This document shows, one piece after another, positions 1-64,000 of a DNA stretch of 64,000 bases. The stretch comes from a virus: IMG/VR virus record IMGVR_UViG_3300032217_000845, positions 32,001-96,000 of that record. One strand, written 5' to 3'. The notes under the pieces were generated by a model. That model searched no databases. It was not told the origin of the DNA and worked only from the letters and a program-made list of their open reading frames with translations. The translations under genes and the position numbers were made by a program. The number at the start of each line of letters is the position of its first letter. The stretch's first letter is position 1.

Positions 1-159
1 TATGACTGGGGATTTGAAGATGCTGAGGAACGCATCATCAAATTGCTAGAGGAACTCAAAGAGTTTTGGTCAGAAAAAATGACTCTTGAATATGGCGAAG
101 CAACAATGATTAATGTAGATGAAGCAATTGCTCTTATTAAAGGAGAAACCAATGTCTGA
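1..159 (+). CDS. partial hypothetical phage protein (5' end outside window)
   Basis: Frame 1 is open to TGA at 157-159 (...ERIIKLLEELKE...IALIKGETNV) and overlaps the next ATG at 152. Confidence 0.6.
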   Translation, partial: YDWGFEDAEERIIKLLEELKEFWSEKMTLEYGEATMINVDEAIALIKGETNV

Positions 160-322
160 TGGATGGACATGTGCAATCTGCAACACCCGACTAAGCACCA
201 ATAGCAACAGTGCCCACAGTGTAGCTTTTGACCTGGAGATTATCTCTCACGCTAAGGGTCACGAATGTACCTGTGCTGATGGTGCTGATAAGTGCTTGCG
301 ATGCGAGCTGATGAACCAATGA
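152..322 (+). CDS. small Cys/His-rich hypothetical protein
   Basis: AGGAG RBS upstream of ATG 152; CxxC motifs. Confidence 0.55.
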   Translation: MSDGWTCAICNTRLSTNSNSAHSVAFDLEIISHAKGHECTCADGADKCLRCELMNQ

Positions 323-543
323 GAGAGTACGAGCTTGACTGTATCCATGGGGTAGGTCACTCTGCTGGGCTACATGGCTGTGACGGCTGCTGTTTACATC
401 TTACTAAGGCACTTGCTGATAGGGAGATTAGGGCACAGGCTTTGCTGGCTGCTGCTTACATGATTGGCTCTAAGGGAATGCCAAATGACGCTATTATCGA
501 TATGGCGGAGAAGTTCGTCAAATACATTAAGGAAGGTGCCTAA
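319..543 (+). CDS. hypothetical protein
   Basis: ATGA overlap with the previous gene; CxHGVGH...HGCDGCC motif. Confidence 0.55.
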   Translation: MREYELDCIHGVGHSAGLHGCDGCCLHLTKALADREIRAQALLAAAYMIGSKGMPNDAIIDMAEKFVKYIKEGA

Positions 544-692
544 TGGAACCTGAAAACGTCGACGCCAGTATTGATGCTTTACTAGAGCGAATTGAGTTGG
601 TAGGTGTTGAATTAGAGGTCCTAAGAGAACGTACTGCTTCTCTGAGTGATAGACTGACTTTGCTACAAATGGAAGTAAATGAAGACTTCTAG
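543..692 (+). CDS. small coiled-coil hypothetical protein (49 aa)
   Basis: TAATG coupling and GGAAGG RBS; below the ORF-track cutoff. Confidence 0.45.
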   Translation: MEPENVDASIDALLERIELVGVELEVLRERTASLSDRLTLLQMEVNEDF

Positions 693-791
693 CTACAAAG
701 GATACCCTTGTCGAAAGCATGGGATAAGATTTAAAGGAAGTTACTGCCCTAGGTGTTATAAAGAACGCCGACAAGCAGAAACCTCTAATTT

Positions 792-863
792 GCCCCGATA
801 GCTCAACGGTAGAGCACCGCTCTTGTAAAGCGGGGGTTGTGGTCTCGGAATCCACTCGGGGCT
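792..863 (+). tRNA. tRNA-Thr(UGU), atypical T-arm, no encoded CCA
   Basis: Acceptor GCCCCGA/TCGGGGC, D-arm GCTC/GAGC, anticodon stem CCGCT/AGCGG with loop CT-TGT-AA, T-stem GTGG/CCAC. Confidence 0.85.
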
Positions 864-888
864 CTCAAAAACAAACATAGGAGAAATA

Positions 889-1104
889 ATGGAAGACCTA
901 ACGACAATGGTAGGTAAGCACGTAACAATCTGGTGGAACTCCACTGCGTATAGAAACGTGAAGGCAGAAGACCTACTAGTACCTATAAGTCATGGTTATG
1001 GTGTTGTAGAGAACGAGAATAACTTTGGTATCTCTATCCACAATGAGAATGACCAGCATGTGTTTATTCCGTGGAACGCAATTGCTTCGATTACATTTAA
1101 CTAA
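889..1104 (+). CDS. hypothetical protein (small beta-rich domain)
   Basis: AGGAG RBS; 71 aa ORF. Confidence 0.65.
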   Translation: MEDLTTMVGKHVTIWWNSTAYRNVKAEDLLVPISHGYGVVENENNFGISIHNENDQHVFIPWNAIASITFN

Positions 1105-1201
1105 TTAAGGTATAATAAGTTTAGATACGCCAATTGGGTATCTATAAATCAGCTGGTCTTCGGACAGCGAAGACTGGCACAAATCACGTCTAAGGAGTGA
1201 A

Positions 1202-1702
1202 ATGAGCAATACAAATAACTGGCCTAAAAACCCGTACCCAGAAAAAGATGGTCCCTGGTCAAACCTAAAGAAACCAGAACCAAAGGTTCTAACTATTCAG
1301 GACCTCTTCCCACGCATTGAGCGTTGGGGAATCGGATGGAGCCCCGTGCTTCAGACCCTCAAAACAATCTCGGATATCAAGCCGACCTACCCGCCGTATG
1401 ACATTATCCGCAAGGAAGATGACTATACAATCGTGGTGGCTGTTGCTGGTATCAAGAAGCATGAGCTTCAGATTACTCTTGATGGTCAGAGCCTTATCGT
1501 CGCCGCAGGTACTGATACATCAGAAGAACTTGTAGGTGAGGTAGTCCACCATGGAATTGCACAGCGGGACTTCAAACTAACCTTTGCGCTCGCAGAGCAT
1601 GTAGTTGTAAAGTCTGCTGGACTGGAGGATGGGCTTCTTACTATCAAGTTGAAGCTTGAGCTTCCAAAGCACTTGGAGCCTAAGACAATCAAGATTGACT
1701 AA
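1202..1702 (+). CDS. small heat shock protein, Hsp20/IbpA family
   Basis: YPPYDI...AVAG...HHGIAQRDFKLTFALAEHVVV...LEDGLLTI alpha-crystallin signature; AAGGAG RBS. Confidence 0.92.
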   Translation: MSNTNNWPKNPYPEKDGPWSNLKKPEPKVLTIQDLFPRIERWGIGWSPVLQTLKTISDIKPTYPPYDIIRKEDDYTIVVAVAGIKKHELQITLDGQSLIVAAGTDTSEELVGEVVHHGIAQRDFKLTFALAEHVVVKSAGLEDGLLTIKLKLELPKHLEPKTIKID

Positions 1703-1713
1703 TAGCTCTTTGA

Positions 1714-1741
1714 AGACCCCTCGCTTAGGCGGGGGGTTTTC
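1714..1741 (+). terminator. intrinsic terminator after Hsp20
   Basis: GACCCCTCGC-TTAG-GCGGGGGGTTTT hairpin followed by a T-tract. Confidence 0.7.
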
Positions 1742-1756
1742 TATTAGGATTGATAT

Positions 1757-2473
1757 ATGACTAAATCCGTTTCCGTCGACGCCGCTATTGTTGTACCCTG
1801 GAGACCAGCAGAGGGTAGAGAGCAGTCATTTGATACTGCTTGGAGATACAACAATAAGGAGTTTGCTGACTTCAAGGTTTACTTCTCGGACAGTGTGGGG
1901 GAAAGATTTAATGTATCTGAGGCTAGAAACCGTGGCTGTCTTCAGGCAATCAAAGATGGTTACAAGACACTAGTAGTCATGGATGCTGACACTATCTTTA
2001 TCAAAGAAGGTGTACTAAAAGCCATCAATGAAGTTAGTACAAAGCATATAGTCAGCTATATCTATACCCACCACTTAGTGGTTGAGGAGCGAGATTCGTA
2101 CTTACTAAGTATTGGTGCTTCTTCTCCAGATGAATTGGCAGAAAGTAATACTTTTGAAGGACATGTTGGTAGTGGCTGGGCAATGTCTAGTGAGATGTTC
2201 TTAGAGATGGGTGGTTGGGACGAGAACTTTCAAGGTTGGGGATGGGAAGACAATGCGTTCCAGAAGGCATATGAACTTCTATTTAGTAGTGAGATGTCCA
2301 GAGCTCCTGGAACCTGTTACAGTCTTTGGCATCCTAAAAGGGATAGTAACAACACAGAGGATAATCGTCTAAGATATGAAAAACTATACAATCAACCTAG
2401 AAATAGTGTAGACATGGTGCGTTCACTCTTGCGTGGCAACATGGTACATCGTTTGAATAGTGATGTAGGATAA
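1757..2473 (+). CDS. glycosyltransferase (GT-A fold, GT2/GT7-like)
   Basis: VVPWR, FNVSEARNRG, DAD motif, GGWDENFQGWGWED. Confidence 0.88.
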   Translation: MTKSVSVDAAIVVPWRPAEGREQSFDTAWRYNNKEFADFKVYFSDSVGERFNVSEARNRGCLQAIKDGYKTLVVMDADTIFIKEGVLKAINEVSTKHIVSYIYTHHLVVEERDSYLLSIGASSPDELAESNTFEGHVGSGWAMSSEMFLEMGGWDENFQGWGWEDNAFQKAYELLFSSEMSRAPGTCYSLWHPKRDSNNTEDNRLRYEKLYNQPRNSVDMVRSLLRGNMVHRLNSDVG

Positions 2474-2477
2474 GAGT

Positions 2478-2729
2478 ATGAATGAGTATGGCGTTGTACA
2501 GCTGGGAGAGTATCTAGTATCTGTCCCTGGTGCAATCCTGTACCTAATTAGTACCTTCTTAGGTGGGCTACTTGCTTGGGGTATTGCTTCAAATAGCAAG
2601 GTGTTGCACCTGAAGACAAAGGTGTTGCACTTCAGACTAACTAAGTTTCTTGTCTTTGGACTACTGTTTGTGTCAGCAATAACATTACTTTGGATTCAGT
2701 TAGGAGTTTGGTTCTATGTCAAAGCGTGA
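2478..2729 (+). CDS. small membrane protein
   Basis: Two hydrophobic segments. Confidence 0.55.
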   Translation: MNEYGVVQLGEYLVSVPGAILYLISTFLGGLLAWGIASNSKVLHLKTKVLHFRLTKFLVFGLLFVSAITLLWIQLGVWFYVKA

Positions 2730-2885
2730 TGTTTGGACTGCCTTGTTTATCTACTTTATTTTGGGTGAGATTCTTTGGACAATTATCTCTATGTCGTTCC
2801 CTTGGCAGGTTTGGCTACTCGGTCAACCTGTTCTTGTCGCCGCAAGTATGGTTATCGTCGGTGCCACTATGGGAGGTAGAGACAA

Positions 2886-3233
2886 GTGAAGATTCCAACA
2901 ATGCCTATGGAAATCAAGATTGGTACTCAAGTATTCAGAGTAGTAACTCGTGACTCTAAAGAAGATGGAATGCTAAACGAGGGGTCATATGGCTATACTA
3001 TGGACTCGTCTTCGTTGATTGTCATCGACGCCAGTATTTCTAAAGCCAAGCAACGAGTGACCTTTGTGCACGAGATGCTACATGCAATCCAGATGACTTT
3101 TGGCGGCGCAACTAAGCCAAGCAAAGATGCTGACTTTGAAGAGTGGGAGCACTACTTCATCGGTACTTATGAAGAGGCTCTGCTTATTGTTCTGAAAGAG
3201 AATCCAGAAGTAGCGAAGTATCTGACTGCATGA
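2886..3233 (+). CDS. HEXXH zinc metallopeptidase-like phage protein
   Basis: TFVHEMLHAI motif with a downstream E; GGAGG RBS. Confidence 0.75.
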   Translation: MKIPTMPMEIKIGTQVFRVVTRDSKEDGMLNEGSYGYTMDSSSLIVIDASISKAKQRVTFVHEMLHAIQMTFGGATKPSKDADFEEWEHYFIGTYEEALLIVLKENPEVAKYLTA

Positions 3234-4072
3234 TATTCCACGGCAACGCTGTGGAGTTTATGCGTCAGTTAGAAGATAACTCCGTACAGCTTATTTGGAC
3301 AGACCCTCCGTTTGGAACGGACATGGTTCAGCAGATTGACTCTACTGGTAAGAAGTATCGGGACCTTTCCGTCGACGCAGTTATTGTTCTAATGAAAGAA
3401 GTAGCAAATGAAAGTCTTAGAGTTCTATCTGATGATGGGGTTCTTGCTGTTTGTCTCGATTATCGGGCGGTCCATCAGGTTTATTGCACGCTCTTGGAAG
3501 CGGGGCTTACGCCGCAAGGCGAGATTATTTGGACGTTTGGCTTAGGTCGAGGAGCAACTAAGTGGTGGGCAAATAAGCACAACACTATCCTTCTATTCAG
3601 TAAGACTGGAACGCCTTTCTTCGACGCCAGTAAGGTTCCTATGGTTGAAAGAAAGTGGCCAAAGAAGGGGTATGAGGGGGCTAAGAAGGTGTCGTCTGTT
3701 TGGGATATAACGCTGTCAAATACACATCCTGAAAGAGTTGGCTACCCTAATCAGAAACCATTAGACCTCATAAAGCCTTTCATAGAAGTACACACCCGCG
3801 AGGGTGATTTAGTTATAGACCCGTTTGGTGGGTCTGGTAGTACTGCTAAAGCTGCTCAATTGCTTGGGCGCAGGTATGCAACTGCTGACACGAACTCGGT
3901 GGCAATTGATACAATGAAAGAGAGACTTGGTAGTGATGCATTCGTTGTTTGCGAGTGTTGTGTACTAAGATATTCAGTGGAGCCACCGCTAAAGTGTGGT
4001 CGCGGGTGTAGACCTTGTGGTAGTTGTATAGCAGAGAAAGAAGTTAGAAGTGCGAGAAAAACAGATTCGTAA
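3230..4072 (+). CDS. DNA N6-adenine/N4-cytosine methyltransferase (beta class)
   Basis: Motif IV DPPF near the N-terminus, YPNQKP, motif I DPFGGSGST; Cys-rich C-terminal tail. Confidence 0.92.
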   Translation: MIFHGNAVEFMRQLEDNSVQLIWTDPPFGTDMVQQIDSTGKKYRDLSVDAVIVLMKEVANESLRVLSDDGVLAVCLDYRAVHQVYCTLLEAGLTPQGEIIWTFGLGRGATKWWANKHNTILLFSKTGTPFFDASKVPMVERKWPKKGYEGAKKVSSVWDITLSNTHPERVGYPNQKPLDLIKPFIEVHTREGDLVIDPFGGSGSTAKAAQLLGRRYATADTNSVAIDTMKERLGSDAFVVCECCVLRYSVEPPLKCGRGCRPCGSCIAEKEVRSARKTDS

Positions 4073-4328
4073 GCTGCAGAAGGACCGTCATCTCGCTGAG
4101 ATTGCTTTTACTCTTCTACGTAACCCAACCTTCAAGAACCTCACTCGCTCAGAGCGTCACAAGATGGCAAAGCTTATTTACAAGGCTGAGCTACTTGAGA
4201 TGGAACTGAAAAGCAAAGACCTTAGTAAAACGCTTGCTGCGTTCCAAGACATCATTAATCAAGTTGAATCTCAGATGATTGAGGGCCTTGATGACGATGA
4301 GGATGATGACCCTTTCTTTAATAGATAG
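4050..4328 (+). CDS. hypothetical protein with acidic tail
   Basis: 92 aa ORF overlapping the MTase end. Confidence 0.6.
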   Translation: MREKQIRKLQKDRHLAEIAFTLLRNPTFKNLTRSERHKMAKLIYKAELLEMELKSKDLSKTLAAFQDIINQVESQMIEGLDDDEDDDPFFNR

Positions 4329-4425
4329 TCAGCGTTTTGTGTTGACACCTCCCTAAAATTTGATACACTTATAAGTGCAATAGTTGTTTGTTGTTCAACG
4401 TTGTGTATTTCCTTTCTACTAAGTG

Positions 4426-4513
4426 AACCCCTCTAAGCTGCAAAGCTTAGGGGGGTTTTTCTTATGTCAAAATAAAGAGAACCCCCCAACCGCGAGGTGG
4501 AGGGTTTCTTTCT
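4426..4513. terminator. pair of terminators between convergent gene blocks
   Basis: AACCCCTCTAAGC-TGCAAA-GCTTAGGGGGGTTTTT, then a second hairpin (4479-4511) with A/T tracts on both sides. Confidence 0.7.
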
Positions 4514-4577
4514 AGGGGCTTTGTATTACGCGTTATGAGACTGTCAATGAGCGAACGCCTTTATGCCTTATCTAGCT

Positions 4578-5708
4578 TTACTTAGCCTTGTGAGCCAAAA
4601 TCCATTTCAATGGGTCAATTAACTGGTTGTATGCAGCCATGTGACCGTTTTGTTTCTTTGACATTCCCATGTGGAGATGGGCCCCGGTACTTGCGCTACC
4701 GGATGGGCTAGTAGCTTTAGAGCCACCGACCTTACCAATAATCTGACCTAGCTTAACCATGTCACCCTTTTTGACAGTAGCTGAGCTACCTGACTTTGGA
4801 GCCTTAGGGTTAGTAGGTGCGAGGTGGCAGTACTGAGTGAATACCTTATCTAGTGGGTTGTAGATTTCAACTACCCATCCAAGAACGTCAGTCCAAAAAA
4901 CGTTACTAACTTTACCAGCACAAACTGCAGGGATTGGGCTCTGGTCTTTTGGAGACCAGTCCTGACCACGGTGAGGGTGCGAACGGTAAGGAGCCATGTT
5001 GCCAAACTCATCGTTGCGAAGCTTAGGGTTGAATGGTTCCTTGTAGACGTTTGCAGGAACAGCTTTTACAACTGGCTTTGCAGCTACTGGCTCTACTGAA
5101 GCTACTGCAACAACTGGAGCCTTCTTCTCTACTGGAGCTACAGGTTCGTGAGCTGCAACTGGAGCAGTAGGTGCTTCTGCAGGAGTTGGGTTTGGAGCTT
5201 CAGCAACAACTGCTTCGGCTGCAATTACAGTCTTGATAAACTTCATTGGGTCAACAAAGCCTTTACCATCAGCAGACCATACATAAGTCTTACCAGCACA
5301 GATTTCAAAGTGTAGGTGCTTGCCAGTGACATCACCAGTTGCTCCCATCTTTCCTAGAACTGTTCCAGCAGTTACCTTCTGACCAACTTTCACTTGTAGT
5401 GAGTCCTTGACCATGTGAGCGTAAAGAGAGACATACTGCTTGCCATTGATTGTGTGAAGAATCTGAACATAGTAACCAAAGCCACCTAGTGAACCGTCAG
5501 CTTTCTTGCTCTTGCTTGGACCAGCAAAGACAACCTTGCCATCGTGGAATGCCTCGATGTAGATTACGTTTGCTGCACCCCATAGGTCGACACCATTGTG
5601 GTGCTTACGCTTAGTAGGGTCAGTTGGGTGCTGACGCCAGCCGAATGGACTGGTTACTTTGTATTCTTTGCCAACGACGCCGTCGATTGGGTATTGTGTT
5701 TTTGCCAT
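4578..5708 (-). CDS. endolysin-like protein with two M23 peptidase domains
   Basis: HNGVD...YAHM...TGKHLHFE and HRGQD...YCHL...TGAHLHMG, joined by a Pro/Ala/Val linker. Confidence 0.88.
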   Translation of the reverse strand: MAKTQYPIDGVVGKEYKVTSPFGWRQHPTDPTKRKHHNGVDLWGAANVIYIEAFHDGKVVFAGPSKSKKADGSLGGFGYYVQILHTINGKQYVSLYAHMVKDSLQVKVGQKVTAGTVLGKMGATGDVTGKHLHFEICAGKTYVWSADGKGFVDPMKFIKTVIAAEAVVAEAPNPTPAEAPTAPVAAHEPVAPVEKKAPVVAVASVEPVAAKPVVKAVPANVYKEPFNPKLRNDEFGNMAPYRSHPHRGQDWSPKDQSPIPAVCAGKVSNVFWTDVLGWVVEIYNPLDKVFTQYCHLAPTNPKAPKSGSSATVKKGDMVKLGQIIGKVGGSKATSPSGSASTGAHLHMGMSKKQNGHMAAYNQLIDPLKWILAHKAK

Positions 5709-7078
5709 TATTTATCCTCTGTTATAGGGCCGCCAACAACCCAGGCAGAGCAGGTTCTTGAGGCGGCACATTTGAAATCGAATGCTTCACAGTAGCCCAG
5801 CTCGGCCGTGTCGATAGCATCCCATGCATTTTGCTGACCAGAATCTCCAGCAGCAAGGCCGCCTTCAATACAGTCCAACATCTTTGGTGTACGAATGAAC
5901 ATTACGCAAGTTCCGCAAACACTCTTCTTTGCTTCTGCAATTGTTACGCTCCAACGGTCAGCCTTTTCTTTCCAGAATGGAGTGTTAGGTTCGTTTGGAT
6001 TTAGTGGTCCGTACTTGGCAGTTTCAATTGCTTTCTCACGATTAGCAAGGTTTACAGCAATATCTTGAGTTGCAGGAGGACACTCTTCGGTGTTGGCTGC
6101 TGCAAGAAGAGATGCAATTATTGGTGAGAAGTTAGAAGCTTCGCTGGAGCGTGGGTGCATTCTTGGAAGCAGGTCGTTGTCAGAAACGTATTTAGGGTTG
6201 TTAGGCTTACCTGACTTTACAAGTTTCAAGAAAGCGTTTACTCGACCCATGGCCCAAGAGTTTCTGTTTTGGTCTGGTCGATGGGAAGTTGAGAATGCAC
6301 CTGCTCCACGACGATAAACCGCTTTAAGTTTTGCTAGTGTGACCTTGCGTCCTGCTGGTGCTTTCTCGTTGTGCTCGGCAACTTTGTTTTCCAGAGACTT
6401 AATAATTGCTGCTGTAAAGTCGACGCCCTTACCTGTATCAGCAGAGCCTGCTTTGTTCTTGTCAGAGCCTTTGACTTGGTCTTTCTTTGGTGCTGGTTTA
6501 GAGCCAGCAGTAGCAACTAGTGGACCTCTGTATAGCTTTGCCATAATGTCGCTTTGACCACCACCAACTTTGTGTGCACAGCGGTGGTGTCCGTCTACTA
6601 ATTTGTAGCCTTCGTCATCTAGATAAACAGTGATTAGCTTTGTGTTGTCGCCAGCACCCTGCATCTTGATTGGGTCTAGGTAGTCTTGAGTCGGGATTAG
6701 GTCACTAATCTTTACAGACTCTTCAGTGTAGTTGTCACCCATGGCAGCAACCTTTTCCTTGAGCTGGTCTTGAATTAGATTAGGAGCCTTAGAGAACACC
6801 TTATCTGGAGTAACTGTGCCATCTGGTAGAACAGCGAAGCGACATAGGCCGCCTTCTTCTGTTTCGTGAGAGATGATGTCGCAACCGTTTGGTGCGTTCC
6901 AGAACACGCAGTTGCCACACTTCACGCCAATAGCAGCGTTCTCTGCGTTCTTCTCAGCGGAGTCATAGCCTGCCCAAACTCCGGTATTATCTTCATTGAA
7001 CTTGCCATGTCTATTAACGATGACGCGCAGAGCGTTCGCTAGGTCGCGCTCTTCGGGTACAAGATTATCATTAGACAT
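5708..7078 (-). CDS. multidomain protein: Cys-cluster (HiPIP-like) domains, ParB/Srx-like domain, VYRRG...WAMxRVN domain
   Basis: CGNCVFW..C..C; LIPTQD...LVDGHHR; KAVYRRGAGAF...WAMGRVNAFL; C-terminal CGTC..C..C..C. Confidence 0.7.
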   Translation of the reverse strand: MSNDNLVPEERDLANALRVIVNRHGKFNEDNTGVWAGYDSAEKNAENAAIGVKCGNCVFWNAPNGCDIISHETEEGGLCRFAVLPDGTVTPDKVFSKAPNLIQDQLKEKVAAMGDNYTEESVKISDLIPTQDYLDPIKMQGAGDNTKLITVYLDDEGYKLVDGHHRCAHKVGGGQSDIMAKLYRGPLVATAGSKPAPKKDQVKGSDKNKAGSADTGKGVDFTAAIIKSLENKVAEHNEKAPAGRKVTLAKLKAVYRRGAGAFSTSHRPDQNRNSWAMGRVNAFLKLVKSGKPNNPKYVSDNDLLPRMHPRSSEASNFSPIIASLLAAANTEECPPATQDIAVNLANREKAIETAKYGPLNPNEPNTPFWKEKADRWSVTIAEAKKSVCGTCVMFIRTPKMLDCIEGGLAAGDSGQQNAWDAIDTAELGYCEAFDFKCAASRTCSAWVVGGPITEDK

Positions 7079-7098
7079 AGGTATATTTTACCGCTTAG

Positions 7099-7302
7099 CT
7101 ACTTGACTGATTCGAGCTGGCTGATTGCGTAGTTATGACGGTACTCTTTAATAAATCCTTCTTGGTAGGCTCTGCAGACGTCCATGTTGTAAATGCGACC
7201 CTTGTCCTTAATATACTCACGCCAAGACTCTAAAGCCATTTGGCTTAGGTCTTTATGCTTAGGGCTATAGAAATGCTTTAAATAAGTAATGTAACGTTTC
7301 AT
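7099..7302 (-). CDS. hypothetical protein
   Basis: Coupled to the upstream minus-strand gene. Confidence 0.55.
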   Translation of the reverse strand: MKRYITYLKHFYSPKHKDLSQMALESWREYIKDKGRIYNMDVCRAYQEGFIKEYRHNYAISQLESVK

Positions 7303-7532
7303 TACTTCTTCTCGGCCTTCTTCTTCTTAGTAACTGGCTTCTCTTCTTCCTCTTCTGGCTTCTCGTAACGCATAGGGAAGGTTACAACCCAGATACCTAG
7401 GGTAATTAGGATAAGGTTTCCAGTTAGGTCCTTAGCAGAGCCTTCTAGTACTAGCCAAGCTACAGCCATACCTAGTAGTGTCCACGCTTGGTCGATGATG
7501 TCTTTAAGTAGTCCTTTTAGGAAGTTTTTCAT
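7302..7532 (-). CDS. small two-TM membrane protein with charged tail
   Basis: Two hydrophobic helices and an E/K-rich C-terminus. Confidence 0.65.
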   Translation of the reverse strand: MKNFLKGLLKDIIDQAWTLLGMAVAWLVLEGSAKDLTGNLILITLGIWVVTFPMRYEKPEEEEEKPVTKKKKAEKK

Positions 7533-7534
7533 TA

Positions 7535-10500
7535 TTACTGCTTTCTTCTTGATGAGCCAGAACCAGATGAGGAACTGGAAGCTGATGAGGATGCAGCACT
7601 GGCGGCGGCACCCGCGGCTGCTTGGATAGCTGCTCCTGTAGCAACAACTGTTGCAACGACTACCTTCTTGGATTCTTCACGAACCTTTGGAGACATGTCG
7701 GCACCTGCGTTGCCAAAGAAGTTGATAAGTTCTGCAGCTGCTGCAAGACCAGGGATAGCTGCTAGCTCAGGGCTTAGTTCGATGTCATCTTGCTCGGCAG
7801 CAAGGTAAAGAGCGTCCAACGCTTGCTGGTACTCTGGGCTCCCTGCTTCTGCTGTTTCAAATGTTTCAAGAGCGGCTGCAACTAGTTGCTCTGCTTGAGC
7901 CTCGGTAAGTTCAGTCGGGTCTACAGCGTCAAGGTTTACTTCCATCAGGTTCTCGGCAGATAGTTCAGCTGGGATTTCTTTAGAGCCTTTTTCTTCTGGA
8001 GCAGGAGGTTCTTCATTAGCAATAGTTTCGATGCTGTTGAACTCGATAGAGGTAGGTAGTTCGGTGTTCTGGACTTCTAGCATTGAAGATGAGTAAGAGG
8101 TCAAAGATTCTGAAACGGTCTCATCTGCAACTTCCTTAATTGAAAGATTGGCTGCAGTTACTTTCTGAGCAGAAGCTAGCGACGCACTTATTGTAGTTAG
8201 TTCAGATTCCTTAGTAGTAACTTGAGCTTGAGAGGCTGTAACTTCTGATGAGGCAACATCTACTGATTGTTGAGAAGTTGTCAAAATGTCAGTGGCTGCC
8301 AGTAAGGTTGCTTCGGCAGAAGCCTTAGTTGAAATTGCAGTTCCTAAATCAGAAGCTGCTGAGTCCTTGGCTGTCTGTGCTGAAGTCTTGGCTGCTAATT
8401 TGCTTGACTTGTCTGATGTAGCAGTAGCTAGATTGCTAGTTGCTGTCTCGTGCTTTGTTGTAGCAGTATCTACATTGGTAGATGCTGTCTGGTAATTAGT
8501 GACTGCTTCGTCATAGTTATCTTGAGCAACGGTGAACGCAGCAACGGATGAGTTGTAGGTAGATGTTGATGAGTTGTGTGCAGCGATAGCTGAGTTCAGA
8601 TTAGTAGTAGCTTCCTCCTTCGCTGCAAGTAAAGTTGCTACTGCTTGTGTCTGCTGCTCTTGTTGAGAAGTTAGAGCAACGATTAAGTTGGAAGCTTGAG
8701 TCTTCTGATTGTTTAGAGTTCCGACTGTTTCCCAGATGGAATCTCTGTTGATTAGTGCTGCGTCGTAGTCTGCTTGTGCTTGCTGTACTTCAGGATAGGC
8801 AGCATTGAGAGTTGTTGCTGAATCAATAACTGCGTAGTATCCAGCTGTTGACTGTTGAGCCGCTGCTTGCTGAGATGCTTGGGCCGATGTCCAGTCAGAG
8901 TTAGCAGTAGTGTAAGCATCAAGGGCAGCGTTATAGTTTGCCTGTGCTTCTTGAAGTGCTGGAAGTAGAGCAGGGTCATTGATAAGAGGAGCCACTTGAT
9001 TAGGGATAACCTCTGTGACATAGTAGGTCTCAGTAGTATAAGTGGTCACCTCTTCGTAGGTAGTAGTGGTTGTTGTAGTTGTACCTAAGTTAGCTGCTGG
9101 AACAAGTTGGTAGCCTGTCTGTGGGGTGTAGTAGTAAAGCCAGACTGCTGCTCCGCCGCCATTCTCGTAATAGTAGAGAGTGATTGAGTGAGTAGAGCCT
9201 GCCTCGAAATAAACAGGTACAGATGTAGAACCGCCTCCACCCTTGTCATACCAGTCGCTAATAATTTGAACTCCGTCAATTAGAAGGATTGTTCCGTCGT
9301 CTGCTGGAGAGTAGAACTGGTAGTTGCCAGAGGTTGGGAATGAGATGTTTCCAGTAAAGCGAACGATTACATCCTCTGAGCGTCCTGAGCCTAGGACTTG
9401 CCCCCCTCCCCATTGGAAGTTAATGTTTGGAACTATGGTTGTATAGAAAGGTCTCTCTGTTGCTGTTGGAAGCGGTGGAGCATTGTTATAGCCTTGACGG
9501 TTGAATACGTCAGCGGTTAGACCTCCAGTAAGAGTTGTCACATTTCTTGCAACTGTTTCAGTGTGTGCAACCTGTCTAGTGTAGGCAACTTGCCAAGTCG
9601 CTGGTGTCCACGAAGGGTCGGAGATTAGTTCATTGTCATAGTTCCATTGTGCTTGGCTTAGTGCGTTCTGAGCTAAATCTAATGTGCTTTGTGCTTGATA
9701 GAAGGCAGACTGTTTTTCTATGTAGTTGTTGTAGGCAACATCGTACTCAGCTAGATACTTGTTGTAGGCAGTGACTACCTGAGTGTAGTTTGCTTGAGCA
9801 TTGGTGAGGGCTGCTTGCTTAGTATAAAGATTAGAGGTGCTTGAGCCTAGCTCGGAGTTTGCTTGGTAGAAGTTGCCCCAGGCTGTATCTAGTGGAGCAA
9901 GGGTAGCTTCGTAAGAATCCTGAGCAGCCGTGAGTTGTGCGTTGGTGTTATCTAGGGCATCAACACTTGAGTTGTAATCAGAAGCTGCTTGGCTGAAGGT
10001 GAGCTGAGCAGCGGTCTTAGTAGCAAGTGCTAAGTCTAAGTTGGTGGTGGCTTCAGCAAGATTGGTTTCGGCCGTTACCAAATCGTTATAATTGACTTCT
10101 CTACTTTGATGCGAAGTTGACAGGATGAGCTCTGCGTTTGCTAGTTCCTGCTGAAGGGTTGACTTTAAGTTAGATGCATTGTTATAAGCAATAACCGCTA
10201 AGTCGTAGTTGTCCTTGGCAATACTTAGAAGTTCAACCGCTGTTGTGTGGTCATTGGTTGCAGTTGTTAAGTTGTTGGTGGCAGTGGTTAAGGTAGCCTG
10301 AGCATCTTCTTTAGCTGTCTGAGCAGTTGCTAGGTTTGATGAGGCTGCAGTTAAGGTGGCAGTCTTATTAGTAAGTATAAGTTGGAGAGCGTCGTACTCT
10401 GCCTGAGTTAAGGTCTTCTGACTAGTTAGGGCAGTCTCGGAGTCGATGGCAGTATTGTATTTAGCAAGAGCGGTAGCAAGAGTTTGGGTTGCCTCTTGGT

Positions 10501-10942
10501 ATTGGGAGTAGGCGGTCTTGGCTGTTGCTAGCTTAGAGGTGTAGGAATCAACCTTTGCCTGGGCTGCGTCAATACGAGTCTGAAGCTCCACGGCATTGGC
10601 TGGATTTTTAGGAAGTATGTTCTTTAGCGTTGCTAGTTGACTTTTGGCAGATGATAGATTAGACTCTAAGATATTGATGTCCGCTAAAGAAGGAGTTTCA
10701 GATGACCATTTCGTTTGTAGGTTTCGACCTAGGAAGCTATTTGATTGGTTTAGCAACCCCGTTTGTAATCGCGATTGTGATTGCAACGGTGAAGTTTGTC
10801 CGTGACCAACGCCGCCGCTAGACGCGAAAGCAGACTCTGCCATACAAATTGGTAGGCTAACAAGAAGGGCCGCAGTGAATAACTGTGGTCCTTTCTTTAT
10901 GATGCTTCGGTGCTCTCCCTCACCCTTTTTAGGGTGTAGCAC
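7535..10942 (-). CDS. large secreted or surface coiled-coil protein with central PA14 domain
   Basis: Signal-peptide-like N-terminus, long Ala/Thr/Gln heptad repeats, INFQWGGG...RFTGNI...ADDGT...YYENGGGA PA14 signature, hydrophobic C-terminus. Confidence 0.8.
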   Translation of the reverse strand: MLHPKKGEGEHRSIIKKGPQLFTAALLVSLPICMAESAFASSGGVGHGQTSPLQSQSRLQTGLLNQSNSFLGRNLQTKWSSETPSLADINILESNLSSAKSQLATLKNILPKNPANAVELQTRIDAAQAKVDSYTSKLATAKTAYSQYQEATQTLATALAKYNTAIDSETALTSQKTLTQAEYDALQLILTNKTATLTAASSNLATAQTAKEDAQATLTTATNNLTTATNDHTTAVELLSIAKDNYDLAVIAYNNASNLKSTLQQELANAELILSTSHQSREVNYNDLVTAETNLAEATTNLDLALATKTAAQLTFSQAASDYNSSVDALDNTNAQLTAAQDSYEATLAPLDTAWGNFYQANSELGSSTSNLYTKQAALTNAQANYTQVVTAYNKYLAEYDVAYNNYIEKQSAFYQAQSTLDLAQNALSQAQWNYDNELISDPSWTPATWQVAYTRQVAHTETVARNVTTLTGGLTADVFNRQGYNNAPPLPTATERPFYTTIVPNINFQWGGGQVLGSGRSEDVIVRFTGNISFPTSGNYQFYSPADDGTILLIDGVQIISDWYDKGGGGSTSVPVYFEAGSTHSITLYYYENGGGAAVWLYYYTPQTGYQLVPAANLGTTTTTTTTYEEVTTYTTETYYVTEVIPNQVAPLINDPALLPALQEAQANYNAALDAYTTANSDWTSAQASQQAAAQQSTAGYYAVIDSATTLNAAYPEVQQAQADYDAALINRDSIWETVGTLNNQKTQASNLIVALTSQQEQQTQAVATLLAAKEEATTNLNSAIAAHNSSTSTYNSSVAAFTVAQDNYDEAVTNYQTASTNVDTATTKHETATSNLATATSDKSSKLAAKTSAQTAKDSAASDLGTAISTKASAEATLLAATDILTTSQQSVDVASSEVTASQAQVTTKESELTTISASLASAQKVTAANLSIKEVADETVSESLTSYSSSMLEVQNTELPTSIEFNSIETIANEEPPAPEEKGSKEIPAELSAENLMEVNLDAVDPTELTEAQAEQLVAAALETFETAEAGSPEYQQALDALYLAAEQDDIELSPELAAIPGLAAAAELINFFGNAGADMSPKVREESKKVVVATVVATGAAIQAAAGAAASAASSSASSSSSGSGSSRRKQ

Positions 10943-10948
10943 TTAGGC

Positions 10949-11164
10949 TTACTCTTTCTCTTCTGGTTCTCCCCAGACATAGACTTGAGTGGTCTTCATT
11001 AGGTCAAGTACATCTCGGGTCAGTGCCTCAACCGCTAGCAGAATGTCAGCTTTCGCATCTGGATTATTAGGGGGCTCGAGTTCAAAATGTACTTCTTGAA
11101 CAACTTCTTGACACAGTTGGAGGCGCTCAAGGGCTCTCTCAAGTGGGTCTCTGTTGTCTTCCAT
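10949..11164 (-). CDS. hypothetical protein
   Basis: 71 aa ORF, first gene of the minus-strand block. Confidence 0.6.
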   Translation of the reverse strand: MEDNRDPLERALERLQLCQEVVQEVHFELEPPNNPDAKADILLAVEALTRDVLDLMKTTQVYVWGEPEEKE

Positions 11165-11434
11165 GGTTTAATTATAAGGCCGAAACGTAATTCTGAATTG
11201 CCTGTTTATAAGGGTTTTAAGGGGTTGAAGTATACCATACTGAGGGTGTAGACTAACATAGTTTAGTATAATAAGTCAAGGAAATATGGATAGGTTTAGG
11301 AGAGGTTGTGGAAAAGATACTAGCAAGAAATAATGAGTTTGACTATGCAAAAGGTGCTAATGACTCTTTGTATGTATTAGCACTGAAGTTGGAGTTTCTC
11401 TATGAAAAACGTGCTAGTATGTCAACTAATATAT

Positions 11435-11524
11435 ACAGAACAACAGAATCAACTTATAAACCCCTACGTGTATGTACATACGATATTGGAGTAGTAGTAA
11501 ACCCAGTTGGTTCTGTTGTTCTGT
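11435..11524. repeat. 20 bp inverted repeat (19/20) enclosing a 12 bp perfect palindrome
   Basis: ACAGAACAACAGAATCAACT / AGTTGGTTCTGTTGTTCTGT; GTATGTACATAC at 11470-11481. Confidence 0.8.
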
Positions 11525-11643
11525 TATATAAGTTCTTTCTGTTAGTATTGGTGGATGGATTTGACAAAACTCACTTGACAAAACTTTTTAGAAAAAGCCG
11601 AAAAGAACTTGCACAAGCGGAACAAAAGAGATAGGATGCACTT

Positions 11644-12096
11644 ATGGAAGAAAACGCAATGTCCTTCTTCGACTTCACAGAAGATGAAGCAGAGAAGGCT
11701 CTAAACAATATCGAAATGCTGAGTGGTCGTAAAGATGGTCGTATCTGTCTTTGTGGTCACTCCAACGGAAGACACTCACTGGTCAACGGCATCTTGAGCT
11801 GCCAAGCAGCCAAACAGTACTGCCCATGTAAGAGTCTCCGTCTAGTGGTTGAGTGCTCAAACACCCGACCATTCCTACGCAAGACTTCTGGAGCAGGACC
11901 ACTTCATGCACTAAGTCAAGGTATCTCCTCTGCCATCAAAGCAGGCTACGAGATTAAGTGGCTAGTTGAGATGGAATGTGACAAGTGCCACAAGTCCGTC
12001 CCAGTCAGTCCAGTCCCAGTTAGCCAACGTGGTGTTGAGATGGATGAAGCAACTGGGTACGATGCTTTATTGTGTCGCGATTGTAGGACTGCCTAA
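11644..12096 (+). CDS. Cys-rich zinc-binding hypothetical protein
   Basis: CxCGH, CxC and CxxC motifs. Confidence 0.7.
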   Translation: MEENAMSFFDFTEDEAEKALNNIEMLSGRKDGRICLCGHSNGRHSLVNGILSCQAAKQYCPCKSLRLVVECSNTRPFLRKTSGAGPLHALSQGISSAIKAGYEIKWLVEMECDKCHKSVPVSPVPVSQRGVEMDEATGYDALLCRDCRTA

Positions 12097-12626
12097 TGAC
12101 TCCAGCAAAAGCATGCACTGCTGTCTATATCAATCAAGCCCGAGATGCACATAATCCAGGCGGTCCAGCCAACACCATCATGGTGAAGAATCTAGACGAG
12201 CACAAAGACAAGATACACGAACTGTTCTCTGAGGGTCTAATTAAACTAGACGAGATTAGAGTCTTAACTAGTTGGAGTCTCGGCAATCACATCTTTGGTG
12301 GAAAAGATTACATCCAGTTCACGTTCTATTGCTACTACACAATTAGAGCATCAGACCAAGTGAACATCGATGAACTTGTGGCAAAGGCTATTACCAAACT
12401 ACCTGAGTTAAATCTAGGACTGACCCACCACATCACACATTACAGCGATGAACTTAGTGGTGAAGGATTGCTAGGACCTTGCAAGAGATGTCAGGGTAGT
12501 GGAAACTTAACTAGTTACAGCTCATATCGAGCAGACGTAGAATATGATTGCCCAGACTGCGGCGGTCATGGAAAGAAGCTAAATGTTGAAACTGATGAAC
12601 AACAAACAAGTATCTCTATGGCTTAA
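12096..12626 (+). CDS. protein with DnaJ-type zinc finger
   Basis: CKRCQGSG...CPDCGGHG (CxxCxGxG twice). Confidence 0.7.
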   Translation: MTPAKACTAVYINQARDAHNPGGPANTIMVKNLDEHKDKIHELFSEGLIKLDEIRVLTSWSLGNHIFGGKDYIQFTFYCYYTIRASDQVNIDELVAKAITKLPELNLGLTHHITHYSDELSGEGLLGPCKRCQGSGNLTSYSSYRADVEYDCPDCGGHGKKLNVETDEQQTSISMA

Positions 12627-12864
12627 TGGTCAGTTCTTAAATCTTTACTCACACAAGACACTCCCGACCGAGTCAGTAGTAGAGATGACAAAAAGAATGA
12701 CTCAATACTTCCAAGGTGATGCCACCAGAGAAGACCTGAAGAATGCAAGAGTAAGTCTCATGTCTGAAGCATTAGTTGACCAAGATGACTCCGATACACT
12801 ACTGTCCCTATCTGAGGCAGATGTTGACTTAGCCTACACACTTTGGGTACTTGGCAATGGCTAA
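12583..12864 (+). CDS. hypothetical protein
   Basis: ORF within a gene-dense operon. Confidence 0.55.
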   Translation: MLKLMNNKQVSLWLNGQFLNLYSHKTLPTESVVEMTKRMTQYFQGDATREDLKNARVSLMSEALVDQDDSDTLLSLSEADVDLAYTLWVLGNG

Positions 12865-13156
12865 AGCATCTGCTCAACCAGATAGGTCTTCTACTACTAC
12901 CGTTACATCGATAGTTAGAATGCAACCATGCGGTTGGTGCAACACCGGAGACCACAAGACTTGTAAGCACGAAATACGCTATTATGAGAAACTGTGGATT
13001 TGCGGTTGTGAATGCAATAAAGATTGGATACCCTCAACCGAGAGGTCTAATAATGAAAACAAGGAGAACCATGAAGAGACTGTGGAACAGGTTGTTCAAG
13101 AAGAACAGCAAGTCCAAGAACCTGAAACCCCCGAAGGCACTGAAGAAGCTAGTTGA
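12857..13156 (+). CDS. Cys-rich hypothetical protein
   Basis: CGWC...C...CGCEC; overlaps the next gene. Confidence 0.5.
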   Translation: MAKASAQPDRSSTTTVTSIVRMQPCGWCNTGDHKTCKHEIRYYEKLWICGCECNKDWIPSTERSNNENKENHEETVEQVVQEEQQVQEPETPEGTEEAS

Positions 13157-13364
13157 TAGCATCGAACGTGACGACAAGGGTAGATGGGTAATCCCTACAG
13201 AGGGAACCAAACTTCCTAGAGACTTTACAGAAGAACTGAAAAGGTTAAAGGAAGACTTAAACAAGGCAACTGAAATTGCTGTACAGGTAACTGTAAAGAA
13301 ACCAGCACCTAAGAAGCCAGCACCAAAAAAGGCAACACCTAAAAAGAAAGACACTAATGAATAA
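13053..13364 (+). CDS. basic hypothetical protein with Lys/Pro/Ala tail
   Basis: GAGAGG RBS before ATG 13053; KKPAPKK repeats. Confidence 0.55.
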   Translation: MKTRRTMKRLWNRLFKKNSKSKNLKPPKALKKLVDSIERDDKGRWVIPTEGTKLPRDFTEELKRLKEDLNKATEIAVQVTVKKPAPKKPAPKKATPKKKDTNE

Positions 13365-13689
13365 AGCAGCACTAGAGTCCTACCTAAGAAATCTATTAGG
13401 TCAGGCAATCGGAGCAGTTGTAATCGTTGGACAGACTTCGGGAATCGTATCCCCAGTCGACTTCGGCGTAGCAGAGTGGCTACTTGTAGCTAACGCTTTG
13501 TGGGCATCTGCAATCCCAACCCTCCTTCGTTGGGTAAACAAGAAGGACCCAGCATTTGGTCGAGTAGCCGAAGTAGTTGCAAAGGAAGTTAGCACTAAGC
13601 TAGTCACCGAAGCAGCAAAGGCAAAGGCTGTAAAGCCAGCTACTAAGCCAGTTGCAAAGAAGCCAACCCCTAAGAAGCCAAAGGCTTAA
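13357..13689 (+). CDS. holin-like membrane protein
   Basis: Two N-terminal hydrophobic helices, LRWVNKKDPAFG, basic tail. Confidence 0.6.
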   Translation: MNKAALESYLRNLLGQAIGAVVIVGQTSGIVSPVDFGVAEWLLVANALWASAIPTLLRWVNKKDPAFGRVAEVVAKEVSTKLVTEAAKAKAVKPATKPVAKKPTPKKPKA

Positions 13690-13690
13690 A

Positions 13691-14143
13691 TTGGATTTGG
13701 TGGCTCCAAGAAAAGCAGCCGAGGAGTTCGGAGTAACTTCTGGGATGATTTGGTATTGGCTGAAGAAGGGTCGCATTAACCGCTACCCAATTGAAGGCAA
13801 TACCAGAAACTATCTTGTGAGCTTGACCGAGGTGTGGGAGGCTATCGAATGGAAATCAAACCTAATCGATAGTCACCCTAACCTTGTCACACGGAAAGAA
13901 GCGGCAAGTCTAATCGGAGTAGTCGAGAAAGAAATCTCCTACTATGTCAAGATGGGTTATCTAAAGCCCCACTACATCTTTGGCAACGGCAAGCATTACT
14001 TAGTGGAGCGAGAAGAAGTTTTAAAGCAACCGAAACGGATTGCTGATATGTACTCTGCACCTGAACGGAAGCAGAAGTTGAGAGAGCTAGCCTTATCTCA
14101 ACCGCGTCAAGGCAAAGCCTTCGCAAAACGCCAAACCGACTAA
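13691..14143 (+). CDS. tandem MerR/excisionase-like HTH DNA-binding protein
   Basis: Two repeats of AAxxxGV...IxYxxKxGxI/L. Confidence 0.75.
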   Translation: MDLVAPRKAAEEFGVTSGMIWYWLKKGRINRYPIEGNTRNYLVSLTEVWEAIEWKSNLIDSHPNLVTRKEAASLIGVVEKEISYYVKMGYLKPHYIFGNGKHYLVEREEVLKQPKRIADMYSAPERKQKLRELALSQPRQGKAFAKRQTD

Positions 14144-14200
14144 GTCCCATTTTGGGACCCCCACCTGTTAGTCTTGTATCAAGACTAGAACCGAGACAGC

Positions 14201-14449
14201 GTGGAAAAAGAAAAAGCAATCAAGATAAACTACGCCGCTGAATTAGCGGGGGTGTCGCAGAAGACTATCTACAACTGGATTAGCAACGGATACCTGCGTA
14301 TGTATCACCCTGGATTTGTCTTGTTTTCTGAAGTGCGGCGAGCACAGATAGTCATAAATAATCTTAAATCAGAGCAGTCTCGTAACCGAGTTAAGGTATC
14401 AAACCGAGACAATCTTGGACGCTTTACTACCAATCAGCAAACCGATTAG
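14201..14449 (+). CDS. HTH DNA-binding protein (excisionase-like)
   Basis: AAELAGVSQKTIYNWISNGYL. Confidence 0.8.
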   Translation: MEKEKAIKINYAAELAGVSQKTIYNWISNGYLRMYHPGFVLFSEVRRAQIVINNLKSEQSRNRVKVSNRDNLGRFTTNQQTD

Positions 14450-14691
14450 TATGCTACATTATGAAATGTTGTTTATGAATGGAGAAAAGGTAGCCGTCGC
14501 CCTCTCCACACGCAAAAAATCGTCTCGAGAAAATTACTGTACACTACGATTTGTACAACCGATTAAGAAAGAGTAACCTTACCAGCCATGATAAACTTGA
14601 TACGAAGGCACCTTCGTCACAAGTCCTCTCCCCAGCTGGCGAAGGTGTCTTCTTTACTTCGGACCACTAATACGAAGTTAAGGCCAACCGG

Positions 14692-15627
14692 ATGACCGAC
14701 TCAGAACTCATCAATGTTTTTAACCCAACCGGCGAGCAAGAAGAACGCGCCGAATATGTAATCGACGAACCGCTAGACCTACGTCCTGACCTGACCCTCA
14801 TCGGATTAGAAGAAGTTGACAAAGGTGTATGTGAGGATACATTTGAGAACCGACAAGTCTTGCGGCGAGCAAAGCTAAACTGGGACCCTGTCTACTCAAC
14901 CAACGGAATCCCAACGGGTCTCATTAGGGCCCGCTCCCAACAAAGTACTATCGAGCGTCGTATCCTCTCACTTAGTGAGAAGAAGCCAATCATGGTTGAC
15001 CCTGACAACCGCAACTCTGATTACCTAACCGGCCTGGACTTAGTAGCTGAGGAGAAGACCGACTACCTGGTACCGCCTTGGGTTATCGGAGCTACCCGAC
15101 TTTGGATTAAGGAACAAAACGAAGGCGGCCCGCGCAGCGAAAAGCGCAAGCCGCTAGCATTGCCGCACCGCTGTCGTCAGATTAAAGACGACACCATCCG
15201 ATGTATGCTATGGTCCAGCGGACGTCCGAATGATGACGGCTTGTGCCGCATCCATCTTCGTAGTACGAAACATAAGACTAGTGATGACATCGAACGGGCC
15301 CGCACTAAGTTGCAGCAAGCTGCACCGTATGCAGTTGACATGCTTGAAGACTTGATGGAGAACGCTGAGTCAGAACCGGTTAAGCTCAAAGCAGCAACCG
15401 AGATACTTGACCGAGCCGGCGTGCGCGGAGGAATAGAAATTGATTCAACCGTCAACATCGACTTGAGACCTGCGGCTAGCATCATCAGTGAGCGCCTTAA
15501 CCGCTTAGCCTCAGGGGCTATCGAAGCTGCAGGTAAGCTAGCCGCTGCAGGTGTTAGAGTAGAGACCGAGCAAGATATGATTGAAGCTGAAGTTGTTGAA
15601 GACAACGGCCAGGAAGAAGAGCGTTGA
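14692..15627 (+). CDS. probable terminase small subunit-like protein
   Basis: C..C..CRIH zinc motif, then ARTKLQQAAPYAVDMLEDL...VKLKAATEILDRAG and a terminal IEAEVVE, an arrangement I associate with actinophage TerS. Confidence 0.5.
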   Translation: MTDSELINVFNPTGEQEERAEYVIDEPLDLRPDLTLIGLEEVDKGVCEDTFENRQVLRRAKLNWDPVYSTNGIPTGLIRARSQQSTIERRILSLSEKKPIMVDPDNRNSDYLTGLDLVAEEKTDYLVPPWVIGATRLWIKEQNEGGPRSEKRKPLALPHRCRQIKDDTIRCMLWSSGRPNDDGLCRIHLRSTKHKTSDDIERARTKLQQAAPYAVDMLEDLMENAESEPVKLKAATEILDRAGVRGGIEIDSTVNIDLRPAASIISERLNRLASGAIEAAGKLAAAGVRVETEQDMIEAEVVEDNGQEEER

Positions 15628-15809
15628 GCAACATCGAATTTATAATCGAGGCGGCCCGCCTTCACTACGCCAATGTCACCTCTGACATACAGAACGCCAG
15701 TACCCGCCTCGAGCACATGAGATTAACCGCTCTAGCTCAGGAAGCTAAGAACCTGGTAACGGAGCTGGAGAACTTCGCATTAACCGATGAGCAGCGAGCA
15801 GCGAGCTGA
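15624..15809 (+). CDS. hypothetical protein
   Basis: Coupled TTG start; 61 aa. Confidence 0.5.
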   Translation: MSNIEFIIEAARLHYANVTSDIQNASTRLEHMRLTALAQEAKNLVTELENFALTDEQRAAS

Positions 15810-15841
15810 AGAGCTCAGCCGCAGAGAGTAACTTCACATTA

Positions 15842-16693
15842 ATGTTTCGAAATGACAAACCGGCCAGGGCCCAGGAATTCATCCAGGCAGCAAAGAACTA
15901 CTTAGGCTACGTAGCGGGACCGATGCTGCGGAACCAGTTCGGCGAGCGCGTAGGGTATAATTCACAACCGTGGGCTGGAGCATTCATTGACGTCGTTGCA
16001 CGTGAGTGCGGCCTGCAGTTACCATCTTGCGTTCAAACCGCATCCGGGCTAGCTGAGCTCATCAACAACGGATTAGTACGAAGTCGACCGCTGCCTGGGG
16101 ACCTGGTCTTTTTTGCCTTCTCCTCCGAAAACGCGGCGAGCGCTTTTGCAATGCCGCATGTTGGGATAGTCATCGATACACGTGAGTACAAGTCAACGGG
16201 TAGATTCCTTACCATCGAAGGTAACGTACGGCCAGCTAATGCAAAGTATGGCCAGGATACCGACGGCGTGCACCAACGGGTCCGCTACCAGGGAGACGTA
16301 CTTGCGTACATTCGTCCGAAGTTCAACGGCAGCCGCAGCGGCCTGCATCCGGTTCAACTTCTCATTAAGGTTATTGCGAAGCTGAGCTCGAAGACGGCCC
16401 GCCTGGAAGCAACCGCTCTTGAAGAAGCGGCCCGCGTACCTAAGGACGTGTCAACCGCTGCGCTGAAGCCAGGTCTACGTAACCGCTCCATCGAAGTGGT
16501 GCAGCTAGCACTGGGTGTAACCGTTAATCTGAAGTCAGCGACGCCAGGTACCTGGGATGCTGCAACCGCGAACGCCTTCGCTAGGTATCAACGTCGCATC
16601 GGATATGTTGGAACCGCTGCCAGTGGTAACGTTGACCGAGTCACGCTACAGAGACTGGCCGCTGAAACCGGACTCTTCCAGGTAACTGATTAA
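15842..16693 (+). CDS. CHAP-like domain plus peptidoglycan-binding domain; catalytic Cys replaced by Ala
   Basis: PWAGAF, PGDLVFF, HVGIV, TIEGN; C-terminal VQLAL...AFARYQRRIG...GNVD..TL PG-binding helices. Confidence 0.75.
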   Translation: MFRNDKPARAQEFIQAAKNYLGYVAGPMLRNQFGERVGYNSQPWAGAFIDVVARECGLQLPSCVQTASGLAELINNGLVRSRPLPGDLVFFAFSSENAASAFAMPHVGIVIDTREYKSTGRFLTIEGNVRPANAKYGQDTDGVHQRVRYQGDVLAYIRPKFNGSRSGLHPVQLLIKVIAKLSSKTARLEATALEEAARVPKDVSTAALKPGLRNRSIEVVQLALGVTVNLKSATPGTWDAATANAFARYQRRIGYVGTAASGNVDRVTLQRLAAETGLFQVTD

Positions 16694-16858
16694 TCCGAAG
16701 TTAATGCGAAGCTGAAGCTCGAGCTCCGGCCGCCGGCTGAACTTCGCACTAAGGATGAGAAGTTCTCCTCTTTTCTTTTTCCGACTCGCCGTCAAACCGA
16801 CTTGACATAATCTGCAGTGGTTGCTATAGTGAATCCATCACAACCGAAAGGAACCACA

Positions 16859-17059
16859 ATGCCTAAGTACTTCATAAGATTCGATGTTCGCGAAGACTGG
16901 AAGGGCACCTTTGATGCCGACAATCTTGAGCACGCCAAGGAACTAGTTCGCCAGTTAGCCGAAGATGAGATTGGCACGGATGAACTTCCAAACTTCGATG
17001 ACCGCAACATGGGGATTTCCATCGAGGTCTACGAGGACAGTCTTGAGGAACTACCGTAA
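16859..17059 (+). CDS. hypothetical protein
   Basis: TTGACA-N17-TATAGT promoter at 16802-16830; GAAAGGA RBS. Confidence 0.65.
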   Translation: MPKYFIRFDVREDWKGTFDADNLEHAKELVRQLAEDEIGTDELPNFDDRNMGISIEVYEDSLEELP

Positions 17060-17370
17060 TGTGCTACGCATGCGATGACTTTGAATTCGAGGAACCGTGC
17101 CCAACCAAGTTCCCAGGATGCCAAGGTAACTGTTACGGCTTCGACTGCGCGGCATGCTCAGCGAACACGCTTCACCTGGACGAGTACTACATGGTAACCG
17201 ATGAGGTTTGGGAAGCGGCCTGGCCTCAGGACCGCGGCATGCTTTGCATCGGATGCCTTGAGTCGAAGTTGGGAAGGACCTTAACCGCTGCTGATTTCAC
17301 GGATGCCCCAGTCAATGACGGAGTCTTCGGCCAGTCCGAACGGCTAGCGGCCCGCTTGGCCGCGGAGTAA
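17059..17370 (+). CDS. Cys-rich phage protein
   Basis: YMVTDEVW...LCIGCLESKLGRTL...DF motif, common in actinophages. Confidence 0.65.
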   Translation: MCYACDDFEFEEPCPTKFPGCQGNCYGFDCAACSANTLHLDEYYMVTDEVWEAAWPQDRGMLCIGCLESKLGRTLTAADFTDAPVNDGVFGQSERLAARLAAE

Positions 17371-17449
17371 CTTCGTACTAACGGCTTGCCTGGAAGACGG
17401 CGAGCGCCTTCCCCAAATCACTATCTCGAACAACGGGTATGCTAACCGT

Positions 17450-17767
17450 ATGAGACACATCGAGATTCACGTAATCGAAACCGAGTTAGACGCGGCAAGC
17501 GCAGTTGCATGCGGCCTGCTCTCTGACCCGTTCTTCGTAACCGTCTGTGCTGACTGCGGAGATGACGTTGGGGGACTCGACATCTTTGAACCGTACTGCC
17601 TAGTACTCGATGAGGTAACCGAGTGGTACCTGTGTACTTACTGCGCTGAACCTGTAACCGACCCAGACACTGTCGACTCCGACTACTACTCACTCGTTGA
17701 GGAAGAACTAACCGACCCTGACGAAGATGACGAAGATGACGGACGCTTTGTAGTTATAGATGACTAG
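17450..17767 (+). CDS. acidic zinc-finger hypothetical protein
   Basis: CADC...CTYC; Asp/Glu-rich tail. Confidence 0.6.
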   Translation: MRHIEIHVIETELDAASAVACGLLSDPFFVTVCADCGDDVGGLDIFEPYCLVLDEVTEWYLCTYCAEPVTDPDTVDSDYYSLVEEELTDPDEDDEDDGRFVVIDD

Positions 17768-18015
17768 TTGTAAATCCCGTTTCGTAGCAGTGCCTTCCAC
17801 CGACTTCTAACTACTAATAAGAAGTATAGCACTCGACCGACATAAAGTCAAACACTTAGATACTTCTAAATAGAGAAGACATACTTTTAGAAAAAACGAA
17901 TACAAGCGACTAAGACCCTCTACGGAAAAAACGAATACAACTAAACTCATCAGCCGACACTCTGATTAGTAATAAGAAGTTGCTAAATGTCCGAGGGTGT
18001 GCTACTCTCTCTGGT

Positions 18016-18579
18016 ATGGAAATCACAACACTAACTAGACACGAATACACCACAGAACGAGTTGCCAAGCACACAGGCAGTTTGGAGGGTTGCTATGACG
18101 ACTTCCACGTTGGCGAAGTCAATGGCGTAGTTATCTACATAGGAACTGACTACGCTGGCACGATTGACCCTGCCAAGAACCCTTTGAGGTTCTCGGACTA
18201 CTCTGCGAAAGAGATGAAAGGCTTTCAGGAGTATTGGGGACATTGGGACGCTATCAACAAGCACCTCCACAACAAGACCACAAAACCGGGCTGGGGTCTT
18301 ATCAACCTAGTTGTCTATGGCTTTGTAAATGGCATACAGATTGGCGACCCTACAAATGTTCTACACGCTGTTCCAACAGGTTTCACGCCAGAGGCAAACA
18401 GGATAGACGCAGGGGAACTTGTCTGGGTAGAGGTAGAACAGGCTGTAATGGATTGGCTCAACTATCCAGATAGCCAGCCAACACTTCACGCAATAGCAGA
18501 GGCAAAGCGTAAGGAGGCTGTTGCTCTATTCACAGCGAGCCTAGACCTAATCCAGCCTCTCGCCACGCTGATAAAATAA
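18016..18579 (+). CDS. hypothetical protein (leaderless start)
   Basis: First unit of the island; ATG about 7 nt after a -10-like box. Confidence 0.65.
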   Translation: MEITTLTRHEYTTERVAKHTGSLEGCYDDFHVGEVNGVVIYIGTDYAGTIDPAKNPLRFSDYSAKEMKGFQEYWGHWDAINKHLHNKTTKPGWGLINLVVYGFVNGIQIGDPTNVLHAVPTGFTPEANRIDAGELVWVEVEQAVMDWLNYPDSQPTLHAIAEAKRKEAVALFTASLDLIQPLATLIK

Positions 18580-18674
18580 ATCAGAAATGAACTTGACAAC
18601 TTCGCATTAGTAGTGTAAAGTCGTCAGTAGTTGGAAACCTCCAACGCACAAACTCCGAAAGGACGGAAATACAA

Positions 18675-19154
18675 ATGGCAACAGGAACTATCGTTGGCAA
18701 GGGACTTTACTTAGAGTTCGTTCCAACAGACACCACCACTCCTAGCACTAAGGTAATGCAGGTGCTATTCACACCAGAGGGTATTGACGAGGCTGGCAAC
18801 TATGTTCAGTTCTCAATGCACTCTCGCACTATCTCTGAAACTTCACCTCGCAAACAATGGAGGATTACGAAGTGTGGCACAGAGAATAAAGAGTTGCTTT
18901 CACTTGGCTCTGTTGGACAGGTCAAGGCACAGGAACTCGCTGTCCAAATGGTAGAACGCTTTGAGAAATCACTAGAACGAGCAGTTATGCCAGACAAGAC
19001 AAATCCAACTTGGAAACTTCGGTCTAAGCCAATCGCTGTGGAAATCACTTCCTTTGACTTGTCTGAAATCACAGATTGGAAAACCCCTCTGCCAGCACTA
19101 CGCAGAATACAGAAATGTCGTGTAGCACTTGACTTCCCCGAGAAGTTAGTGTAA
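18675..19154 (+). CDS. hypothetical protein
   Basis: TTGACA promoter and GAAAGGA RBS. Confidence 0.7.
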   Translation: MATGTIVGKGLYLEFVPTDTTTPSTKVMQVLFTPEGIDEAGNYVQFSMHSRTISETSPRKQWRITKCGTENKELLSLGSVGQVKAQELAVQMVERFEKSLERAVMPDKTNPTWKLRSKPIAVEITSFDLSEITDWKTPLPALRRIQKCRVALDFPEKLV

Positions 19155-19189
19155 GGTCAATACTACAAACCGATAAGGACGGAAAACAA

Positions 19190-20212
19190 ATGACTACAAT
19201 CGCACCAAGCACCACTCCAACTACCGAGTTGGACGACATCTATCCAGACCTTGCTAAACTTGTGTATGGAGTTGCTATTCAGACACTAGACGCTGGCTCT
19301 GTGCCAGCAGGTCTTGATAGCCTACTTCCTACTGCTGGTCGTGCTAACCTCCGAGCAAAGGGAGGCGACACCACCACTAGCAAGAAAGCAAAGGTAGAAC
19401 TATTGGCAGAACCAATCACAGGTGCTACCACCTACACCAGACCAAATGGTCGTGAGTATTATGCTCGTCAATGGGGCGAACACTCTGACGTGGAAGTCTG
19501 TCGCAAGGCTCGGGATAACAAGCAGTTTATCCTACTATACGGAAATCCTGGCTGTGGTAAGACAGCACTCGTTGAGGCTAGTTTCGGGGACGACCTATAC
19601 ACCATTATTGGAACAGGCGATACAGAGGTTGGCGACTTCCTCGGTGGCTATGTCCAAACTCCAAGTGGAGGCTTTGAGTGGATTGACGGAGTTCTAACCC
19701 GAGCAGTTGAGGAGGGCAAAGTCCTCCTGATTGACGAGGTTGGTCTGATTGACCCGAAAGTTATGTCGCTGGTCTATGGACTAATGGACGGCAGAGATGA
19801 ACTCGTCATTACCTCCAATCCAGAACGAGGCACTATCAAAGCCAAGCAGGGGTTCTATGTAATCTGTGCGACTAACCCTAACGCTGTTGGAGTTCGTCTA
19901 TCAGAGGCTCTGCTATCTCGCTGTGTTATTCAGGCTGAAATGACTACTGATTGGTCGCTTGCCAAGAAGTTAGGTGTGCCAGCCTCGGCTACCACGCTTG
20001 CTCAAAACCTGTCTAAGAAACAACTAGCAGGTGAAGTATCTTGGTCGCCACAGTTCCGAGAGTTGGAGGCGTTTAGGGACTTGTCCAAGACCTTTGGAAC
20101 TAAGTGGGCAGTTGCCAACCTAATCGCAACAGCACCCGAAATGGATAGACCTGTCGTGATAGATGTGGCTACCCGAGTATTCGGTGAGGATTGCCGACCA
20201 GCCAAGATTTAG
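19190..20212 (+). CDS. AAA+ ATPase, MoxR/CbbQ/CobS-like
   Basis: Walker A GNPGCGKT, Walker B LLIDE, WIDGVLTRAV, ATNP, LSEALLSR. Confidence 0.9.
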   Translation: MTTIAPSTTPTTELDDIYPDLAKLVYGVAIQTLDAGSVPAGLDSLLPTAGRANLRAKGGDTTTSKKAKVELLAEPITGATTYTRPNGREYYARQWGEHSDVEVCRKARDNKQFILLYGNPGCGKTALVEASFGDDLYTIIGTGDTEVGDFLGGYVQTPSGGFEWIDGVLTRAVEEGKVLLIDEVGLIDPKVMSLVYGLMDGRDELVITSNPERGTIKAKQGFYVICATNPNAVGVRLSEALLSRCVIQAEMTTDWSLAKKLGVPASATTLAQNLSKKQLAGEVSWSPQFRELEAFRDLSKTFGTKWAVANLIATAPEMDRPVVIDVATRVFGEDCRPAKI

Positions 20213-20338
20213 CACTCCGTCCTGTGCTAATAGGGGGAGGTCAAAGAAGTTGCGAAATGGACTTGACTTCCCCCGACAACTCTGCTACTATCTTACTAGG
20301 TCAGAAACGCTGACCAGAAAATCAGGAAGGATTTTCTA

Positions 20339-22147
20339 ATGGGACACTATTCCAGACTAGCAACACGCACCAGCACCACGCCTCCTGCTTGGCTCAAAAC
20401 CTGCTCGCAGATTGGCACACTCGCTAACACTTGGGCTAATCGTGGCGACCTCGCTGTCTATGGTGGTGAGGACGCAGGTATGGGTGAGGCTCTCGCTTGC
20501 TTTATTCACAGCACAGCAGAGATTGAGGTCAATCTACCAATCGCTTTCGGTAAGGCAACCACGCCTGAAATGGTGGGCGACCTAACAGAACGCTACAACC
20601 AATACGAGTTCCCCGAGGCAACAGGCGTAATCCTCCACGAGGCGTTTCACGCTAGATACTCGGAGTGGAACTACGAACTTATGGACGCTGAAACTAAGAC
20701 AGAGCCAAAGGTTCGGGACGCTTTTATGTTGTTGGAGGAAAGTCGTATTGAGGGGCTGGCTGTCTATCACTTCCCCGAGAACGCATTATTCCTACGAGCC
20801 TCCTCAATGGGGCTGTCTTTCGCAGAGGCAGAAACCTCTATGGAAAAGATGTCTAAGACAGGTGCTTTCGCACACCTCGCAGGTCTGACCCTTGCCAGAG
20901 TTTCGGCAGGTGTCCTTGACGAGTTTGATGTCGCTGGTATCTACAACAGAGTTGCCGAGGTCTTGGGCGAGAAGTGCCTGAAAACTTTGGAGGCTATCTG
21001 GGTAGAGTTCCAGACACTAGACAACACGCTAAACGCTGACCTACTTCGTGGGATTGACCTTGCTCGTAAATGGATAGAGGCTATCAAGGAACGAGCAGAG
21101 GAACGAGGCGAACCAGCAGAACCAGAGTTCGGTGAGGGTATTCCTATTCCACAGGAACTAGCAGAGGCTCTGTCCGAGATTATGGAGGCTCTGGGTGAGG
21201 CTATGGAGGAAACCAAGTCTGCCACAGCAGAGGCTCTGGGTGAGCAACAGCAGGACGAGAACCTGAAAGAGGAAATCAAGGAACGCCAATCCAAAGCCAA
21301 TACCAAAGAGGAACGCAAGGCAGAGGCAGACAGGGTGTTCTCGCACAACTCCACTCTCGGTCAATCTGGTAGCAGTTCCCGATTGGAAAGCACTCGTCCC
21401 CCGAAAGGTGAGGAACGAGCAGGGGCAGTAAAGTTGGCACAGATGTTAGAGAAAGCCAAGTATGTAGAGAGGTCTGCCACAGAGATAGCAACCACTATTC
21501 CACAGGGTCGCCTACGCACTCGGGCTGTCGTCCAAAAGAAAGCGTTGGAGGCTAAGGGCATTAGGTCTGACCTCCCGACTTGGAGGGCTACCAAGCACAA
21601 GCACACCACAGACCCTATCTTGTCTATCGGTGTAATGGTAGATGTATCTGGCTCTATGGGTTCGGCTATGAACCCTATGGCGAGTATGGCTTGGATTTTA
21701 TCCGAGGCTGGTCGCAGAGTTCAGGCTAGAACTGCTATGGTCTATTATGGCTCGGGTGTCTTTCCAACTCTCAAAGTTGGACAGCACTTGGAGGAGGTCA
21801 AGGTCTGGACAGCACCAGACGGAACAGAGGAGTTTGGTCAGGCTTACAAAGCACTTGACGGAGTTCTCGGTCTGACTTATGCCGAGGGCGTGAAGTTGCT
21901 CGTAATCGTATCTGACGGACACTACCGACCAGACCAAGAGAAACAAGTGGTCAAGGCTCTCGCAGAGTGCGACAAGGCTGGCGTGGGAGTTCTCTGGATT
22001 ACACCTGCCGAGTGCCGAGGTGGAAACACCAGCCTCATTAGTGGGACAAATGCCACGCACCTAAACATTACGGACACAGCCTCAATCGCAACTGCTATCG
22101 GCAGGTCGGCAACCGAGGCTCTGACTAAGATTGGAGGGCGAGTGTAA
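20339..22147 (+). CDS. CobT-like vWA-domain protein with N-terminal HEXXH metallopeptidase
   Basis: ILHEAFHA...LEESRIE; MIDAS DVSGSM, T, VSDG; adjacent to the AAA ATPase. Confidence 0.85.
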   Translation: MGHYSRLATRTSTTPPAWLKTCSQIGTLANTWANRGDLAVYGGEDAGMGEALACFIHSTAEIEVNLPIAFGKATTPEMVGDLTERYNQYEFPEATGVILHEAFHARYSEWNYELMDAETKTEPKVRDAFMLLEESRIEGLAVYHFPENALFLRASSMGLSFAEAETSMEKMSKTGAFAHLAGLTLARVSAGVLDEFDVAGIYNRVAEVLGEKCLKTLEAIWVEFQTLDNTLNADLLRGIDLARKWIEAIKERAEERGEPAEPEFGEGIPIPQELAEALSEIMEALGEAMEETKSATAEALGEQQQDENLKEEIKERQSKANTKEERKAEADRVFSHNSTLGQSGSSSRLESTRPPKGEERAGAVKLAQMLEKAKYVERSATEIATTIPQGRLRTRAVVQKKALEAKGIRSDLPTWRATKHKHTTDPILSIGVMVDVSGSMGSAMNPMASMAWILSEAGRRVQARTAMVYYGSGVFPTLKVGQHLEEVKVWTAPDGTEEFGQAYKALDGVLGLTYAEGVKLLVIVSDGHYRPDQEKQVVKALAECDKAGVGVLWITPAECRGGNTSLISGTNATHLNITDTASIATAIGRSATEALTKIGGRV

Positions 22148-22470
22148 TCGGCTCGCCTCCACAAGAACCCGATAGGGATTGAGCAACCGAGGAGTTTCCG
22201 TCCCCTTTCACCTCAACTGCTCTCGCTATTGGTAGAGAACCCCTGACAACTTCCCCTTTGGTCAGGGGTTTTCGCTTACCCTGACCGACACACAATGTGT
22301 CCAGCAAAAGCATCTCTGCTGGAACTTCGTATCAACTAATCCGAAGTCAGCCTGAGCTGCCGAGATGGTCGCCTTGTATTCGTTTTTTCCAAACCGACAC
22401 GCCTCCTCGCCTACTTGACAACTTCGTATTAGTTATGGTAAGGTCGTAGTATCAACCGAAAGGGAAACAA

Positions 22471-22767
22471 ATGGACGACAGAGAAATAGCAACTAACGCA
22501 TTAGTCCTACTAGGGGCAACTGCCGAGGGCTGTGCCGAGAATGGATTGGCTAATCCAATCCTGTATCAAAGTTTGGAACTAGCAATAGAACTAGCAGAAC
22601 ACCTAGACGAACCTGACCTAGTAGTGCTACTCAAATCAGCGTTGATTGGAGTGGGCGAGGGGATTGAGGAAACTATGGCTATCGTCAAACAAATCAAATC
22701 GCAGTTTGACTTTATGAACACAAGCGAGTATAATCAGGACACGACACCTAACAAGGAGGACAACTAA
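22471..22767 (+). CDS. hypothetical protein
   Basis: Promoter and GAAAGGGAAACAA RBS. Confidence 0.65.
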   Translation: MDDREIATNALVLLGATAEGCAENGLANPILYQSLELAIELAEHLDEPDLVVLLKSALIGVGEGIEETMAIVKQIKSQFDFMNTSEYNQDTTPNKEDN

Positions 22768-23663
22768 TGCCAAACTGGGTCTATACATCTATGGCAGTAT
22801 CAGGTAAGAAAGACGACCTGCTCGCCTTTGCTAAGAAAGCCAGCCAGCAACACGAAACTCTATGGCTCACCGAGAGGTGGAAACGCAACGAGGACGGCAC
22901 GAACACCGAAGTCCCCGAGGAGGAACGCAAGATTGAGAAAGAACTATCTCCACCAAGTCCTATCTCGTTCTGGAACTTCTTAGCACCAACAGAGGAGGAA
23001 CTGCCTTACTACTTTGGACACGCAACCAAGCCAGAGGACGAGGCTGACCCTGACGCAACTTCCGAGGAACGACTAGCAAAGGCTCTGTTGTTTGAGGGCT
23101 CGGGCTGGTATGATTGGAATGTTCGCAACTGGGGCTGTAAGTGGGACGCCAATGACGAGGAACTGGACACCGACCTAGACACGCTACAACCACACGATAG
23201 CCTGTCGTATCGTTTCTCTACGGCTTGGTCTCCTGCCGAGGGCGTGTTTCGTGCTATGACCGAACAGCACCCCGAACTATCCTTTGAGTTCTCTTGCGAG
23301 GAGGAACAGGGCTGGGGCGTGGTCTATGACGGCGAGAACGGCTCGCTATCTGTGGCTGACGAGTGGGAGATACCGAACAGCCACGCTGACTATGTGGCGA
23401 GGGATAACGAGGACGGCTGTGCCTGTGCGAGAGATGACGACCAAGAGGATTGGTATTCCGATTGTCCTAGACCGAGTGTTGAGGTTGTCGTAGTGGTAGA
23501 ACACCGATACAAGATTACAGCACCGACCATAGCCGAGGCTTGGGAACTTGCTCTCAACGGCAACCCTGCTGACCTGACGGCAAGCCTGATAGAGGGCGAG
23601 ACTACTGCCTTTGTGATAGGCGAGGACGGCAAGCGTATCTACCCGACCTTAGAGAACGCATAA
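22767..23663 (+). CDS. DUF1281/YubB ferredoxin-like domain protein
   Basis: MPNW start, WYDWNVRNWGCKW, FSTAWSP, F..EE..G. Confidence 0.75.
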   Translation: MPNWVYTSMAVSGKKDDLLAFAKKASQQHETLWLTERWKRNEDGTNTEVPEEERKIEKELSPPSPISFWNFLAPTEEELPYYFGHATKPEDEADPDATSEERLAKALLFEGSGWYDWNVRNWGCKWDANDEELDTDLDTLQPHDSLSYRFSTAWSPAEGVFRAMTEQHPELSFEFSCEEEQGWGVVYDGENGSLSVADEWEIPNSHADYVARDNEDGCACARDDDQEDWYSDCPRPSVEVVVVVEHRYKITAPTIAEAWELALNGNPADLTASLIEGETTAFVIGEDGKRIYPTLENA

Positions 23664-23707
23664 CGGCTCGCCTTGACTAATCAGACGGATTGGTGTAGGG
23701 TAGCCTT

Positions 23708-23941
23708 ATGAGCAAGAACGCAACCGAGGAGTTTGTAGATGTCCTGATTACTTGGGACACCGAGCAAACCGATACAGATGAAGTCGTAGTAGCAATCGGG
23801 GACGGGTCGGTAGTCTATGACGAGGACTTCGCCTTTGACCCCCGAGTGTATTTCTACTTTGATAACCGAGAGCAGTTTGAGTTAGCAAAGACCAAAATAA
23901 TAGAGGACATAAACTTCCAAATCCTACGGGTTTTGGACTAG
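23708..23941 (+). CDS. acidic hypothetical protein
   Basis: Leaderless start after a TTGACT promoter. Confidence 0.6.
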   Translation: MSKNATEEFVDVLITWDTEQTDTDEVVVAIGDGSVVYDEDFAFDPRVYFYFDNREQFELAKTKIIEDINFQILRVLD

Positions 23942-23958
23942 CAAGAAACGGAGTAAAA

Positions 23959-24192
23959 GTGCCAAAGACAAAGCAGATAGATACTTGGGAGTGGTTCATA
24001 GAACGCTACCAAGAACTCGGCTACAAATCACTAAATCAGTTTGCTATCGCAGAGGGCTTTCAGAAGTCCAGCCTTAGCAGATACTTCCACAAGCAAAGAC
24101 AAATGCCAGCAGATACCTTGGTGGCTGTTTGCCTTGCTCTCAAAGTCAAGCCAGAGGATTTGCTGGTTGCTCTGAACGAGTGGAAACGCTAG
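23959..24192 (+). CDS. XRE/Cro-family HTH regulator
   Basis: SLNQFAIAEGFQKSSLSRY...P.ADTLVAVCLALKV. Confidence 0.8.
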   Translation: MPKTKQIDTWEWFIERYQELGYKSLNQFAIAEGFQKSSLSRYFHKQRQMPADTLVAVCLALKVKPEDLLVALNEWKR

Positions 24193-24428
24193 ACCAACCC
24201 CGATAGGGAAACACCTGAGCAAGTGTTCTAAACTGCTCGCCACAATCTGCCTCCGTTTGTATTCGTTTTTTCCTCGGACTTGCGAAATGTCGGAGGCTGT
24301 GATACACTCGCTAATGTGAAGTTCTCCGATAGGACGACACACCAGAGCAAATGAACTTGACAAAGTTTCGTAAGTCTGGTAAGTTCTAAATGTAAAGCCC
24401 AATGATACTAAGTAGATAAGGAAATCAA

Positions 24429-24806
24429 ATGGCAACTACAAAGAGCACCACCACTAAGGGACAGGTTATCCTGACCACCACCAATGAGCCAGAGGTTCGC
24501 CTCTCGGCAAAGGGACAGAAAGCAGTTCGGGAACTCCGAGACGCACACAACTTGGAAAAGCAAGTTGCCGAAATCGTCAAGGCTAGCAGAGATGTTATCC
24601 TCAACGAACTAGGGAACGAGCAGACCAAGTTTGGAACAGACGCAAAGGGTAAGCGTCTGGTCAAAATCCACCTCATTACCCCGAAAGACCCAACACGCTA
24701 CAACACAGCAGAGTTGGTAGCGTTCCTCGCAAAGACACAGCCAGAGGTTCTGGAAATGTTTAGAGCAGAGGACGCAAAGGCGACCACCCGAGTTCTTACT
24801 CTCTAA
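24429..24806 (+). CDS. hypothetical protein, paralog of 32735 and 44810
   Basis: Coiled coil, then a beta hairpin and an 'L....P....F' tail. Confidence 0.65.
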   Translation: MATTKSTTTKGQVILTTTNEPEVRLSAKGQKAVRELRDAHNLEKQVAEIVKASRDVILNELGNEQTKFGTDAKGKRLVKIHLITPKDPTRYNTAELVAFLAKTQPEVLEMFRAEDAKATTRVLTL

Positions 24807-24986
24807 CGAGAGTAAGCCAGAAAAGCCCCGACAGACAGTTATCCCCTTTCACTCTGTCGGGGTTTTCGCCTATCTGGTTTTGGCTCGTTTGTATTCGTTT
24901 TTTCCTCGCATCTAAAATCTTCGGGTTTGACAACGACACACTAATACGAAGTTGTAAATGTCAGAGGTTTATGGTAGAGTGCTGGT

Positions 24987-25436
24987 ATGGACAAAAGACA
25001 AACTAACAACTGCGAAATCTGTGGCGAGTTATTTACTGACCTACCACTTGACGAGGAGTGTTCTTGCTCAAAGAGAAAGGACGCTGCTTTCTATGTCAAT
25101 AGTGATGGTGGCGAGTTCGTGTGGAACCCTAAACTCAATGAGGACGAGGGAGAGAAACACGAATACTATGTTGTGCGTAATGGGGAAATGCGTATCAAGG
25201 CGACAGATGGCAAGGGTAGAGATTATGTCCTACGCTACACAGAGGACTTAGAGGCTTTCGGTATCACGACAGACGAGCAACTTTACGAGGCAAGCACAGA
25301 CGAGGAAAACTTCTATTGGGATATGAACTCTTGGTTTGAGGTCTGCTGTGATTTTGACGAGGCTTACTCTGATGTCTTTGACGACCTTGACAGAGCCATA
25401 GCAGAGGCAGTAAGATTACGAAAGGAAGGACACTAA
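24987..25436 (+). CDS. hypothetical protein
   Basis: N-terminal CxxC; leaderless start. Confidence 0.65.
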   Translation: MDKRQTNNCEICGELFTDLPLDEECSCSKRKDAAFYVNSDGGEFVWNPKLNEDEGEKHEYYVVRNGEMRIKATDGKGRDYVLRYTEDLEAFGITTDEQLYEASTDEENFYWDMNSWFEVCCDFDEAYSDVFDDLDRAIAEAVRLRKEGH

Positions 25437-25723
25437 TGAAACTACGAATAGCGTTTGGCGACACTCTTAGAGAGATACGACAAGACCAACACAGAACTCT
25501 TAGAGAGGTGTCTGTAAAGTCTGGCGTGGCACTTGGCTATGTATCGGAAGTAGAGAGAGGGCAGAAAGAGGCTTCATCGGAAGTCTTGGAAAGCCTGACC
25601 AACACGCTTGGCGTGTCTATGGCTGACTTCCTAATCCTTACAGCGTTGCGTCTAGGTGCTGTCGCTGTCCCCGACACAGCAGAAACCCTACTTGACGAAT
25701 ACACCGACCTTGTGGTAAGATAA
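25436..25723 (+). CDS. clgR: ClgR-like XRE transcription regulator
   Basis: GDTLREIR..Q.RTLREVS..SGVALGYVSEVERGQKEASSEVL closely resembles actinobacterial ClgR. Confidence 0.75.
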   Translation: MKLRIAFGDTLREIRQDQHRTLREVSVKSGVALGYVSEVERGQKEASSEVLESLTNTLGVSMADFLILTALRLGAVAVPDTAETLLDEYTDLVVR

Positions 25724-25742
25724 GGGAAAGGAAAGGACGACA

Positions 25743-25952
25743 ATGAGCAGACAAGTTTATTTTGTAATCGGTGTTGATTTAGACGACAAAACAGTTTTCA
25801 TAGATGACGGCACATTTACGGCTCGCTTTGGTAAAGACGAGCAGGTATGGGACACCGATAAACAAGAGTGGCGAGAATACGAGGGCGAGGAACAAGAGGA
25901 ATACGACCTCGCCTTAGAAATCCTCAACACCGAGAAGTTGAGGGACGACTAA
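25743..25952 (+). CDS. hypothetical protein
   Basis: GAAAGGA RBS. Confidence 0.6.
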   Translation: MSRQVYFVIGVDLDDKTVFIDDGTFTARFGKDEQVWDTDKQEWREYEGEEQEEYDLALEILNTEKLRDD

Positions 25953-26257
25953 TGGAATACGACCTATACTCACCCGAGAGGAACTTCTCGGCTATCCCTG
26001 ACCTGAAACTTGTAAAGATTACAGGGGACGACAGGGACAGAAGTATTCACTTCCTCTGGCGAGGCGATAGACAATGGCTCGCTATGAGTAAGGATAATCC
26101 TTACGAGGATAACTGCTGGCTTGTAGTCAAGACCGACTACACAGACGAGTTTCAGGAGTTTCTTGACGAGGAACTCTCTGGCTACGATAGCCTAGAAAGC
26201 ACCTTTGAGTTATCGGACATTATTCCAACCGAATACTCAATAGAGTTTGATAACTAA
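25952..26257 (+). CDS. acidic hypothetical protein
   Basis: TAATG coupling to the previous gene. Confidence 0.6.
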   Translation: MEYDLYSPERNFSAIPDLKLVKITGDDRDRSIHFLWRGDRQWLAMSKDNPYEDNCWLVVKTDYTDEFQEFLDEELSGYDSLESTFELSDIIPTEYSIEFDN

Positions 26258-26261
26258 ATAG

Positions 26262-26522
26262 ACTTGCTTGATACACGCTGAACCATTTTGGTGCGTGGGC
26301 AGAACTAACTACCTGCCTATTATCAAGGAAACCGAGTGAAATCTCGCTAAACTACGGACAACACGCTCGGTGGTGAATACGCCTCTGGTGGAAGTAGCAG
26401 GTCGGGTCTAGAACTGACCAAGAGTTTATTCTCAATGCGAAATAGCACAATGACGCAAAGTAGCCCCTTGTGTGTTCGTCCGAACCTAAGACCAGATAGC
26501 CATAACGCTTTCTGGTCTTTCT
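26262..26522 (+). ncRNA. candidate structured non-coding RNA
   Basis: ORF-free, several nested stems, ends in a terminator (see findings). Confidence 0.45.
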
Positions 26523-26673
26523 CTTTTTGGTGAGGTGTTGTATTCGTTTTTTCTCTACGCCTACTGTGGAAAGAGGGAACTTCGCATTAGTGTTTCGTTC
26601 TTGACAAATGTCAGAGGAGTATGCTAGTATCACTATGTAGTCAGAAAGTCTGACACAGAAAGGGTCTAGTCCT

Positions 26674-27159
26674 ATGGGATTGGATATGTATTTAGAGGCT
26701 CGCAAGTATGTAAGTGGATACTCTCACAGACCTATTGACGAGCAGAACGAGTATGAGGAAGTGCTGAACTCGGTAGGTATGTCAAGAACAGACCTAACAG
26801 CAGAGGCAAGTCCTTTCGCTAATGTAAGTATAAATGTTGCTTATTGGCGTAAGGCTAATCAGATACACGCTTGGTTCATCAACAACTACGCCAAAGATGG
26901 TGTAGATGATTGTAGCCCTGTCCATCTTGGCGAGAGATACCACCTTAGTATTCTAAGAAACCTCTGCCAAGAGGTCATTGACGACCACAGCAAAGCAGAG
27001 GAACTTCTGCCTGTTTCATCTGGCTTCTTCTTTGGGTCAGACGAGTATGGCGAATACTACTTCCAAGACTTAGAGAACACCATTGAGCAGTTGGATAAGT
27101 TGCTCTCTAATCCTAAGTTTGCTGAGGGCTGGGACTTCATCTACCAAGCAAGTTGGTAG
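26674..27159 (+). CDS. conserved phage protein (MGLDMYL / YWRKANQIH family)
   Basis: MGLDMYL, AYWRKANQIHAWF, LLP..GFFFGS..Y.EYY, YQASW. Confidence 0.8.
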   Translation: MGLDMYLEARKYVSGYSHRPIDEQNEYEEVLNSVGMSRTDLTAEASPFANVSINVAYWRKANQIHAWFINNYAKDGVDDCSPVHLGERYHLSILRNLCQEVIDDHSKAEELLPVSSGFFFGSDEYGEYYFQDLENTIEQLDKLLSNPKFAEGWDFIYQASW

Positions 27160-27336
27160 CCACAAACTAAGCACGACCCCTTAGCACACGCTAGGGGGTT
27201 TTGCTTTACCTGTTTGCTGGCGAGGTGTATTCGTTTTTTCAGACGACACGGCACGGCACGGGAACTTGACTAAACAAATGAACTATGATACTATGTAGAT
27301 ACAACGGGCGAACAGGAAGTAGCCTGAAAGGGATAA

Positions 27337-27708
27337 ATGGAAACTACAACTATTACGGGTCTGGTAGCAACCACACCACGACACCTAGTATCAGCAGACG
27401 GCTTGCCGATTACTTCTTTCCGATTGGCGAGCAGTAATCGCAGGTTTGACCGAGCCACTATGGAGTGGGTGGACGGCGAGACTAATTGGTATACGATTAC
27501 CTCTTTCCGCACACTCGCAATCAACACCGCTACATCTATCAGCAAGGGCGACCGCATTGTTGTATCAGGCACACTTCGTATTCGTGATTGGGACAACGGC
27601 GAACGGGTAGGAACTAGCGTTGAGTTAGAGGCGAGCAACATTGGACACGACTTAGCGTGGGGGACTACCACCTTTGTCCGAACCGTTCATAAAGCAGACA
27701 CCGAATAA
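27337..27708 (+). CDS. ssb: single-stranded DNA-binding protein (actinobacterial short SSB, no acidic tail)
   Basis: ITGLVATTP...FRLAS..RRFDR...WVDGETNWY...SKGDRIVVSG.LRIRDW...IGHDLAWG. Confidence 0.9.
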   Translation: METTTITGLVATTPRHLVSADGLPITSFRLASSNRRFDRATMEWVDGETNWYTITSFRTLAINTATSISKGDRIVVSGTLRIRDWDNGERVGTSVELEASNIGHDLAWGTTTFVRTVHKADTE

Positions 27709-27885
27709 CCGAACGGCTCGCCTAACGGCGTGGGATTGGCAAGCCTAACGGCTTGCCTTTCTGCGTTTGACGGCAAGCCTATTGGCGAGCAGACGGCAAG
27801 CCTAACGGGTGTGTCAGGCTTGACAAAGACCGACCGCTATGGTAGGCTAGCAGAGCAGACAACCCTGCCAACCGATAGGACAGAA

Positions 27886-28128
27886 ATGACAACCGCACTA
27901 CCCGAACTAACCGAGATGACCACCAAGACCGACCAACCGATAGTCGCACTCTACAACCGAGACGACAGACTAACGGGTATCGTAAATGGCTGGAAAGTCG
28001 CTGACGGAGTAATGGAAATGGACGAGAGTATCAAGCGAGCAGTAGCGACTAGCGAACTGACTATGGCTGAACTCGTTGAGATTGACCAGAGTATCGCCAG
28101 ACTTCGCAACTTGCGTGGAACTCTCTAA
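27886..28128 (+). CDS. hypothetical protein
   Basis: TTGACA promoter and AGGA RBS before ATG 27886. Confidence 0.6.
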   Translation: MTTALPELTEMTTKTDQPIVALYNRDDRLTGIVNGWKVADGVMEMDESIKRAVATSELTMAELVEIDQSIARLRNLRGTL

Positions 28129-28304
28129 ACAAAACTAGCCAAGTGGAAACACTTGGTTTTAGTTTTAGCCCGAAGTGTATTCGTTTTTTCCCTGCGTAAA
28201 TTTTGCTGAAAATAAAATCCTAAATGAGTTTGATTTTGTCGGGAGTATGTGGTAGGGTATAAATGTAGTCAGAAATACTGATTATCCAATCACTCTGAAA
28301 GGGT

Positions 28305-28667
28305 GTGGTAAAAGTGGAAACACTAAACCAAGTAGTAATAACAAAGTCGGTCAATGGCGTAGAAGTTGCCACGCTATCTGAACTAGGGATTTTGCTAGGC
28401 GTAAAGCCAAGCACTATCTTTGTCTGGATAGATAAATACAAGAACTTCCCTAAGCCTGTTGCCGAAATCAAAGGTGCTGGTCGTAATGGGCGTTCTCGCT
28501 TGTTCCCGATTGACGCTGTTCAGGTGTGGCACAAGAAACACATTACGACACGCAAGGCTAACGAATGGACAGGTATTCTTTCCAAGTTGAGCCAAATCTC
28601 AAAGGCTAGTCCTGCCACTTACAAAATCATTCTGGAAATGATTGACGAAGCGTCAGGTCGCAAGTAG
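28305..28667 (+). CDS. AlpA/excisionase-like HTH protein, paralog of 30739
   Basis: NGVEVATLSELG..LGV..STIFVW....NFPKP. Confidence 0.7.
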   Translation: MVKVETLNQVVITKSVNGVEVATLSELGILLGVKPSTIFVWIDKYKNFPKPVAEIKGAGRNGRSRLFPIDAVQVWHKKHITTRKANEWTGILSKLSQISKASPATYKIILEMIDEASGRK

Positions 28668-28847
28668 CCACACGACACTAGACTTACCCCCTGCTAATCA
28701 CAGGGGGTTTTCTGGTTTTGGGACACGACTAGTTTGTATTCGTTTTTTCCATCACGACACACTTCGCACTAACACGCTTGACTTTATTTAGAAACTATGC
28801 GATAATAGAGATGTTGTCGGGAAAGGCTCGGCACGGAAAGGGATAAA

Positions 28848-29171
28848 GTGGGCGACAGGTCTGCGATTATCATTGAGAGTGAAAGGTTCATCACGCCTAT
28901 CACGCTATACGGACACTGGTCGGGCAGGAACAACCTTGCTGCTGTGGCTAGTGTGTTGGAAACTACGGACAGGGTTGGCGACCCGTCTTATCTCACGGCT
29001 CAACTGTTTTACAAGTTTGCTGTGGAACTTGGCAAGTATGACGGAAATCTGTCTTTCGGTATTGACGCTTTCGGTGGGACACCACAGGAAATAAATGCGA
29101 CTATGGACACCGATACGATTGTCGTAAATGCCGATAATGGAACTTGGCGTTGGGCGATACCCGTAGAGTAA
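28848..29171 (+). CDS. hypothetical phage protein
   Basis: MGDR...LYGHWSG...DPSYLTAQL. Confidence 0.7.
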   Translation: MGDRSAIIIESERFITPITLYGHWSGRNNLAAVASVLETTDRVGDPSYLTAQLFYKFAVELGKYDGNLSFGIDAFGGTPQEINATMDTDTIVVNADNGTWRWAIPVE

Positions 29172-29384
29172 TCTTTATACGAACGCAGGTTAGCACTCAC
29201 GCAACACGAGTGCTAACCTCTTTTCGTTTTTGCTTAGGTAGAAGTTGTATTCGTTTTTTCCGGCAGCGACAGATAACTTCGCATTAGCGACACGAAGTTA
29301 GACAGACTTGCGTTTGTCGCTAGTGTGTGATACAATGAAGTTATTACACAGGCGAGAAACCTAAGTATCGCTGAAAGGGAAACA

Positions 29385-29807
29385 ATGACAGAAATAGAAA
29401 CAGAGATACAAACTCTCACGGCAGAGTTGGATAGCGATTGTTCTTGCGAGGACTATGACGAGGACACAGACACAAGCAAGCCTAGTGAAAGTTGCTTCGG
29501 AGATTGTTGGACAGAAAGTAAAGACGACTTTACTGAACACTTGCTCAAACCTTACCTTGTTGTAAAGGGTTGGAAAATGGACACGCCTATCAAGGTTGCT
29601 TCATCACGAATGACTTGGCAAGGCATTAGAGGTTGGGCATACACTACGCCTGAACGCTTGGTTGATACGCTTACTCTCAATGGAGATTTTCGCCTAGTGT
29701 TTGAGTTTGACGGAAACGACCTAACTGCTATTCGCTATTCTCACGACGAGCCAATGGGAACAGGTAAGTTTGAGATTGAGTTGTCTGACGAAAGCGACGA
29801 CGACTAA
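29385..29807 (+). CDS. hypothetical phage protein
   Basis: Consensus RBS; YSHDEPMG motif. Confidence 0.7.
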   Translation: MTEIETEIQTLTAELDSDCSCEDYDEDTDTSKPSESCFGDCWTESKDDFTEHLLKPYLVVKGWKMDTPIKVASSRMTWQGIRGWAYTTPERLVDTLTLNGDFRLVFEFDGNDLTAIRYSHDEPMGTGKFEIELSDESDDD

Positions 29808-30018
29808 ACACGACACGAGAAAGGTCGCTGACTTCGGTTGGCGACTTTTTTTGTATCTGCCGATTACGGAGTTGTATTCGTTTTTTCCTCACCCCTGCCG
29901 AACACGACTTCCCTGTTATCTATTTGTTATAAAACTTTCTACACTTCGGGAATAAATGAACTTGACTTTTAGTTATACTCTATGTAATAATGTAGTTATG
30001 GACAACGAAAGGGAAACA

Positions 30019-30546
30019 ATGAACAACTACGAGAAGTCATACAGCAACGAGCCGTTTCTAAATGGTGCGTTAGACATACCTATTTGGAGTGAAATACTGC
30101 CGAACTTTTGGCTAGGTGGAACTGCCGATAACGATTGTGTTGGCGATAAGCACTTTCAGTTTGATAGGCAGGACATCTCTATCAAGCCTAGAAACTTTGA
30201 TAGCGTTTATACTTTCTACGCTTACGCTAACCCTGTTGATTGGCTAGTTAGAGAGTTTAGGTTTGGCTACTTTGATAGTGGCGAAACTGACTTTGACTTA
30301 GACGAGTTTAGGCGTATTGCTCTAATGGCTCACGCTGATTGGAAGCGTGGCGAGAGAGTGCTAATGCGTTGCCAAGCAGGTCTAAACAGGTCAAGCCTAT
30401 TCTTTGCCTTAGTGCTTATGATTGACGGCTACACGGCACAAGAAGCGATTGACTTGATACGAGAGAAGCGACACGATAAGTGTCTATTCAATCCTCACTT
30501 CGTAGCGTGGTTGCTCAAACAAGACTTAGAGTTTTGGCGAGCATAA
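30019..30546 (+). CDS. dual-specificity/tyrosine protein phosphatase
   Basis: SEILPNFWLGG and P-loop CQAGLNRS, then AIDLIREKR...NPHF. Confidence 0.85.
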   Translation: MNNYEKSYSNEPFLNGALDIPIWSEILPNFWLGGTADNDCVGDKHFQFDRQDISIKPRNFDSVYTFYAYANPVDWLVREFRFGYFDSGETDFDLDEFRRIALMAHADWKRGERVLMRCQAGLNRSSLFFALVLMIDGYTAQEAIDLIREKRHDKCLFNPHFVAWLLKQDLEFWRA

Positions 30547-30738
30547 ACTCACGCTAAGAAAACCTAACCCCCGTGAAAACTCACGGGGGATTTTCTTAGT
30601 GCGAAGTTGCGAAGGTGTATTCGTTTTTTCCTTACTCTACAAACACGGTGGAAGTATTACTTGCGTAAATCCATAAGGTATGGTAAGATAGTTAGGTAGT
30701 CAGAAAGTCTGGCACAATAGAAATCCTGAAAGGGAACA

Positions 30739-31062
30739 ATGCTAAAAATGGAAATAAATGGGACAGAAGTAGTTAGTCCTATGGAAATCGCAAGTCGCTT
30801 CGGAGTTAGTTTGCCTGCTGTTTATGTCTGGGCAAGGCGTTCGGATTTTCCGACACCACTACTAACGACAGGTGGCTCACAACGACCACGCCACATTTAC
30901 TCGGCTACCGAGATTGAGGCTTGGGTCGCTGAACACCTTGACGCTAAGGGTGGCAGGGGCAAGGCTCATCTAATCGGGCGTAGAGTTCTAGGGCTGGCAA
31001 CATCTAACCCTGAAATCTACAAGCAGATTGAGCAGTTGCTAGAAAGCACCGACACCGAATAA
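30739..31062 (+). CDS. AlpA/excisionase-like HTH protein
   Basis: NGTEVVSPMEIASRFGVSLPAVYVW...DFPTP. Confidence 0.75.
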   Translation: MLKMEINGTEVVSPMEIASRFGVSLPAVYVWARRSDFPTPLLTTGGSQRPRHIYSATEIEAWVAEHLDAKGGRGKAHLIGRRVLGLATSNPEIYKQIEQLLESTDTE

Positions 31063-31257
31063 GGCTCTGAAAGAAACACGCTTACCCGAAAGGGTAGGCG
31101 TTTTCTTTTTTTGCTAATGCGAAGTTAGCCGAGTGTATTCGTTTTTTCCTTACACGCTGTCTAGCACGACACGCTAATAGTATGAACTTGCTTTTGTCGG
31201 TAGTATTTGGTATAATAGTTATGTAGTCAGAAAGACTGATTACAGAAAGGGAAACAA

Positions 31258-31572
31258 ATGGAAATCGCTTTACTAGGTTTCTTAGGTGTTGTATCGCTTA
31301 TGACTATCGGTGCTTTCTTGGTCGTAGTCTTGTGTGCGTTTATCATCTACAAGATAGACCCGACTTATGACGAGTTTGGTTTCTGGGGAAACTTCCGTAT
31401 GGAACTCTCCACTATCCTTGCTGGCAAGTTTGGCTACGAAGTATCACGACAAGAATACAAACAGGCTTACGACTTAGGTGTCAAAATGAGCGACAGAACT
31501 CTACAAGGTAGCAAGAACAGACACCCTGCCAACAATGATGGTAAGTTGCCTTACGAACTCTACAAATACTAA
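31258..31572 (+). CDS. membrane-anchored hypothetical protein
   Basis: N-terminal TM segment; consensus RBS. Confidence 0.65.
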   Translation: MEIALLGFLGVVSLMTIGAFLVVVLCAFIIYKIDPTYDEFGFWGNFRMELSTILAGKFGYEVSRQEYKQAYDLGVKMSDRTLQGSKNRHPANNDGKLPYELYKY

Positions 31573-31788
31573 GTAGAACTCACCGAGAGATTACCCCGTA
31601 GAGATACGGGGTTTTCTTTTACCCTGTGGGCTGGGAGTTGTATTCGTTTTTTCTATACCACTAATACGAAAGATAACAACTTGATAACAACACGATACAA
31701 AGATAGTAAATGGGCTTGTATTGTCATTAGATAGGAGTATAATCATAGGTATAGGAAAGTTTCCAAAGGGGAAACTGAAAGGGACAAA

Positions 31789-32160
31789 ATGACACTAGTA
31801 GCAGATACCAAGATTGGCACAGCAGTAGAAACCAAGATTGGCACAGCCGAGTTGAGTGCTGGTAGAGAACGCAAGAACTTCTACAAAGACGGAACTAGGG
31901 TTGCTCACATAGACAGGATTTACGCACCGAGCAGAGTGTTTATTGACTTGGGCGAGAGTGTCTGGGAACACCTGAACAACAGACACAATAGGGATTGGCA
32001 GACCCTAAAACCTATCGTGGCTGGATTGCTCTGGGCTAATGGGATTGCCTTTGAGAAACTATCGTGGAACAAGAACGCTGGTTGTAAGATGTGTGCTTGC
32101 TCTGGTGGGTTCGTAATCACAGGACACAAGGGACAAGACTTCTGGCTCACGATTAGATAA
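31789..32160 (+). CDS. hypothetical protein
   Basis: W..NAGC.MC.CS.GF motif; RBS. Confidence 0.7.
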   Translation: MTLVADTKIGTAVETKIGTAELSAGRERKNFYKDGTRVAHIDRIYAPSRVFIDLGESVWEHLNNRHNRDWQTLKPIVAGLLWANGIAFEKLSWNKNAGCKMCACSGGFVITGHKGQDFWLTIR

Positions 32161-32347
32161 GCCAAACACGAAAGCCCCTGCCGAGAAATCGGTGGGGGTT
32201 TTCTCTTGCTATCGCTAATGCGAAGTGTATTCGTTTTTTCCAGATGGCACGGGGCGTGGAGTTTCCGTTATCTGTTTGTTATAAAGTTTTGGGAAGATTT
32301 GTATCACTATTTAGGTTTCTATTATTGTGAAGGAAAGGAGAGATACT

Positions 32348-32488
32348 ATGGAAGACAAACTAAATCCTAAGTTTGGACTAAACACCGAGAACCCTGATGT
32401 CAAGGGTTTCTTAGCGTGGCTATTCGACCCAGAAGTCGATAAGGCTATTGAGCAGTTCATACAGGACACTAGCAACGACACCGAGTAG
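32348..32488 (+). CDS. small hypothetical protein (46 aa)
   Basis: GAAAGGAG RBS; own unit between two 14-mers; below the track cutoff. Confidence 0.55.
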   Translation: MEDKLNPKFGLNTENPDVKGFLAWLFDPEVDKAIEQFIQDTSNDTE

Positions 32489-32734
32489 GTGTAGTCCGTA
32501 GCGATAGGCACAGATAATCTCTGTGCCTATTTTGCTATCTTGATACGAAGTTAGGGAAAAAACGAATACATACCCTAACCCTCTTTATAACGAAATGATA
32601 ACAACACGATAATACTTGCTAAATGGATTTGACTTTTCCTAGTGGTATAGATTAGGATTACTAATGTAATCGGAAATCAAAGTTGGAAAGTCCAATAGAG
32701 AGATTACTTAGACCTCACGAAAGGGGTTGGTAGT

Positions 32735-33088
32735 ATGGCTAAGACAGCCATTACTCCGAAGGTAGTAGCAACTGCTACTACTTCCACCACCGAAGGCACT
32801 CGCAAGGTGTCTAAGGTTCTAGTTGCTAAGGTTGCCGAAATGGCTCACCTTCGCACCGAGATAGCACGCTTGGAAAAGTTGGCTAACTCACTTCGCAAGG
32901 AAGTTCTTGCCGAAGTCGGTTCTGACCCTGTTGTTCTTATTCACAACAACATCAAGGTTGCTAAGGTGTCTGTGGTAATCACGGAACGCCCTGACCTTGA
33001 CGCCCTTCGTTCAGCGTTCCCTGACGCTTGGGACGCTGTGAAATACGACAGCCCTGCTGTAAAGATTTCGGTTATCCACGAAGTCTAA
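32735..33088 (+). CDS. hypothetical protein, paralog of 24429 and 44810
   Basis: Coiled coil plus DLDALRSAFPD tail. Confidence 0.7.
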   Translation: MAKTAITPKVVATATTSTTEGTRKVSKVLVAKVAEMAHLRTEIARLEKLANSLRKEVLAEVGSDPVVLIHNNIKVAKVSVVITERPDLDALRSAFPDAWDAVKYDSPAVKISVIHEV

Positions 33089-33231
33089 TCAGTAGTCCCG
33101 AAGTCCCCTAGCCGAAAGGCTGGGGGATTTTCGCTATCGGGTTTTGGCAGGGTTGTATTCGTTTTTTCCACACGACACACGGGGGGCAGATTGGATTTGA
33201 CTTTGTCTGTGCTATGGTGTAGTATGAAGTT

Positions 33232-33648
33232 ATGAATACACAAATACAGCAAGACGAACTAGAACTCCCGACAGGGCGTATCTACTTTGACGACATCATC
33301 AAGACCGATTTTGGTCTATTCCAAAACCTAGATGCTTTGTTGCTCTGGGCTAGTGAAAACCCTAGTGAAGTATCTGGCTACGAAAGTAGAACTTTCCTGC
33401 GTTCATACCGAAACAATAATGGTAATCTCTCTGTGGTCTATGTCTGTAAAGACATTGACGAATGCGATTGCTCTTGGCAGTTTGCTACACACTTACACGA
33501 AATCGCTGTAAGACACATCAAGGAACAGGGTGGAACAGACTTCCCTGCTGAACCTGACTTTGATACAACTCCACGCAAGCAAGTTGATTGCGAATACCTA
33601 GTTGAGATTGAGTATCGCTATGTGGAAGTTGGCGTAGTAGTCAAGTAA
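33232..33648 (+). CDS. hypothetical protein
   Basis: Leaderless start after a promoter. Confidence 0.65.
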   Translation: MNTQIQQDELELPTGRIYFDDIIKTDFGLFQNLDALLLWASENPSEVSGYESRTFLRSYRNNNGNLSVVYVCKDIDECDCSWQFATHLHEIAVRHIKEQGGTDFPAEPDFDTTPRKQVDCEYLVEIEYRYVEVGVVVK

Positions 33649-33816
33649 TCTGCGAGAGAGTGGGCAGGGGAAACCCTGCTCATTTTTTTTGTTAGTCCAA
33701 TGTGTATTCGTTTTTTCCTAGCACGACACGCTAACACGGGGGCTACTTGCTTTTGTCGGTGCTAGGGTGTAAGATAGTGTTATCGGAAACTCCGATAGGA
33801 AATGAAAGGGAAACAA

Positions 33817-34023
33817 ATGAAGTATGCGTTTCGCAGATTACTTGCTGGTATCGTAATCGTGCCACTAGTCGCTATCGCCTATCTATTCGGCTACGCTATG
33901 CTGGTTGGTCTGGGTGCTGAACCTACTGCTAGTGCTAGTGAAGTCTGGTCGCTAGGGTTGCTGTTCGGTCTAATCGCTACGCTGGTATTCGCTGGCTCGG
34001 CTCTGGTAAAGGCAGGTAAGTAA
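33817..34023 (+). CDS. two-TM membrane protein
   Basis: Consensus RBS; hydrophobic. Confidence 0.65.
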   Translation: MKYAFRRLLAGIVIVPLVAIAYLFGYAMLVGLGAEPTASASEVWSLGLLFGLIATLVFAGSALVKAGK

Positions 34024-34181
34024 TGAAGTATCTACTCGCTGGGCTAGGGGCTTACTCCATTGGGGTTGGCTCTTGGTTCTACAACGCTAACAACACGCTA
34101 AACTCTCTGTTTATCGGCTGGGGGCTGGGCTTGCTCTTGCTAGTTGGCTCTATGGTTCTATTCATTGGGGGCGACAAATGA
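34023..34181 (+). CDS. small membrane protein (52 aa)
   Basis: TAATG coupling; two hydrophobic stretches. Confidence 0.5.
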   Translation: MKYLLAGLGAYSIGVGSWFYNANNTLNSLFIGWGLGLLLLVGSMVLFIGGDK

Positions 34182-34297
34182 CTAGGGAACTCTGGTTCGC
34201 TGTTGTCCTAGCGTTGCTCGTTGGCTCATCTATCTTGCTAGGCTGGTGCTTACACGCTTGGCATTACAGACCACGCTATCGCAGAAATCGCAGATAG
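34178..34297 (+). CDS. small membrane peptide (39 aa)
   Basis: ATGA overlap; TM segment plus Arg-rich tail. Confidence 0.45.
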   Translation: MTRELWFAVVLALLVGSSILLGWCLHAWHYRPRYRRNRR

Positions 34298-34505
34298 GTT
34301 TTAGGAACTCCCCCGATTATGTCGGGGGTTTTCTTTTGCCTGTTTCGGTTCGGGGTGTATTCGTTTTTTCTTGACATACGGCAAGGATTATAACGAAATG
34401 ATAACGCTACACTAATACGAAGTTGCTAAGTTGCTTTTGTCGGTGGTAGGTGGTAAGATTGTATTAGTTAGAAAGTCTAACTACTTATAGAAAGGGGCGA
34501 CCAAA

Positions 34506-34865
34506 ATGGTTGCTGGCGTTATCATCACAACTGAAATGAACACCACAGAACTTCCTGACACTTCATACGAAGCGATTAGCAAGGCTGTCGGTGGCTACAT
34601 ACAGATAGTTCCACTACAAAACGACTTCGCTGGATACTCAATGTATCTACACGAAGAGGGTAAGTTGATTGGTCTTCCAATGAACGACATCGCAACTGCC
34701 GTTTGGGAAAACTCATACGGACACACAGACATCATCTTAGGAAATGTCGTAATCGTCAATGCGAACACAGACGACGACGGAAACGAACTTCCTATTAGCG
34801 AAGACGACGCTGAAAGCCTTATGGCGAAACTAAGACTAGTCTTTGTGAAATACGCTACGAACTAG
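34506..34865 (+). CDS. DUF3846-like protein
   Basis: AVGGYIQIV...MYLHEEGKLIGLPMN.IAT...DIILGNVVI. Confidence 0.75.
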   Translation: MVAGVIITTEMNTTELPDTSYEAISKAVGGYIQIVPLQNDFAGYSMYLHEEGKLIGLPMNDIATAVWENSYGHTDIILGNVVIVNANTDDDGNELPISEDDAESLMAKLRLVFVKYATN

Positions 34866-35047
34866 CCAAGCAAGTAGTTAGGCGATTAGGGAAACCTAGT
34901 CGCCTTTCTGCGTTTTTGCGTGGGGGCAGGGTGTATTCGTTTTTTCCATTACGACACGCTAAGGGCTATCGTGATTTGTATTTGTCGGGGTAGTATGATA
35001 CAATCGTATTGTTAGTTGGAAAGGCTGACTAACTGAAAGGGAAACAA

Positions 35048-35446
35048 ATGGCAGTAATAGATTGGGACGAAGTAGATAGTGGTCTAGTAGGTGCTAAGGC
35101 TATTGCCTTTGATACTTGCCACAAAATCTATGTCCTTATGGACGATGAGCAGGTTGCCGAAATGCGTGGCTACGGATACGGCGATGAACCAGATAGTTTC
35201 TACACTTGCGATGAAATGTCGCATAGCGAAATGCTGGAAAAGCTAAAAGAGTGGTTTGAGAAGTCTTGCCCCCTGAAGTTCATACAAGCAGTAGAAACTA
35301 ATCACACCGACCCTAACGCTGGTTTTACCACGCTGATTGAGCAGGGTGCTACCGAATACGAACTTTGCTACATCTGTGGAGCCGAAGGTTGCGAAGGTGA
35401 GTGCGAAGACGAAGACGACTACGAAGACGAAGAAGACGAAGAGTGA
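35048..35446 (+). CDS. acidic hypothetical protein
   Basis: AFDTCHKIY...WFEKSCPLKFI; consensus RBS. Confidence 0.7.
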   Translation: MAVIDWDEVDSGLVGAKAIAFDTCHKIYVLMDDEQVAEMRGYGYGDEPDSFYTCDEMSHSEMLEKLKEWFEKSCPLKFIQAVETNHTDPNAGFTTLIEQGATEYELCYICGAEGCEGECEDEDDYEDEEDEE

Positions 35447-35628
35447 GCCTGATAGCAATGCGTAAGTGCGATTGCTGTAATGGCGAGAGTGTCTTCACTT
35501 GCGAGAGTTGTGGAAACGGATTGGCAAGCGAACGAAAACCTTTCGTTGATAGTTCTGGGATTGAGTTTGACCCGAACACCGAACACGCTATTTGGGTTTG
35601 CGTGGATTGTGCCGAACGCCTAGCCTAG
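35443..35628 (+). CDS. small zinc-finger protein
   Basis: GTGA overlap; three CxxC motifs. Confidence 0.5.
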   Translation: MSLIAMRKCDCCNGESVFTCESCGNGLASERKPFVDSSGIEFDPNTEHAIWVCVDCAERLA

Positions 35629-35810
35629 TCCTAAGAAAGTCCCCTTGCGAAAGCAGGGGGATTATTCTTTGCCCGATTGGTTGCGAGATGTATTCGTTTT
35701 TTCCTGTGGATACGGCAGACACGACACGCCTTAGCCTTGACTTGACTTTATGTTAGTAGTTTGGTATAATGAGAGTATCAAGTAAGTTGCTTGATAGAAA
35801 TGGGAAACAG

Positions 35811-36014
35811 ATGTCAGTAAAGTATCCAGAAGTCAAAACTGTAAAGTTAGTTGGCGAAGACGGAAATGCTTTCGCTATCTTGGGAAGAGTTGTGAAGGCT
35901 ATGCGTGTAGCAGGTCTATCTAAGGAAGTCCAAGACGCTTACTACAAGGAAGCCACTAGTGGCGACTACGACCACTTGCTACAAACAACGCTTCGCTGGG
36001 TAAAGACCAAGTAA
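35811..36014 (+). CDS. conserved small phage protein
   Basis: KLVGEDGNAFAILGRV..AMR.AG...EATSGDYDHLL. Confidence 0.75.
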   Translation: MSVKYPEVKTVKLVGEDGNAFAILGRVVKAMRVAGLSKEVQDAYYKEATSGDYDHLLQTTLRWVKTK

Positions 36015-36235
36015 AGAACCCGTCGGGTATTCGGTCAATACTCAAAAGCCCCCTTACTCTCACACACGGAGTAGGGGGGTTTCTTCTTTTGCTGTGGTTG
36101 TGGTTGCTGCTGAAAAAACGAATACACTTCGCACTAGCACGGGGGCGACACGCTTCGTATGTGTTTGCGTATGTCGGGGGTGTAGAGTATAATAGTATTA
36201 GTTAGAAATACTAACTAGAAACGAAAGGGAAAGAA

Positions 36236-36484
36236 ATGGGTCTAAGCAAAGACTTCTATTCGGGGTTTGCCTTTGAGGAACTCGGTCGTATGGTCGGGGG
36301 ACACAAGGACTACTTCGTTAGTGAGCAGACTATCGCTATGGTCTGGGCAGAGTGCCACAAGAACGAACGCCTTATCACGCTGGCTGGTATGTATCTGGTT
36401 GGGTCAAGCGAAAGGGCTGAACGAAACTTACAGAAACTACAAGACGAACTCCGTCTTGTGTTCATTGAGCGAAAGGTAATCTAA
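36236..36484 (+). CDS. hypothetical protein
   Basis: Consensus promoter and RBS. Confidence 0.65.
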   Translation: MGLSKDFYSGFAFEELGRMVGGHKDYFVSEQTIAMVWAECHKNERLITLAGMYLVGSSERAERNLQKLQDELRLVFIERKVI

Positions 36485-36705
36485 TGGAAGTCGCAGTAAT
36501 CGTAGTGCTAATCCTTATGAGTGGTCTGGGTGCGATAATCGGTGCTTGTCTTACGACAATGAACTTACGCAAGGCTTTCATCTTTACTATCCACAATGCT
36601 ACGGACTATGTAGTAGATGTTCGTATTGACTACTCCACTAAGGAAGTTGTGGTTGTAGATGTAGCCAAGCAACCTGCTAAACCAAGAGCCAAGCGAACCA
36701 AGTAA
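36484..36705 (+). CDS. membrane-anchored hypothetical protein
   Basis: TAATG coupling; N-terminal TM segment. Confidence 0.6.
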   Translation: MEVAVIVVLILMSGLGAIIGACLTTMNLRKAFIFTIHNATDYVVDVRIDYSTKEVVVVDVAKQPAKPRAKRTK

Positions 36706-36836
36706 GTTCGCATACGGGAAGTCAGTAATGGCTTCCCGTTTCTCTTAGTGTCAAGTTGTATTCGTTTTTTCCTGACCTGTGGGACACGGGTCGCTCTTGA
36801 CTTGACTTTACTAATGCTATGTGATACACTTATCTT

Positions 36837-37025
36837 ATGAATAAGAAAGCGAAGCCAATGAACAAGGCAAACCAAGCAAGAGCCAAAGTAGAGCGTTCTG
36901 CTCTGGCAGTAATCTTGCGTGAGCGTGCCAAGAGCAACGCTTCTGGTGTTCATACCAACAAGGCAACAAAGCGAGCCAACACCCGTTCGGCTCGTAAATC
37001 ACAAGCACTTAGAGAGTGGGCATAA
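36837..37025 (+). CDS. small basic protein
   Basis: SNASGVH...KR..TR motif; leaderless start. Confidence 0.6.
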   Translation: MNKKAKPMNKANQARAKVERSALAVILRERAKSNASGVHTNKATKRANTRSARKSQALREWA

Positions 37026-37151
37026 ATGGAACTAACTGACCTAGAAGCAAAAGCAGTAAAGGCTATTTACAGCGACTATCACGATGGGGCTATGGACGCT
37101 GACGAAGCACTACACGCCTTAGAACAACTCATCAACAACGACAACGACTAA
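37026..37151 (+). CDS. small acidic protein (41 aa)
   Basis: Abuts the previous stop and is followed by a terminator. Confidence 0.45.
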   Translation: MELTDLEAKAVKAIYSDYHDGAMDADEALHALEQLINNDND

Positions 37152-37311
37152 GAACAGAGAGAGAGAGCCTATGCTTCGGCATAGGTTTTCTTTCTGCGTG
37201 GGTAGCAGTGGAAAAAACGAATACATACGGAGAGCAACACGCCTATCCTATGGACTTGACTTTTATCCTATGCTTTGATACAATAGGGGTATAGAAAGAA
37301 AGGGGTAGCAA

Positions 37312-37674
37312 GTGGCTACTAAGCAAACAGCAACAGCAAGCATAAAGTTATGGGACTTTACTCTAACTATGTCGGGTGGCATTATCGGCGTATGGAGTGA
37401 ATGGACTTACACACTAACCTATGGTTCTGGACAGAGCAAGACCTATCACGACGAACACGGATACTACACAACAGACGAGTTAGATGAAGCCCTATGGGTA
37501 GAAGCAGTTCGCATTGTTGAGAAGTATGGCAGAAACATTTCAGTTGAGGTAGCAGATGTAGAAGTCTGCCCTGATTGCGACGAACGCATTACAGACGACA
37601 ACCCTCTCATTGACGAAACACAATACAGCACGCAGTTCGGTTCTTGTATTGGTTGTTGCGACCCTACGCCATAA
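37312..37674 (+). CDS. hypothetical protein with C-terminal zinc finger
   Basis: CPDC...CIGC; RBS. Confidence 0.65.
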   Translation: MATKQTATASIKLWDFTLTMSGGIIGVWSEWTYTLTYGSGQSKTYHDEHGYYTTDELDEALWVEAVRIVEKYGRNISVEVADVEVCPDCDERITDDNPLIDETQYSTQFGSCIGCCDPTP

Positions 37675-37851
37675 CACGACCTAACAAAACGCCACTTAGT
37701 CAAACGACTAGGTGGCTTTTGTCTTATCTGGAAGTTGTGGCGAAGTGGCAGTGTATTCGTTTTTTCCTAACAACATCGCATTAGTGAGATGTGCTTGACT
37801 TTGTCGGGGGTCTGTGTTAGAATAGTATTATCCAAATGAAAGGGGATACAA

Positions 37852-38004
37852 ATGGCAGAGCCATTGCTACACACACTTCGTCAGTTATCGGCAGACACCG
37901 ATGTAGAAATCGGTTTGCTTGCTTACGACGAGCAACTCATTCGCCTTATTAGAACTTCACACAAATACGCAGACTTGCTTGTGTATGTGGATAGCAACTA
38001 CTAA
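37852..38004 (+). CDS. small hypothetical protein (50 aa)
   Basis: Own promoter, GAAAGGGG RBS and terminator. Confidence 0.55.
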   Translation: MAEPLLHTLRQLSADTDVEIGLLAYDEQLIRLIRTSHKYADLLVYVDSNY

Positions 38005-38223
38005 ACAATAAAGCGAAACTAAAACCTGGAAGCGAAACTGCTTCCAGGTTTTACTTTTGCCTAATGCGAAGTTGCTCATCTAGTTCGGTGTATTCGTTTT
38101 TTCCGTGAGTGTGCTACACGGGTCGCAACACGCTAGTTCTATGTGCTTGCTTTTGTCGTAGGGTTGTGGTATAATAAGATTATGAAATGGAACGAAATCT
38201 AAGTAGTTCCGAAAGGGAAGCAA

Positions 38224-38469
38224 ATGAACATTTATGAAATCGTAGAGAGTGGTCAGGTTGTATTATCTGCCGATGAGGAAATGGGAGTTCTAATCACTTG
38301 GAACGGCAACTCAATGCTAAACCTCTGGGTAAGAGATTACTCAATGGGAAACTGGGACAACACCGATGTTAGAACACGCTACGACATTGACGGAAGTCTA
38401 GGCAAGGCATTAGAAGAAAGTAGCGAGTGGCTTTTAGAAATGGAACAGGGTCGCTACGAGAACCACTAA
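38224..38469 (+). CDS. hypothetical protein
   Basis: Promoter, RBS and terminator unit. Confidence 0.65.
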   Translation: MNIYEIVESGQVVLSADEEMGVLITWNGNSMLNLWVRDYSMGNWDNTDVRTRYDIDGSLGKALEESSEWLLEMEQGRYENH

Positions 38470-38689
38470 ACAACAAACTAACAAGGAACGCCCTCGCAGA
38501 AATGTGGGGGCTTTCTTGCTTTTGCTGTGGGTTGTTAGTTCGTTGTTGCTGTGGTGTATTCGTTTTTTCCGTAGCATACGACACGACAAAAGATTATGCT
38601 AAATGGATTTGACTTTACGATAGGCAACTGCTATACTGAGAGGGTAGTCAGGAGAACAAGGGGTTCGAGGGCTACGAAAGGGAAACAAG

Positions 38690-38938
38690 ATGTCTAAGAA
38701 AGTAATCGTTCTAACCTCTACCTCTCAAGGAGAGCGTGGTCAGGCAGGACACAAGAAAGTCTATGAGATTATCGTAGATGGCAACAAGGTAGAACTTCGC
38801 TGGGGCAAGGCAGAGGAAACCAAACGACAGACACAAACCAAGTGGTTCTCTTACGAGAACGCCGCTTACAACTTCGCACTAGAAAAGAAATGGGCGAAAG
38901 TTGATAAGGGGTATGTAGTCGCTTACCAAGCGATTTAG
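38690..38938 (+). CDS. WGR domain protein
   Basis: HKKVYEI.VDG..V.LRWGK...Q...K..KGY. Confidence 0.75.
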   Translation: MSKKVIVLTSTSQGERGQAGHKKVYEIIVDGNKVELRWGKAEETKRQTQTKWFSYENAAYNFALEKKWAKVDKGYVVAYQAI

Positions 38939-39187
38939 CCACGAAAGACTTGTCGGGGTATTGCCCCCCTTTCCCCCGACAAATGAGAAGCCCCCGACTA
39001 GTTCGGGGGTTTCGCTTTTTTGCTGTGGGTGTTTGGCTGTGGTGTTGTTGTATTCGTTTTTTCCATAGCGTTCATACACACGGCGAGTGGGGGGGGGGTG
39101 TGTTGTTGGCGTTTCGTGTTGCTTTTGTCGGTTGTGTGTGGTATGATAGTTATAGACAATCAAGGTGGTTGTCTGAAAGGGAAACAA

Positions 39188-39346
39188 ATGAAAATCTATT
39201 CACTAATCATCCACGATGAAGTTGCTAATGTTCATCCTGTTTATGAAGTTCATTCTTGGGAGAAGGCAGAAGAAATCATCAAGAAAACAATCGAACTAGC
39301 AGAAGGCAAGCCTTTTACTTGGGAAGTTGTCGGAAACTCAAACTAA
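39188..39346 (+). CDS. small hypothetical protein (52 aa)
   Basis: Consensus RBS before ATG 39188; resembles 43502. Confidence 0.6.
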   Translation: MKIYSLIIHDEVANVHPVYEVHSWEKAEEIIKKTIELAEGKPFTWEVVGNSN

Positions 39347-39550
39347 GTTAGTCAAAGTAGTCCCCCTGCGTATGTGGGGGGATTATTTTTTTGTCTGTGG
39401 GTGTGCGTGGTTGTTTGGAAGTGTATTCGTTTTTTCCGTAGGTATAGCAACACGGCGAAGGGGGGGGGCGACTTGACTTTGTCGTATCTATGTGTTATGA
39501 TGTAAATACAAGGGAAACGAAATAGAAGTAGTTTCGTAAAGGGGTTCTAA

Positions 39551-39883
39551 ATGAGTTGTAAAGATTGGTCTATCGCAGTAGTAGCCGAAAAGCCTATGTG
39601 CGACATCTGCCCTAAGTTTGGGTTTATCACTAAGGTTGCCGAGTATGACGCTAGAACGCAGTTCGGGGGAAACCCGTGGGCGTTTATGTGCGAGAGTTGC
39701 TACGGCTACTTTGGGTTTGACCGACTAGGTCTAGGCTATGGTCAGCGACTAATAACAGAGAGCGAACACACTCACGAGTGGATAGAAGTAAATCTCGCCG
39801 AGTATGAAACTTACGAGTTTAGCCAGAGCGAGCCAGATACTACGCTATGTTCGCAATGTGGGCTACATAAGCCAGCAGAATAA
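39551..39883 (+). CDS. zinc-finger phage protein
   Basis: CDIC...YDART..G.PWAFMCESC...LGLGYGQ. Confidence 0.7.
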   Translation: MSCKDWSIAVVAEKPMCDICPKFGFITKVAEYDARTQFGGNPWAFMCESCYGYFGFDRLGLGYGQRLITESEHTHEWIEVNLAEYETYEFSQSEPDTTLCSQCGLHKPAE

Positions 39884-40072
39884 GGTCTAGGGGTTAGGTC
39901 AAGTGCCTAGCCCCTAATCTTATGTTCGGGGTCTGTGGAAAAAACGAATACACCTCGCTTGGCACGGCTACTAGCTTTTGCTGTGGTGTGCTGTCTTACT
40001 TGACTTTCTTATGTTTCTATGTTAGGCTCTCGGTAGAGCCTGAAAATCTCGGGTTCTAGAAAGTGGGTTCCA

Positions 40073-40531
40073 ATGTCCAAGCCAGCCAGCGATAAGCAGG
40101 TAGCGTTTCTTACCACGCTCGCAAGCGAGCGTATCTACGAGGGTGCGACCGAGTTCGCTACCCTTACCTCTGCCGAGGCTTCCGACCTAATCGGTCAGTT
40201 GCTAAACGCACCACGCAAGTCCAGCACCTCTACTTCATACGAGCGTATTACGGAAGAGGGCGTGTATCAAAACGCCGAGGGCGACATCTTCCGTGTCCAG
40301 CGTTCCCGTGAGAGTGGCAACCTCTACGCCAAGCGTCTAGACATCTTTGAGGGTGGCTTTGTCTATGAGGCAGGGCTACTTCGCAAAATCACACCTAGCG
40401 ACCGACTAGGCGTTGAGCAAGCCAAGGCTCTTGGAGTTCAGTATGGCTTCTGTGTAGTCTGTGGTATCTTGCTTACCGACCCTAAGAGCGTTGAGCAGGG
40501 TATCGGTCCTGTGTGTATCAAGCGTGTCTAA
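40073..40531 (+). CDS. DUF6011-like zinc-ribbon protein
   Basis: ASDKQVAFL N-terminus; CVVCGILLTDPKSVEQGIGPVC. Confidence 0.75.
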   Translation: MSKPASDKQVAFLTTLASERIYEGATEFATLTSAEASDLIGQLLNAPRKSSTSTSYERITEEGVYQNAEGDIFRVQRSRESGNLYAKRLDIFEGGFVYEAGLLRKITPSDRLGVEQAKALGVQYGFCVVCGILLTDPKSVEQGIGPVCIKRV

Positions 40532-40770
40532 CGCCTAGCGTTAGTCAAGACCCCCTTGCCAAACGGCAGGGGGGTTTTCCTTTGTCTAATGCGAAGTTGT
40601 GGCACGGGGGGAGATGTATTCGTTTTTTCTGTGGTGCTGGTTTTGGGCTGTGGTCGTTATCAAGTTGTTATGTATTTATTATGCGTTTATGTAGAAAATG
40701 TCTGTGGAGTAGGCTATAATGGTATTAGTTGGAAGTTAGCGAATGTCTAACTCAACTGAAAGGGACGCAA

Positions 40771-40986
40771 ATGGCTAAGCCAAGTGTGAAGTTAGTTCAG
40801 GAATGGGAAGTTGCTTACGAGAGTGGGCTAGTGAAAGTGTCTTACGGCACGGCTGTCTTTGAGCAGGACTATTGGAAAGTGGAAAACAGGATTATCAACA
40901 AGGTTCAGTATTTCTACGGAGAAACTGCGTGGTCGGACGCTAGGCGTAGAGCAAGCGACATTGACTTTGGTGCGTGGAGTTTCTAA
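40771..40986 (+). CDS. hypothetical protein
   Basis: RBS; FYGETAWSDA.R motif. Confidence 0.65.
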   Translation: MAKPSVKLVQEWEVAYESGLVKVSYGTAVFEQDYWKVENRIINKVQYFYGETAWSDARRRASDIDFGAWSF

Positions 40987-41263
40987 CTAAATAATCAAAC
41001 AAACAAACTAGGCAGGGTTCTCCTCTCTGCCTAGTTTTGTTTTTGCCTGTGGTAATGCGAAGTTGCGTGCGTGCGTATGTGTAAGTGCGTGCCTGTGGTT
41101 GCGTTCGTGTATTCGTTTTTTCCTAACTACTACGGAACGAAACACGGGTGCTAGTTCGTTATCTGTTTGTTATAGAAAGTTAGTGTATGAACTTGACTTT
41201 ATCTTAGTTAGGGTATAGACTACATTTGTAGTCGCAAGGGCTACCAGATGAAAGAGGGAACAA

Positions 41264-41587
41264 ATGGCAACTATCAAGATTACTTGGGTATCAAAGGGAT
41301 ACTTGGGCGAGTTCAGGGACGCAACTATCCTTGACCTAATCAACAAGGGCTACGATGTTCGTGGCAACGCAACAGCAGAGTTGGACTTTGACTTTCCAGA
41401 GGGCGACACTCTAATCTGTAATGCTATCTACGCAAACACTAACTCCTACACAGGAAAGTTTTGGGACGCATTACAGGCAGTTATTCCAGCAGACAGACCA
41501 CACACGGCTCTAAGTATGGGCGACAAGGTTTCTATTGACGGACGAGAGTATGTTTGCTCGGAGTTCGGTTGGAAACTTGTAGCCTAG
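41264..41587 (+). CDS. hypothetical protein (YodL-like C-terminus)
   Basis: RPHTALSMGDKVSIDG..YVC..FGW. Confidence 0.65.
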   Translation: MATIKITWVSKGYLGEFRDATILDLINKGYDVRGNATAELDFDFPEGDTLICNAIYANTNSYTGKFWDALQAVIPADRPHTALSMGDKVSIDGREYVCSEFGWKLVA

Positions 41588-41788
41588 CCAAACAGCCAAA
41601 CAGCCAAACAGCCAGCCGAAAGGTTGGTTGTTTGGTTTTTGCGTTAGTGCGAAGTTGTGGCTGCCAGGAAAAAACGAATACAGACCCTAGCCCGACACGC
41701 CCGACACGACAAGCAACTTGACTTTATTGCTGTGGTATGTTAGACTACAAATGTAGTCAGAAAGATTACGGAACTGAAAGGGAAACAA

Positions 41789-42007
41789 ATGAACCTACTA
41801 CAAGCAGAAATCCTAGTTATCGGACTTGAGTTTGAGATTGCTATGGACGGAAAGATGTCTGTTAGTGCCGAACCAGCGATGAAGTCTTTGGGTCGCCTGA
41901 TGAACATTGACGCTTATGCTCACTTTGGTAAAGGCGTAAAGGGTCGCCAAAAGGCTCTTGAGTGGCTCAAGGAAGCGATTGCGGAAGCAGAGAAGCAAGA
42001 AGCCTAA
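41789..42007 (+). CDS. hypothetical protein
   Basis: Consensus promoter and RBS. Confidence 0.65.
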   Translation: MNLLQAEILVIGLEFEIAMDGKMSVSAEPAMKSLGRLMNIDAYAHFGKGVKGRQKALEWLKEAIAEAEKQEA

Positions 42008-42073
42008 TACGAAGTTAGAAGCCCCCTACGGAAGCGTGGGGGGTTTTCTCGTGCCTGTGGAGTTATGAACACC

Positions 42074-42094
42074 TGTGGATAACCCTGTGGATAA
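42074..42094 (-). promoter_or_regulatory. two perfect DnaA boxes (TTATCCACA)
   Basis: TGTGGATAA-CCC-TGTGGATAA. Confidence 0.65.
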
Positions 42095-42187
42095 CTTTGG
42101 TGGGGTTTGTATTCGTTTTTTCCTAATCACGCTTGCGAGTTGCCTCTACAATAGGAACACGCTTACATTTAGAAAGAGAGGCTAACT

Positions 42188-42418
42188 ATGGTTTGGATAC
42201 AAACAAACTTTACCGCCGAAGCAATGAACACGGGCAAGCCAGCGACAGAAACCCCTGTTGTAGCGAAGCCTGAACCTGTCGTCAAGAAGAAGGCTAAGGC
42301 TGAACCTGTGGCAGAAGTAGTAGCAGAAGTAGAAACACCTGCGGTTGAGGTTGAGGAAGTAGTCCTCGCTGAACCAGAGGTCGCCGAGCCAGAGGTCGCT
42401 GAACCCGAAGCAGAGTAA
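42188..42418 (+). CDS. low-complexity Glu/Pro/Val/Ala protein
   Basis: AEPEV repeats; GAGG RBS. Confidence 0.6.
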   Translation: MVWIQTNFTAEAMNTGKPATETPVVAKPEPVVKKKAKAEPVAEVVAEVETPAVEVEEVVLAEPEVAEPEVAEPEAE

Positions 42419-42514
42419 TCACGGCTTATAGTAAAGTCCCCCTTGACTAGAAATAGTTAGGGGGATTTTCTATTTGGTGTTGCTTTTGTCTGTGGTATGT
42501 GATAGACTATAAAT

Positions 42515-42785
42515 AACAAGGAAGCGACGGCTAACTTGGAGTATGGCTGAACAACCTCAATCGTCAGATGGGGGGGTAAGGCAATGTCGGATACTAGCGT
42601 ATCGTCTTAGCGGACAAACGGCAGGTGTGCTGAAAAGCGGGCTTAGAACCGAACTGACTTGGCATTGGTGGTAAAACGCAATCCACCTACTCAACTACAA
42701 ACATAAACGGGCTGGTGTGGCGTTTATGTGGCTAACATTAGTGGCTACCAGACAGAACCCTTAGCGGAAACGCTAGGGGTATTTC
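42515..42785 (+). ncRNA. candidate ncRNA unit (alternatively a 43 aa peptide)
   Basis: Own promoter (42480-42509) and terminator (42756-42785); no long ORF; several stems. Confidence 0.4.
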
Positions 42786-42929
42786 TGTTTTTGCGATGTC
42801 TGCGGTTGCGGTATGTATTCGTTTTTTCCTAGCCCCTCACGAGAGGCGACACACGCACGGCAGGTGGAGTTGCTTTGTTTAGGTGTTAGTGGTATGATTA
42901 CTTTGTAATCAAGCAACGAAAGGGAAAAA

Positions 42930-43298
42930 TTGGAAAACAGAATTACTGAAAAGCAATTAGGGCTTCTAAGAAAACTAGCCAAAGAAAAATACGCACCAAG
43001 TTTGGTTGCGGAGTTGGAGAAGTTTCTAGCAACTGATTTGAGCAAGCAAGGGGCTAGCAACCTTATTGAGAAGTTCCTAGAAGCACCGAAGAAAAGCGAA
43101 AGTCCAGAATACAAAGCCGAACTTGCCGAGAGAGCCAAGCAAGCGAGAGAACGAGCAGAACTAGCCGAGCAAGCCAAGCAAGCAGAAACCGAGAACTGCC
43201 GAGAGTGTAAGCAGGGACACCCTGTCGCACATTTCAATTGTAGTTTCCCGAACAGGATTGGACACACTAGGCACTGCACCGCTGACTTGTGTTTCTAG
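42930..43298 (+). CDS. hypothetical protein
   Basis: ITEKQL..L...LSKQGASNLIE N-terminal module, similar to the N-terminus of 40073. Confidence 0.65.
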   Translation: MENRITEKQLGLLRKLAKEKYAPSLVAELEKFLATDLSKQGASNLIEKFLEAPKKSESPEYKAELAERAKQARERAELAEQAKQAETENCRECKQGHPVAHFNCSFPNRIGHTRHCTADLCF

Positions 43299-43501
43299 TT
43301 AGCAACTAGGGAAGTCCCTTAGCCAGAAATGGTTAGGGGGCTTTCTTGCTTTTGGGCTGTGGCTGTGGGTTAGGTGTATTCGTTTTTTCCTAGCCTCAAC
43401 TGCGACACGACACGCATACGATAATGACTTGACTTTCTGTTATCTGTGTGTTAGAATACTTATGTATTCAAAGGGAATACAAAAACGAAAGGGAAACACA
43501 A

Positions 43502-43708
43502 ATGTCAGTAAAAACTCTAGTAGTAGAAATCCACTACCAAGACGGCAGACCAACTCTAAAGCCAATCTACGAGTGCCACAGCGTAGAAAAGTTTGAGGAG
43601 TTTGTGGCTTGGCACAAGGAAAACCTACCAATGAGAACCACCACAACTCTCAAAGCCTACGACTACAACTCAACCACCCCTGAACTAACAGAGATGATTA
43701 TCAAGTAA
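43502..43708 (+). CDS. hypothetical protein
   Basis: Consensus RBS before ATG 43502. Confidence 0.6.
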   Translation: MSVKTLVVEIHYQDGRPTLKPIYECHSVEKFEEFVAWHKENLPMRTTTTLKAYDYNSTTPELTEMIIK

Positions 43709-43894
43709 GTTAGGCAACCGAGAACCCCCTACGAAAGTGGGGGGTTTTCTTTTGTCTGCGGGTGCGTGTGTTAGTGCGAAGTTGTAGAGTGTGAAATCGG
43801 TAGCGTAAGAAAAAACGAATACACTACGGACACGACAACACGGGGGCGAGTGTGGCTACTTGACTTTTGCTGTGGTAAGTGGTAGAATAGTATT

Positions 43895-44326
43895 ATGGCA
43901 AAACTTCTAGTGCTACAAGGCTTAGTGGCTTCGGGCAAATCAACTTACGCTAAGGGACTTCTATCTATTCACCCTGCGGGCTACGCTATGCGTATCAACA
44001 ATGACGACTTATCTACGGCTATGTTTGGCTCTGCGTTTGGCGGTGGTGCTAACACGGCTCAACTGCTAGGCAAACTTCGGGCGGACTTAGTTCGTCTAGC
44101 GTTTCGCAATGGTTTTGAGTTAGTCATTATGGACAACACAAACCTAAACCCGAAAGCCGTCAAGTCATTAGAAAGATTGGCGGAGAGTTGCGGTGTTGAG
44201 TTTGAGTTGGACAACTCGTTTCTAAGTGTGCCTATTGCGGAGTGCTTGCGTAGAAATGCTCTGCGTGAAAACCCTGTTCCCGAAAAGGTGGTTTTAGAAA
44301 TGGCTCGCCTTATTGGAGATGATTGA
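43895..44326 (+). CDS. P-loop kinase (AAA_33/polynucleotide kinase-like)
   Basis: GLVASGKST, INND, IMDNTNL, ECLRRNALR..PVPEKVV. Confidence 0.85.
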   Translation: MAKLLVLQGLVASGKSTYAKGLLSIHPAGYAMRINNDDLSTAMFGSAFGGGANTAQLLGKLRADLVRLAFRNGFELVIMDNTNLNPKAVKSLERLAESCGVEFELDNSFLSVPIAECLRRNALRENPVPEKVVLEMARLIGDD

Positions 44327-44390
44327 CTTTTGCGTTTCTATGTGGTAGAATACTTTTGTAGTCAAAGGGATTGACTACTGAAAGGGAAAG

Positions 44391-44591
44391 ATGAACAAGT
44401 TCGTTATCACAAAGTCAATAGCAGTAGTCAAGGCAGTTGCTCGTGGTGTTGCGGTAGCAACCGAAAGCAAGGCGACCACAAACCGAAAGGCGAAAGTTGC
44501 TAACGAGGTAGCCAAGTGCGTTGCCGACTTAGGACTAAACCCTGTTGCGAGTGTGAAGCGTGTTGTGCGTATGGTGGAAACCCTGCGGTAA
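44391..44591 (+). CDS. small basic protein
   Basis: Promoter and RBS. Confidence 0.6.
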   Translation: MNKFVITKSIAVVKAVARGVAVATESKATTNRKAKVANEVAKCVADLGLNPVASVKRVVRMVETLR

Positions 44592-44809
44592 GACTTACAA
44601 AGCAAACCCGTCTAGCGAAAGTTAGGCGGGTTTTCTTTTGCTTGCGGTGTTTGCTTCGTGCGTTGTTGTATTCGTTTTTTCCTAAGTGCTTGCCTAGTGC
44701 GACACGCTAGAAAGAAAGTTTGTAAATGAACTTGACTTTTCTGCGGTAGCCTGATAGACTACAAAGGTAGTCAAGGCAAAGGGCTAAGACACAGATGAAA
44801 GGGAAACAA

Positions 44810-45139
44810 ATGACCACAGCAACACAGACCACCGCAAAGGTAATCTCTAAGGTTGAGTTGAGTGCTAAGGGCGTAAAGGCTCTACAAGCGTTCAACAAAG
44901 CAAAGGAAGCGGAAGCAAAGGTAAAGGCAACTAAGTCAAAGGCGGAAGCAATTTTGCGGACAGAGTTGGGCGAAACCCCGAACACACAAGCAACTATTCA
45001 GGGCGTAGTTGTTGCCAGCGTAGTTGGAAGCAAGAATACTTCGTTTGACCGAGATGCTCTAAAAGAGTTTCTAGGTGAAGAGAAATACAACGAGTTCCTG
45101 CGGACAACCGAATACACTTACATCAAAACCGCTAACTAA
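44810..45139 (+). CDS. hypothetical protein, paralog of 24429 and 32735
   Basis: Coiled coil plus FDRDALKE...Y..F tail. Confidence 0.7.
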   Translation: MTTATQTTAKVISKVELSAKGVKALQAFNKAKEAEAKVKATKSKAEAILRTELGETPNTQATIQGVVVASVVGSKNTSFDRDALKEFLGEEKYNEFLRTTEYTYIKTAN

Positions 45140-45328
45140 GTTAGCAAGCGAGCAACCGCTAACCGAAAGGTTGGCGGTTGTTTGCGTTTTTGTTTTGCGG
45201 TGTTGCGTTTCGTGCGTGTGTTCGTGTGTCTGCGGTAAGCGTGGAAAAAACGAATACACTTTCGCCAGCCAGCCACGCCACGAAAGCGAGTGTTTGCTTT
45301 TGTCTGCGGTTAGTGTTAGAGTGTAAGT

Positions 45329-45466
45329 ATGGACATTAGATTTTATGCGTGGAAAGCAGTCGCTAAGGTTGCTAGGTATTTCAGCAGAGTTGGGTATAAC
45401 CTATTTAGGCGAGCCGAACACTTCTCTTATCTTTCAGGTAAGAAAGCAAGCAAGTATAAGGCTTGA
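45329..45466 (+). CDS. small basic amphipathic peptide (45 aa)
   Basis: Leaderless ATG after TTGCTT..TAGAGT. Confidence 0.45.
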   Translation: MDIRFYAWKAVAKVARYFSRVGYNLFRRAEHFSYLSGKKASKYKA

Positions 45467-45524
45467 CTTTACTGCGGTAAAGTGATAGAATAGTATTACC
45501 AGACAACACTAAGAAAGGGTGAAA

Positions 45525-45767
45525 ATGTCTAGCAACTATCCAGACGGCTCTATGATGGGTTCAGGTATTTACGCAAGCGAGGTTTCGTATGAAGAGTTTG
45601 AGTGCGAAAATGAAGAGTGCGGTAAGACCAATGAAGCAGGTGAAACTTCTACTGACGATTGGGGAAACTACTCTATCGAGTGTGAGTTCTGCGGTGCTAA
45701 CTATTTAGAGAGTTCTCTAAGTGATGACCGAGATGACTACTTAGCAGACTACGACCCGAATAACTAA
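45525..45767 (+). CDS. acidic zinc-ribbon protein
   Basis: SNYPDG start; CENEEC...CEFC. Confidence 0.65.
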   Translation: MSSNYPDGSMMGSGIYASEVSYEEFECENEECGKTNEAGETSTDDWGNYSIECEFCGANYLESSLSDDRDDYLADYDPNN

Positions 45768-46242
45768 ATAGACTTATGCGGTAAGGCGGGGAAAGCCGAA
45801 CGCAACTTTACATAACTAAATAAACTTCTGCCTAACTTGTTTCCCCCTTTCCGTTAGGCAGAGAAAGAGAAACGGGACTGCCCCCTAACTAACCCGTTTC
45901 TCCTAAACCGCTAGGCGTTTATTCGTCTAGCGGTTTTGTCTTTGTCTGCGGTGTTTGTTTTTGTGTGTTTGTTGTATTCGTTTTTTCTTGTGCTTGTGAA
46001 ACCGCTTCCACTACGCAACTTTGTATTAGTAGGTTGCTTCGCTTCCTTCGCCTTCGCTTCGTGTTGTTGCTTCGCTTCGCTTTCGTTCGCTTCGCTTCTG
46101 CGGTGCTTCGCTTAGTGAGTTGTTTCGTTATCATTTTGTTATAAAGTCGTTATCGTCTTTGTAATCTTATTACTTGACTTTTATTCTGCGGTAGAGTAGA
46201 ATAAGAGTATGTAGAAAATCTACATAGAAAGAAAAGGGAAAG

Positions 46243-46461
46243 ATGAACAACAAGGCAAGAGATACCCGAGCAAGTTGGGGACTAGTTTCATTTATGTTGG
46301 CATTGTTTATTGGTGCTGACGCTTTGGGAAACATAGACACTACGGACTATTACCACGACAGAGCATTAGGTTTCTTTGTTCTGTTCTTAGGTATTACTTT
46401 CGTGCTTTACACTTGGAACGCTATTCAGTATGCGGTATTCCTAAAACGCAATAGACGCTAA
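46243..46461 (+). CDS. two-TM membrane protein
   Basis: Promoter and RBS; hydrophobic. Confidence 0.6.
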   Translation: MNNKARDTRASWGLVSFMLALFIGADALGNIDTTDYYHDRALGFFVLFLGITFVLYTWNAIQYAVFLKRNRR

Positions 46462-46499
46462 CAACTTCACAACTTAGCAACCGCCTAGCCGAGAAAGGT

Positions 46500-48240
46500 T
46501 AGGCGGTTCTTTGTTTTTGTTTGTGCTTCTTTCTTTTGCTTCGCTTCGTGCTTCGTGAGAGGTTGAGAAAAAACGAATACGCTTCGCAACTTTGTATTAG
46601 TGTTTGTCTGCGGTGCTTCGCTTCTAGGTTCTTTCTTTGCTTTGCTTCGCTTCGTAGTTCTTTCGTGCTTCTTTGTCTTAGTTGCTTCTTTGTCTGCGGT
46701 GCTTGACTTTCTTGCTTCTTTGTTCTATGTTTGTTTGCTTCGCTTCGCTTCGCTGTTATCATTTCGTTATTATTCTGTTTGACTTCTTTGCTTCTTTGTT
46801 CTATGCTTATTCTTTGTTGTTATCATTTCGTTATCTTTGTATGTTCTTGACTTTGTTAGTCGTTTGTTCTATGCTTACTCTTTGTCTGCGGTAATGCTTC
46901 TAAGGGGTTGTTTGTTATCATTTCGTTATAAAGGTATAAAAAAAGTGCCTTTGTAGAATAAGCAAGGCGACACTTTCAGGGATAGGCGTGTGTGTTTGTA
47001 TCATCTAAGGGGTCGTGGCTTCTATGAGCCTTATAGAGCCTTTTGAGATAGGGGACTTTCAGGATTATTTGGGTTCGTTATCTGTTCGTTATCTGTCTGT
47101 TATCTGTTCGTTATGTGCGGTAATGCTTCTAAGGGGTATTTCCTTGCTTCGCTTCTCTTAGTTAGTTGTTCTCTTTCCCTGTGCTTACTTGCTTAGTTCT
47201 ATGCGGTAATGCTTCTACTGCTTGACTTATGTGCTTCTATGTAGTAGAATAGTGTTATCTATTCGTTATCTAATAGACTTGACTTTATTAGAATACTTTG
47301 ATAGAATAGTATTGTCTGCCTCTTTGACCTGACTTGACTTAGTTAGGTTAGGCTTCCCTAACTTACTTCCCTGCGGTAATGCTTCTACAAGTTAGTTAGT
47401 GCTTCGCTTCGCTTCCCTACTTAGTTAGTTGTTTGACTTATTCGCTTATGTCTGTTAGAATAGTGTTATCTATTTGTTATCTAACTTACTTGACTTTGTT
47501 ATAGTTTTATGTTATAATAGTAATGTCTATCTATTGACTATCTCAACCCCTACCCCCTGCCTACTTAGGTTAGGCTTACCTTACCTACCCCCTGCCTAGC
47601 CCTGTGCGGTAATGCCCTTATAGGCTTACTATTCTCTGCGGTAATAGTGGTAATGGTTCGTTATCATTTCGTTATCTATTAGTTAGTGCTTGGCTTTGCT
47701 GGGTTAGTCTAGGTTAGGTTAGCCTTACCTAACTAACTAAGTATTAGTTAGTGCTAACTAGGTATGACTTACCCCCTTGTATGTATTACCTACCTACCTA
47801 TACCCCCTACCCCTACCCCCTTATGCTTACCTATCTCTGCGGTAAGTGCTTTATAGGTTGTTTGTATCCTAATGACTTACTTACCTAGGTAAAGACTTTC
47901 ATCACTTAGATAGTCATTGACTTACTTAGTCATTGACTTACTCACTTAGTCATTGACTTACTCATCTACTCATCTACTCATCTACCTTTGTAGTGGATAG
48001 AGTGCTTAGTGCTAAGTTGATAATCGTTAGTGTCCTAATGACTTACTTACCTAGGTAAATAATAGTTAGTTAGTGCCTAGTTCGTTAGTGTCCTAATGAT
48101 AGTCGTTCGTATCCTAATGATTTCATAAACTAATAAACATAATCGTTTGTATCCTAATGATTTAGATAGTAAAGAGAGCATTGACTACCTTACATAACAA
48201 TAAATAATAATGTTATGTCAAGTAAGAATTTTCGTAGCAT
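46500..48240. repeat. ORF-free repeat region (possible genome end, terminal-repeat boundary or origin)
   Basis: GCTTC runs, GTTATC..GTTAT repeats, TGCGGTAATGC x5, TAGTCATTGACTTACT x3, TCCTAATGA x5, tandem promoters. Confidence 0.8.
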
Positions 48241-48357
48241 AATACAGGAAACGATTAGCAGGAACCCCAGATACTGCAACTGCCGTCTGACCCGCCAAAA
48301 GCACTAGACGCTAAGGTATCAACTCTTCGGTACAGTAGAGCCAGAATAGGTGCTAGT

Positions 48358-48867
48358 ATGTACCTTATGGATAGAAGACCAGCAAGGAAACAGCCCCTTC
48401 CCCCAAAGGAAGCCGCTTACCTCAATACCCTCAATCAAGACGACCTTATGGCTCGCGCTTACGAACTTTACACTGCAGGCTGGACGCTGCAAGCTATCGG
48501 CGATGCCCTTGAGCCACCACGTCCCCGCAGTACTGTGCGGTCTTGGCTCCTAAGGTACCAACTCCCTGAGTCAGGCAAACCATCTAAGGTCCCGTCCCCT
48601 CTATACAAGACACATAAGGACGGCTACCAGAAGAAACGCAACTCGCCGGGGATTCTTCCAGACGAACTTGAACTGATTCAGCAACTTGCCCCCCGTGCCC
48701 GCACATTCCGAGCCAAGATGTCATCAAACGACTCTGCCAGGGTTGCTAATGACCAGTTGACAGCTATCTGTATCCGCCTATATGATACTGGAGTCACAAC
48801 TTCCGAACTTGCAAAAGCTGCTGGAGTGACGTATCGTGCAATGGTGAAACGTTTAGGAAAACGCTAA
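48358..48867 (+). CDS. double-HTH DNA-binding protein, paralog of 50562
   Basis: GWTLQAIGDAL...RSTVRSW; GVTTSELAKAAGVTYRAM. Confidence 0.75.
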   Translation: MYLMDRRPARKQPLPPKEAAYLNTLNQDDLMARAYELYTAGWTLQAIGDALEPPRPRSTVRSWLLRYQLPESGKPSKVPSPLYKTHKDGYQKKRNSPGILPDELELIQQLAPRARTFRAKMSSNDSARVANDQLTAICIRLYDTGVTTSELAKAAGVTYRAMVKRLGKR

Positions 48868-49024
48868 ATTTGACACCAACCCCGAAAAGGTGTGCTAGTC
48901 TTTTACATGGAGAGCTTATCTCGCAGTAAAAGCGAAGGTAGGCTCTTTCGCATAACTGAATAAAGTGTCACTTCGACAATAAACGACCCCAGTGCTAACT
49001 AACAAGGAAAGGTAAGGTCGCTAA

Positions 49025-49606
49025 ATGAAAAAGTCCATTATTGCAGCAGTTACAGTGCTGACTTTAGCTGGATGTTCAGCATCAGCAGTAGCTTCAACTA
49101 TCGCCCCGAAAGACGAGGCGGTATTGCAAATTACTAATGAAAAAACACACAACGTTCTTGAGACCAAAAATCTCATACAACTTGTTAAGTCCCAACGTAA
49201 TCTGATTCAAATGAAGAAGGTTATTAAATATCTGAAAACTCGTGAGCACCGCACGTCTTACGTTTTTTCGGGTTCCAGCCCTAGAGGCTGGGATTGTTCA
49301 GGTCTGGTCCGATGGACCTATGAGAGGTTCGGCCTGGAATTACCCCACTCCGCCAATAAGCAAGCCCATATCGGCAAGCGTGTATCTAATCCAGTTCCTG
49401 GAGATATTGTTGTGTTCGCCTATAAAGGCAGTACCAATTTCTATCACGCTGCTATCTACATTGGCAATGGTAAAATCATCAATGCTCACTACGAAGCTGG
49501 AACTACAATCATTCAACCTTTGAGTGATTACAAGAACAACCAGATTCGTTTTGTTCGGGTGATTGAACAAGCACAGGCAAAGGTTAATGGAGGACTGAAC
49601 CCATAA
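49025..49606 (+). CDS. NlpC/P60 cell-wall peptidase, predicted lipoprotein
   Basis: LAGC lipobox; YVFSG..P.GWDCSGL, PGDIV, HAAIYIGNG. Confidence 0.9.
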   Translation: MKKSIIAAVTVLTLAGCSASAVASTIAPKDEAVLQITNEKTHNVLETKNLIQLVKSQRNLIQMKKVIKYLKTREHRTSYVFSGSSPRGWDCSGLVRWTYERFGLELPHSANKQAHIGKRVSNPVPGDIVVFAYKGSTNFYHAAIYIGNGKIINAHYEAGTTIIQPLSDYKNNQIRFVRVIEQAQAKVNGGLNP

Positions 49607-49670
49607 GCTTGAGCCCTGGGACATGGCTTAAAACTGTCCCACTTTACATTTTGTGTGCTAGGGTTGTGGC

Positions 49671-49832
49671 ATGACTACAGAAATCCTAGTGGGCCTAGTT
49701 GCCCTAGCTATTATCGCCAGTGTGAGTATCTTTACTTACATCATCATTGTGGCTCGCCGCAATAAAGCTAAGAGGCAGCTACAAACTCTTCTTGGTGCCG
49801 TCTACCCATCCGCTAACAGAAAGACAAAGTAA
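49671..49832 (+). CDS. small membrane protein (53 aa)
   Basis: TM segment plus basic tail. Confidence 0.5.
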   Translation: MTTEILVGLVALAIIASVSIFTYIIIVARRNKAKRQLQTLLGAVYPSANRKTK

Positions 49833-49999
49833 TGACCCGATTCCTAACATTCTTACGCTCACTGATTTGGACCTCGGTTCTGTCAGTGGTTGCTATCGTC
49901 GCCGCAGTTATTGCGACACTACTCCACCCAGAGGCAGCTACCCTGAGTATCGTTCTAGCAGTCTCAGCTGTAGCTCTGGCACTACTCTCTAAGGACTAA
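49832..49999 (+). CDS. small two-TM protein (55 aa)
   Basis: TAATG coupling; hydrophobic. Confidence 0.5.
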   Translation: MTRFLTFLRSLIWTSVLSVVAIVAAVIATLLHPEAATLSIVLAVSAVALALLSKD

Positions 50000-50001
50000 A
50001 T

Positions 50002-50190
50002 ATGGACTGGTGGTTTATTGCGCTGACCATCTTTGGTCTAGTCGCTATCGTAATAGTCGCAGGCATTGCTTTCGTTTTACTAGAGGCAGCGTTTAGCGGA
50101 TGGGCACAGGCTGACATTGATGGTCACGATGACTATGACAGCCTAGACGACCTAGATGACATTTTTAGAAAGAAGAATTACGGTGATTAG
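50002..50190 (+). CDS. small membrane protein
   Basis: AAGGA RBS; TM segment plus acidic tail. Confidence 0.6.
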   Translation: MDWWFIALTIFGLVAIVIVAGIAFVLLEAAFSGWAQADIDGHDDYDSLDDLDDIFRKKNYGD

Positions 50191-50461
50191 TCTTATTGTT
50201 CACAATGCAGAAGAGTTCCAAGCAGCCCTACCAAGAACAGGACTGTTCGAGATGTTTGATTGCGCTATTGAAATCAATGCTCCCCAGAACTACCCAGTTC
50301 ACGAAGTCGAGCAGATGGTTAAGATTCTTCAATACAGCATCAATGTCACCGATGTGAAGGTTTTAATCACTCCAGAAGATGGCGATGACGTACACGTAGT
50401 TATTACGGATACGCCTTATAACCCAACGAAAAGAAGAACCCCGGCTCGACCAAAGCCTTAA
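50183..50461 (+). CDS. hypothetical protein
   Basis: Overlapping GTG start. Confidence 0.55.
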   Translation: MISLIVHNAEEFQAALPRTGLFEMFDCAIEINAPQNYPVHEVEQMVKILQYSINVTDVKVLITPEDGDDVHVVITDTPYNPTKRRTPARPKP

Positions 50462-50561
50462 AAATCTGGAAAAATTTTTCCAAAAAAATCGCTCTGGACT
50501 TGACATAACGAAACTGTAACACTTACACTGAAATAACGACGTCTATACAAGGAGAAAAAAC

Positions 50562-51116
50562 ATGGCTACGCCGTACATTAAGAAACACCAGGTTCTTCCT
50601 GGAAACATCAAAGCTGCATTTGACAGCATCATTGATAGCGATACAAGAGACGCACTTATCTATGACCTTCGCAAGGTCGAGTGGACTCTTGAGTCAATCG
50701 CGTCTGCATCTGGACTTACTCGTGAACGAGTACGTCAAATCTCTCTTACAAAACCTGCAGAGGCTGTACGAGACGAGAGTCTAGAAATCCCTACTCCGCC
50801 CCTAAAGCCAGAGCGTGTACGCCCTGTCTATATCGAGCCAGTACCAGAGACTCTTGCACGCCTACTAGAACTACAGCCGTTTGCACAGCTTGTCCGCTCT
50901 AACGGAACTAAGTACCGTGCAGAAGCAGAAGAATACACAGCACTACTTAACCACGCCCACGTTGTTGAAGGTGTAACTCTTTACCGACTAGCTAAGCGTC
51001 TTGGAGTTACTCACGGTGCACTGCGCTTCCGTCTAGTTCGCTACGGCTACAAGACTCCAGTAAACGCAACCTCTAAGGTTTACACTCCAATTCTTGCCGA
51101 GAATCGAGCCAAGTAA
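50562..51116 (+). CDS. double-HTH DNA-binding protein (sigma region 4-like HTH)
   Basis: WTLESIASASGLTRERVRQI; GVTLYRLAKRLGVT; TTGACA promoter. Confidence 0.8.
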   Translation: MATPYIKKHQVLPGNIKAAFDSIIDSDTRDALIYDLRKVEWTLESIASASGLTRERVRQISLTKPAEAVRDESLEIPTPPLKPERVRPVYIEPVPETLARLLELQPFAQLVRSNGTKYRAEAEEYTALLNHAHVVEGVTLYRLAKRLGVTHGALRFRLVRYGYKTPVNATSKVYTPILAENRAK

Positions 51117-51409
51117 TGTCCCTTACTTTAGAAGTTCTACACGAAACCCCTCTCCAACATGTTCGGGAGCAGGGGCTAGGACTCAACTTCCGAGTCCTAA
51201 ATCCTGAAGATGGTTTCCGAAAGGACAACTCACTCTGGTTCGGAACGTGTGATACTTGCGGAGAGCATGTTTCAAACTCTTTGCACAAAAAGTTCTGGGC
51301 GCATACTGCGGTTCTAGAAGTTAAGTATCACGCAGATGGAAAGAGTATCCTTTCCCAGAAGTCAATACAAATCGACTACTGCCCTCTAGGTGATATCGTA
51401 GTGGACTAG
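51116..51409 (+). CDS. hypothetical protein
   Basis: Coupled start; CDTC motif. Confidence 0.6.
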   Translation: MSLTLEVLHETPLQHVREQGLGLNFRVLNPEDGFRKDNSLWFGTCDTCGEHVSNSLHKKFWAHTAVLEVKYHADGKSILSQKSIQIDYCPLGDIVVD

Positions 51410-51418
51410 AATATACCT

Positions 51419-52804
51419 ATGGGTAAATCAATCATGGAGCAGCTTGCTCTTCTGTCACCGGAAGAGCAGGCTCTCGCTTTACAGGGTATGGACCCAGACC
51501 AACTCCTCTGGGACTGGTCTGTTTGGGGCCGCCCCGAGCAGCAAGCACCTGAAGGGGACTGGAACGTTTGGCTTGTACTAGCGGGTCGTGGTTTTGGTAA
51601 GACAAGACTTGCATCCGAATGGGTGCGTGAACAGGCTCGATACACAACTACTGGCCAAAGACGTTTCGCACTTGTTGCTCGTACTGCTGGAGACGTTCGA
51701 GACGTTATTGTTGAAGGTGAGTCAGGCATTATGAATGTCACGCCGCCATCCGAGCGTCCACTATACGAGCCGTCCAAGCGACGCCTAACTTGGCCCAACG
51801 GAAACGTTGCCTCACTCTTTACTGCTGACGAACCAGACTCTCTCCGTGGACCTCAGTTCACTCACGCTTGGGGAGATGAGATAGCTGCGTGGAGACAAAC
51901 TCCAGATGCCGCAGGTATGACTGCCTTTGACAACCTTCGTGTTGGTACTCGTCTTGGTACTCGTCCAAAAATCTTAGTCACTACTACCCCGAAGCGTACT
52001 CCGCTTCTTTACAAACTTATTGAAGAATCCCGAACCGACCGAGTTGTTGTTACTAAGGGTTCTACCATGGACAACGCTGGAAACCTCTCTGGTGCTTATC
52101 TAGACACAATGCTTGGCGTTTACGAGGGAACAGCCCTTGCTCGTCAGGAGCTTTATGGTGAAATGCTTGAAGCTCTCGAAGGTGCCATGTGGACCGAAGA
52201 GTCCATCGAAGCTGGACGCCAGATGAACATGCCTCAATCAACTCCCCTACGATGTATCGGCGTTGACCCGTCTGTTGCTGAAAACCCACGTGACGAATGT
52301 GGAATTGTTGTTGTTGCCTCTACTTCAGAGCATGACCTGTACAAGCGTCAAGCCTGGGTTCTTGAAGATGCCAGCATCCATGGCTCTCCAGATGTCTGGG
52401 CTAATCAAGTTGTGAAGATGGCTCGTAAATGGGGCTGCCCAGTTATCGCCGAAGTCAACCAGGGTGGTGCACTTGTAAGAAACGCCATCAATACAATTGA
52501 CCCGACTGTCAAGGTTCTTGAAGTTCACTCTAAGCAGGGTAAGCAACTTCGTGCAGAGCCAATCACTATGGCGTATCAGCAAGAACGTGTTCACCACGTT
52601 GGTCACGCACTTACCGACCTCGAGACACAAATGATTACTTGGATTCCAGGAGAGGGCAAATCTCCTGACCGCGTTGATGCACTCGTTCACGCACTAACTG
52701 CGCTGCTCATCAAACCACCAGCAGGATTCTCTGGCGGAAAGATTCGTGCAAAGTCAATGGCTAACCGACGCATCGGTGGCAATGGCGGATTTAGGGTAAG
52801 ATAA
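51419..52804 (+). CDS. terL: terminase large subunit
   Basis: AGRGFGKT, LRGPQF..AWGDE, VTTTP, RQEL.GE, GVDP, SPDRVDA. Confidence 0.95.
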   Translation: MGKSIMEQLALLSPEEQALALQGMDPDQLLWDWSVWGRPEQQAPEGDWNVWLVLAGRGFGKTRLASEWVREQARYTTTGQRRFALVARTAGDVRDVIVEGESGIMNVTPPSERPLYEPSKRRLTWPNGNVASLFTADEPDSLRGPQFTHAWGDEIAAWRQTPDAAGMTAFDNLRVGTRLGTRPKILVTTTPKRTPLLYKLIEESRTDRVVVTKGSTMDNAGNLSGAYLDTMLGVYEGTALARQELYGEMLEALEGAMWTEESIEAGRQMNMPQSTPLRCIGVDPSVAENPRDECGIVVVASTSEHDLYKRQAWVLEDASIHGSPDVWANQVVKMARKWGCPVIAEVNQGGALVRNAINTIDPTVKVLEVHSKQGKQLRAEPITMAYQQERVHHVGHALTDLETQMITWIPGEGKSPDRVDALVHALTALLIKPPAGFSGGKIRAKSMANRRIGGNGGFRVR

Positions 52805-53163
52805 TGAGAATAATTACAGATATTTTTCCAGCACACTTGGTGGCGGTACCCGCAGGCGTTTTTGGGTCTCCTTGGGAGATTGAAAGTGACCCACCTAGCC
52901 CAGAGGGGCACTATGTTGGCAAAGCACGGGTAGTTTTGACCGAAAAGATGATAGTTGTAGCAGTAGATGGTCCCGAAGGAGCAGTAATTGCCTTCCGAGA
53001 GAACTATGTAGACTACATTAAGTCTAATAAACAGACCGAAAATAGCTTTATAACCACCGAAAGTGGAAAAATGCTAGCTTTCAAGAAGGATTTAGGTTGC
53101 GGATGCGGCTCTAGACTCCGTTCTTGGCACGCATACAACACTTTGACAGCTCTGGAGGGCTAA
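52804..53163 (+). CDS. hypothetical protein
   Basis: Coupled to TerL; GCGCGSRL. Confidence 0.7.
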   Translation: MRIITDIFPAHLVAVPAGVFGSPWEIESDPPSPEGHYVGKARVVLTEKMIVVAVDGPEGAVIAFRENYVDYIKSNKQTENSFITTESGKMLAFKKDLGCGCGSRLRSWHAYNTLTALEG

Positions 53164-53454
53164 ATGACAGCAATAGACCCGTTCACATTCGTAATTCTTG
53201 CCCTAGCGGCGTTCAGAATTACCCGTTTAATCACTACAGACACCATTTTTGACCCTCTAAGGGAGAAAATCTGGAATAAGTTCCCCCCAAACCGCATCAA
53301 CATCGGTTACCTCATCACTTGTGACTGGTGTACAAGCATTTGGGTTGCTCCAATCGTGATTTTTTCGTATCTTCTTGTTCCATCAGTTGTATTTGTGGTA
53401 TCATTAGTCTTAGCAACCTCTGCCGTTGTTGGATTTTTAGCCGCACGGAGTTAA
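53164..53454 (+). CDS. DUF1360-like membrane protein
   Basis: LAAFRITRLITTD.IFDPLRE...LITCDWCTSIW. Confidence 0.8.
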   Translation: MTAIDPFTFVILALAAFRITRLITTDTIFDPLREKIWNKFPPNRINIGYLITCDWCTSIWVAPIVIFSYLLVPSVVFVVSLVLATSAVVGFLAARS

Positions 53455-53487
53455 TTCCGTTCCGTTATCGAAGACAGGGAGTCCCTC

Positions 53488-55296
53488 TTGGGCATTTTCA
53501 AGCGTGAATCTGGTAAACAGACACGTCAACCAACTTCTAATGGAGTTCGCGCTACCAATCCTGGTGCACGCCCATTAAATCCAGCACCACTCTATAGAGA
53601 CTCTTTTGGAGTTGTCTACCAGCAGCCACTACCTTTCAACGAGCCTCGACCTCTTACTGCAGCCGCTGCCCAAATCAAAATTGGTGACGTAGGAGAGGCT
53701 CAAGTCTTCAAATCTCGCCGTCAGTCGGCATCTTCTGCTTGGCAGAAGGAAGCTTGGGAGTATTACGACGCAATTGGTGAAATCAAGTACGCTTTTAACC
53801 TTGTTGCCTCTGTTGTCTCCCGTATTCGTCTTTACGCTGCCAGTATTGATGACCCAGCCGAGGCCCCTGTTACTGTACGCAAGTCAGAGGTGGTAAGTCC
53901 AGAGCTTGCAGCCGCAGCAGAGCGTGCTCTTGACCGACTTAACAGTGCTTACGGAGGTCAGTCAGGTCTTTTGAAGGACACTGCCCTAAATCTTCAGGTT
54001 ACTGGCGAATGCTACCTAGTTCAGGTTCCAGAGCGTATCGGAACTGGACTTCCAGAGTCATGGGACATTCGTAGCACCGACGAACTTCAAGTTGACGCCA
54101 AGGGTAACTACATGATTAACCCTCGCCGTGAAGTTGGCAATGGTGGTGGCAGCGTAATGTCTGCAGGTAACGCAGAAGTCATCAGACTGCCTAAGACAGC
54201 CTTCATTGGTCGTATCTGGAAGTCGCACCCACGTTACTCACAGGAGGCTGATAGCTCGCTACGTGGCCTTCTAGACCTATGTGCAGAACTACTACTCTTG
54301 AACCGCACATTCCGTGCAACGGCGCGTTCCCGTCTGAACGCTGGTGCCCTTTATCTTCCAGACGGTCTCTCTGTTGCAGCGTCTCCAGACCCTGACTACC
54401 CATACGACGAGAATGGTGTCTACAACGAGAAGTACAACCCTGAAGAGGCTGCCGACGACTTTGAAGACCAACTTATTGATGCAATGCTTACTCCTATTAA
54501 GGATGAAGACTCTGCCTCAGCTGTAGTCCCACTTATCATTCGTGGTCCTGCAGAACTTGGTGATAAGATTAAGCAGTTCAAGTTTGAGCGCAGCTTTGAC
54601 CCTGCTCTAGCAGAGCGCTCAGAGCGTGTCCTAGAACGCATCATGCAGGGACTAGACGTCCCTAAGGATATTGTTTCGGGTCTAGCTAACGTCAAGTATT
54701 CAAACGCTCTACAGATTGACGAGAGCCTCTACAAGGCACACATCGAGCCATTGATGTTGCTAATTGCAGATGCTGTAACAGTTGTCTACTTGCGCCCATA
54801 CCTAATCTCGATTGGCTACTCCGAAGCTGAAGTTAGCCGTCTTGTTATTTGGTATGACCCAAGCCAGGTTGCTACTCGTAATGACCGTGCAGCAGACGCA
54901 GACGCTGGTTTTGATAAGCTTGCAGTTTCTTACGACAGTTGGAGACGTGCTCACGGATTCTCAGACCAGGATGCTCCAGATGCAACTGAGCTTGCCCTGC
55001 GTTTGATTATCAACAAGGGTGCTATCACTCCAGAACTTACTGAAGCTATGCTCGGTGCCGTTTCTCCAGACCTTATGGAGAAGGTAAAGGGCGTTGCTCA
55101 GCAAAACTCGATTGCTCCTGTTCCGCCTGAGATTGAGCAGGCACTTAGTGGACAAGCACCAGGAGCTGCTCCTGAAGGAGCTCCAGCAACCGAAGCGGCT
55201 CCTCCTGGACTCGCTGAACCTGCACCAGCACAACCGACCGTAACAAACACCGAGGCTTCTCCACCCCCACCAGGGCTAGCCGAACCAAGCGCATAG
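53488..55296 (+). CDS. portal protein
   Basis: WQKEAWEYYDAIGEIKYA, NLQVTGECYL, RIWKSHP, RSRLNAG, GLDVP; lies downstream of TerL. Confidence 0.85.
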   Translation: MGIFKRESGKQTRQPTSNGVRATNPGARPLNPAPLYRDSFGVVYQQPLPFNEPRPLTAAAAQIKIGDVGEAQVFKSRRQSASSAWQKEAWEYYDAIGEIKYAFNLVASVVSRIRLYAASIDDPAEAPVTVRKSEVVSPELAAAAERALDRLNSAYGGQSGLLKDTALNLQVTGECYLVQVPERIGTGLPESWDIRSTDELQVDAKGNYMINPRREVGNGGGSVMSAGNAEVIRLPKTAFIGRIWKSHPRYSQEADSSLRGLLDLCAELLLLNRTFRATARSRLNAGALYLPDGLSVAASPDPDYPYDENGVYNEKYNPEEAADDFEDQLIDAMLTPIKDEDSASAVVPLIIRGPAELGDKIKQFKFERSFDPALAERSERVLERIMQGLDVPKDIVSGLANVKYSNALQIDESLYKAHIEPLMLLIADAVTVVYLRPYLISIGYSEAEVSRLVIWYDPSQVATRNDRAADADAGFDKLAVSYDSWRRAHGFSDQDAPDATELALRLIINKGAITPELTEAMLGAVSPDLMEKVKGVAQQNSIAPVPPEIEQALSGQAPGAAPEGAPATEAAPPGLAEPAPAQPTVTNTEASPPPPGLAEPSA

Positions 55297-55307
55297 GAAA
55301 ATAAAAC

Positions 55308-55799
55308 ATGGAGCACGACGCAATTTCTATTAATTTAACTTCTTCTAAAGGAAGTCCGGCACTAGCACAGGCACTGGCTAAGCTTCTTGGCTCGGTTGTT
55401 GTCTTCAAGTTCACAGCTCATGGCTTCCACTGGAACGTCAAGGGCAAGGACTTCCGCGAGTACCACGACTTCTTCGGGGCAATCTATGAAGACGTTGATG
55501 GCTCAATTGACCCAACAGCGGAGAACATTCTTAAGCTTGGCTACGATGCTCCATACATGCTAAGCGACTTTATTGAGCTATCATGCCTTGCTCCCCGAGA
55601 GCGTGTCACTACTGGCGACTGCCACCAGATGGCTCAAATTCTTGAGGCTGACAACGTTAAGTTGCTTCAGGAACTCGTTGGAGCTTTCGATATTGCTAAT
55701 AGCTGCAACGAACAGGGAGTTGCAAACTTCCTTGCAGAGCGTATTGACATGCACCAAAAGTGGCAGTGGCAACTACGAGCAACACTAAACATTCAGTAA
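55308..55799 (+). CDS. dps: Dps/ferritin-like DNA-binding protein
   Basis: HGFHWNVKGKDFREYHDFF...D..AE.I...H.KWQWQL. Confidence 0.92.
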   Translation: MEHDAISINLTSSKGSPALAQALAKLLGSVVVFKFTAHGFHWNVKGKDFREYHDFFGAIYEDVDGSIDPTAENILKLGYDAPYMLSDFIELSCLAPRERVTTGDCHQMAQILEADNVKLLQELVGAFDIANSCNEQGVANFLAERIDMHQKWQWQLRATLNIQ

Positions 55800-55818
55800 T
55801 CATTAGGTAGGAAACTAT

Positions 55819-56496
55819 ATGTCCGGATATCTGTCAGAAGTACTAACTGACGTCACTGCTACCACGGCTAGTGGCGGTACTGGTGTATCTGCACCCGTGC
55901 TGAAAGAGGGAGATATTCAGCCAGCAAAGAAGAGCCCCACTCTAAAGCCGAAGAAGGTTCAATTCTCTAAGGCAGTAGAATCTGCTCTAGCGCAGAAGTA
56001 CAAAGAATGCAGCACTGTTCTAAACGACGGGTCTAAAACTCCACAGCTTGATGCGTTCCGTGTAGTGTACCGAAGAGGAGCTAGCTCGTACGACAACGCT
56101 GACACTGGAACACTTAGCCGCCACGACTGGGCTATGGCAAGAGTCAATGCTTTCAGTGCTCTAGTTCAGGACGCTGCACTTGTAAGCTCTGCTTACAGTT
56201 CCGATGATGACTTGCTCCCTCCAACGCACTCACGTTCTAACGGAGCAACGCAGAACTATTCTGCTGACCTAACTGTCTCGATTCTCCCTGAGGACGAGTA
56301 CGAATCTCAGGAGCAGGCAATCTTTGCACTAGCAGAGTTGTCTGGTCTTGGCTATGAAACAATCCCCGCTATTCGTACCGCATGGGTACGAGCAGCTAAC
56401 AAAAATGAAAACCCATTTGAGCGTGCAGCAGTACTTGCTTCTGCTCTCTACGACAGCCCAGATGCTGACCTGCTCCCAAAGAAAGGTATTCTCTAA
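55819..56496 (+). CDS. head-region protein with VYRRG...WAMARVN domain
   Basis: Homologous to the internal domain of 5708-7078; D.DLLP motif twice. Confidence 0.7.
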   Translation: MSGYLSEVLTDVTATTASGGTGVSAPVLKEGDIQPAKKSPTLKPKKVQFSKAVESALAQKYKECSTVLNDGSKTPQLDAFRVVYRRGASSYDNADTGTLSRHDWAMARVNAFSALVQDAALVSSAYSSDDDLLPPTHSRSNGATQNYSADLTVSILPEDEYESQEQAIFALAELSGLGYETIPAIRTAWVRAANKNENPFERAAVLASALYDSPDADLLPKKGIL

Positions 56497-56498
56497 GA

Positions 56499-57644
56499 AT
56501 GAGCCAGACACCAGAAATTATTGAAACTAACGAAACGGTTGAAGAGTTGAAGCCAATCACTCGTCAGGAAGTCTCAGCGATGATTGCATCGGCTAACGAG
56601 TCAATCATTGACGATGTTCGTCAGGTACAGCCGAAGCTTGTGAACCAAGTTATCGAACGCACTTACCTAGATACTGAAGGTCTTCCAGTACGTTCACGTA
56701 ACTTTGCGATTCGTCGTGCAGTTACCAACTACATTGACCTACAGACCAAGGGTCTAGTTGCTAGTGCTGCCCCTAACCATACTGACCTACTAACCCCGGC
56801 TAACCCGTACTCAACTGCGGCTACAGTTTGGGACGAGGATACCCTACGTCAGAAGCGTGCCACATGGGCTGCAGCTGAGCCAGGCGTATCCGAAGAGCAC
56901 CGTGCACTTATTGCTGCTGCTTACATGCAGAAGCCAGGTTCGGTAGAAGCTCTTCACGCCGAGGTTCGTCTAACTGCCCTTACTGCTGGTGGTGCAATCC
57001 CTGCTCAGGTTCTAAACTACGGACACGCACTTACAGCTGGTGCAGCTGTCAACACTGCCCCTACTAATGACGAAATGTATGAGTACTACGAAGAGTCTCG
57101 CGCTGCGTTCCTAGAACTGCTAGATGCTCAGTCTGCTCTTACAGCGTCTGGCTCTGCTCCGTTTGACTGGAAGGGTGACCTTACTCGTCGCGTTTACCGT
57201 GGCGACACTCGTCACCAGATTCTTAGCCACCTAAGTCAAGACGAAGAGTTTGCTCAGAACGTACTACTGCTAAATGAAGACCTATCTGACACAGACATGT
57301 ACACCCGTGCAGGTCAAGCTCAGTTCCAAGTTTTCTATGACGCACTCTGTGAACTTGCGGATGCTCCTCAGGTTATTGACCTTCGTGAGCGTGCAGCTAA
57401 GGCTATCTCTAAGTATGACGAGACTGGCGAAATTGCTCAGGCAATTGTTGCTGGTGCTTCGACTAACCACGTCCTAAGCAAGCTTCACCAGCTTGAATCA
57501 TGGAACCTTGACAACGACTATCTAAACGTTGATAGCGAGTCAGATAGGGCTGCAGAATTTGCAGTAATCTATGAGTCAGTTCTCGATATCGATGGTGAGT
57601 CATACGACTATGACTCACTCAGAGAAGTACTTCCAGAGAAATAA
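56499..57644 (+). CDS. head-region hypothetical protein
   Basis: HTDLL...P motif; repeated LTAG/LTAS. Confidence 0.7.
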   Translation: MSQTPEIIETNETVEELKPITRQEVSAMIASANESIIDDVRQVQPKLVNQVIERTYLDTEGLPVRSRNFAIRRAVTNYIDLQTKGLVASAAPNHTDLLTPANPYSTAATVWDEDTLRQKRATWAAAEPGVSEEHRALIAAAYMQKPGSVEALHAEVRLTALTAGGAIPAQVLNYGHALTAGAAVNTAPTNDEMYEYYEESRAAFLELLDAQSALTASGSAPFDWKGDLTRRVYRGDTRHQILSHLSQDEEFAQNVLLLNEDLSDTDMYTRAGQAQFQVFYDALCELADAPQVIDLRERAAKAISKYDETGEIAQAIVAGASTNHVLSKLHQLESWNLDNDYLNVDSESDRAAEFAVIYESVLDIDGESYDYDSLREVLPEK

Positions 57645-57734
57645 CCTATTCAATAGTTCTATACACTTGTACTAGGTTAAAAACTTATTCGGGTACATTT
57701 GCCCGCTACCCTGAGACACATAAGAAGGAACACG

Positions 57735-60700
57735 ATGTCTGATTACCTAGACAGCCTTTACTCTGGCTTAAACGAAGAAAGCCTTACAGCGATTACTGCT
57801 GGTATTGGATTTAATGATGGAGCCAACAAAGGTTTCTGGCGCAAGCAGCCTCGCAAGAAGTGGGGTAAGGGCAAGGGTCAATGGATTGAGATGGGTGCAC
57901 GACTACGTGCCCTATTCAACATCAATGGTAAACTTCAAAGCGTTACTGGTCGCTCTGCTGGTTCTGATGGTACCCCTAACGGTGTTCGTTTCCGTCCAGA
58001 CCCTGGACAGCCTGGTGTAGACAGCAACCTACTCTACGGTGTTAACACTGCTCACCTAGAAGAGATTCAAGCTACCCTTCCAGACAACTATGTTGAGAGC
58101 AAGGGTCTTAACGCCAACCGTGAGCAGACTGGAACTGGCAGCGTAGTTTCTACCGCCAACATTCCAGACATAAATGATATGGAGACTGCTCCTGTAACTC
58201 CTGATGACATCAGAATGATTGAAGAGGGTGTCAACTCTAAAGAGGGTCAAGAAGCAGAGAACTTCAAGAACACTGACGAAGGTCAGCAAGTTGCCAGCTT
58301 AGATGACGTAGATGAGTCTGATGTTCTCACTGGCGAAGAAGTCAACCAGCTAGTTGACGGAAACGCTCCACGTAATCTGGCAGGTTATAAAGGTCTAAAA
58401 GAAACTTCTCCTGGAAGTGGAATTTGGGATTACAAAGAAGGTAAATATAACTACCGACTAAAGCAGAACAAAGCTGGACAATGGGAAATCTATGCTGATG
58501 GTGCTAACCCTGACTATGAATATGATACTCCTGCAGATAGACGTAACATGCGTTACATGTTTGAAAAACTTGATGCTGGAAGCTACAGCAGCGTGCAGGA
58601 CGCCATGGATAATTTCTTTGGCGCAGAGTACACCTCGAAGAAGTCTAAGAAATCTAACGAGGACGTCACCGAGCCAATCGCTGTCGTTACCAATCCAGAA
58701 GATGTAGCTGACCTCACCCTAGGTGAGACCCCTCTTATGGAAGCTGGTCTAGTCAAACATCCAGGAGAATATCCTGGCATAACAGAGTATTCAGACGGTG
58801 AAGGTGACCTAACCCCAGAAAATGCTACCTTCGGTCTCGAGAATCTAGGCGGAGGTAACTGGGAGTTTACTAACTACAAGACTGGTCAAATCTTCCCGAT
58901 AAAGGCTGACAATCTTGCAGATGCCGAAAGACAGCTGGCCGACTATCGTCTTGAAAGAGGCGATTTCGACCCAGCAGTTATTCAAGCCCGCAGTGATGAG
59001 GAAACAGCTAACGCTCGTGGATTCACTGAAACTATGCGTGGCAGCCTGCAAGGCATGAAGGGTCGCAATATCAAGGGTGGTTTTGCTAAGGCTTACCCTA
59101 ACGGAAGAACTGCAACCATTGTACAAGACGATGATGGTTCCTGGCACCTAGAAAAGCATGACGAGTTTAATGGTGGAATCCAAGAAACAAAGCGTTTTGA
59201 AGATGGCTACTTTAGCTCTGGATTAGACCAGGCCCTTGCAGAAGGTGACGCTTATCTAAACGAAGACATTGCTTTACCAATGACTCGTAAAGAGTTCGGT
59301 GATTACGTTGAGAATCGCTATGGCGATGCCGAGCGTAAAAAGCCGGCCTTCCTAGACGAAGCTGCCATAGACGAGGCTTTTCAAAGCTACTCTGACATGT
59401 ATAAAGAGAGTAAGGCAGACAACGGCTGGGTATCTAAAGACATGGACGCAGATGCGCGTTCTCAGGCATTCTCCGAAATGGATGACATGGCAGTGGCCGA
59501 AGAGAGAGACCCTCTAGGCGACGGTGGTTTTGACCAGCTAGTCAAAGATGCCATAGATGGTAAAGATGTAAGTCTAGATGGGCTGCTCAATGAAAAAAGC
59601 AAAATGGATGACCAAGACGGGGACGGTACTCCAGACGATGAAGACCCTGACTTCGACCCTGACCTAGAAGATACAGACCTAGAGCTTACTAGCGGTGACC
59701 AAGACCCTGAACTACTTAGGGATATTGTTCGCAAAGACCGCGATGAGGCAGAGAATGTCAACATTGGCGATGTAATCATGGGCCCTGATGGTATGCCTGT
59801 TCGTGTTAAGAGATACGACTGGGACGAGTCTGACTCTGACGAAGAGTCTCCTGGATTGACCATTACTGCTACCGATGCTAACGGTGAAGAAGTAGAGTTT
59901 TACAAGGGTCGCTACGACAGCGTTTACTACCCAGAGTTTGCACCAGAAGGTGCTGCTCCAAAGGCCAAGCCTGCTGATAAGCCGATTACTCCAGCTGATG
60001 CCACTCCAGCAACTCCTACCAGAGTTGCACCAGATAGCGCACTAGAGGTTGATGCTGGTCGAGTTCAGATTGGCGACAAGCTTTACAGTCCAGACGGTTC
60101 TACACTTCTTGGTGAAGTTACTCAGACTCGTAAGAAGGGCGGCAAGACTGAAGCCCGCCTGAGCCTAGATGGTAAGGACGAAGGCTTCCAAGAGCTTGGT
60201 CCAGTAAACCTAGTCGATAGAAACCCTAGCGTTAATGCTCAGAAGCAGGCAGAGAAAGACGCCAAGAAGGCTGAAGCAGCTCGTGTCAAGGCTGAGAAGA
60301 AAGCCGCTGACGAGAAGGCTGCAGCTGACAAGGCAGCAGCTATGAATGACCCACGCACAGACGAGGGTATCGAGAACCTAAAGGGTATCCTTGAAGCTGC
60401 TAATAACCCAGAGCGTCTTCAGCCTGCAATCGATGTTCTAAATGACCCTAGCCTAAGCAACGACGAGAAGGCTACTGCTCTTGTAGACGCTTTGACTACG
60501 AAACTTGGAATGCTGAATGGTACAGATGAACAGCGTCTGAATGCTCGTAAGGCAGAGCAGAAGGCTATGAAGATGCTAGAGGATGCTGGCATCCCTGGCT
60601 CTAGCCGAGAAGAGCGTCAATCTTCTGCGGCTGTACGTCGCTCTAGAAGCAACATTCAAGGAGACAGCAACCTTAAATTCCCTGAAAGTAACACTCTTGC

Positions 60701-62633
60701 TGCAGAAGTTGCTGACATGAAGAAGCGTCTAGACGCTGGAGAAGATGTTCCGCTTGCGGAAACTGACGCTTTGAATGACAAAATTGCTGCTCACCGTGAC
60801 CGTTTCTGGATGAAGGGCGACTCTAGCGGTAAGCCACTTCCAGGTGAGGCAGAGCGTGTTGATGAAGAGATTCGTAAGGCACAGCGTGAGGGTACTGCTC
60901 CAATCCCATTCGTAAGAAAAGATGGCTCGGAGATTCGTCCTGACGACAACACTGCTGGCACAGCTACTCCAGCTGCTCCTACAACTCCTGGAGCAACTTC
61001 AGCTCCTACAACTCCAGCAACTCCTACCCAGTACAAGACTCCTGCCCCAACTCCTAAGGCTCCAAAGCACCCTAAGCCTGTCAAGAAGAGCCCTAAGGCT
61101 AAGCCAATCGGCACTCCTGACGACGATGGTAAGCCTATCAAGGGTGACAACAAAACTGATGCAGATGTCGAAGCAATGCGTAACAGAAAACTGGAAAACG
61201 CTATCGATGCAGATGGTAACCCAGTTTATGCCAAGGACGTTAATGGGAACATCCTAACTGACAAGAAGGGCCGTCCAATTCCTCTACAGGATACAGACGC
61301 TATTCTTGCTGCTCTACGTGCAGACTACCCAGACGCCAAGCTAGACAACTTCGGTAACATTGTTGTCCACCGCGAGAAGTACAAGGCTGATGACGGCTCA
61401 GAGAAGATGTTTGAAGTCCTTGTTCACATGAACACTGGTGGTAAAATTGGTCTGTCAATGCGATTTACCGACCCAGCTACTGGCGAGGTAGAACACCTAA
61501 TCCACCACGATGAGCGTGACTCCTACATGGGTCTACACGGTAAGACAAACGGTATTCAAGCTCTTATCGATATCGTTCAGGGTAAGAAGCCTAACACCGA
61601 CCGTAAGACTGCTACCCGTGGATACAACACCGCTGGACTAACTGACTACCGTCAGCGTGCAGAATACTTTGTTCGCCAAGGCCGTCTGCTTACGCAGGGT
61701 CAGGTATGGGACAAGTACCTTTCAGGTATGGCTGAAGAAATTAACACCAGCATGGGCGGTAAGGGTAAGGCATATCTAACAAAGCGTAGAAGTGAAGTTG
61801 CTTCTGCTGCCGAGGCTCTTCGCCAAGGAGATAGAGAAACCTTCTTCCAGCGTGTTCGTGCTGCTGTTGGTCACACTCCTGTTCACCCTAGCCAGAGAGC
61901 GGAAATGCGTAAAGCAATCCGTGACTATCTAGAGCGTGAAATGCCTGCGATGTCAGCTAGAGAGCGTACAATTCTTGCTCAGTATGTTGACAGACACCTA
62001 ACCCGCCGTGGCGAACTAGTAGACCCTACTGGTAGAGATGTTCCATTTGTTTCTCGCGAAACAAGAAAGCTCGAGCCAGGCCTTTGGGTTGACTACGTAA
62101 ACAACTTCGGTGAGAAATCTCGTGGTCGAGTAGTTAGCCTAGACGAGCCTCAGCTAAACGATGCTGGAACTGAGTACTATGACAACGTAACTATAGAGTT
62201 TGCTAACGGAGAGCGAGTCTCTATGCTTACTTCACAGAACATGATTCCAGTTCCTCCGAAAGAACAGGCTAAGGCTGCTCCATCTAAGTACATTAAGAAT
62301 GTTCAGGGTGAAGAGATGCGTCGTCGTCGTAGGGAGCAGCTTGGAATTACCGCAGCTAGAACTACTGGTGTTCTAAGATTCCTAGAAGATGTTAAAGCAG
62401 AAGAAGCCGAAATGGCAGAAAACGCTAACAAGACTGGTGGCAAGATTGAAGACCTCGGTGCTGGAGATACTCTCTTCAGCAAGGATGGTGACCCTCTAGG
62501 TCCAATCATCGAGAAGATTCCTATTGTTGGTAAGAGTGGTAACCCAGGTTACGCTGTTATCTTTGAAAATGCCGATGGTGAAGAAGTTCAGGTTCGTCTA
62601 CCTCTAGGAGAGTTCCGCGGCCCAAAAGCGTAA
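57735..62633 (+). CDS. giant virion-associated (minor head or ejected) protein
   Basis: AAGGA RBS; N-terminal QPR....GQWIEMG; acidic, with SH3/KOW-like 'IGD.I' modules and a DxDGDGxPD motif. Confidence 0.75.
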   Translation: MSDYLDSLYSGLNEESLTAITAGIGFNDGANKGFWRKQPRKKWGKGKGQWIEMGARLRALFNINGKLQSVTGRSAGSDGTPNGVRFRPDPGQPGVDSNLLYGVNTAHLEEIQATLPDNYVESKGLNANREQTGTGSVVSTANIPDINDMETAPVTPDDIRMIEEGVNSKEGQEAENFKNTDEGQQVASLDDVDESDVLTGEEVNQLVDGNAPRNLAGYKGLKETSPGSGIWDYKEGKYNYRLKQNKAGQWEIYADGANPDYEYDTPADRRNMRYMFEKLDAGSYSSVQDAMDNFFGAEYTSKKSKKSNEDVTEPIAVVTNPEDVADLTLGETPLMEAGLVKHPGEYPGITEYSDGEGDLTPENATFGLENLGGGNWEFTNYKTGQIFPIKADNLADAERQLADYRLERGDFDPAVIQARSDEETANARGFTETMRGSLQGMKGRNIKGGFAKAYPNGRTATIVQDDDGSWHLEKHDEFNGGIQETKRFEDGYFSSGLDQALAEGDAYLNEDIALPMTRKEFGDYVENRYGDAERKKPAFLDEAAIDEAFQSYSDMYKESKADNGWVSKDMDADARSQAFSEMDDMAVAEERDPLGDGGFDQLVKDAIDGKDVSLDGLLNEKSKMDDQDGDGTPDDEDPDFDPDLEDTDLELTSGDQDPELLRDIVRKDRDEAENVNIGDVIMGPDGMPVRVKRYDWDESDSDEESPGLTITATDANGEEVEFYKGRYDSVYYPEFAPEGAAPKAKPADKPITPADATPATPTRVAPDSALEVDAGRVQIGDKLYSPDGSTLLGEVTQTRKKGGKTEARLSLDGKDEGFQELGPVNLVDRNPSVNAQKQAEKDAKKAEAARVKAEKKAADEKAAADKAAAMNDPRTDEGIENLKGILEAANNPERLQPAIDVLNDPSLSNDEKATALVDALTTKLGMLNGTDEQRLNARKAEQKAMKMLEDAGIPGSSREERQSSAAVRRSRSNIQGDSNLKFPESNTLAAEVADMKKRLDAGEDVPLAETDALNDKIAAHRDRFWMKGDSSGKPLPGEAERVDEEIRKAQREGTAPIPFVRKDGSEIRPDDNTAGTATPAAPTTPGATSAPTTPATPTQYKTPAPTPKAPKHPKPVKKSPKAKPIGTPDDDGKPIKGDNKTDADVEAMRNRKLENAIDADGNPVYAKDVNGNILTDKKGRPIPLQDTDAILAALRADYPDAKLDNFGNIVVHREKYKADDGSEKMFEVLVHMNTGGKIGLSMRFTDPATGEVEHLIHHDERDSYMGLHGKTNGIQALIDIVQGKKPNTDRKTATRGYNTAGLTDYRQRAEYFVRQGRLLTQGQVWDKYLSGMAEEINTSMGGKGKAYLTKRRSEVASAAEALRQGDRETFFQRVRAAVGHTPVHPSQRAEMRKAIRDYLEREMPAMSARERTILAQYVDRHLTRRGELVDPTGRDVPFVSRETRKLEPGLWVDYVNNFGEKSRGRVVSLDEPQLNDAGTEYYDNVTIEFANGERVSMLTSQNMIPVPPKEQAKAAPSKYIKNVQGEEMRRRRREQLGITAARTTGVLRFLEDVKAEEAEMAENANKTGGKIEDLGAGDTLFSKDGDPLGPIIEKIPIVGKSGNPGYAVIFENADGEEVQVRLPLGEFRGPKA

Positions 62634-62680
62634 AGGCTTCTGAGCCAACGTCTCGGGATGCCGAGGCATCCTCAGAGGCC
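62621..62680 (+). other. predicted -1 programmed ribosomal frameshift signal
   Basis: In-frame C CCA AAA heptamer at 62621-62627, 7 nt spacer, stem GGCTTCTGAG/CTCAGAGGCC. Confidence 0.75.
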
Positions 62681-64000
62681 ACTGGTCCGAATCTCAATGA
62701 GAAAAACGCTATGTTTAGGGACTTTGACCTAGACGAAGGCGGTAACCCAGGGCAAATTAAGCTGGTATCCGAAGAGTCTGATTCAGACTTTGACGATGTT
62801 GAGGTAGACACTTCTTACTTGCGAAAAGCAGCCGCTTCGTCGCCTACTACTGATGCAGTAGATGAAGCCTTAGCTCCATTTGTAGATACTTATGGATTGG
62901 CGGCGGCTCCTTCAGACATTATGTCGCTTAGCCAGGCTGCTGATACTGTTAACAAGGCTGCAGCAGAACTACGTGCTAACCCAAGCGCAGAGACCAATAA
63001 AAAGTATAAAGAATCTCTACAAGCCTTCCTAAATCACAGAGCTTATATGATTCAGCGTGCTCACGAAGAATTTATTATCCCTGGCGACATGAAGAAAGAC
63101 TGGGAGCTCCCAGCTGACAGTCTTCTCTCGGTTTCAGAGCTAAAACTTATAAATGCTGCTATCAAACCATCTAAGTTATATGGTGCCGGAATCGGTGGCG
63201 GACGAGTACAGAAGTTCTCTCCTAAGGTAAATCGTAAGAACGCACCGAACTGGGCAGCCACTCTAGAGACAGCCAGAGAGATGGACCAAACCAACAAGAA
63301 TAACCCAATCAAGGACTTAGCTCCAAACTGGGAAGTTCAGTCGTTTGAAGATAAGCTAGTTGCTGGAGAGAGCGATTTGCTTGATGCAAATGGTGCACCT
63401 ATGGCTGGACTAAGGACTGGAGTATCGGTTCACATCGTCAAGCTACTAAGCCGAGCTAGTGTTCTGCAAGAAGTACGAGACTTTATGACTGTTGGCACCA
63501 TGCAGCTTAAAGATTCTTCTGGAGTTTATGCTGGAAAACTTACTATCAACAGCGGTCTTACTAAGGGCAAACGATACGCTACCGATGAAGAAATTAATGC
63601 CGCACTTGCTAGCATTATGGATGCTGGTGGGAAGCTACACCTCCCGGGTACAGCAGGCTCTGTTGCTGCTGGTGATATCCTAAAAGACAATGGTATGGAT
63701 ATATTTATAACATCGTCCGGTAGAGAGCTAACTTCAATCACTTCTATGCATGGCACCGAGCGTAACGCACTTGCTTATGCAACTCCTTTGTTTGGAATTA
63801 CAGTGTTTGCTGATAGAGTTAGAGACTCTCAGGCAAGTACTGATAAGGGCAGAGGGCAGCTAGATGGTTCCCCAATGGACTGGTGGTCTTCTAAGATTAA
63901 CCCGAATACCTTGGAGACATGGGACCACACTATGAAGCACGAAATTGGCCACATAGTTGATGCCAGAAGTAGCACCCTAAGCAATGATAATAGCTTTGGC
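62621..64000 (+). CDS. partial ORF in the -1 frame with HEXXH metallopeptidase motif (probable frameshift extension)
   Basis: Frame open from 62582 to the window end; HEIGH at 63938-63952; first ATG (62711) has no good RBS. Confidence 0.75.

Follow-up and report, generated by a model that had tools for sequence, protein, structure and literature searches.

An invariant, genome-specific box phased with the early promoters of an uncultured actinobacterial lake phage: a candidate upstream operator

Repeated operators and modular spacers in other phages

In the temperate Streptomyces phage phiC31, the repressor operator is a 17-bp palindrome, the CIR, conserved in many intergenic copies throughout the early region. 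The phage considered here, an uncultured lake phage of actinobacteria designated G0 (linear record, 93% complete), also carries a multi-copy intergenic element in its early region but, in contrast to the palindromic CIRs, this element (hereafter, the box) is asymmetric. It is closer in form to the stoperators of Cluster A mycobacteriophages such as L5, Bxb1 and TipsytheTRex, asymmetric words of 13-16 bp found in tens of intergenic copies, again in actinophages. In both cases most copies have one orientation relative to transcription and the version differs between related genomes, stoperators being, in the available excerpts of the published accounts, a precedent for asymmetric phage operators present in many copies, whose sequence changes along with the repressor (PMC6550527, PMC9283540). 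Yet stoperators are distributed genome-wide in temperate phages, are bound by the immunity repressor and halt elongation downstream of promoters, whereas the box lies upstream of each promoter, is phased with it, is confined to a single 30-kb early island and shows no degeneracy. Unlike in stoperator phages, neither an integrase nor a repressor homologue was found here.

Three other systems share part of this design. The promoter-early stem-loop (PeSL) elements of T4-type phages are composite spacers, a terminator followed by an early promoter, that flank small and mostly unknown genes in a hyperplastic region, and indels and swaps between close relatives fall in them as they do in the box spacers (excerpts of PMC4122927 and PMC2839356). 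PeSL elements are, however, defined by the promoter and the stem-loop, while here an additional, genome-private and invariant 16-mer stands between the two, phased and in either orientation. Class I sites of CRP resemble the box in that they lie on the side of the helix turned towards the polymerase, with an UP-like A/T tract beside the activator site (PMC4132738, in part), and protein p4 of phi29 binds upstream of promoter A3 and recruits the polymerase to it (PMC2731898, in part). Both of these involve single sites, symmetric dimers and few promoters, as opposed to an asymmetric word at about 40 promoters that is known from sequence alone. Finally, the first-step-transfer (pre-early) DNA of T5 and BF23 and the leading region of Autographiviridae enter the cell first and must survive restriction unaided; as far as the excerpts of these sources go, such DNA is devoid of restriction sites, and its early and anti-defence genes are variable (10.1101/866236, PMC12455610). 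G0 has a similar site-poor block, but the likeness concerns the island rather than the box, and the order of entry is known only for those phages. No publication describing the present box array was found in the literature.

Organization of the box array

The window, a stretch of 64,000 nucleotides of this genome, contains 41 exact copies of GTATTCGTTTTTTC, as originally predicted, 31 on the + strand and 10 on the - strand, spanning positions 17890 to 46580 (Table 1); no match occurred in 100 dinucleotide shuffles. The conserved unit is longer than the 14-mer first noted: of the 41 copies, 40 have T immediately before it and 31 have C immediately after it, which defines the 16-mer TGTATTCGTTTTTTCC, an asymmetric word for which an imperfect palindrome was excluded. 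Within the array there are no copies with one or two mismatches, and a search allowing up to two returned a single extra match, at 53822 (two mismatches), beyond the array. Fragments of the 16-mer of at least 10 nt were absent from the rest of the 125,776-bp genome, which thus has no decayed copies. Identity at 14 of 14 positions across 41 sites is stricter than operator sets usually show.

Table 1. Positions of the box copies and associated features in the window
Feature	Position	Strand	Remarks
Tandem HTH_17/MerR-like protein	13652..14143	+	probably 150 aa, start 13691
Leftward promoter TTGACT-17-TATACT	17823..17851	-	-35 at 17851-17846, -10 at 17828-17823; island left edge
Island purged of 4-bp palindromes	17834..48226	.	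30.4 kb; whole box array and 1.6-kb non-coding tail
Rightward promoter TTGCTA-17-TACTCT	17980..18008	+	first island gene, ATG at 18016; read from sequence
Island tail	46581..48226	+	non-coding, T-rich, repeat-rich
Box 1	17890..17903	-	
Box 2	17925..17938	-	41 nt upstream of rightward promoter 17980-18008
Box 3	22376..22389	+	
Box 4	24259..24272	+	
Box 5	24891..24904	+	
Box 6	26540..26553	+	
Box 7	27227..27240	+	
Box 8	28177..28190	+	
Box 9	28736..28749	+	
Box 10	29247..29260	+	
Box 11	29874..29887	+	
Box 12	30617..30630	+	
Box 13	31135..31148	+	
Box 14	31640..31653	+	3' edge is exact end of strain-level joint 31653 to 34966
Box 15	32227..32240	+	
Box 16	32556..32569	-	inverted; + copy at orthologous G1 cassette
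Box 17	33155..33168	+	
Box 18	33704..33717	+	
Box 19	34357..34370	+	joints/loose ends at 34351 and 34371
Box 20	34933..34946	+	
Box 21	35690..35703	+	
Box 22	36112..36125	-	inverted
Box 23	36758..36771	+	
Box 24	37211..37224	-	inverted
Box 25	37753..37766	+	
Box 26	38090..38103	+	
Box 27	38556..38569	+	
Box 28	39050..39063	+	
Box 29	39423..39436	+	
Box 30	39938..39951	-	inverted; likewise before orthologous G1 cassette
Box 31	40616..40629	+	
Box 32	41109..41122	+	
Box 33	41668..41681	-	inverted; exact start of a strain contig's loose end
Box 34	42109..42122	+	two perfect TTATCCACA boxes adjoin
Box 35	42815..42828	+	
Box 36	43376..43389	+	
Box 37	43809..43822	-	inverted; likewise after orthologous cassette in G1 and L135
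Box 38	44668..44681	+	
Box 39	45244..45257	-	inverted
Box 40	45974..45987	+	
Box 41	46567..46580	-	inverted

All 41 copies are intergenic, some small ORF calls overlapping the motif being spurious. Each unit reads as a terminator, a GT-rich spacer (12-60 nt), the box, a spacer with ACACG, a strong host-type TTGACT-17-TAnnnT promoter, a roughly 45-nt leader and, in most cases, a single gene. A hairpin with a T-run lies 14-64 nt before 31 of the 41 boxes (most + copies stand 12-44 nt past the terminator stem), and in 39 the stretch from the motif to the next ORF contains a TTGACT-N17-TAnnnT promoter scoring at least 14. Of the 35 promoters examined, 27 have ACACG or CGACAC, corresponding to the predicted ACGACAC-like companion, in the 70 nt that precede the -35 box. 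An independent scan of positions 27000-46999 counted 33 sites resembling promoters (21.7 +/- 4.8 in shuffles) and 52 resembling terminators (17.2 +/- 5.2). Other elements of the original prediction stood in part. From 26540 on, the spacing ranges from 329 to 950 bp, with 32 of 35 intervals within the announced 350-900 bp and three outside it, and the description as single-gene units fits 26 of 40 inter-motif intervals, as counted with a rough + strand ORF call. Ten copies are indeed inverted, but two of these, at 17890 and 17925, point the same way as a leftward promoter belonging to this family; the first of them lies 38 nt upstream of this promoter in the canonical orientation, and the promoter is also kept in the relative G1.

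Long, invariant and genome-private words are typical of the promoters of phage RNA polymerases, and the box might accordingly be a promoter, or part of one, used by an RNA polymerase or sigma factor specific to the phage, with inverted copies driving antisense RNA. This is scarcely credible here: downstream of each box stands a complete host-type promoter, with -35 and -10 boxes near consensus, whose distance from the box varies but keeps phase; the interval between -10 and ATG is fixed whereas that between box and ATG is not; and neither RNA polymerase nor sigma families were found in the proteins scanned. No further fixed-position conservation occurs within +/-60 nt of the box, and the lack of a partner element at fixed spacing indicates that it is not itself a two-part promoter.

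Helical phasing and lineage-specific versions

Taking the -35 hexamer as positions -35 to -30, box centres fall at multiples of the helical turn from the -35 box, near -61, -71.5 (the mode), -82, -92 and -102, the modal distance from box centre to the start of the -35 being 36.5 nt; since transcription starts were deduced from consensus promoters, -71.5 may shift by 1-2 nt. These positions match those given for class I activators, centred at -61.5, -71.5, -82.5 and -92.5 and acting via the alpha-CTD, in the available part of PMC4132738. In G0, the periodicity (R=0.50 at 11 bp) was reached in 0.18% of 5000 jitter-null trials, and G1 shows the same phase (R=0.72 at 10.5 bp). In a pool of 121 box-promoter pairs, drawn from 11 sequence sets with likeness capped at 75%, the periodicity amounted to R=0.47 at 10.5 bp, a value that 0 of 4000 jitter nulls attained; because these sites share ancestry, naive Rayleigh p-values overstate their independence, which the jitter null and the per-genome split mitigate. 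The signal was also present in 44 pairs from genomes with other box versions (R=0.47, p=5e-4). Among 12 orthologous cassettes of G0 and G1, 8 differ in spacer length by close to a multiple of 10.5, no more often than chance would give.

Across five genomes, 107 of 127 copies are co-oriented with transcription, their T-tract facing the promoter. Periodicity is also seen in the 15 inverted copies (R=0.58, p=0.019), whose phase lies within about 1.3 nt of that of the direct copies. The earlier view, in which a promoter element seemed unlikely, is thus to be revised, the box being a promoter-associated upstream element. We consider it somewhat better than an even chance that the box serves a phage-specific DNA-binding protein as a phased upstream operator, and that this protein would act on RNA polymerase at all early promoters as an activator or as a joint shut-off.

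The same absolute invariance, with no degenerate copies, is typical of enzyme recognition sites, and site-specific nicks are carried by the T5 genome. That the box is the target of a DNA-acting enzyme, either a site-specific nickase or a sequence-specific modification enzyme, is nevertheless highly improbable, as neither promoter phasing nor restriction to intergenic DNA would be expected of such a site and no nickase was recognised in the proteins scanned.

Relatives with TerL 80-91% identical at the amino acid level have their own box versions, each invariant inside its genome and built from a variable 7-8-nt core and a constant T6. GTATTCGTTTTTTC is shared by G0, G1 and L135; the others are GTATTCATTTTTTCAC (L139), GTATTCATTTTTTATC (G2), GGTATTTATTTTTTCTG (G3 and G4), GTATCCACTTTTTTAC (G6), GCATTTTTCATTTTT (L132) and ATTTTTCATTTTTTCG (L149). 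In the relative G5, the corresponding position is taken by palindromic words, GATCGATC or CGCGCTCGCGG. That one phage protein coordinates the early region, as originally proposed, gains indirect support from invariance within genomes, lineage versions and helical phasing, the protein itself being putative.

Early promoters fire before phage proteins exist, so that a pre-existing host protein (a transcription factor, a nucleoid protein or a DnaA-like factor), which the box would recruit to early promoters or titrate off the host chromosome, would be the simplest occupant, and no box-binding protein was identified among the phage proteins. The consensus of the DnaA box is TTATCCACA, which the G6 version GTATCCAC resembles in 7 of 9 positions, and two perfect DnaA boxes adjoin the copy at 42109. 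A host occupant is still decidedly unlikely: the G0 core GTATTCG matches no nameable host operator, and phages with TerL 84-91% identical have box versions one or two letters apart, which better fits a private, fast-evolving partner than a conserved host factor.

The tandem-HTH protein (Table 1) is a weak candidate for the binder. Its homologues were found only in G0, G1, G2, G3, L244 and L245; none was found in G6 despite a box of the same family, and L245 has a homologue with no GTATT box in the 10 kb downstream. Among three genomes with an identical box, these proteins are just 48-49% identical and their recognition helices differ. The HTH protein at 50562-51116 is invariant across box versions, which rules it out as the specificity determinant.

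Cassette turnover, the palindrome-purged island and a proposed role

Gene order and content vary between relatives, so that the original prediction of shuffling was not refuted, and gain, loss and reordering of cassettes are real, with breakpoints often at the box. Of the array ORFs of at least 60 aa in G1, 28 of 50 have a homologue in the G0 array, 22 of these 28 being collinear, and G0/G1 homology often crosses the terminator and ends at the 3' edge of the box. Contigs from four freshwater metagenomes show cassette deletions and reorderings, with joints such as 31653 to 34966, 40608 to 41108, 34371 to 43870, 44693 to 43870 and 45183 to 44667. Among those listed and kept, 7 of 24 joint endpoints and 5 of 15 loose ends fall within 8 nt of a box edge, which represents 5% of the stretch. 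These data, together with the PeSL precedent (PMC4122927, in part), would suit a box acting primarily as a recombination point, where cassettes are exchanged through homology or microhomology, or by a dedicated site-specific enzyme. We regard this as unlikely. Viable exchange is confined to a spacer of 100-150 nt, and an aligner always extends a match into its sole conserved word, so that the enrichment at the box, judged against intergenic DNA alone, is modest. In one clean deletion, 42788 to 43350, the sequence is joined 26 nt upstream of both boxes, an active site in 31 direct copies would delete the array, and promoter phasing would be left unexplained. No strand-changing joint was present among the 15 joints listed, and no inversion was found. 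Integron-like shuffling in particular is weakened by the asymmetry of the box, by the lack of any - strand gene between opposed boxes and by the absence of integrase or other recombinase families in the 59 proteins scanned. We read the breakpoints as a by-product, the evidence tying turnover to no enzymatic site in the box.

The array lies in an island where CATG, CGCG, GATC, GCGC, GGCC, GTAC and TTAA each occur 0 times and seven other 4-bp palindromes occur at 0.07-0.23 per kb, against 0.7-6 per kb outside; CTAG and TATA escape the purge. The island is a sharp-edged quarter of the genome, lacking nearly all palindromic 4-mers rather than particular sites. Its tail contains several rightward TTGACT promoters with no ORFs and GTTATC-N4-6-GTTAT (n=9). 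The purge and the box array occur together in G1, G2, G3 and, weakly, G6, and neither occurs in G5 or DSL-LC01. Together with the exact coincidence of array and island, this co-occurrence could point to a role in DNA entry or insulation, a protein bound just past the terminator serving as roadblock, topological barrier or ratchet as a restriction-proof island is pulled into the cell. Outward-facing promoters at both island edges and the short interval between terminator stem and box fit such a role, for which leading-region restriction avoidance (PMC12455610, in part) and two-step entry (10.1101/866236, in part) offer precedents. It is, however, very unlikely, as the distance from terminator to box is variable whereas that from box to promoter is phased.

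Under the phased-operator reading, the 16-mer (TGTATTCG TTTTTTCC) would be an upstream operator common to about 40 early promoters. A single sequence-specific protein would recognise its 7-8-nt core (in G0, GTATTCG); being lineage-specific, this protein would probably be phage-encoded, and the adjoining invariant T6/A6 tract may serve as a segment for alpha-CTD docking or for bending. The rules for alpha-CTD and UP elements were worked out in E. coli and Bacillus, the host group here being freshwater actinobacteria. Phased sites would let the bound protein face RNA polymerase and touch the C-terminal domain of its alpha subunit. At the strong A2c promoter, protein p4 of phi29 acts as a repressor, using the alpha contact by which it activates elsewhere. 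The sign of the effect is likewise something we infer: with promoters already near consensus, joint shut-off by over-stabilising the polymerase, as p4 does at strong promoters, is favoured over activation. As the only conserved island in fast-evolving spacers, the box would also be where exchanges between related phages resolve, and its occupancy would act on all early promoters simultaneously.

The invariant box and its place in the early units

The virus record containing the window (its bases 32001-96000) is linear, 125,776 bp long, and estimated to be 93% complete. As predicted, an exact search recovered 41 copies of the 14-mer GTATTCGTTTTTTC (the box; 31 on the + strand and 10 on the - strand) between positions 17890 and 46580, all of them intergenic. 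Scanning the whole genome (125,776 bp) confined this word to the array, a single 28.7-kb stretch of 125.8 kb, and 100 shuffles of the sequence yielded no copy. When up to two mismatches were allowed, one extra match appeared at 53822, unrelated to the array, and no box fragment of at least 10 nt was found elsewhere in the genome on either strand, so decayed copies are absent. The full conserved unit is the 16-mer TGTATTCGTTTTTTCC, with a T before the 14-mer in 40 of the 41 copies and a C after it in 31. Consistent with the claim that a fixed core has diverging flanks, no fixed-position conservation extended beyond the 16-mer within 60 nt on either side, in both orientation classes. A guide-RNA role was ruled out, as no complementary stretch of at least 10 nt occurs elsewhere in the genome; an Rfam search gave no match at the boxes.

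The early units follow a common order: gene, hairpin with T-run, GT-rich spacer, box, spacer, promoter, leader, and usually one gene, the last in 26 of 40 inter-box intervals by a rough ORF call. Such one-gene units are referred to here as cassettes. The predicted position between terminator and promoter was borne out, with a G+C-rich hairpin and T-run 14-64 nt upstream of 31/41 copies, and a near-consensus host-type promoter (TTGACT-17-TAnnnT, score at least 14) downstream of 39/41, with 16-84 nt separating each box from the -35 box that follows. An ACACG or CGACAC motif occurs in 27 of 35 box-to-promoter spacers. The distance from -10 box to ATG is nearly constant (mostly ~40-50 nt), the gap from box to ATG spans 41 to 540 nt, and the terminator-to-box distance, tested as a possible constrained distance, is variable. 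An independent consensus scan of positions 27000-46999 returned 33 promoter-like sites (21.7 +/- 4.8 in shuffled sequence) and 52 terminator-like sites (17.2 +/- 5.2). The cargo is diverse: many ORFs have no family, and others encode, for example, several HTH proteins, an SSB, a dual-specificity phosphatase, an AAA_33 kinase-like protein, and a MoxR-type ATPase with a VWA protein.

Other elements were observed among these units (see the feature table). A second, looser word, CTAATGCGAAGTT or AACTTCGCATTAG, occurs in many spacers, in both orientations and both before and after the box. Its form in relatives is TTCGTTGGAAGTT, which frequently abuts the -35 box, and the word is also present in the box-less relative G5 and in L245. 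The sole perfect pair of the DnaA-type box TTATCCACA in the window lies, with a near-copy, directly upstream of the box at 42109, and a similar TGTGGATAA cluster precedes a box in the relative G2. A manA RNA motif occupies the ORF-free part of one cassette.

Box and promoter are in helical phase. In the genome of the window (G0), the gap from box to -35 clusters at ~17, 28, 39, 48, 60, and 72 nt (Rayleigh R 0.50 at 11 bp), a value reached in 0.18% of 5000 trials of a jitter null, in which each distance was shifted by +/-6 nt and periods of 9.5-12 bp were scanned. The relative G1 gave R=0.72 at 10.5 bp with the same phase. Pooling 121 box-promoter pairs from 11 sequence sets, no two of them reaching 75% similarity across spacer and promoter, again showed a 10.5-bp periodicity (R=0.47), a value that 0 of 4000 jitter nulls reached. 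Genomes with other box versions, taken alone, contributed 44 of these pairs, which likewise had R=0.47 (p=5e-4). Among 12 orthologous cassettes, 8 differences in spacer length fell near multiples of 10.5, no better than the ~6 expected by chance. The distance from box centre to -35 start has its mode at 36.5 nt, which, with the -35 hexamer placed at -35 to -30, puts the modal centre at -71.5. Other classes fall at about -50, -61, -82, -92, and -102, all with starts inferred from -10 boxes. With starts placed in this way, boxes occupy the same helical-turn positions as the sites of class I regulators, which, in the passage cited, face RNA polymerase and reach its alpha-CTD from -61.5, -71.5, -82.5, and -92.5 (PMC4132738).

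The box had been described as orientation-independent, a view that has to be qualified: its T-tract faces the promoter in 107 of 127 copies from five genomes, although inverted copies are nearly in phase. Periodicity also holds within the inverted copies (R=0.58, p=0.019, for the 15 whose promoter could be recognised), and phases of inverted and direct copies, measured from the centre, agree within ~1.3 nt. This offset fits a functional centre at the junction of core and T-tract, the middle of the 16-mer. Inverted copies are inverted in place, since terminator, ACACG, and promoter retain the + layout. The - copies at 17890 and 17925 lie between divergent promoters: a leftward TTGACT-17-TATACT promoter, conserved in G1, stands 38 nt from the former, in canonical orientation, and a rightward promoter stands 41 nt from the latter. 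Between genomes, orientation is kept at 39938 (with G1) and 43809 (with G1 and the relative L135) and differs before the orthologous cassettes at 32556 and 36112. Mixed orientation would imply that the box works from one helix face in either polarity. Along with mixed orientation and a divergent promoter pair with two boxes, this window adds the largest array (41 copies) and the strongest purge of palindromes (see below).

Box versions in relatives and turnover of cassettes

Relatives were traced via the terminase TerL, for which 483 were confirmed in a viral contig collection. The portal protein shares 70% identity with its counterpart in Actinomycetia phage DSL-LC01, which was assembled from a lake metagenome; portal identities are 57-64% for large Microbacterium phages and 40-47% for phages of Arthrobacter and Gordonia. 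Parts of the array were detected in 20 public runs, by their labels mostly freshwater or lake metagenomes, and 10-12 kb of the window had no megablast match among 50,697 phage records. The bare 14-mer produced single chance matches only, among the matches listed from viral contigs. Relatives share the same architecture, each with its own word that is invariant inside the genome (see the table of box versions); further related genomes carry TATTCATTTTTTC and GTATCCACTTTTT. Across versions, a variable core of 7-8 nt is followed by a constant T6, and box version does not closely match TerL identity. Neither G5 nor DSL-LC01 has such a word; in G5 the equivalent place is taken by palindromic words, GATCGATC or CGCGCTCGCGG, and phage Pumpernickel has tightly packed genes. 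A literature search, with supplements outside it, found no publication on the box or the island described below, and the terms promoter, intergenic, palindrom, and repeat are absent from the text of the DSL-LC01 paper.

Box versions in TerL relatives of the window's genome
Relative	Box	Copies, +	Copies, -
G1	GTATTCGTTTTTTC	36	7
L135	GTATTCGTTTTTTC	9	1
L139	GTATTCATTTTTTCAC	7	2
G2	GTATTCATTTTTTATC	21	0
G3	GGTATTTATTTTTTCTG	15	0
G4	GGTATTTATTTTTTCTG	4	3
G6	GTATCCACTTTTTTAC	15	0
L132	GCATTTTTCATTTTT	8	0
L149	ATTTTTCATTTTTTCG	6	0

The original prediction also proposed that the box might shuffle cassettes in an integron-like way. Gene content and order do vary: of the 50 G1 array ORFs of at least 60 aa, only 28 are matched by a homologue in the array of G0, 22 collinear and 6 displaced. 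Four freshwater metagenomes supplied strain contigs (at least 90% alike) in which cassettes are missing or stand in another order. Among the listed rows that were kept, 7/24 joint endpoints and 5/15 loose ends fall within 8 nt of a box edge, a zone making up 5% of the stretch. Rows dropped comprised 12 of 15 joints (short side below 30, same-length or diverged skips in genes, or position past the last box), 3 of 12 in a second joint table (35442 and 35443, in the acidic-repeat gene, and 46837), and 9 of 24 loose ends (6 in the acidic-repeat gene, 35092-35443, and 3 beyond 46700). One part of that gene shows a summed contig depth (three runs) of 45-83x, compared with 1-26x elsewhere, and has many loose ends; it is therefore a repeat or a domain that other organisms also have.

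The part of the claim that made the box an enzymatic site was not supported. In one clean deletion, which joins 42788 to 43350, the junction shows 5 nt of microhomology and lies 26 nt upstream of both boxes, and no strand change was found among the 15 joints listed; both observations argue against an enzymatic recombination site. The box is rather where homologous exchange would tend to resolve, since viable exchange is limited to the spacer and the box is the sole conserved word there. Nor does the array resemble integrons, which combine an integrase, attC imperfect inverted repeats, and promoterless cassettes, none of which was found: no integrase family appeared among the 59 proteins scanned, the box, as read from its sequence, lacks self-complementarity, and each cassette has its own promoter. 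A closer likeness is the PeSL of T4-type phages, where a terminator stem-loop and an early promoter likewise flank small ORFs in a hyperplastic region, and indels or swaps between close relatives break in the composite spacer, as in the contig rows listed here; part of the PeSL report gives a precedent for exchange at such spacers (PMC4122927).

Joints, loose ends, and other features of the array and its surroundings (window coordinates)
Feature	Position	Strand	Remark
AACCG-rich coding stretch	14028-17715	+	3.7 kb
Leftward promoter	17823-17851	-	early family; points into + genes; antisense to 17450-17767; conserved in G1
First island gene	17980-18579
Looser spacer word (examples)	26585-26600, 31105-31120, 32215-32226
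Acidic-repeat cassette gene	35048-35446		high-depth part ~35405-35443
DnaA-type boxes (pair within 42060-42100)	42074, 42086	-	perfect copies
manA RNA motif	42520-42697	+	Rfam RF01745, 61.4 bits, gathering score 55.2
Non-coding tail	46581-48226		1.6 kb
ORF-less promoters	46.7-47.5 kb		rightward
Joint	31653 to 34966		contigs; 18 other letters between
Joint	40608 to 41108		contigs
Joint	34371 to 43870		contigs
Joint	44693 to 43870		contigs
Joint	45183 to 44667		contigs
Joint	45197 to 34351		contigs
Loose ends	33150, 34351, 41668, 42102, 43373		contigs

The palindrome-free island and its edges

The array coincides with a sharp-edged island of 30.4 kb (17834-48226) from which CATG, CGCG, GATC, GCGC, GGCC, GTAC, and TTAA are absent, GATC being absent from the whole 64-kb window. 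Seven other palindromic 4-mers occur at 0.07-0.23 per kb in the island versus 0.7-6 per kb outside, and CTAG and TATA are spared. The left edge is the first box, and the right edge is the end of the promoter- and repeat-rich non-coding tail. This purge accompanies the box arrays of G1, G2, and G3, weakly that of G6; neither G5 nor DSL-LC01, which have no box, shows it. The best precedent is, by analogy, first-entering DNA, which has to survive restriction unaided, as described in part of the work on T5 first-step transfer (10.1101/866236) and, for the leading region of Autographiviridae, in the passage cited (PMC12455610). On the same analogy, the purge would support labelling the array as 'earliest' DNA. 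That the box itself has a role in DNA entry is a minor alternative, favoured by the coincidence of the array with an island akin to first-entering DNA. The coincidence may also hint at the manner and order in which this DNA encounters the host.

Several features were observed at the island edges. The AACCG-rich stretch, which carries 42 AACCG on the + strand against 2 CGGTT (flanks 5/2 and 2/0), abuts the left edge downstream of the leftward promoter, and the skew may reflect a polar signal, for instance one that is Chi-like or serves translocation. Together with the ORF-less rightward promoters, the leftward promoter gives outward-facing promoters at both island ends. The tail is T-rich (GC 0.395, AT skew -0.35) and contains tandem ORF-less TTGACT promoters, 9 copies of GTTATC-N4-6-GTTAT, and the repeats GCTTCGCTTCG, CTGCGGTAATGCTTCTA, TAGTCATTGACTTACT, and CGTTNGTATCCTAATGA; its possible roles include those of origin, entry-stop region, and terminal region. 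The first island gene encodes a fast-evolving acidic protein without a family, of 177-199 aa when its positional counterparts in G1, G2, and G3 are included; one type is common to G2 and G3, and G0 and G1 have two others. By its position, it may be a candidate anti-restriction protein.

A putative operator common to the early promoters

Weighing this evidence, we consider it somewhat better than an even bet that the box is an upstream operator common to ~40 early promoters. The core would be read by one sequence-specific protein (the reader), and the T6/A6 tract may serve as a neighbouring alpha-CTD docking or bending segment. Since one-letter box versions separate close relatives, the reader is probably phage-encoded. 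Joint shut-off by holding polymerase is favoured over activation, as the promoters are already near consensus. On strong promoters, phi29 p4 acts in this way, shutting them off by holding polymerase. The same protein recruits polymerase to promoter A3, according to the part of the source cited (PMC2731898).

The search for the reader combined Pfam analysis of seven HTH candidates, a phyletic profile over six relatives, and iterated local searching from six HTH queries; among the HTH candidates and relatives compared, no protein was found whose sequence tracks the box versions. The tandem HTH_17 protein at 13652-14143 is confined to G0, G1, G2, G3, L244, and L245 (7 clusters in a database search, 4 loci in a locus search), and no homologue was found in G6. 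It is 48-49% identical among three genomes with an identical box, its recognition helices differ, and comparison by eye revealed no covariation of these helices with the box. L245 has a homologue and no GTATT box in the next 10 kb. A PDB sequence search for a reader candidate gave only a weak MerR-type match (E=0.015). Two other candidates were rejected: 50562-51116 as specificity factor, its HTH being invariant across box versions, and 48358-48867 as universal factor, being absent from the G2, G3, and G4 lineages.

A more elaborate proposal, which we regard as improbable, holds that the box is a lineage 'barcode' on ~40 private early promoters that, with the restriction-proof island and outward edge promoters, forms a self-contained 'landing module'. 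A protein that arrives with the DNA, or is the first to be made, would bind the 16-mer on the polymerase face and would couple host RNA polymerase to box promoters only, or later free all of them together. One-letter versions would isolate co-infecting relatives from mutual control, and cassette exchange would be confined to phages with the same box.

As an operator, the box invites comparison with the stoperators of Cluster A mycobacteriophages, which are also asymmetric words (~13 bp) with tens of intergenic copies mainly in one orientation. In part of the stoperator report, this predominance of one orientation is described and motif distance correlates with repressor distance (PMC6550527). 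However, stoperators are spread across the genome, lie downstream of promoters, and block elongation, whereas the boxes form one early block, after terminators and upstream of promoters, and differ further in being phased to the promoter and free of degeneracy. Stoperator phages are temperate (integrase or parABS) and have an immunity repressor, whereas no integrase, ParA/B, or repressor family was recognised in the 59 proteins scanned. A phage RNA polymerase promoter would have a fixed distance from word to start and gene, with a phage RNA polymerase gene; here, the box-to-ATG gap varies and no RNA polymerase family was found in the same 59 proteins. The finding is a variant of known multi-copy phage operators and promoter-terminator cassettes.

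If the operator reading is true, lake actinophages of a large, abundant family run dozens of early promoters by one invariant, helix-phased upstream word, which each lineage rewrites. The 16-mer and its natural one-letter variants would then provide a precise and cheap means of probing how early genes are controlled in phages whose freshwater actinobacterial hosts are uncultured or hard to grow, and a natural system for the joint specificity change of an operator set and its reader. The box would also mark the entry points of new early genes, which are likely anti-defence.

Follow-up and report, generated by a model that had tools for sequence, protein, structure and literature searches.

A sharply bounded island in the genome of an uncultured phage is almost free of 13 four-base palindromes that abound in the rest of that genome. 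The island occupies positions 17,837–48,226 (30,390 nt, 30.4 kb) of the 64,000-nt window analyzed here, which is positions 32,001–96,000 of IMG/VR record IMGVR_UViG_3300032217_000845, and makes up 24% of the 125,776-nt (125.8-kb) phage contig. Together, the 13 palindromes have 24 occurrences in the island, whereas the remaining 95.4 kb has 3,480 (0.8/kb versus 36.5/kb). This is the single such island along the whole contig, and base composition is similar in the island and its flanks. We consider it probable, if well short of certain, that the island is an early host-takeover region that is exposed first and has been stripped of the sites of host Type II and IIS restriction enzymes. The phage itself appears to be a freshwater actinobacterial siphophage; we place its host among the Gram-positive actinobacteria because the phage carries two WhiB genes and has actinophage relatives.

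The island counts are AATT 7, ACGT 2, AGCT 3, ATAT 2, CATG 0, CCGG 2, CGCG 0, GCGC 0, GGCC 0, GTAC 0, TCGA 5, TGCA 3 and TTAA 0, so that the purge is stronger than the original prediction had stated. The palindromes listed there as lost are indeed lost, with ATAT to be added, but the claim that every four-base palindrome other than CTAG is purged needs narrowing: TATA partly survives and GATC is not specific to the island. CTAG is unpurged, with 146 copies in the island (4.8/kb) and an equal density outside. TATA occurs 45 times; within island ORFs only 10 copies are seen versus 43.8 expected, and the survivors are mostly in −10 boxes or promoters. GATC is absent both inside and outside the island. 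Avoidance is therefore two-tiered, with GATC avoided over the whole genome and the other words in one sharply bounded quarter only. The scattered exceptions noted earlier are all present (18107, 18286, 22355, 32424/32436 and 45676, with AATT at 42928, 42941, 42955 and 43236), and the long vWA gene (20339–22147) has zero sites of the purged palindromes. Both edges are as sharp as predicted and lie between ORFs: outside sites extend up to TCGA at 17833 on the left and start again with AATT at 48227 on the right. The intergenic left edge (17834–17979) contains two minus-strand copies of a 16-mer, at 17891 and 17926.

The depletion stands against both of the null models proposed as a check, and it is not uniform along the contig. 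Synonymous codon shuffling within 48 ORFs (N = 300) gave 660.9 ± 19.7 expected sites, with a minimum of 607, against 15 observed. A second-order Markov model gave observed/expected ratios of 0.01–0.04 in 3-kb bins fully inside the island, 0.19 in the bin straddling the right edge and 0.61–0.95 elsewhere. Island DNA outside the ORFs is likewise purged (8–9 sites versus 472 expected). Selection acts down to the protein level, where amino acid pairs that force a site have been removed: 6 site-forcing dipeptides are found in the island versus 36.9 ± 5.9 expected, and 43 versus 43.8 outside.

In all, ∼45 words are purged (the 13 four-base palindromes plus GATC, 17 five-base words and 14 six-base words), and the five- and six-base words include asymmetric ones resembling the sites of BsrI, FokI and SfaNI. 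Observed and expected island counts for asymmetric words are 5/102 for ACTGG, 4/85 for GCATC, 2/41 for GGATG and 1/65 for GCTCC. GANTC, GTNAC, GCWGC, CCWGG and ACNGT also belong to the purged set. Among catalogued restriction sites with an expectation of at least 5, 116 of 498 are at or below 10% of expectation, and among the palindromic ones 75 of 118 are. A catalogued 5-bp site is matched by 15 of the 17 purged five-base words versus 45 of 440 other 5-mers (Fisher p = 1.2e-12). This match to catalogued sites, together with the different sets purged by related phages, supports restriction-site avoidance, with restriction-site words rather than palindromes as such as the target. A structural constraint unrelated to restriction, such as avoidance of self-pairing DNA, would fit the fact that the purged words are mostly palindromes, but it is already contradicted by what is observed: (i) hairpin inverted repeats are enriched, with 51 terminator-like sites in the island versus 18.1 ± 4.6; (ii) asymmetric words are purged too; (iii) CTAG is kept, as are CTWAG, TCNGA and GCNNGC and (iv) the lost palindromes differ between relatives. 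We give such a constraint almost no credence.

In 16 of 22 distinct related loci, at least three palindromes are purged beyond the same syntenic edge, and the word sets differ: L003 keeps AATT and TTAA, L006 keeps CGCG, GCGC and TCGA and L024 keeps TGCA. CTAG is purged in none of the 22. Differing purged sets among these IMG/VR relatives are what selection by host restriction enzymes would be expected to produce. A sharp right edge 3–5 kb upstream of the terminase is seen in L041, L044, L051, L057 and L067. Contig ends that cluster near gene 1 and just upstream of the terminase were not used as evidence, because strain variation beside conserved genes explains the clustering equally well. The island is absent from the cultured relatives sampled (Pumpernickel and Sixama) and from DSL-LC01, so a terminal repeat alone does not yield a purge; Pumpernickel and Sixama, neither of which shows one, were dropped as models with known ends. 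Megablast of the island and its right flank against 50,697 phage records gave no match, and our literature search found no published account of such a purge in actinophages. The general principle, that restriction selects on early-exposed DNA, is already in print (PMC10644984, PMC12455610).

An alternative source of selection, proposed by Davison for T5 protein A1 (bioRxiv 10.1101/866236), is the phage itself: the island would avoid the sites of the phage's own early nucleases, which destroy host DNA, rather than those of host enzymes. Most island proteins are without an assigned function, which leaves room for such nucleases, but dozens of them would be required for ∼45 separate words, and no nuclease family was found in scans of 31 island ORFs against PHROGs and 48 against Pfam. 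Close relatives also purge differing sets, and the remaining genome would still have to arrive later. We therefore regard this source as very unlikely.

The flanks of the island are ordinary in their palindrome content. To the left are the plus-strand gene 1 homologue (14692–15627; 35% identity and E 6e-48 to Pumpernickel gene 1, and 54–82% identity among IMG/VR relatives) and a plus-strand endolysin gene (15842–16693; PHROG endolysin families), both outside the purge, the latter with normal palindrome content. Across 14.69–17.77 kb, per-word Markov observed/expected ratios are 0.5–1.8 and mostly above 1, with GATC at 0. An apparent palindrome-rich zone at 15–17.8 kb (65/kb) was discarded as mostly compositional, because most words are near or somewhat above the Markov expectation. 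To the right, unpurged plus-strand DNA (48227–55296) encodes an HTH_23 protein, an NlpC/P60 protein, the terminase large subunit (51419–52804) and the portal (53488–55296).

Continuity across these flanks argues against a foreign or chimeric island, i.e. a block derived from a different phage whose whole genome avoids these words. In favour of such an origin, this is a metagenome contig, and both of its ends fall within a repeated fibre-like gene. However, the order gene 1, endolysin, island recurs in L003, on a 129-kb contig that also carries terminase locus L048, and the annotation of DSL-LC01 has the same gene order through to the terminase. A second assembly crosses the left edge without a single difference, GATC is lacking on either side and base composition is alike. 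A chimeric origin is thus highly improbable.

The island contains ∼48 plus-strand ORFs, mostly small and in single-gene units. The biggest and best conserved are the genes for an AAA_5 (MoxR-like) ATPase and a 602-aa vWA protein (19190–22147, plus strand; Pfam AAA_5 9e-18, weak VWA_CoxE), which in relatives are 49–74% and 39–52% identical, respectively. Repeated single-gene cassettes form a plus-strand array (22376–45990), and each unit runs from a terminator hairpin with a T-run through the 16-mer TGTATTCGTTTTTTCC, CGACACG, a promoter, a 5′UTR hairpin and a GAAAGGGAAAC ribosome site to the ORF. The promoter (TTGACTTT-N17-TAnAAT) is sigma-70-like; strict plus-strand matches number 18 in the island versus 4 outside, GAAAGGG occurs 29 times versus 0 outside and all island promoters have the same direction. 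A repeated motif with core GTATTCGTTTTTT is present in 41 copies, 31 on the plus strand and 10 on the minus strand. Since all 41 lie within 17891–46568, the motif array together with the repeat region matches the island, as had been proposed for its edges. That region, at the right border (46462–48226, plus strand), is non-coding, T-rich and repeat-dense, yet still purged. It contains polar repeat families, GCGGTAATGC and TCCTAATGA five times each, 10 of the 11 copies of GCTTCGCTTC (the first is at 46036, just upstream) and promoter-like sites at 47222, 47279, 47433 and 47490. These features support the view that the island is a region of early-type genes, equipped with host-type promoters of its own. 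No anti-restriction family was matched by 31 island ORFs in PHROGs or 48 in Pfam, and the scanned ORFs (at least 90 aa) yielded no RNA polymerase family, several large proteins being without a match.

The island shares synteny with a direct terminal repeat of ∼20 kb in Pumpernickel and other cultured relatives with linear records. The Microbacterium phages Pumpernickel, Cece, Big4, Zooman and A3Wally likewise have gene 1, the endolysin and small plus-strand genes upstream of the terminase and portal, and their portals are 57–64% identical to the one here. In the Pumpernickel record, the final 10,096 nt are identical to nt 9,868–19,963, and the repeat begins with the gene 1 homologue and endolysin, followed by small plus-strand genes; unlike the island, it is unpurged, and a repeat in the present phage is predicted from synteny only. 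Gene 1, whose homologue in Cece is annotated as the terminase small subunit, starts at nt 62–98 in all seven linear Microbacterium phage records (7/7) and occurs at two places per record. Synteny would put the start of the repeat here near 14.2–14.7 kb, so that the unpurged gene 1 and endolysin would fall within it. The original interpretation is thus upheld in part, as regards restriction avoidance, an early-type region and synteny with a terminal repeat, but its equation of the island with a terminal segment is not exact, because the syntenic repeat start is ∼3.2 kb to the left of the purge edge. An unpurged 3.2 kb next to one end calls for an additional assumption, either that the other end leads or that loss of the tip is tolerated.

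Several assembly features touch on the same question. One contig crosses 9001–19895 unbroken; assembled contigs from 4 of 20 runs on 9001–29000 gave no ends and no usable depth. Logan contig depth, which is not equivalent to copy number, is 24.2 for the contig spanning outside and island DNA and 33–34 for island contigs. This step would fit a 2-fold repeat from near 14.0 kb, as a hint only, given what depth represents. Contig joints at 17939/24251, 24905/28735 and 26558/28171 were read as repeat artefacts because their sides are only 20–26 nt and are located at 16-mer copies. In related IMG/VR records searched for a terminal repeat, gene 1 at both ends of contig G003 was read as a circular-assembly overlap, and G001 (153.7 kb) has one copy of gene 1; both records are uninformative.

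The T5 precedent invoked in the original prediction is a real one: T5-like phages are open to restriction solely at sites that lie in their first-step-transfer DNA (PMC10644984). Resemblances to T5 and BF23 (Tequintavirus) include (i) an early block within or adjacent to a long direct terminal repeat (∼10 kb in T5; here a prediction from synteny only); (ii) sites absent from the island and present elsewhere, just as restriction in T5 matters only for sites in the block and (iii) a long, non-coding, repeat-rich border (T5 iss 9140–10149; here 46462–48226). The island is nevertheless far more purged, since T5 first-step DNA shows no general purge (observed/expected 0.83 versus 0.96 in the rest; 67.9 four-base palindromes/kb in the first-step block versus 63.2/kb in the rest). 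It is also ∼3 times longer, at 24% of the contig versus 7.9% in T5. The T5 stop region has paired DnaA boxes (bioRxiv 10.1101/866236), whereas no such cluster marks the island border: TTWTNCACA occurs 15 times in the whole contig, including 42074 and 42086, and 0 times in 46.4–48.3 kb. No A1 or A2 relatives were recognized by annotation scans of the island (31 ORFs in PHROGs, 48 in Pfam). T5 has two divergent operons in place of one-directional single-gene cassettes, and the host here would be a Gram-positive actinobacterium.

In the T7-like Murciavirus (Autographiviridae), Type I restriction hits the first-injected region, and there, as in conjugative plasmids, restriction selection is focused on first-exposed DNA, where anti-defence genes are located (PMC12455610). 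A single Type I motif is involved in Murciavirus (PMC12455610), versus ∼45 Type II/IIS-like words here. The island promoters share a single orientation, like those of the T7 early region, but no phage RNA polymerase was recognized among the scanned ORFs and every island gene ends in a terminator. Phages also avoid restriction sites genome-wide, with Type II palindromes under-represented relative to composition. The same under-representation is seen here, except that GATC alone is avoided everywhere and the remaining words in the bounded quarter only.

The size of the purge, the restriction words, the lineage-specific sets, the early expression signals, the repeat synteny and the published precedent together argue for an early, first-exposed island. 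Its DNA, within a long terminal repeat, would be naked in the cell and serve as template for the host RNA polymerase at a stage when phage functions have yet to neutralize restriction, and the words would have been lost one at a time as recognition sites of the host population's Type II and IIS enzymes. The other 76% of the genome would enter later, by a stop-and-go process as in T5 or at the pace of transcription as in T7, or would otherwise be no longer at risk when exposed, and would therefore keep its sites; GATC would be the exception. Three parts of this model are inferred, namely which DNA enters first, the existence of a stop signal and an anti-restriction function encoded in the island.

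It is also conceivable that the genome enters whole, with the non-island DNA protected by a co-packaged coat protein, a compartment or modification, and that the early block, bare for host RNA polymerase, therefore relies on having no sites. Candidates for such protection exist, namely a Dps/ferritin-like DNA-binding gene (55308–55799) adjoining the portal gene, large head-module proteins without a recognized match, one N6/N4 DNA methylase and one glycosyltransferase. However, no hypermodification genes were recognized with Pfam among the ORFs of at least 90 aa, and the genome-wide avoidance of GATC argues against blanket protection. We also know of no mechanism by which a single 30-kb stretch, its edges defined to a few hundred nucleotides, would be kept free of a coat or modification, and we consider whole-genome entry with shielding unlikely.

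A bolder form of the early-exposure model, which we think possible but doubtful, is that lake actinophages of a widespread clade rely on a ∼30-kb first-step transfer, the largest known, from a ∼34-kb repeat, and that proteins of the block inactivate practically all Type II restriction, GATC cutters excepted, before the remaining genome is exposed. As candidates for this function, we would point to the conserved pair of MoxR-like ATPase and vWA protein and to the numerous small, very acidic proteins. If this is true, the list of purged words is a direct readout of the restriction repertoire of the uncultured host population (∼45 specificities).

Selection by restriction mainly on first-exposed DNA has so far been shown in a few model phages, and the island would be an extreme natural case of it, unusual in extending over a quarter of the genome and ∼45 words and in constraining even amino acid neighbors. 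From this pattern we would suggest that the DNA is exposed for long in lake bacteria that grow slowly; it also implies that the remaining three quarters are broadly protected against Type II enzymes, of which, to our knowledge, few inhibitors have been described. The purged words would predict restriction specificities of uncultured hosts, and sharp purge edges may help to mark early regions, and probably terminal repeats, in phage contigs from metagenomes on the basis of sequence alone.

The window (bases 32,001-96,000 of a 125,776-bp contig of a tailed phage) contains a single island, the only one of its kind in the contig, that is purged of four-base palindromes. Counting 13 of them (AATT, ACGT, AGCT, ATAT, CATG, CCGG, CGCG, GCGC, GGCC, GTAC, TCGA, TGCA and TTAA), there are 24 copies at positions 17,837-48,226 and 3,480 in the other 95.4 kb of the contig, or 0.8 versus 36.5 per kb. 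The base composition of the island is nearly that of its flanks. As the original prediction had it, the edges are sharp: at 17.8 kb the palindrome density drops from 43 to 4 per kb, at 48.2 kb it climbs from 0 to 24 per kb, and the last site before the island (TCGA, 17833) and the first after it (AATT, 48227) both lie between ORFs. Most of the palindrome excess in the rich zone flanking the island is compositional.

The depletion holds against both null models used. Synonymous codon shuffling in each of the 48 island ORFs (300 shuffles) yields 661±20 sites, with a minimum of 607, where 15 are observed, and the second-order Markov ratio of observed to expected, which is 0.61-0.95 in the rest of the contig, is 0.01-0.04 in bins lying wholly inside the island. 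Non-ORF island DNA has 8-9 sites where ~470 are expected, and the 1.8-kb non-coding right border is purged too. Of the six-base palindromes, 56/64 are absent from the 30.4-kb island. CTAG, set apart as exempt in the original prediction, is at expectation in the island ORFs (86 versus 88.7). TATA is reduced there (10 versus 43.8), with the remaining copies mainly in promoter -10 boxes, and GATC is missing from the whole contig, where a second-order Markov model predicts ~338.

The affected words extend well beyond four-base palindromes. Every recognition sequence in the enzyme catalogue of Biopython was counted (617 distinct sites, 498 with an expectation of at least 5); 116 of the 498, including 75 of 118 palindromic ones, occur in the island at 10% of expectation or less. 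Words that contain no four-base palindrome are nearly lost as well when island counts are set against the outside rate (GAATC 0/57, GACTC 0/55, GTAAC 0/74, GTCAC 0/49, GCAGC 6/114, GCCGC 1/40 and GGACC 1/35), as are asymmetric words (ACTGG 5/102, GCATC 4/85, GCTCC 1/65, GGATG 2/41 and CTGRAG 1/63). Codon shuffling puts 17 five-base words at 15% or less, together with 14 more words of six bases, and a catalogued 5-bp site is matched by 15 of these 17 five-base words compared with 45 of the 440 others (Fisher p = 1.2e-12). The two that match no catalogued 5-bp site are CAGTC and the A/T homopolymer. CAGTC/GACTG is found 0 times in island ORFs (versus 33.4) and, because it has no catalogued 5-bp match, may point to a specificity not yet described. 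Island coding DNA also avoids homopolymers of five A or T, with 4 such runs compared with 36.5 under codon shuffling.

Avoidance of palindromes as such is ruled out by the asymmetric words among those purged, by symmetric words that are spared (observed/expected of 0.73 for CTNAG as a whole, 0.71 for TCNGA and 1.06 for GCNNGC, with CTAG likewise spared) and by the enrichment of hairpin-forming inverted repeats, with 51 terminator-like sites versus 18.1±4.6. The purge also reaches into the proteins. Nine dipeptides (NM, MQ, MH, HM, HV, DM, YM, CT and WP) force a site whichever codons are used; they number 6 in island proteins and 36.9±5.9 after residue shuffling (0/500 shuffles as low), compared with 43 versus 43.8 in flank proteins. 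Selection against the purged words overrides protein sequence. That the purge is real and caused by restriction enzymes is, in our judgement, very likely.

The likely genes of the island all lie on the + strand, and from 22.4 to 46 kb they are arranged with one gene per unit. Each unit consists, from the 5′ end, of a GC-rich hairpin plus T-run, the 16-mer TGTATTCGTTTTTTCC, a CGACACG word, TTGACTTT-N17-TAnAAT, a short 5′UTR hairpin, GAAAGGGAAAC and the ATG. The 16-mer has 41 core copies (31 plus, 10 minus) between 17891 and 46580, all in the island and in inter-ORF gaps; each plus-strand copy follows a terminator and precedes a promoter, and two minus copies are located 55-90 nt inside the left edge. 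It looks like a site for a protein that can bind in both orientations. On the + strand the island has 18 strict promoter matches versus 4 outside it, and the ribosome-site/5′UTR word GAAAGGG(AAAC) occurs 29 times in the island (+ strand, 22452-44814), with no copy in the rest of the contig. One intergenic gap of the island carries two perfect DnaA-box-like words (TGTGGATAA), 12 nt apart at 42074 and 42086. The right border (46,462-48,226) is T-rich, non-coding and packed with one-directional repeats.

Recognisable island products are few: an AAA_5 ATPase and vWA protein, an Api92-like domain protein, three to four HTH proteins, an SSB, a dual-specificity phosphatase, a kinase-like P-loop protein, and DUF3846, WGR and DUF6011 proteins. 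Very acidic products are common in the island (pI ~4.1, D+E up to 30%), a property at most compatible with DNA-mimic inhibitors. Small, extremely acidic proteins encoded at 35048-35446, 45519-45767, 25743-25952 and 17450-17767 (pI ~4.1, D+E 26-30%, K+R 2-12%) are candidate DNA mimics.

The phage encodes a terminase, a portal, part of a siphovirus-type tail, DNA polymerase A, a primase-helicase, a class II ribonucleotide reductase, two WhiB regulators and a tRNA-Thr (TGT) at 792-864. A gene for a Dps/ferritin-like DNA-binding protein (55308-55799; PHROG 3636, Pfam Ferritin) lies directly 3′ of the portal gene, and its product is a candidate for coating or protecting DNA. Among the nearest relatives, portal identity is 70% for Actinomycetia phage DSL-LC01 and 57-64% for four Microbacterium phages (Pumpernickel, Cece, Big4 and Zooman); the others are phages of Arthrobacter and Gordonia. 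Together with the WhiB genes, these relatives indicate that the host is an actinobacterium. Metagenome runs of 15 studies, mostly labelled freshwater or lake water, have contigs with near-identical DNA.

Both contig termini (1-200 and 125577-125776) fall within a repeated fibre-like gene with an internal repeat of ~70 nt, and the assembly is therefore uninformative on the physical genome ends; a repeat is the probable cause of the break, and a little sequence may be missing from the contig. The Pumpernickel record is linear and ends in a 10,096-nt stretch identical to its nt 9,868-19,963, which together with the gene coordinates implies a direct terminal repeat of ~19,963 bp. This repeat opens with gene 1, which has 35% identity (E 6e-48) to the ORF at 14692-15627, and continues with an endolysin, ~50 small + strand genes and a non-coding gap at its end. 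The gene-1 homologue has two copies in each of 7/7 Microbacterium phage records, and its start there is at nt 62-98. By this synteny, the segment from ~14.2-14.7 kb to ~48.2 kb would be a terminal repeat of ~34 kb, collapsed in assembly. Logan contig depth in the probable source run, which is not copy number, is 24.2 for ~6.8-19.9 kb versus 33-34 for two island contigs; an island at 2x depth would put the start of the repeat near 14.0 kb. This is the one quantitative hint, and it counts for little here.

The inferred repeat opens with 3.2 kb of unpurged DNA (gene 1, endolysin and two small ORFs). Two scenarios would accommodate this. In one, the opposite end of the repeat (48.2 kb) goes first and transfer pauses at 17.8 kb; in the other, the 14.6-kb end goes first and loss of its tip, with only late genes that are duplicated at the other end, is tolerated. 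Five surviving sites lie in the first 1.7 kb of the island and none in its last 2.5 kb, counts too few to tell which end leads.

Staged injection, as in T5, had been suggested for this segment. According to PMC10644984, restriction systems of Types I, II and III act on T5-like phages only through sites in the first-step-transfer DNA, part of the terminal repeat, whose border is a non-coding repeat region (also in the T5 record features). PMC12455610 reports that Type I motifs of Murciavirus matter only in the first-injected region, and states the general principle, citing the scarcity of R-M targets in the leading regions of plasmids. The first-step DNA of T5 itself is not generally purged, with 67.9 four-base palindromes per kb versus 63.2 in the rest of T5 (observed/expected 0.83 versus 0.96). 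Here, by contrast, ~45 words are affected, the island is three times longer than the T5 block in bases and in genome share, its border has no DnaA-box cluster and the inferred host is an actinobacterium. The kind of phenomenon is already known, and the differences from T5 are large. Our literature search turned up no account of islands like this one in actinophages, and the DSL-LC01 paper makes no mention of terminal repeats. Based on synteny, expression signals and analogy, the best reading, which we favor with moderate confidence, is that the island is the first-exposed part of the genome, within a long terminal repeat.

Relatives were taken as 32 IMG/VR loci around vWA-gene homologues and 80 of 483 terminase loci found. 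Landmarks were mapped in 22 distinct vWA loci. Past a common syntenic point, just after the gene-1/endolysin segment, 16 of these loci show three or more palindromes reduced to 10% of expectation or below, and 3 have none purged there. The right edge is equally sharp, 3-5 kb upstream of terminase, in five loci (L041, L044, L051, L057 and L067) and missing in about 9/33. In L103, L105, L115 and L087-L092 the depleted zone crosses the terminase gene, to 2-3 kb past its start, and so the edge is not tied to an early/late gene boundary. The cultured relatives with a terminal repeat that were sampled, Pumpernickel and Sixama, have no purge, and the first 50 kb of DSL-LC01 (55% GC) have no island, with ATAT and TTAA absent and GATC abundant (408).

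The purged words themselves vary by lineage. L003 has lost 12 words and kept AATT and TTAA; L006 has lost 10 and kept CGCG, GCGC and TCGA; CTAG and TATA are purged in 0/22 vWA loci. Genome-wide avoidance varies too, affecting AGCT in L009, L011, L018 and L031 (with other words purged only in the island in L009 and L011) and CCGG plus GATC in L024, where TGCA is abundant. One word may be lost from the island only in one lineage and genome-wide in another, as is GATC in L006 and the present phage, respectively. Lineage-specific word sets with a common edge argue against a structural cause of the depletion, against a chimera and against the phage's own nucleases as its source; they are the expected product of changing host R-M repertoires.

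What the first reader, a model, noticed from the sequence alone, without database searches (positions are those of the whole stretch)
22181..45862. Hairpins that display the complement of the island's own ribosome-binding sites in their loops
Seen: several 3' intergenic hairpins have large pyrimidine loops. TTTCCGTCCCCTTTC (22195-22209) is the complement of GAAAGGACGGAAA, the RBS of gene 18675, with 2 extra C. TTATCCCCTTTC (24839-24850) matches GAAAGGGGATA before gene 37852 exactly and is close to GAAAGGGATAA before ssb. TTGTTTCCCCCTTTC (45837-45851) is the complement of the consensus GAAAGGGAAACAA with 2 extra C. Similar loops lie at 22248-22260 and 38959-38973. Most other island terminators have short loops. 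Known: C-rich loop sRNAs such as S. aureus RNAIII pair with SD sequences. Inference: 3'UTR-derived antisense RNAs that shut off SD-led early genes or host mRNAs while sparing the many leaderless genes.
Basis: partly seen in the sequence, partly recalled or inferred. Interest (0 to 1): 0.78.

Follow-up and report, generated by a model that had tools for sequence, protein, structure and literature searches.

The report
Phage hairpins mirroring ribosome-binding sites
A lake phage that probably infects actinobacteria ends several of its transcripts with RNA hairpins whose open loops are the mirror image of its own ribosome-binding sites, and in related phages loop and site change together, so they very probably pair to hold back protein synthesis.

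Summary
CCCCTTT occurs 5 times on the + strand of the 125.8-kb phage genome, and all 5 lie in 13-18-nt hairpin loops behind genes. Its complement GAAAGGG occurs 29 times, 27 of them as ribosome-binding sites (RBS) of early genes.

The feature is conserved. Relatives (39-52% protein identity, plus the named phage DSL-LC01) keep such hairpins with different stems.

At two positions the loop tracks the RBS of the same gene through at least 8 different RBS sequences:
- the hairpin behind the VWA gene;

Permutation tests give p about 5e-5 and below 2e-4.

Best reading: 3'-end anti-RBS hairpins that pair with phage RBS and damp translation, as in the S. aureus icaR 5'/3'-UTR pairing. This is gene-specific in the AAA-VWA module. 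It is generic for the early-zone loops, where action in trans remains open.

No transcript evidence could be obtained, and host mRNAs are unlikely targets. There is no Rfam match, including 6C.

This scan's unchecked notes describe similar anti-RBS hairpins in other, unrelated phages. Three full-text searches found no paper describing such hairpins in phages.

The parts
20209..20230 (+). Hairpin A (not in the finding). The stem TTAGCAC/GTGCTAA contains the TAG stop codon of the AAA-ATPase gene. The loop is TCCGTCCT.
Evidence: Sequence. The loop complement AGGACGGA occurs only twice in the genome, in the RBS of 18675 and of 19190. Those two are the top RNAduplex targets among 198 start regions, at -14.1 each against -9.8 for the next.
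22169..22232 (+). Hairpin #1, an interrupted stem with the 18-nt loop AGTTTCCGTCCCCTTTCA (22193-22210).
   Evidence: Fold. TTTCCGTCC is the exact complement of GGACGGAAA in the RBS of 18675 and 19190. The loop is identical in relative G001.
22235..22273 (+). Hairpin #2, the terminator of the VWA gene, with loop AACTTCCCCTTTG (22248-22260).
   Evidence: The T-rich tail was detected. Homologous hairpins in L118 (loop ACTCCTTTCAC) and G001 (loop TTTCCTTCCCATTTCTC) are shown.
24822..24866 (+). Hairpin #3, a terminator behind gene 24429-24806, with loop CAGTTATCCCCTTTCAC (24836-24852).
   Evidence: The loop core TTATCCC(C)TTTC recurs in four unrelated stems: the window, G001 17827 and 33366, and L115/L148 10408.
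38950..38982 (+). Hairpin #4 in the 3'UTR of the WGR-domain gene 38690-38938, with loop TATTGCCCCCCTTTC (38959-38973). The terminator follows at 38987-39013.
   Evidence: In the 78%-identical homologue (L154/G001) the 15-nt loop is identical while the stem differs with compensating changes.
45826..45863 (+). Hairpin #5 in the 3'UTR of gene 45525-45767, with loop TTGTTTCCCCCTTTCC (45837-45852).
   Evidence: It is not found behind homologues of this gene in the 7 of 11 relatives inspected.
45867..45936 (+). Second C-rich-loop hairpin (loop ACTGCCCCCTAACTAA, 45877-45892) and the terminator hairpin at 45905-45936.
18657..18669 (+). RBS of gene 18675, GAAAGGACGGAAA. Target of loop A and loop #1.
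19174..19186 (+). RBS of the AAA-ATPase gene 19190, TAAGGACGGAAAA. Target of loop A and loop #1.
   Evidence: AAA_5 domain.
22458..45519 (+). Zone holding all 29 GAAAGGG sites of the genome. Of these, 27 are RBS of small early genes, most with their own TTGACT-17-TAGAAT-like promoter and terminator. These are the candidate targets of loops #2-#5.

Best explanation
These are anti-RBS hairpins. They are RNA stem-loops at the 3' ends of phage cistrons or transcripts, and their open loops base-pair with phage ribosome-binding sites. The pairing lowers translation initiation and probably speeds mRNA decay.

In the conserved X-AAA-VWA module the partner is the RBS of the same gene or operon. There the hairpin works as built-in feedback on its own mRNA, an icaR-like 5'/3' pairing. 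Once the 3' end has been transcribed, the loop can close the RBS.

In the early zone, loops #2-#5 match the GAAAGGG(G) core shared by about 27 early genes. They can act on their own mRNA and possibly on others.

Shown: the loops, their placement, conservation of loops over changing stems, and loop-RBS covariation. Inferred: that the RNAs exist with these ends, that pairing occurs, and that its effect is repression.
For: (1) Placement. All 5 CCCCTTT of the genome lie in hairpin loops 11-87 nt behind a stop codon. In four genomes of the family, 14 of 20 sense-strand CCCCTTT lie in loops of perfect stems of at least 6 bp. Two more lie in the interrupted #1-type stem.

(2) VWA gene. In 23 distinct relatives the longest exact complement between the 30 nt before the start and the 130 nt after the stop averages 8.4 nt. 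Non-cognate pairs average 6.6 and shuffled sequences 5.6. Fourteen clade representatives give a permutation p of about 5e-5. RBS/loop pairs:
- L118: GAAAGGAACGGAA/TTCCGTTCCTTTC, 13 nt
- L146: TGACGGAAGGAC, 12 nt
- L135: AACGAAAGGAAA, 12 nt
- L119: TGACGGAAGG, 10 nt
- L136/L144: CTGGAAGGA, 9 nt
- L121: GAAAAGGGG, 9 nt
- L141: GAGAAAAGG, 9 nt
- L138: AGGGAAAGA plus GGACACAC
- DSL-LC01: AAAGGACAA
In L118 and L146 this is the longest complement to the 3' region in the whole 13.8-kb locus.

(3) AAA gene. A hairpin starting at the stop codon is found in 20 of 21 sequences. It carries at least 7 nt complementary to the gene's own RBS in 12 of 21. By longest common substring (LCS), 14 of 20 reach at least 7 nt, against 3.5% of shuffles. 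The cognate mean is 7.1 against 5.4 non-cognate, and 0 of 5000 permutations reach the observed mean. The RBS sequences differ widely: AGGACGGA, GAACGGAA, AAGGACGA, AACGACGA, GACAGGGA, GATAGGACAA, AACAGGGA, GGGGGTA.

(4) Loop kept, stem changed. Loop #4 is 15/15 identical in G001 with compensating stem changes.

(5) DSL-LC01. GTCCTTT occurs once in 32.5 kb, in the loop behind the VWA gene. AAAGGAC occurs 22 times.

(6) Feasibility from the literature (abstracts read). The icaR 3'UTR UCCCCUG motif pairs with its own SD, blocks initiation and gives an RNase III substrate (PMC3868564). In B. subtilis, anti-SD-like 8-mers hundreds of nt downstream pair with the RBS, inhibit initiation and promote decay, and are depleted from genes (PMC12697547). 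Here CTCCTT and TCCTTC are low on the coding strand: 3 against 9.6 expected and 2 against 9.0 expected in 14-64 kb.
Against: No transcript ends, RNA levels or pairing were observed.

Own-RBS complementarity is not a general rule. Over all called genes the cognate mean equals the permuted mean:
- G000: 4.77 against 4.76
- G003: 4.84 against 4.83
- G001: 4.96 against 4.90
- G002: 5.03 against 4.77
.

In the window the VWA gene's own RBS (AGGAAGGA) has no complement behind the gene. Loop #1 matches the RBS of the two genes upstream instead.

Loop #3 does not match the RBS of the gene it follows (TAAGGAAATCAA). Its homologue in L148 follows a leaderless gene.

The clade L121-L123/L128/L130/L141/L143 keeps a loop TCCTTCC(A/G)A behind VWA with no GGAAGGA RBS in the 13.8-kb locus.

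Loops #2-#5 carry 1-3 more C than most window RBS have G, so most duplexes are 7 bp or bulged.

By RNAduplex the loops' predicted targets are only about twice as many as for shuffled loops, and G-runs outrank RBS.

Six of 20 AAA cases and 7 of 23 VWA cases show no clear match.
Confidence: 0.5

Rival explanations
1. The 3'UTR hairpin plus terminator is cut off or accumulates as a small RNA. This RNA acts in trans on many RBS, shutting off the class of early genes with GAAAGGG(G) sites and sparing leaderless genes. It would be a phage analogue of C-rich-loop sRNAs such as actinobacterial 6C/B11 or staphylococcal Rsa/RNAIII.
For: - The architecture of anti-RBS hairpin followed by a terminator hairpin (#1+#2, #4, #5+#6) resembles such sRNAs.
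- The loops match a core shared by 27 RBS.
- The strongest predicted start-region targets of #3-#5 are the four GAAAGGGG sites at 32735, 34506, 37312 and 37852, on other transcripts.
- L148 has the hairpin behind a leaderless gene.
- The 12-nt loop TTATCCCCTTTC recurs in unrelated stems.
- About 5 of 30 promoter-gene pairs look leaderless.
- 6C acts through C-rich loops without a chaperone in the predicted host phylum (PMC6486639, abstract).
Against: - At the two positions where specificity can be read, the loop follows the neighbouring gene's own RBS, not the consensus.
- The candidate trans target ssb does not keep GAAAGGGATAA in G001 or G002, although those genomes keep the loops.
- No RNA evidence was obtained.
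- Hairpins come and go behind different genes: #5 is absent behind homologues, and #3 is absent in L150, L151 and L153.
Confidence: 0.3
2. The loops are recognised by a protein or mimic the 16S rRNA 3' tail (CCUCCUUUC-like). They would act as a decoy or binding site, for example for a C-rich-RNA-binding protein, a nuclease or a ribosome-associated factor. On this view, complementarity to the RBS is a side effect of mimicking the anti-SD.
For: - The conserved core CCCCUUUC resembles the anti-SD. In L118 one loop reads CUCCUUUC exactly.
- Loop flanks such as UAUUG in #4 are conserved without an evident RBS partner.
- The TCCTTCC loops lack a matching RBS in their locus.
Against: A fixed protein or rRNA-mimic motif cannot explain loops that follow non-SD parts of individual RBS. 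Examples are ACGGAA in L118, TGAC in L146, GATAGGACAA in L135 and GACAGGGA in L128. No candidate protein was identified.
Confidence: 0.08
3. The loops have no function of their own. On this view they are ordinary terminators or 3' stabilising hairpins whose pyrimidine-rich loops match purine-rich RBS by composition, or they are leftovers of inverted copies of RBS modules made by recombination.
For: - Shuffled loops of the same composition also find many RBS-like partners.
- Hairpins #2 and #3 are plausible intrinsic terminators.
- The early zone is a mosaic of cassettes in which modules move.
Against: - Cognate pairs beat non-cognate pairs and shuffles at two positions.
- Loops are kept identical while stems diverge.
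- The motif occurs only in loops.
- Anti-SD-like words are otherwise avoided in mRNAs (PMC12697547 abstract).
- #1, #4 and #5 are not terminators themselves, because a separate terminator follows each.
Confidence: 0.07

Closest known systems
icaR mRNA 5'UTR-3'UTR interaction of Staphylococcus aureus (PMC3868564, abstract read)
   Same: A C-rich anti-SD motif in the 3'UTR pairs with the SD region of the same mRNA. The expected result is blocked initiation and decay.
   Different: Here the motif sits in the loop of a dedicated hairpin, right at or near the stop codon. It occurs several times per phage genome, extends beyond the SD into gene-specific flanks, and is conserved with covariation across a phage family. 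No experiment has been done.
6C / B11 small RNA of Actinobacteria (PMC6486639, abstract read)
   Same: Hairpins with C-rich loops pair with G-rich mRNA sites without a chaperone, in the phylum predicted as host. Loop #4 has six C. Loops #5 and #6 are two tandem C-rich loops followed by a terminator.
   Different: No Rfam hit to 6C or to any sRNA family. These hairpins are 3'UTR-embedded, phage-encoded and carry a UUUC extension matching the phage RBS.
C-rich/UCCC-loop sRNAs of Staphylococcus (RNAIII, Rsa RNAs, RsaE). Known to me from memory and from the listing of PMC6158497.
   Same: Loops complementary to SD sequences occlude ribosome binding.
   Different: Those are independent genes acting in trans on host regulons. 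Here the loops lie in mRNA 3' ends and track the adjacent gene's RBS.
Long-range anti-SD-like folding within bacterial mRNAs (PMC12697547, abstract read)
   Same: Pyrimidine-rich anti-SD-like words far downstream pair with the RBS, repress translation and destabilise the mRNA.
   Different: There they are accidental and selected against. Here they are displayed in loops and conserved, so they are apparently used.
Lambda sib retroregulation of int, and long-distance RBS masking in RNA phages such as MS2 (both recalled, not read here)
   Same: A 3'-located or distant RNA element controls expression of an upstream phage cistron.
   Different: sib works through RNase III and read-through, not anti-SD pairing. 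The MS2 partner lies inside another coding region and couples two genes.

Membership tests
icaR-type same-mRNA 5'/3' anti-SD pairing | An anti-SD/anti-RBS motif lies downstream of the stop codon on the same transcript as the RBS it matches. | tested here: met
   Met by sequence for hairpin A and #1 (RBS of 18675/19190) and for VWA in relatives. Transcript limits are predicted only. Not met for loop #3, whose own gene has the RBS TAAGGAAATCAA.
icaR-type same-mRNA 5'/3' anti-SD pairing | Base pairing is supported by compensatory changes. | tested here: met
   Natural covariation only. There are at least 8 different RBS/loop pairs at each of two positions, and cognate pairs exceed permuted pairs. 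No mutational test was done.
icaR-type same-mRNA 5'/3' anti-SD pairing | Pairing blocks the initiation complex and creates an RNase III substrate. | not testable with these tools
   Needs toeprinting and RNase assays.
6C sRNA family (Rfam family; accession recalled as RF01066) | Match to the Rfam covariance model. | tested here: not met
   No 6C hit at gathering score in the 64-kb window, nor at E up to 10 in 45700-46000 and 22100-22320.
6C sRNA family (Rfam family; accession recalled as RF01066) | Two or more hairpins with loops rich in C used for target pairing. | tested here: inconclusive
   Loop #4 has CCCCCC. Loops #5 and #6 have CCCCC each and lie in tandem. Their use for pairing is inferred.
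3'UTR-derived trans-acting sRNA | A stable RNA species corresponding to the 3' end of an mRNA. | not testable with these tools
   Only contigs of relatives in RNA libraries were available. They give no ends or levels.
3'UTR-derived trans-acting sRNA | A seed complementary to several mRNAs other than the parent. | tested here: met
   Loops #3-#5 have their best predicted partners at the RBS of 32735, 34506, 37312 and 37852. Enrichment over shuffled loops is only about twofold.
Intrinsic (Rho-independent) terminator | A G+C-rich hairpin directly followed by a T run. | tested here: met
   Met for #2 (tail TTTTCGC) and #3 (stem ends in TTTT). Not met for A, #1, #4 and #5, which are followed by other sequence and, for #1, #4 and #5, by a separate terminator.

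The most novel reading that the evidence does not exclude
The hairpin that holds the AAA stop codon in its stem is a translation-sensing switch on a closed-loop phage mRNA.

The loop keeps the cistron's 3' end paired to its own RBS. Each terminating ribosome melts the hairpin and the loop-RBS duplex, which frees the RBS next to the released ribosome. New initiation would then be gated by, or coupled to, termination on the same message.

Together with the CCCC/GGGG 'private' RBS-loop code, this would give the phage family its own translation-control layer, orthogonal to host SD/anti-SD pairing.
Probability: 0.12. Interest if true: 0.85.

Novelty: new variant of a known kind. Interest (0 to 1): 0.62.

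Why it matters
Pairing between the 3' end of a bacterial mRNA and its own ribosome-binding site was described as a 'singular example' for icaR (PMC3868564 abstract).

Here a whole family of uncultured freshwater actinophages appears to use the principle systematically. It shows natural compensatory evidence at two positions and a gene-specific code. In some lineages it has expanded to several hairpins per genome.

If confirmed, this would have four consequences:
- Phage 3' hairpins annotated as plain terminators can carry regulatory loops.
- It would offer a simple, portable, chaperone-free part for tuning translation in Actinobacteria.
- It would give a sequence rule for finding such regulators in metagenomic phages: the complement of the local RBS in a 3' loop.
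- The position of one hairpin on the stop codon makes the link between termination and initiation directly testable.

Tried and rejected
- Megablast of 20 kb against named phages gave no match.
- An exact search for the RBS module GAAAGGGAAACAAATG in IMG/VR gave only single, mostly chance hits.
- An RNAduplex scan of the whole genome with the loops was dominated by G-runs (39077, 39449) and was not specific.
- The trans-target idea 'TTATCCCCTTTC loops target the ssb RBS' was rejected. The ssb RBS is GAAAGGGAACA in G001 and GAAAGGGAAAA in G002.
- The idea that the loop targets the RBS of the next gene downstream on read-through transcripts was rejected for VWA. In L146, L118 and L119 the own RBS matches better than the downstream one.
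- Minus-strand genes starting from the loops were rejected. No start codon follows the GAAAGGGG on the minus strand at #3 and #5 (read).
- A genome-wide 'every gene has an own-RBS loop' rule was rejected.
- Rfam gave no family for the hairpins.
- Hairpin #5 is not conserved behind homologues of gene 45525. I inspected 7 of the 11 loci, and none has it.
- Homologues of gene 24429: I inspected 4 of 7 loci, and 1 has the anti-RBS loop. G001 has it as well.
- RNA evidence: 2 RNA runs hold 6-10% of the sampled words. Laid as contigs, they are 85-95% relatives and show neither ends nor strand. The variants seen at 22244-22256 fit the G001-type loop and were not analysed further.
- Literature: no paper describing phage 3' hairpins with anti-RBS loops was found. 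The searches were 0 papers; 5 papers, none on phage elements by title or abstract; listing only.
- Supplementary files were not consulted.
- The 16S rRNA 3' tail of the unknown host was not examined. The 'private code' argument rests on the recalled canonical tail.

Full report
**What the DNA is**

The window is bases 32001-96000 of a 125,776-bp IMG/VR virus record. It has no near relative among named phages by megablast.

The closest named record by protein is Actinomycetia phage DSL-LC01, at 42.6% identity over the VWA protein, followed by Microbacterium and Gordonia phages. The paper on DSL-LC01 predicts an actinobacterial host (PMC10611076, passages read).

From about 11 kb to the end of the window the genes lie on the + strand. 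Between 22 and 46.5 kb lies an array of small genes. Most have their own TTGACT-17-TAGAAT-like promoter and their own terminator.

Pfam finds an AAA_5 ATPase (19190-20212), a weak sub-threshold CoxE-like VWA match (20339-22147; 21 bits against a 26.4 cut-off), SSB (27337-27708) and a WGR domain (38690-38938).

**The observation**

The five loops are as described.

- CCCCTTT occurs five times on the + strand of the whole genome, only in these loops.
- Large loops of strong hairpins cover 2% of the genome. Four of five falling there has P about 8e-7, and the fifth loop sits in an interrupted stem.
- The complement GAAAGGG occurs 29 times, all between 22458 and 45513. Of these, 27 precede a start codon, most as GAAAGGGAAACAA(A)ATG.
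- Ordinary terminators in the zone have loops of 3-8 nt.

**A sixth hairpin**

I verified it.

- TTAGCAC-TCCGTCCT-GTGCTAA lies at 20209-20230, with the TAG stop codon inside the 5' arm.
- The loop complement AGGACGGA occurs only twice in the genome. Both sites are RBS: gene 18675 (GAAAGGACGGAAA) and the AAA gene 19190 (TAAGGACGGAAAA).
- Among 198 start regions these two are the best duplex partners by a wide margin, at -14.1 against -9.8.
- Loop #1 behind the VWA gene holds TTTCCGTCC, an exact 9-mer complement of the same two RBS.

**Relatives: the VWA gene**

A search with the VWA protein gave 32 IMG/VR loci at 39-52% identity, 23 of them distinct in the relevant regions. Nearly all carry one or two hairpins just behind the VWA stop codon.

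The loop is complementary to the RBS of that same gene, although the RBS differs between clades:

| Relative | RBS segment matched | Length |
|---|---|---|
| L118 | GAAAGGAACGGAA | 13 nt |
| L146 | TGACGGAAGGAC | 12 nt |
| L135 | AACGAAAGGAAA | 12 nt |
| L119 | TGACGGAAGG | 10 nt |
| L136/L144 | CTGGAAGGA | 9 nt |
| L121 | GAAAAGGGG | 9 nt |
| L141 | GAGAAAAGG | 9 nt |
| L138 | two blocks of the 5'UTR | - |
| L129 | CAAAGGGG(G)TA | - |

- In L118 and L146 this is the longest complement to the 3' region anywhere in the 13.8-kb locus.
- In L146, L119 and L136/L144 the loop follows the VWA-specific variant of the RBS, not the consensus ACGACGAAAGGAC used by neighbouring genes.
- Cognate pairs average 8.4 nt, against 6.6 for non-cognate pairs and 5.6 for shuffled sequences.
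- With one representative per clade (14, including the window and DSL-LC01), only 5e-5 of random pairings reach the observed mean.
- In DSL-LC01, GTCCTTT occurs once in 32.5 kb, in the loop behind this gene. AAAGGAC, its RBS, occurs 22 times.

**Relatives: the AAA gene**

- In 20 of 21 sequences a short hairpin starts at the stop codon. Its arms differ but compensate: CTAAG/CTTAG, CTAGC/GCTAG, CTAGG/CCTAG, TTAGCG/CGCTAA, AACCT/AGGTT and others.
- In 12 of 21 it carries at least 7 nt complementary to the gene's own RBS.
- By longest common substring, 14 of 20 reach at least 7 nt, against 3.5% of shuffles. None of 5000 permutations reaches the cognate mean.
- The matched RBS segments are unrelated between clades: AGGACGGA, GAACGGAA, AAGGACGA, AACGACGA, GACAGGGA(A), GATAGGACAA, AACAGGGA and GGGGGTA.

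This is a second, independent position with natural compensatory change.

**The early-zone loops**

In G001, a 54-kb fragment of a close relative, the picture is as follows.

- The #1 loop is identical.
- The #4 loop is identical over 15 nt, while its stem differs with compensating changes.
- The hairpin behind the homologue of gene 24429 has another stem and the loop AAACCCCCCTTTCG.
- Further CCCCTTTC-loop hairpins stand behind other genes.

The 12-nt loop TTATCCC(C)TTTC occurs in four unrelated stems. Over four genomes, 14 of 20 sense-strand CCCCTTT lie in loops of perfect stems, and two more lie in the #1-type stem.

The hairpins are not tied to particular genes.

- #5 is absent behind the homologues inspected.
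- #3 is absent in three of four loci inspected.
- Homologues of gene 28848 carry two such hairpins in G001 and G002 but none in the window.

**What does not fit a purely cis model**

- Own-RBS complementarity is not a genome-wide rule.
- In the window the VWA RBS (AGGAAGGA) has no partner behind the gene.
- Loop #3 follows a gene with an unrelated RBS. Its homologue in L148 follows a leaderless gene.
- One clade keeps a TCCTTCC loop with no matching RBS nearby.

**What does not fit a purely trans model**

- The loops show gene-specific tracking at two positions.
- The ssb idea failed.

**Mechanism**

The evidence shows selection for complementarity between 3' hairpin loops and RBS. The simplest mechanism is loop-to-RBS pairing that hides the RBS.

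This is known for icaR within one mRNA (PMC3868564, abstract). It is also known for anti-SD-like words far downstream in B. subtilis mRNAs (PMC12697547, abstract). In trans it is known for C-rich-loop sRNAs such as actinobacterial 6C (PMC6486639, abstract).

I favour action on the same operon for the AAA-VWA module. I leave cis against trans open for loops #2-#5.

The stop codon inside the stem of hairpin A suggests that terminating ribosomes open the element. This is an inference.

The loops read CCCC where the canonical 16S tail (recalled) reads CUCC. They would therefore bind phage GGGG-type sites better than host GGAGG sites, which makes host mRNAs unlikely targets. This too is an inference.

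**Comparison and novelty**

The element is not a member of any Rfam family. It works like icaR or 6C but differs in four ways:

- it is a loop-displayed element placed at the 3' end, partly on the stop codon;
- it occurs in several copies per genome;
- it is phage-encoded;
- its code covaries with the RBS.

Three literature searches found no description of such phage elements.

Unchecked notes of this scan report similar anti-RBS hairpins in other, unrelated phages. I did not test these and do not count them as evidence.

**Verdict**

The element is a new variant of a known kind. Interest is 0.62.

Noticed in passing
window 42520-42697 (+): Rfam manA RNA motif, 61.4 bits against a gathering score of 55.2 and full model length, inside the early zone.
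   Followed up: no
window about 24888-24905, 38555-38568, 39047-39062, 43375-43388; also G001, L148, L154, L163: The motif GTATTCGTTTTTTCC recurs between terminators and the next promoter and is kept in relatives. Other first readers flagged an invariant 14-15-mer in this zone.
   Followed up: no
window 39085-39094 and 39461-39469: Runs of 10 and 9 G lie just upstream of promoters, shortly after hairpin #4. They are the strongest predicted duplex partners of the C-rich loops.
   Followed up: no
window 20233-20274: A 12-bp hairpin whose 3' arm contains the -35 box TTGACT of the VWA promoter. The same layout, with AAATGGACTTGAC, is seen in relatives.
   Followed up: partly
window 46500-48300: This stretch has no ORF of 50 aa or more, GC of 0.395 and AT skew of -0.345. 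It holds 7-8 tandem TTGACT-17-TAGAAT-like promoters with no gene behind them.
   Followed up: no
window 23708, 33232, 36837, 43462, 43895: Start codons lie 4-6 nt after a -10 box, so these are likely leaderless genes. That is 5 of the 30 promoter-gene pairs scanned.
   Followed up: partly
L132, L133, L138 (for example L138 4240, 5889, 10374, 11607): The repeated motif TTTTTACCCCCTTTCTATATA, sometimes as inverted pairs, occurs in one clade of relatives. It is unrelated to the hairpin loops.
   Followed up: no
L121-L123, L128, L130, L141, L143, about 40 nt after the VWA stop: A conserved small hairpin gcg-TCCTTCC(A/G)A-cgc has no GGAAGGA RBS in the 13.8-kb locus. Its partner is unknown.
   Followed up: partly
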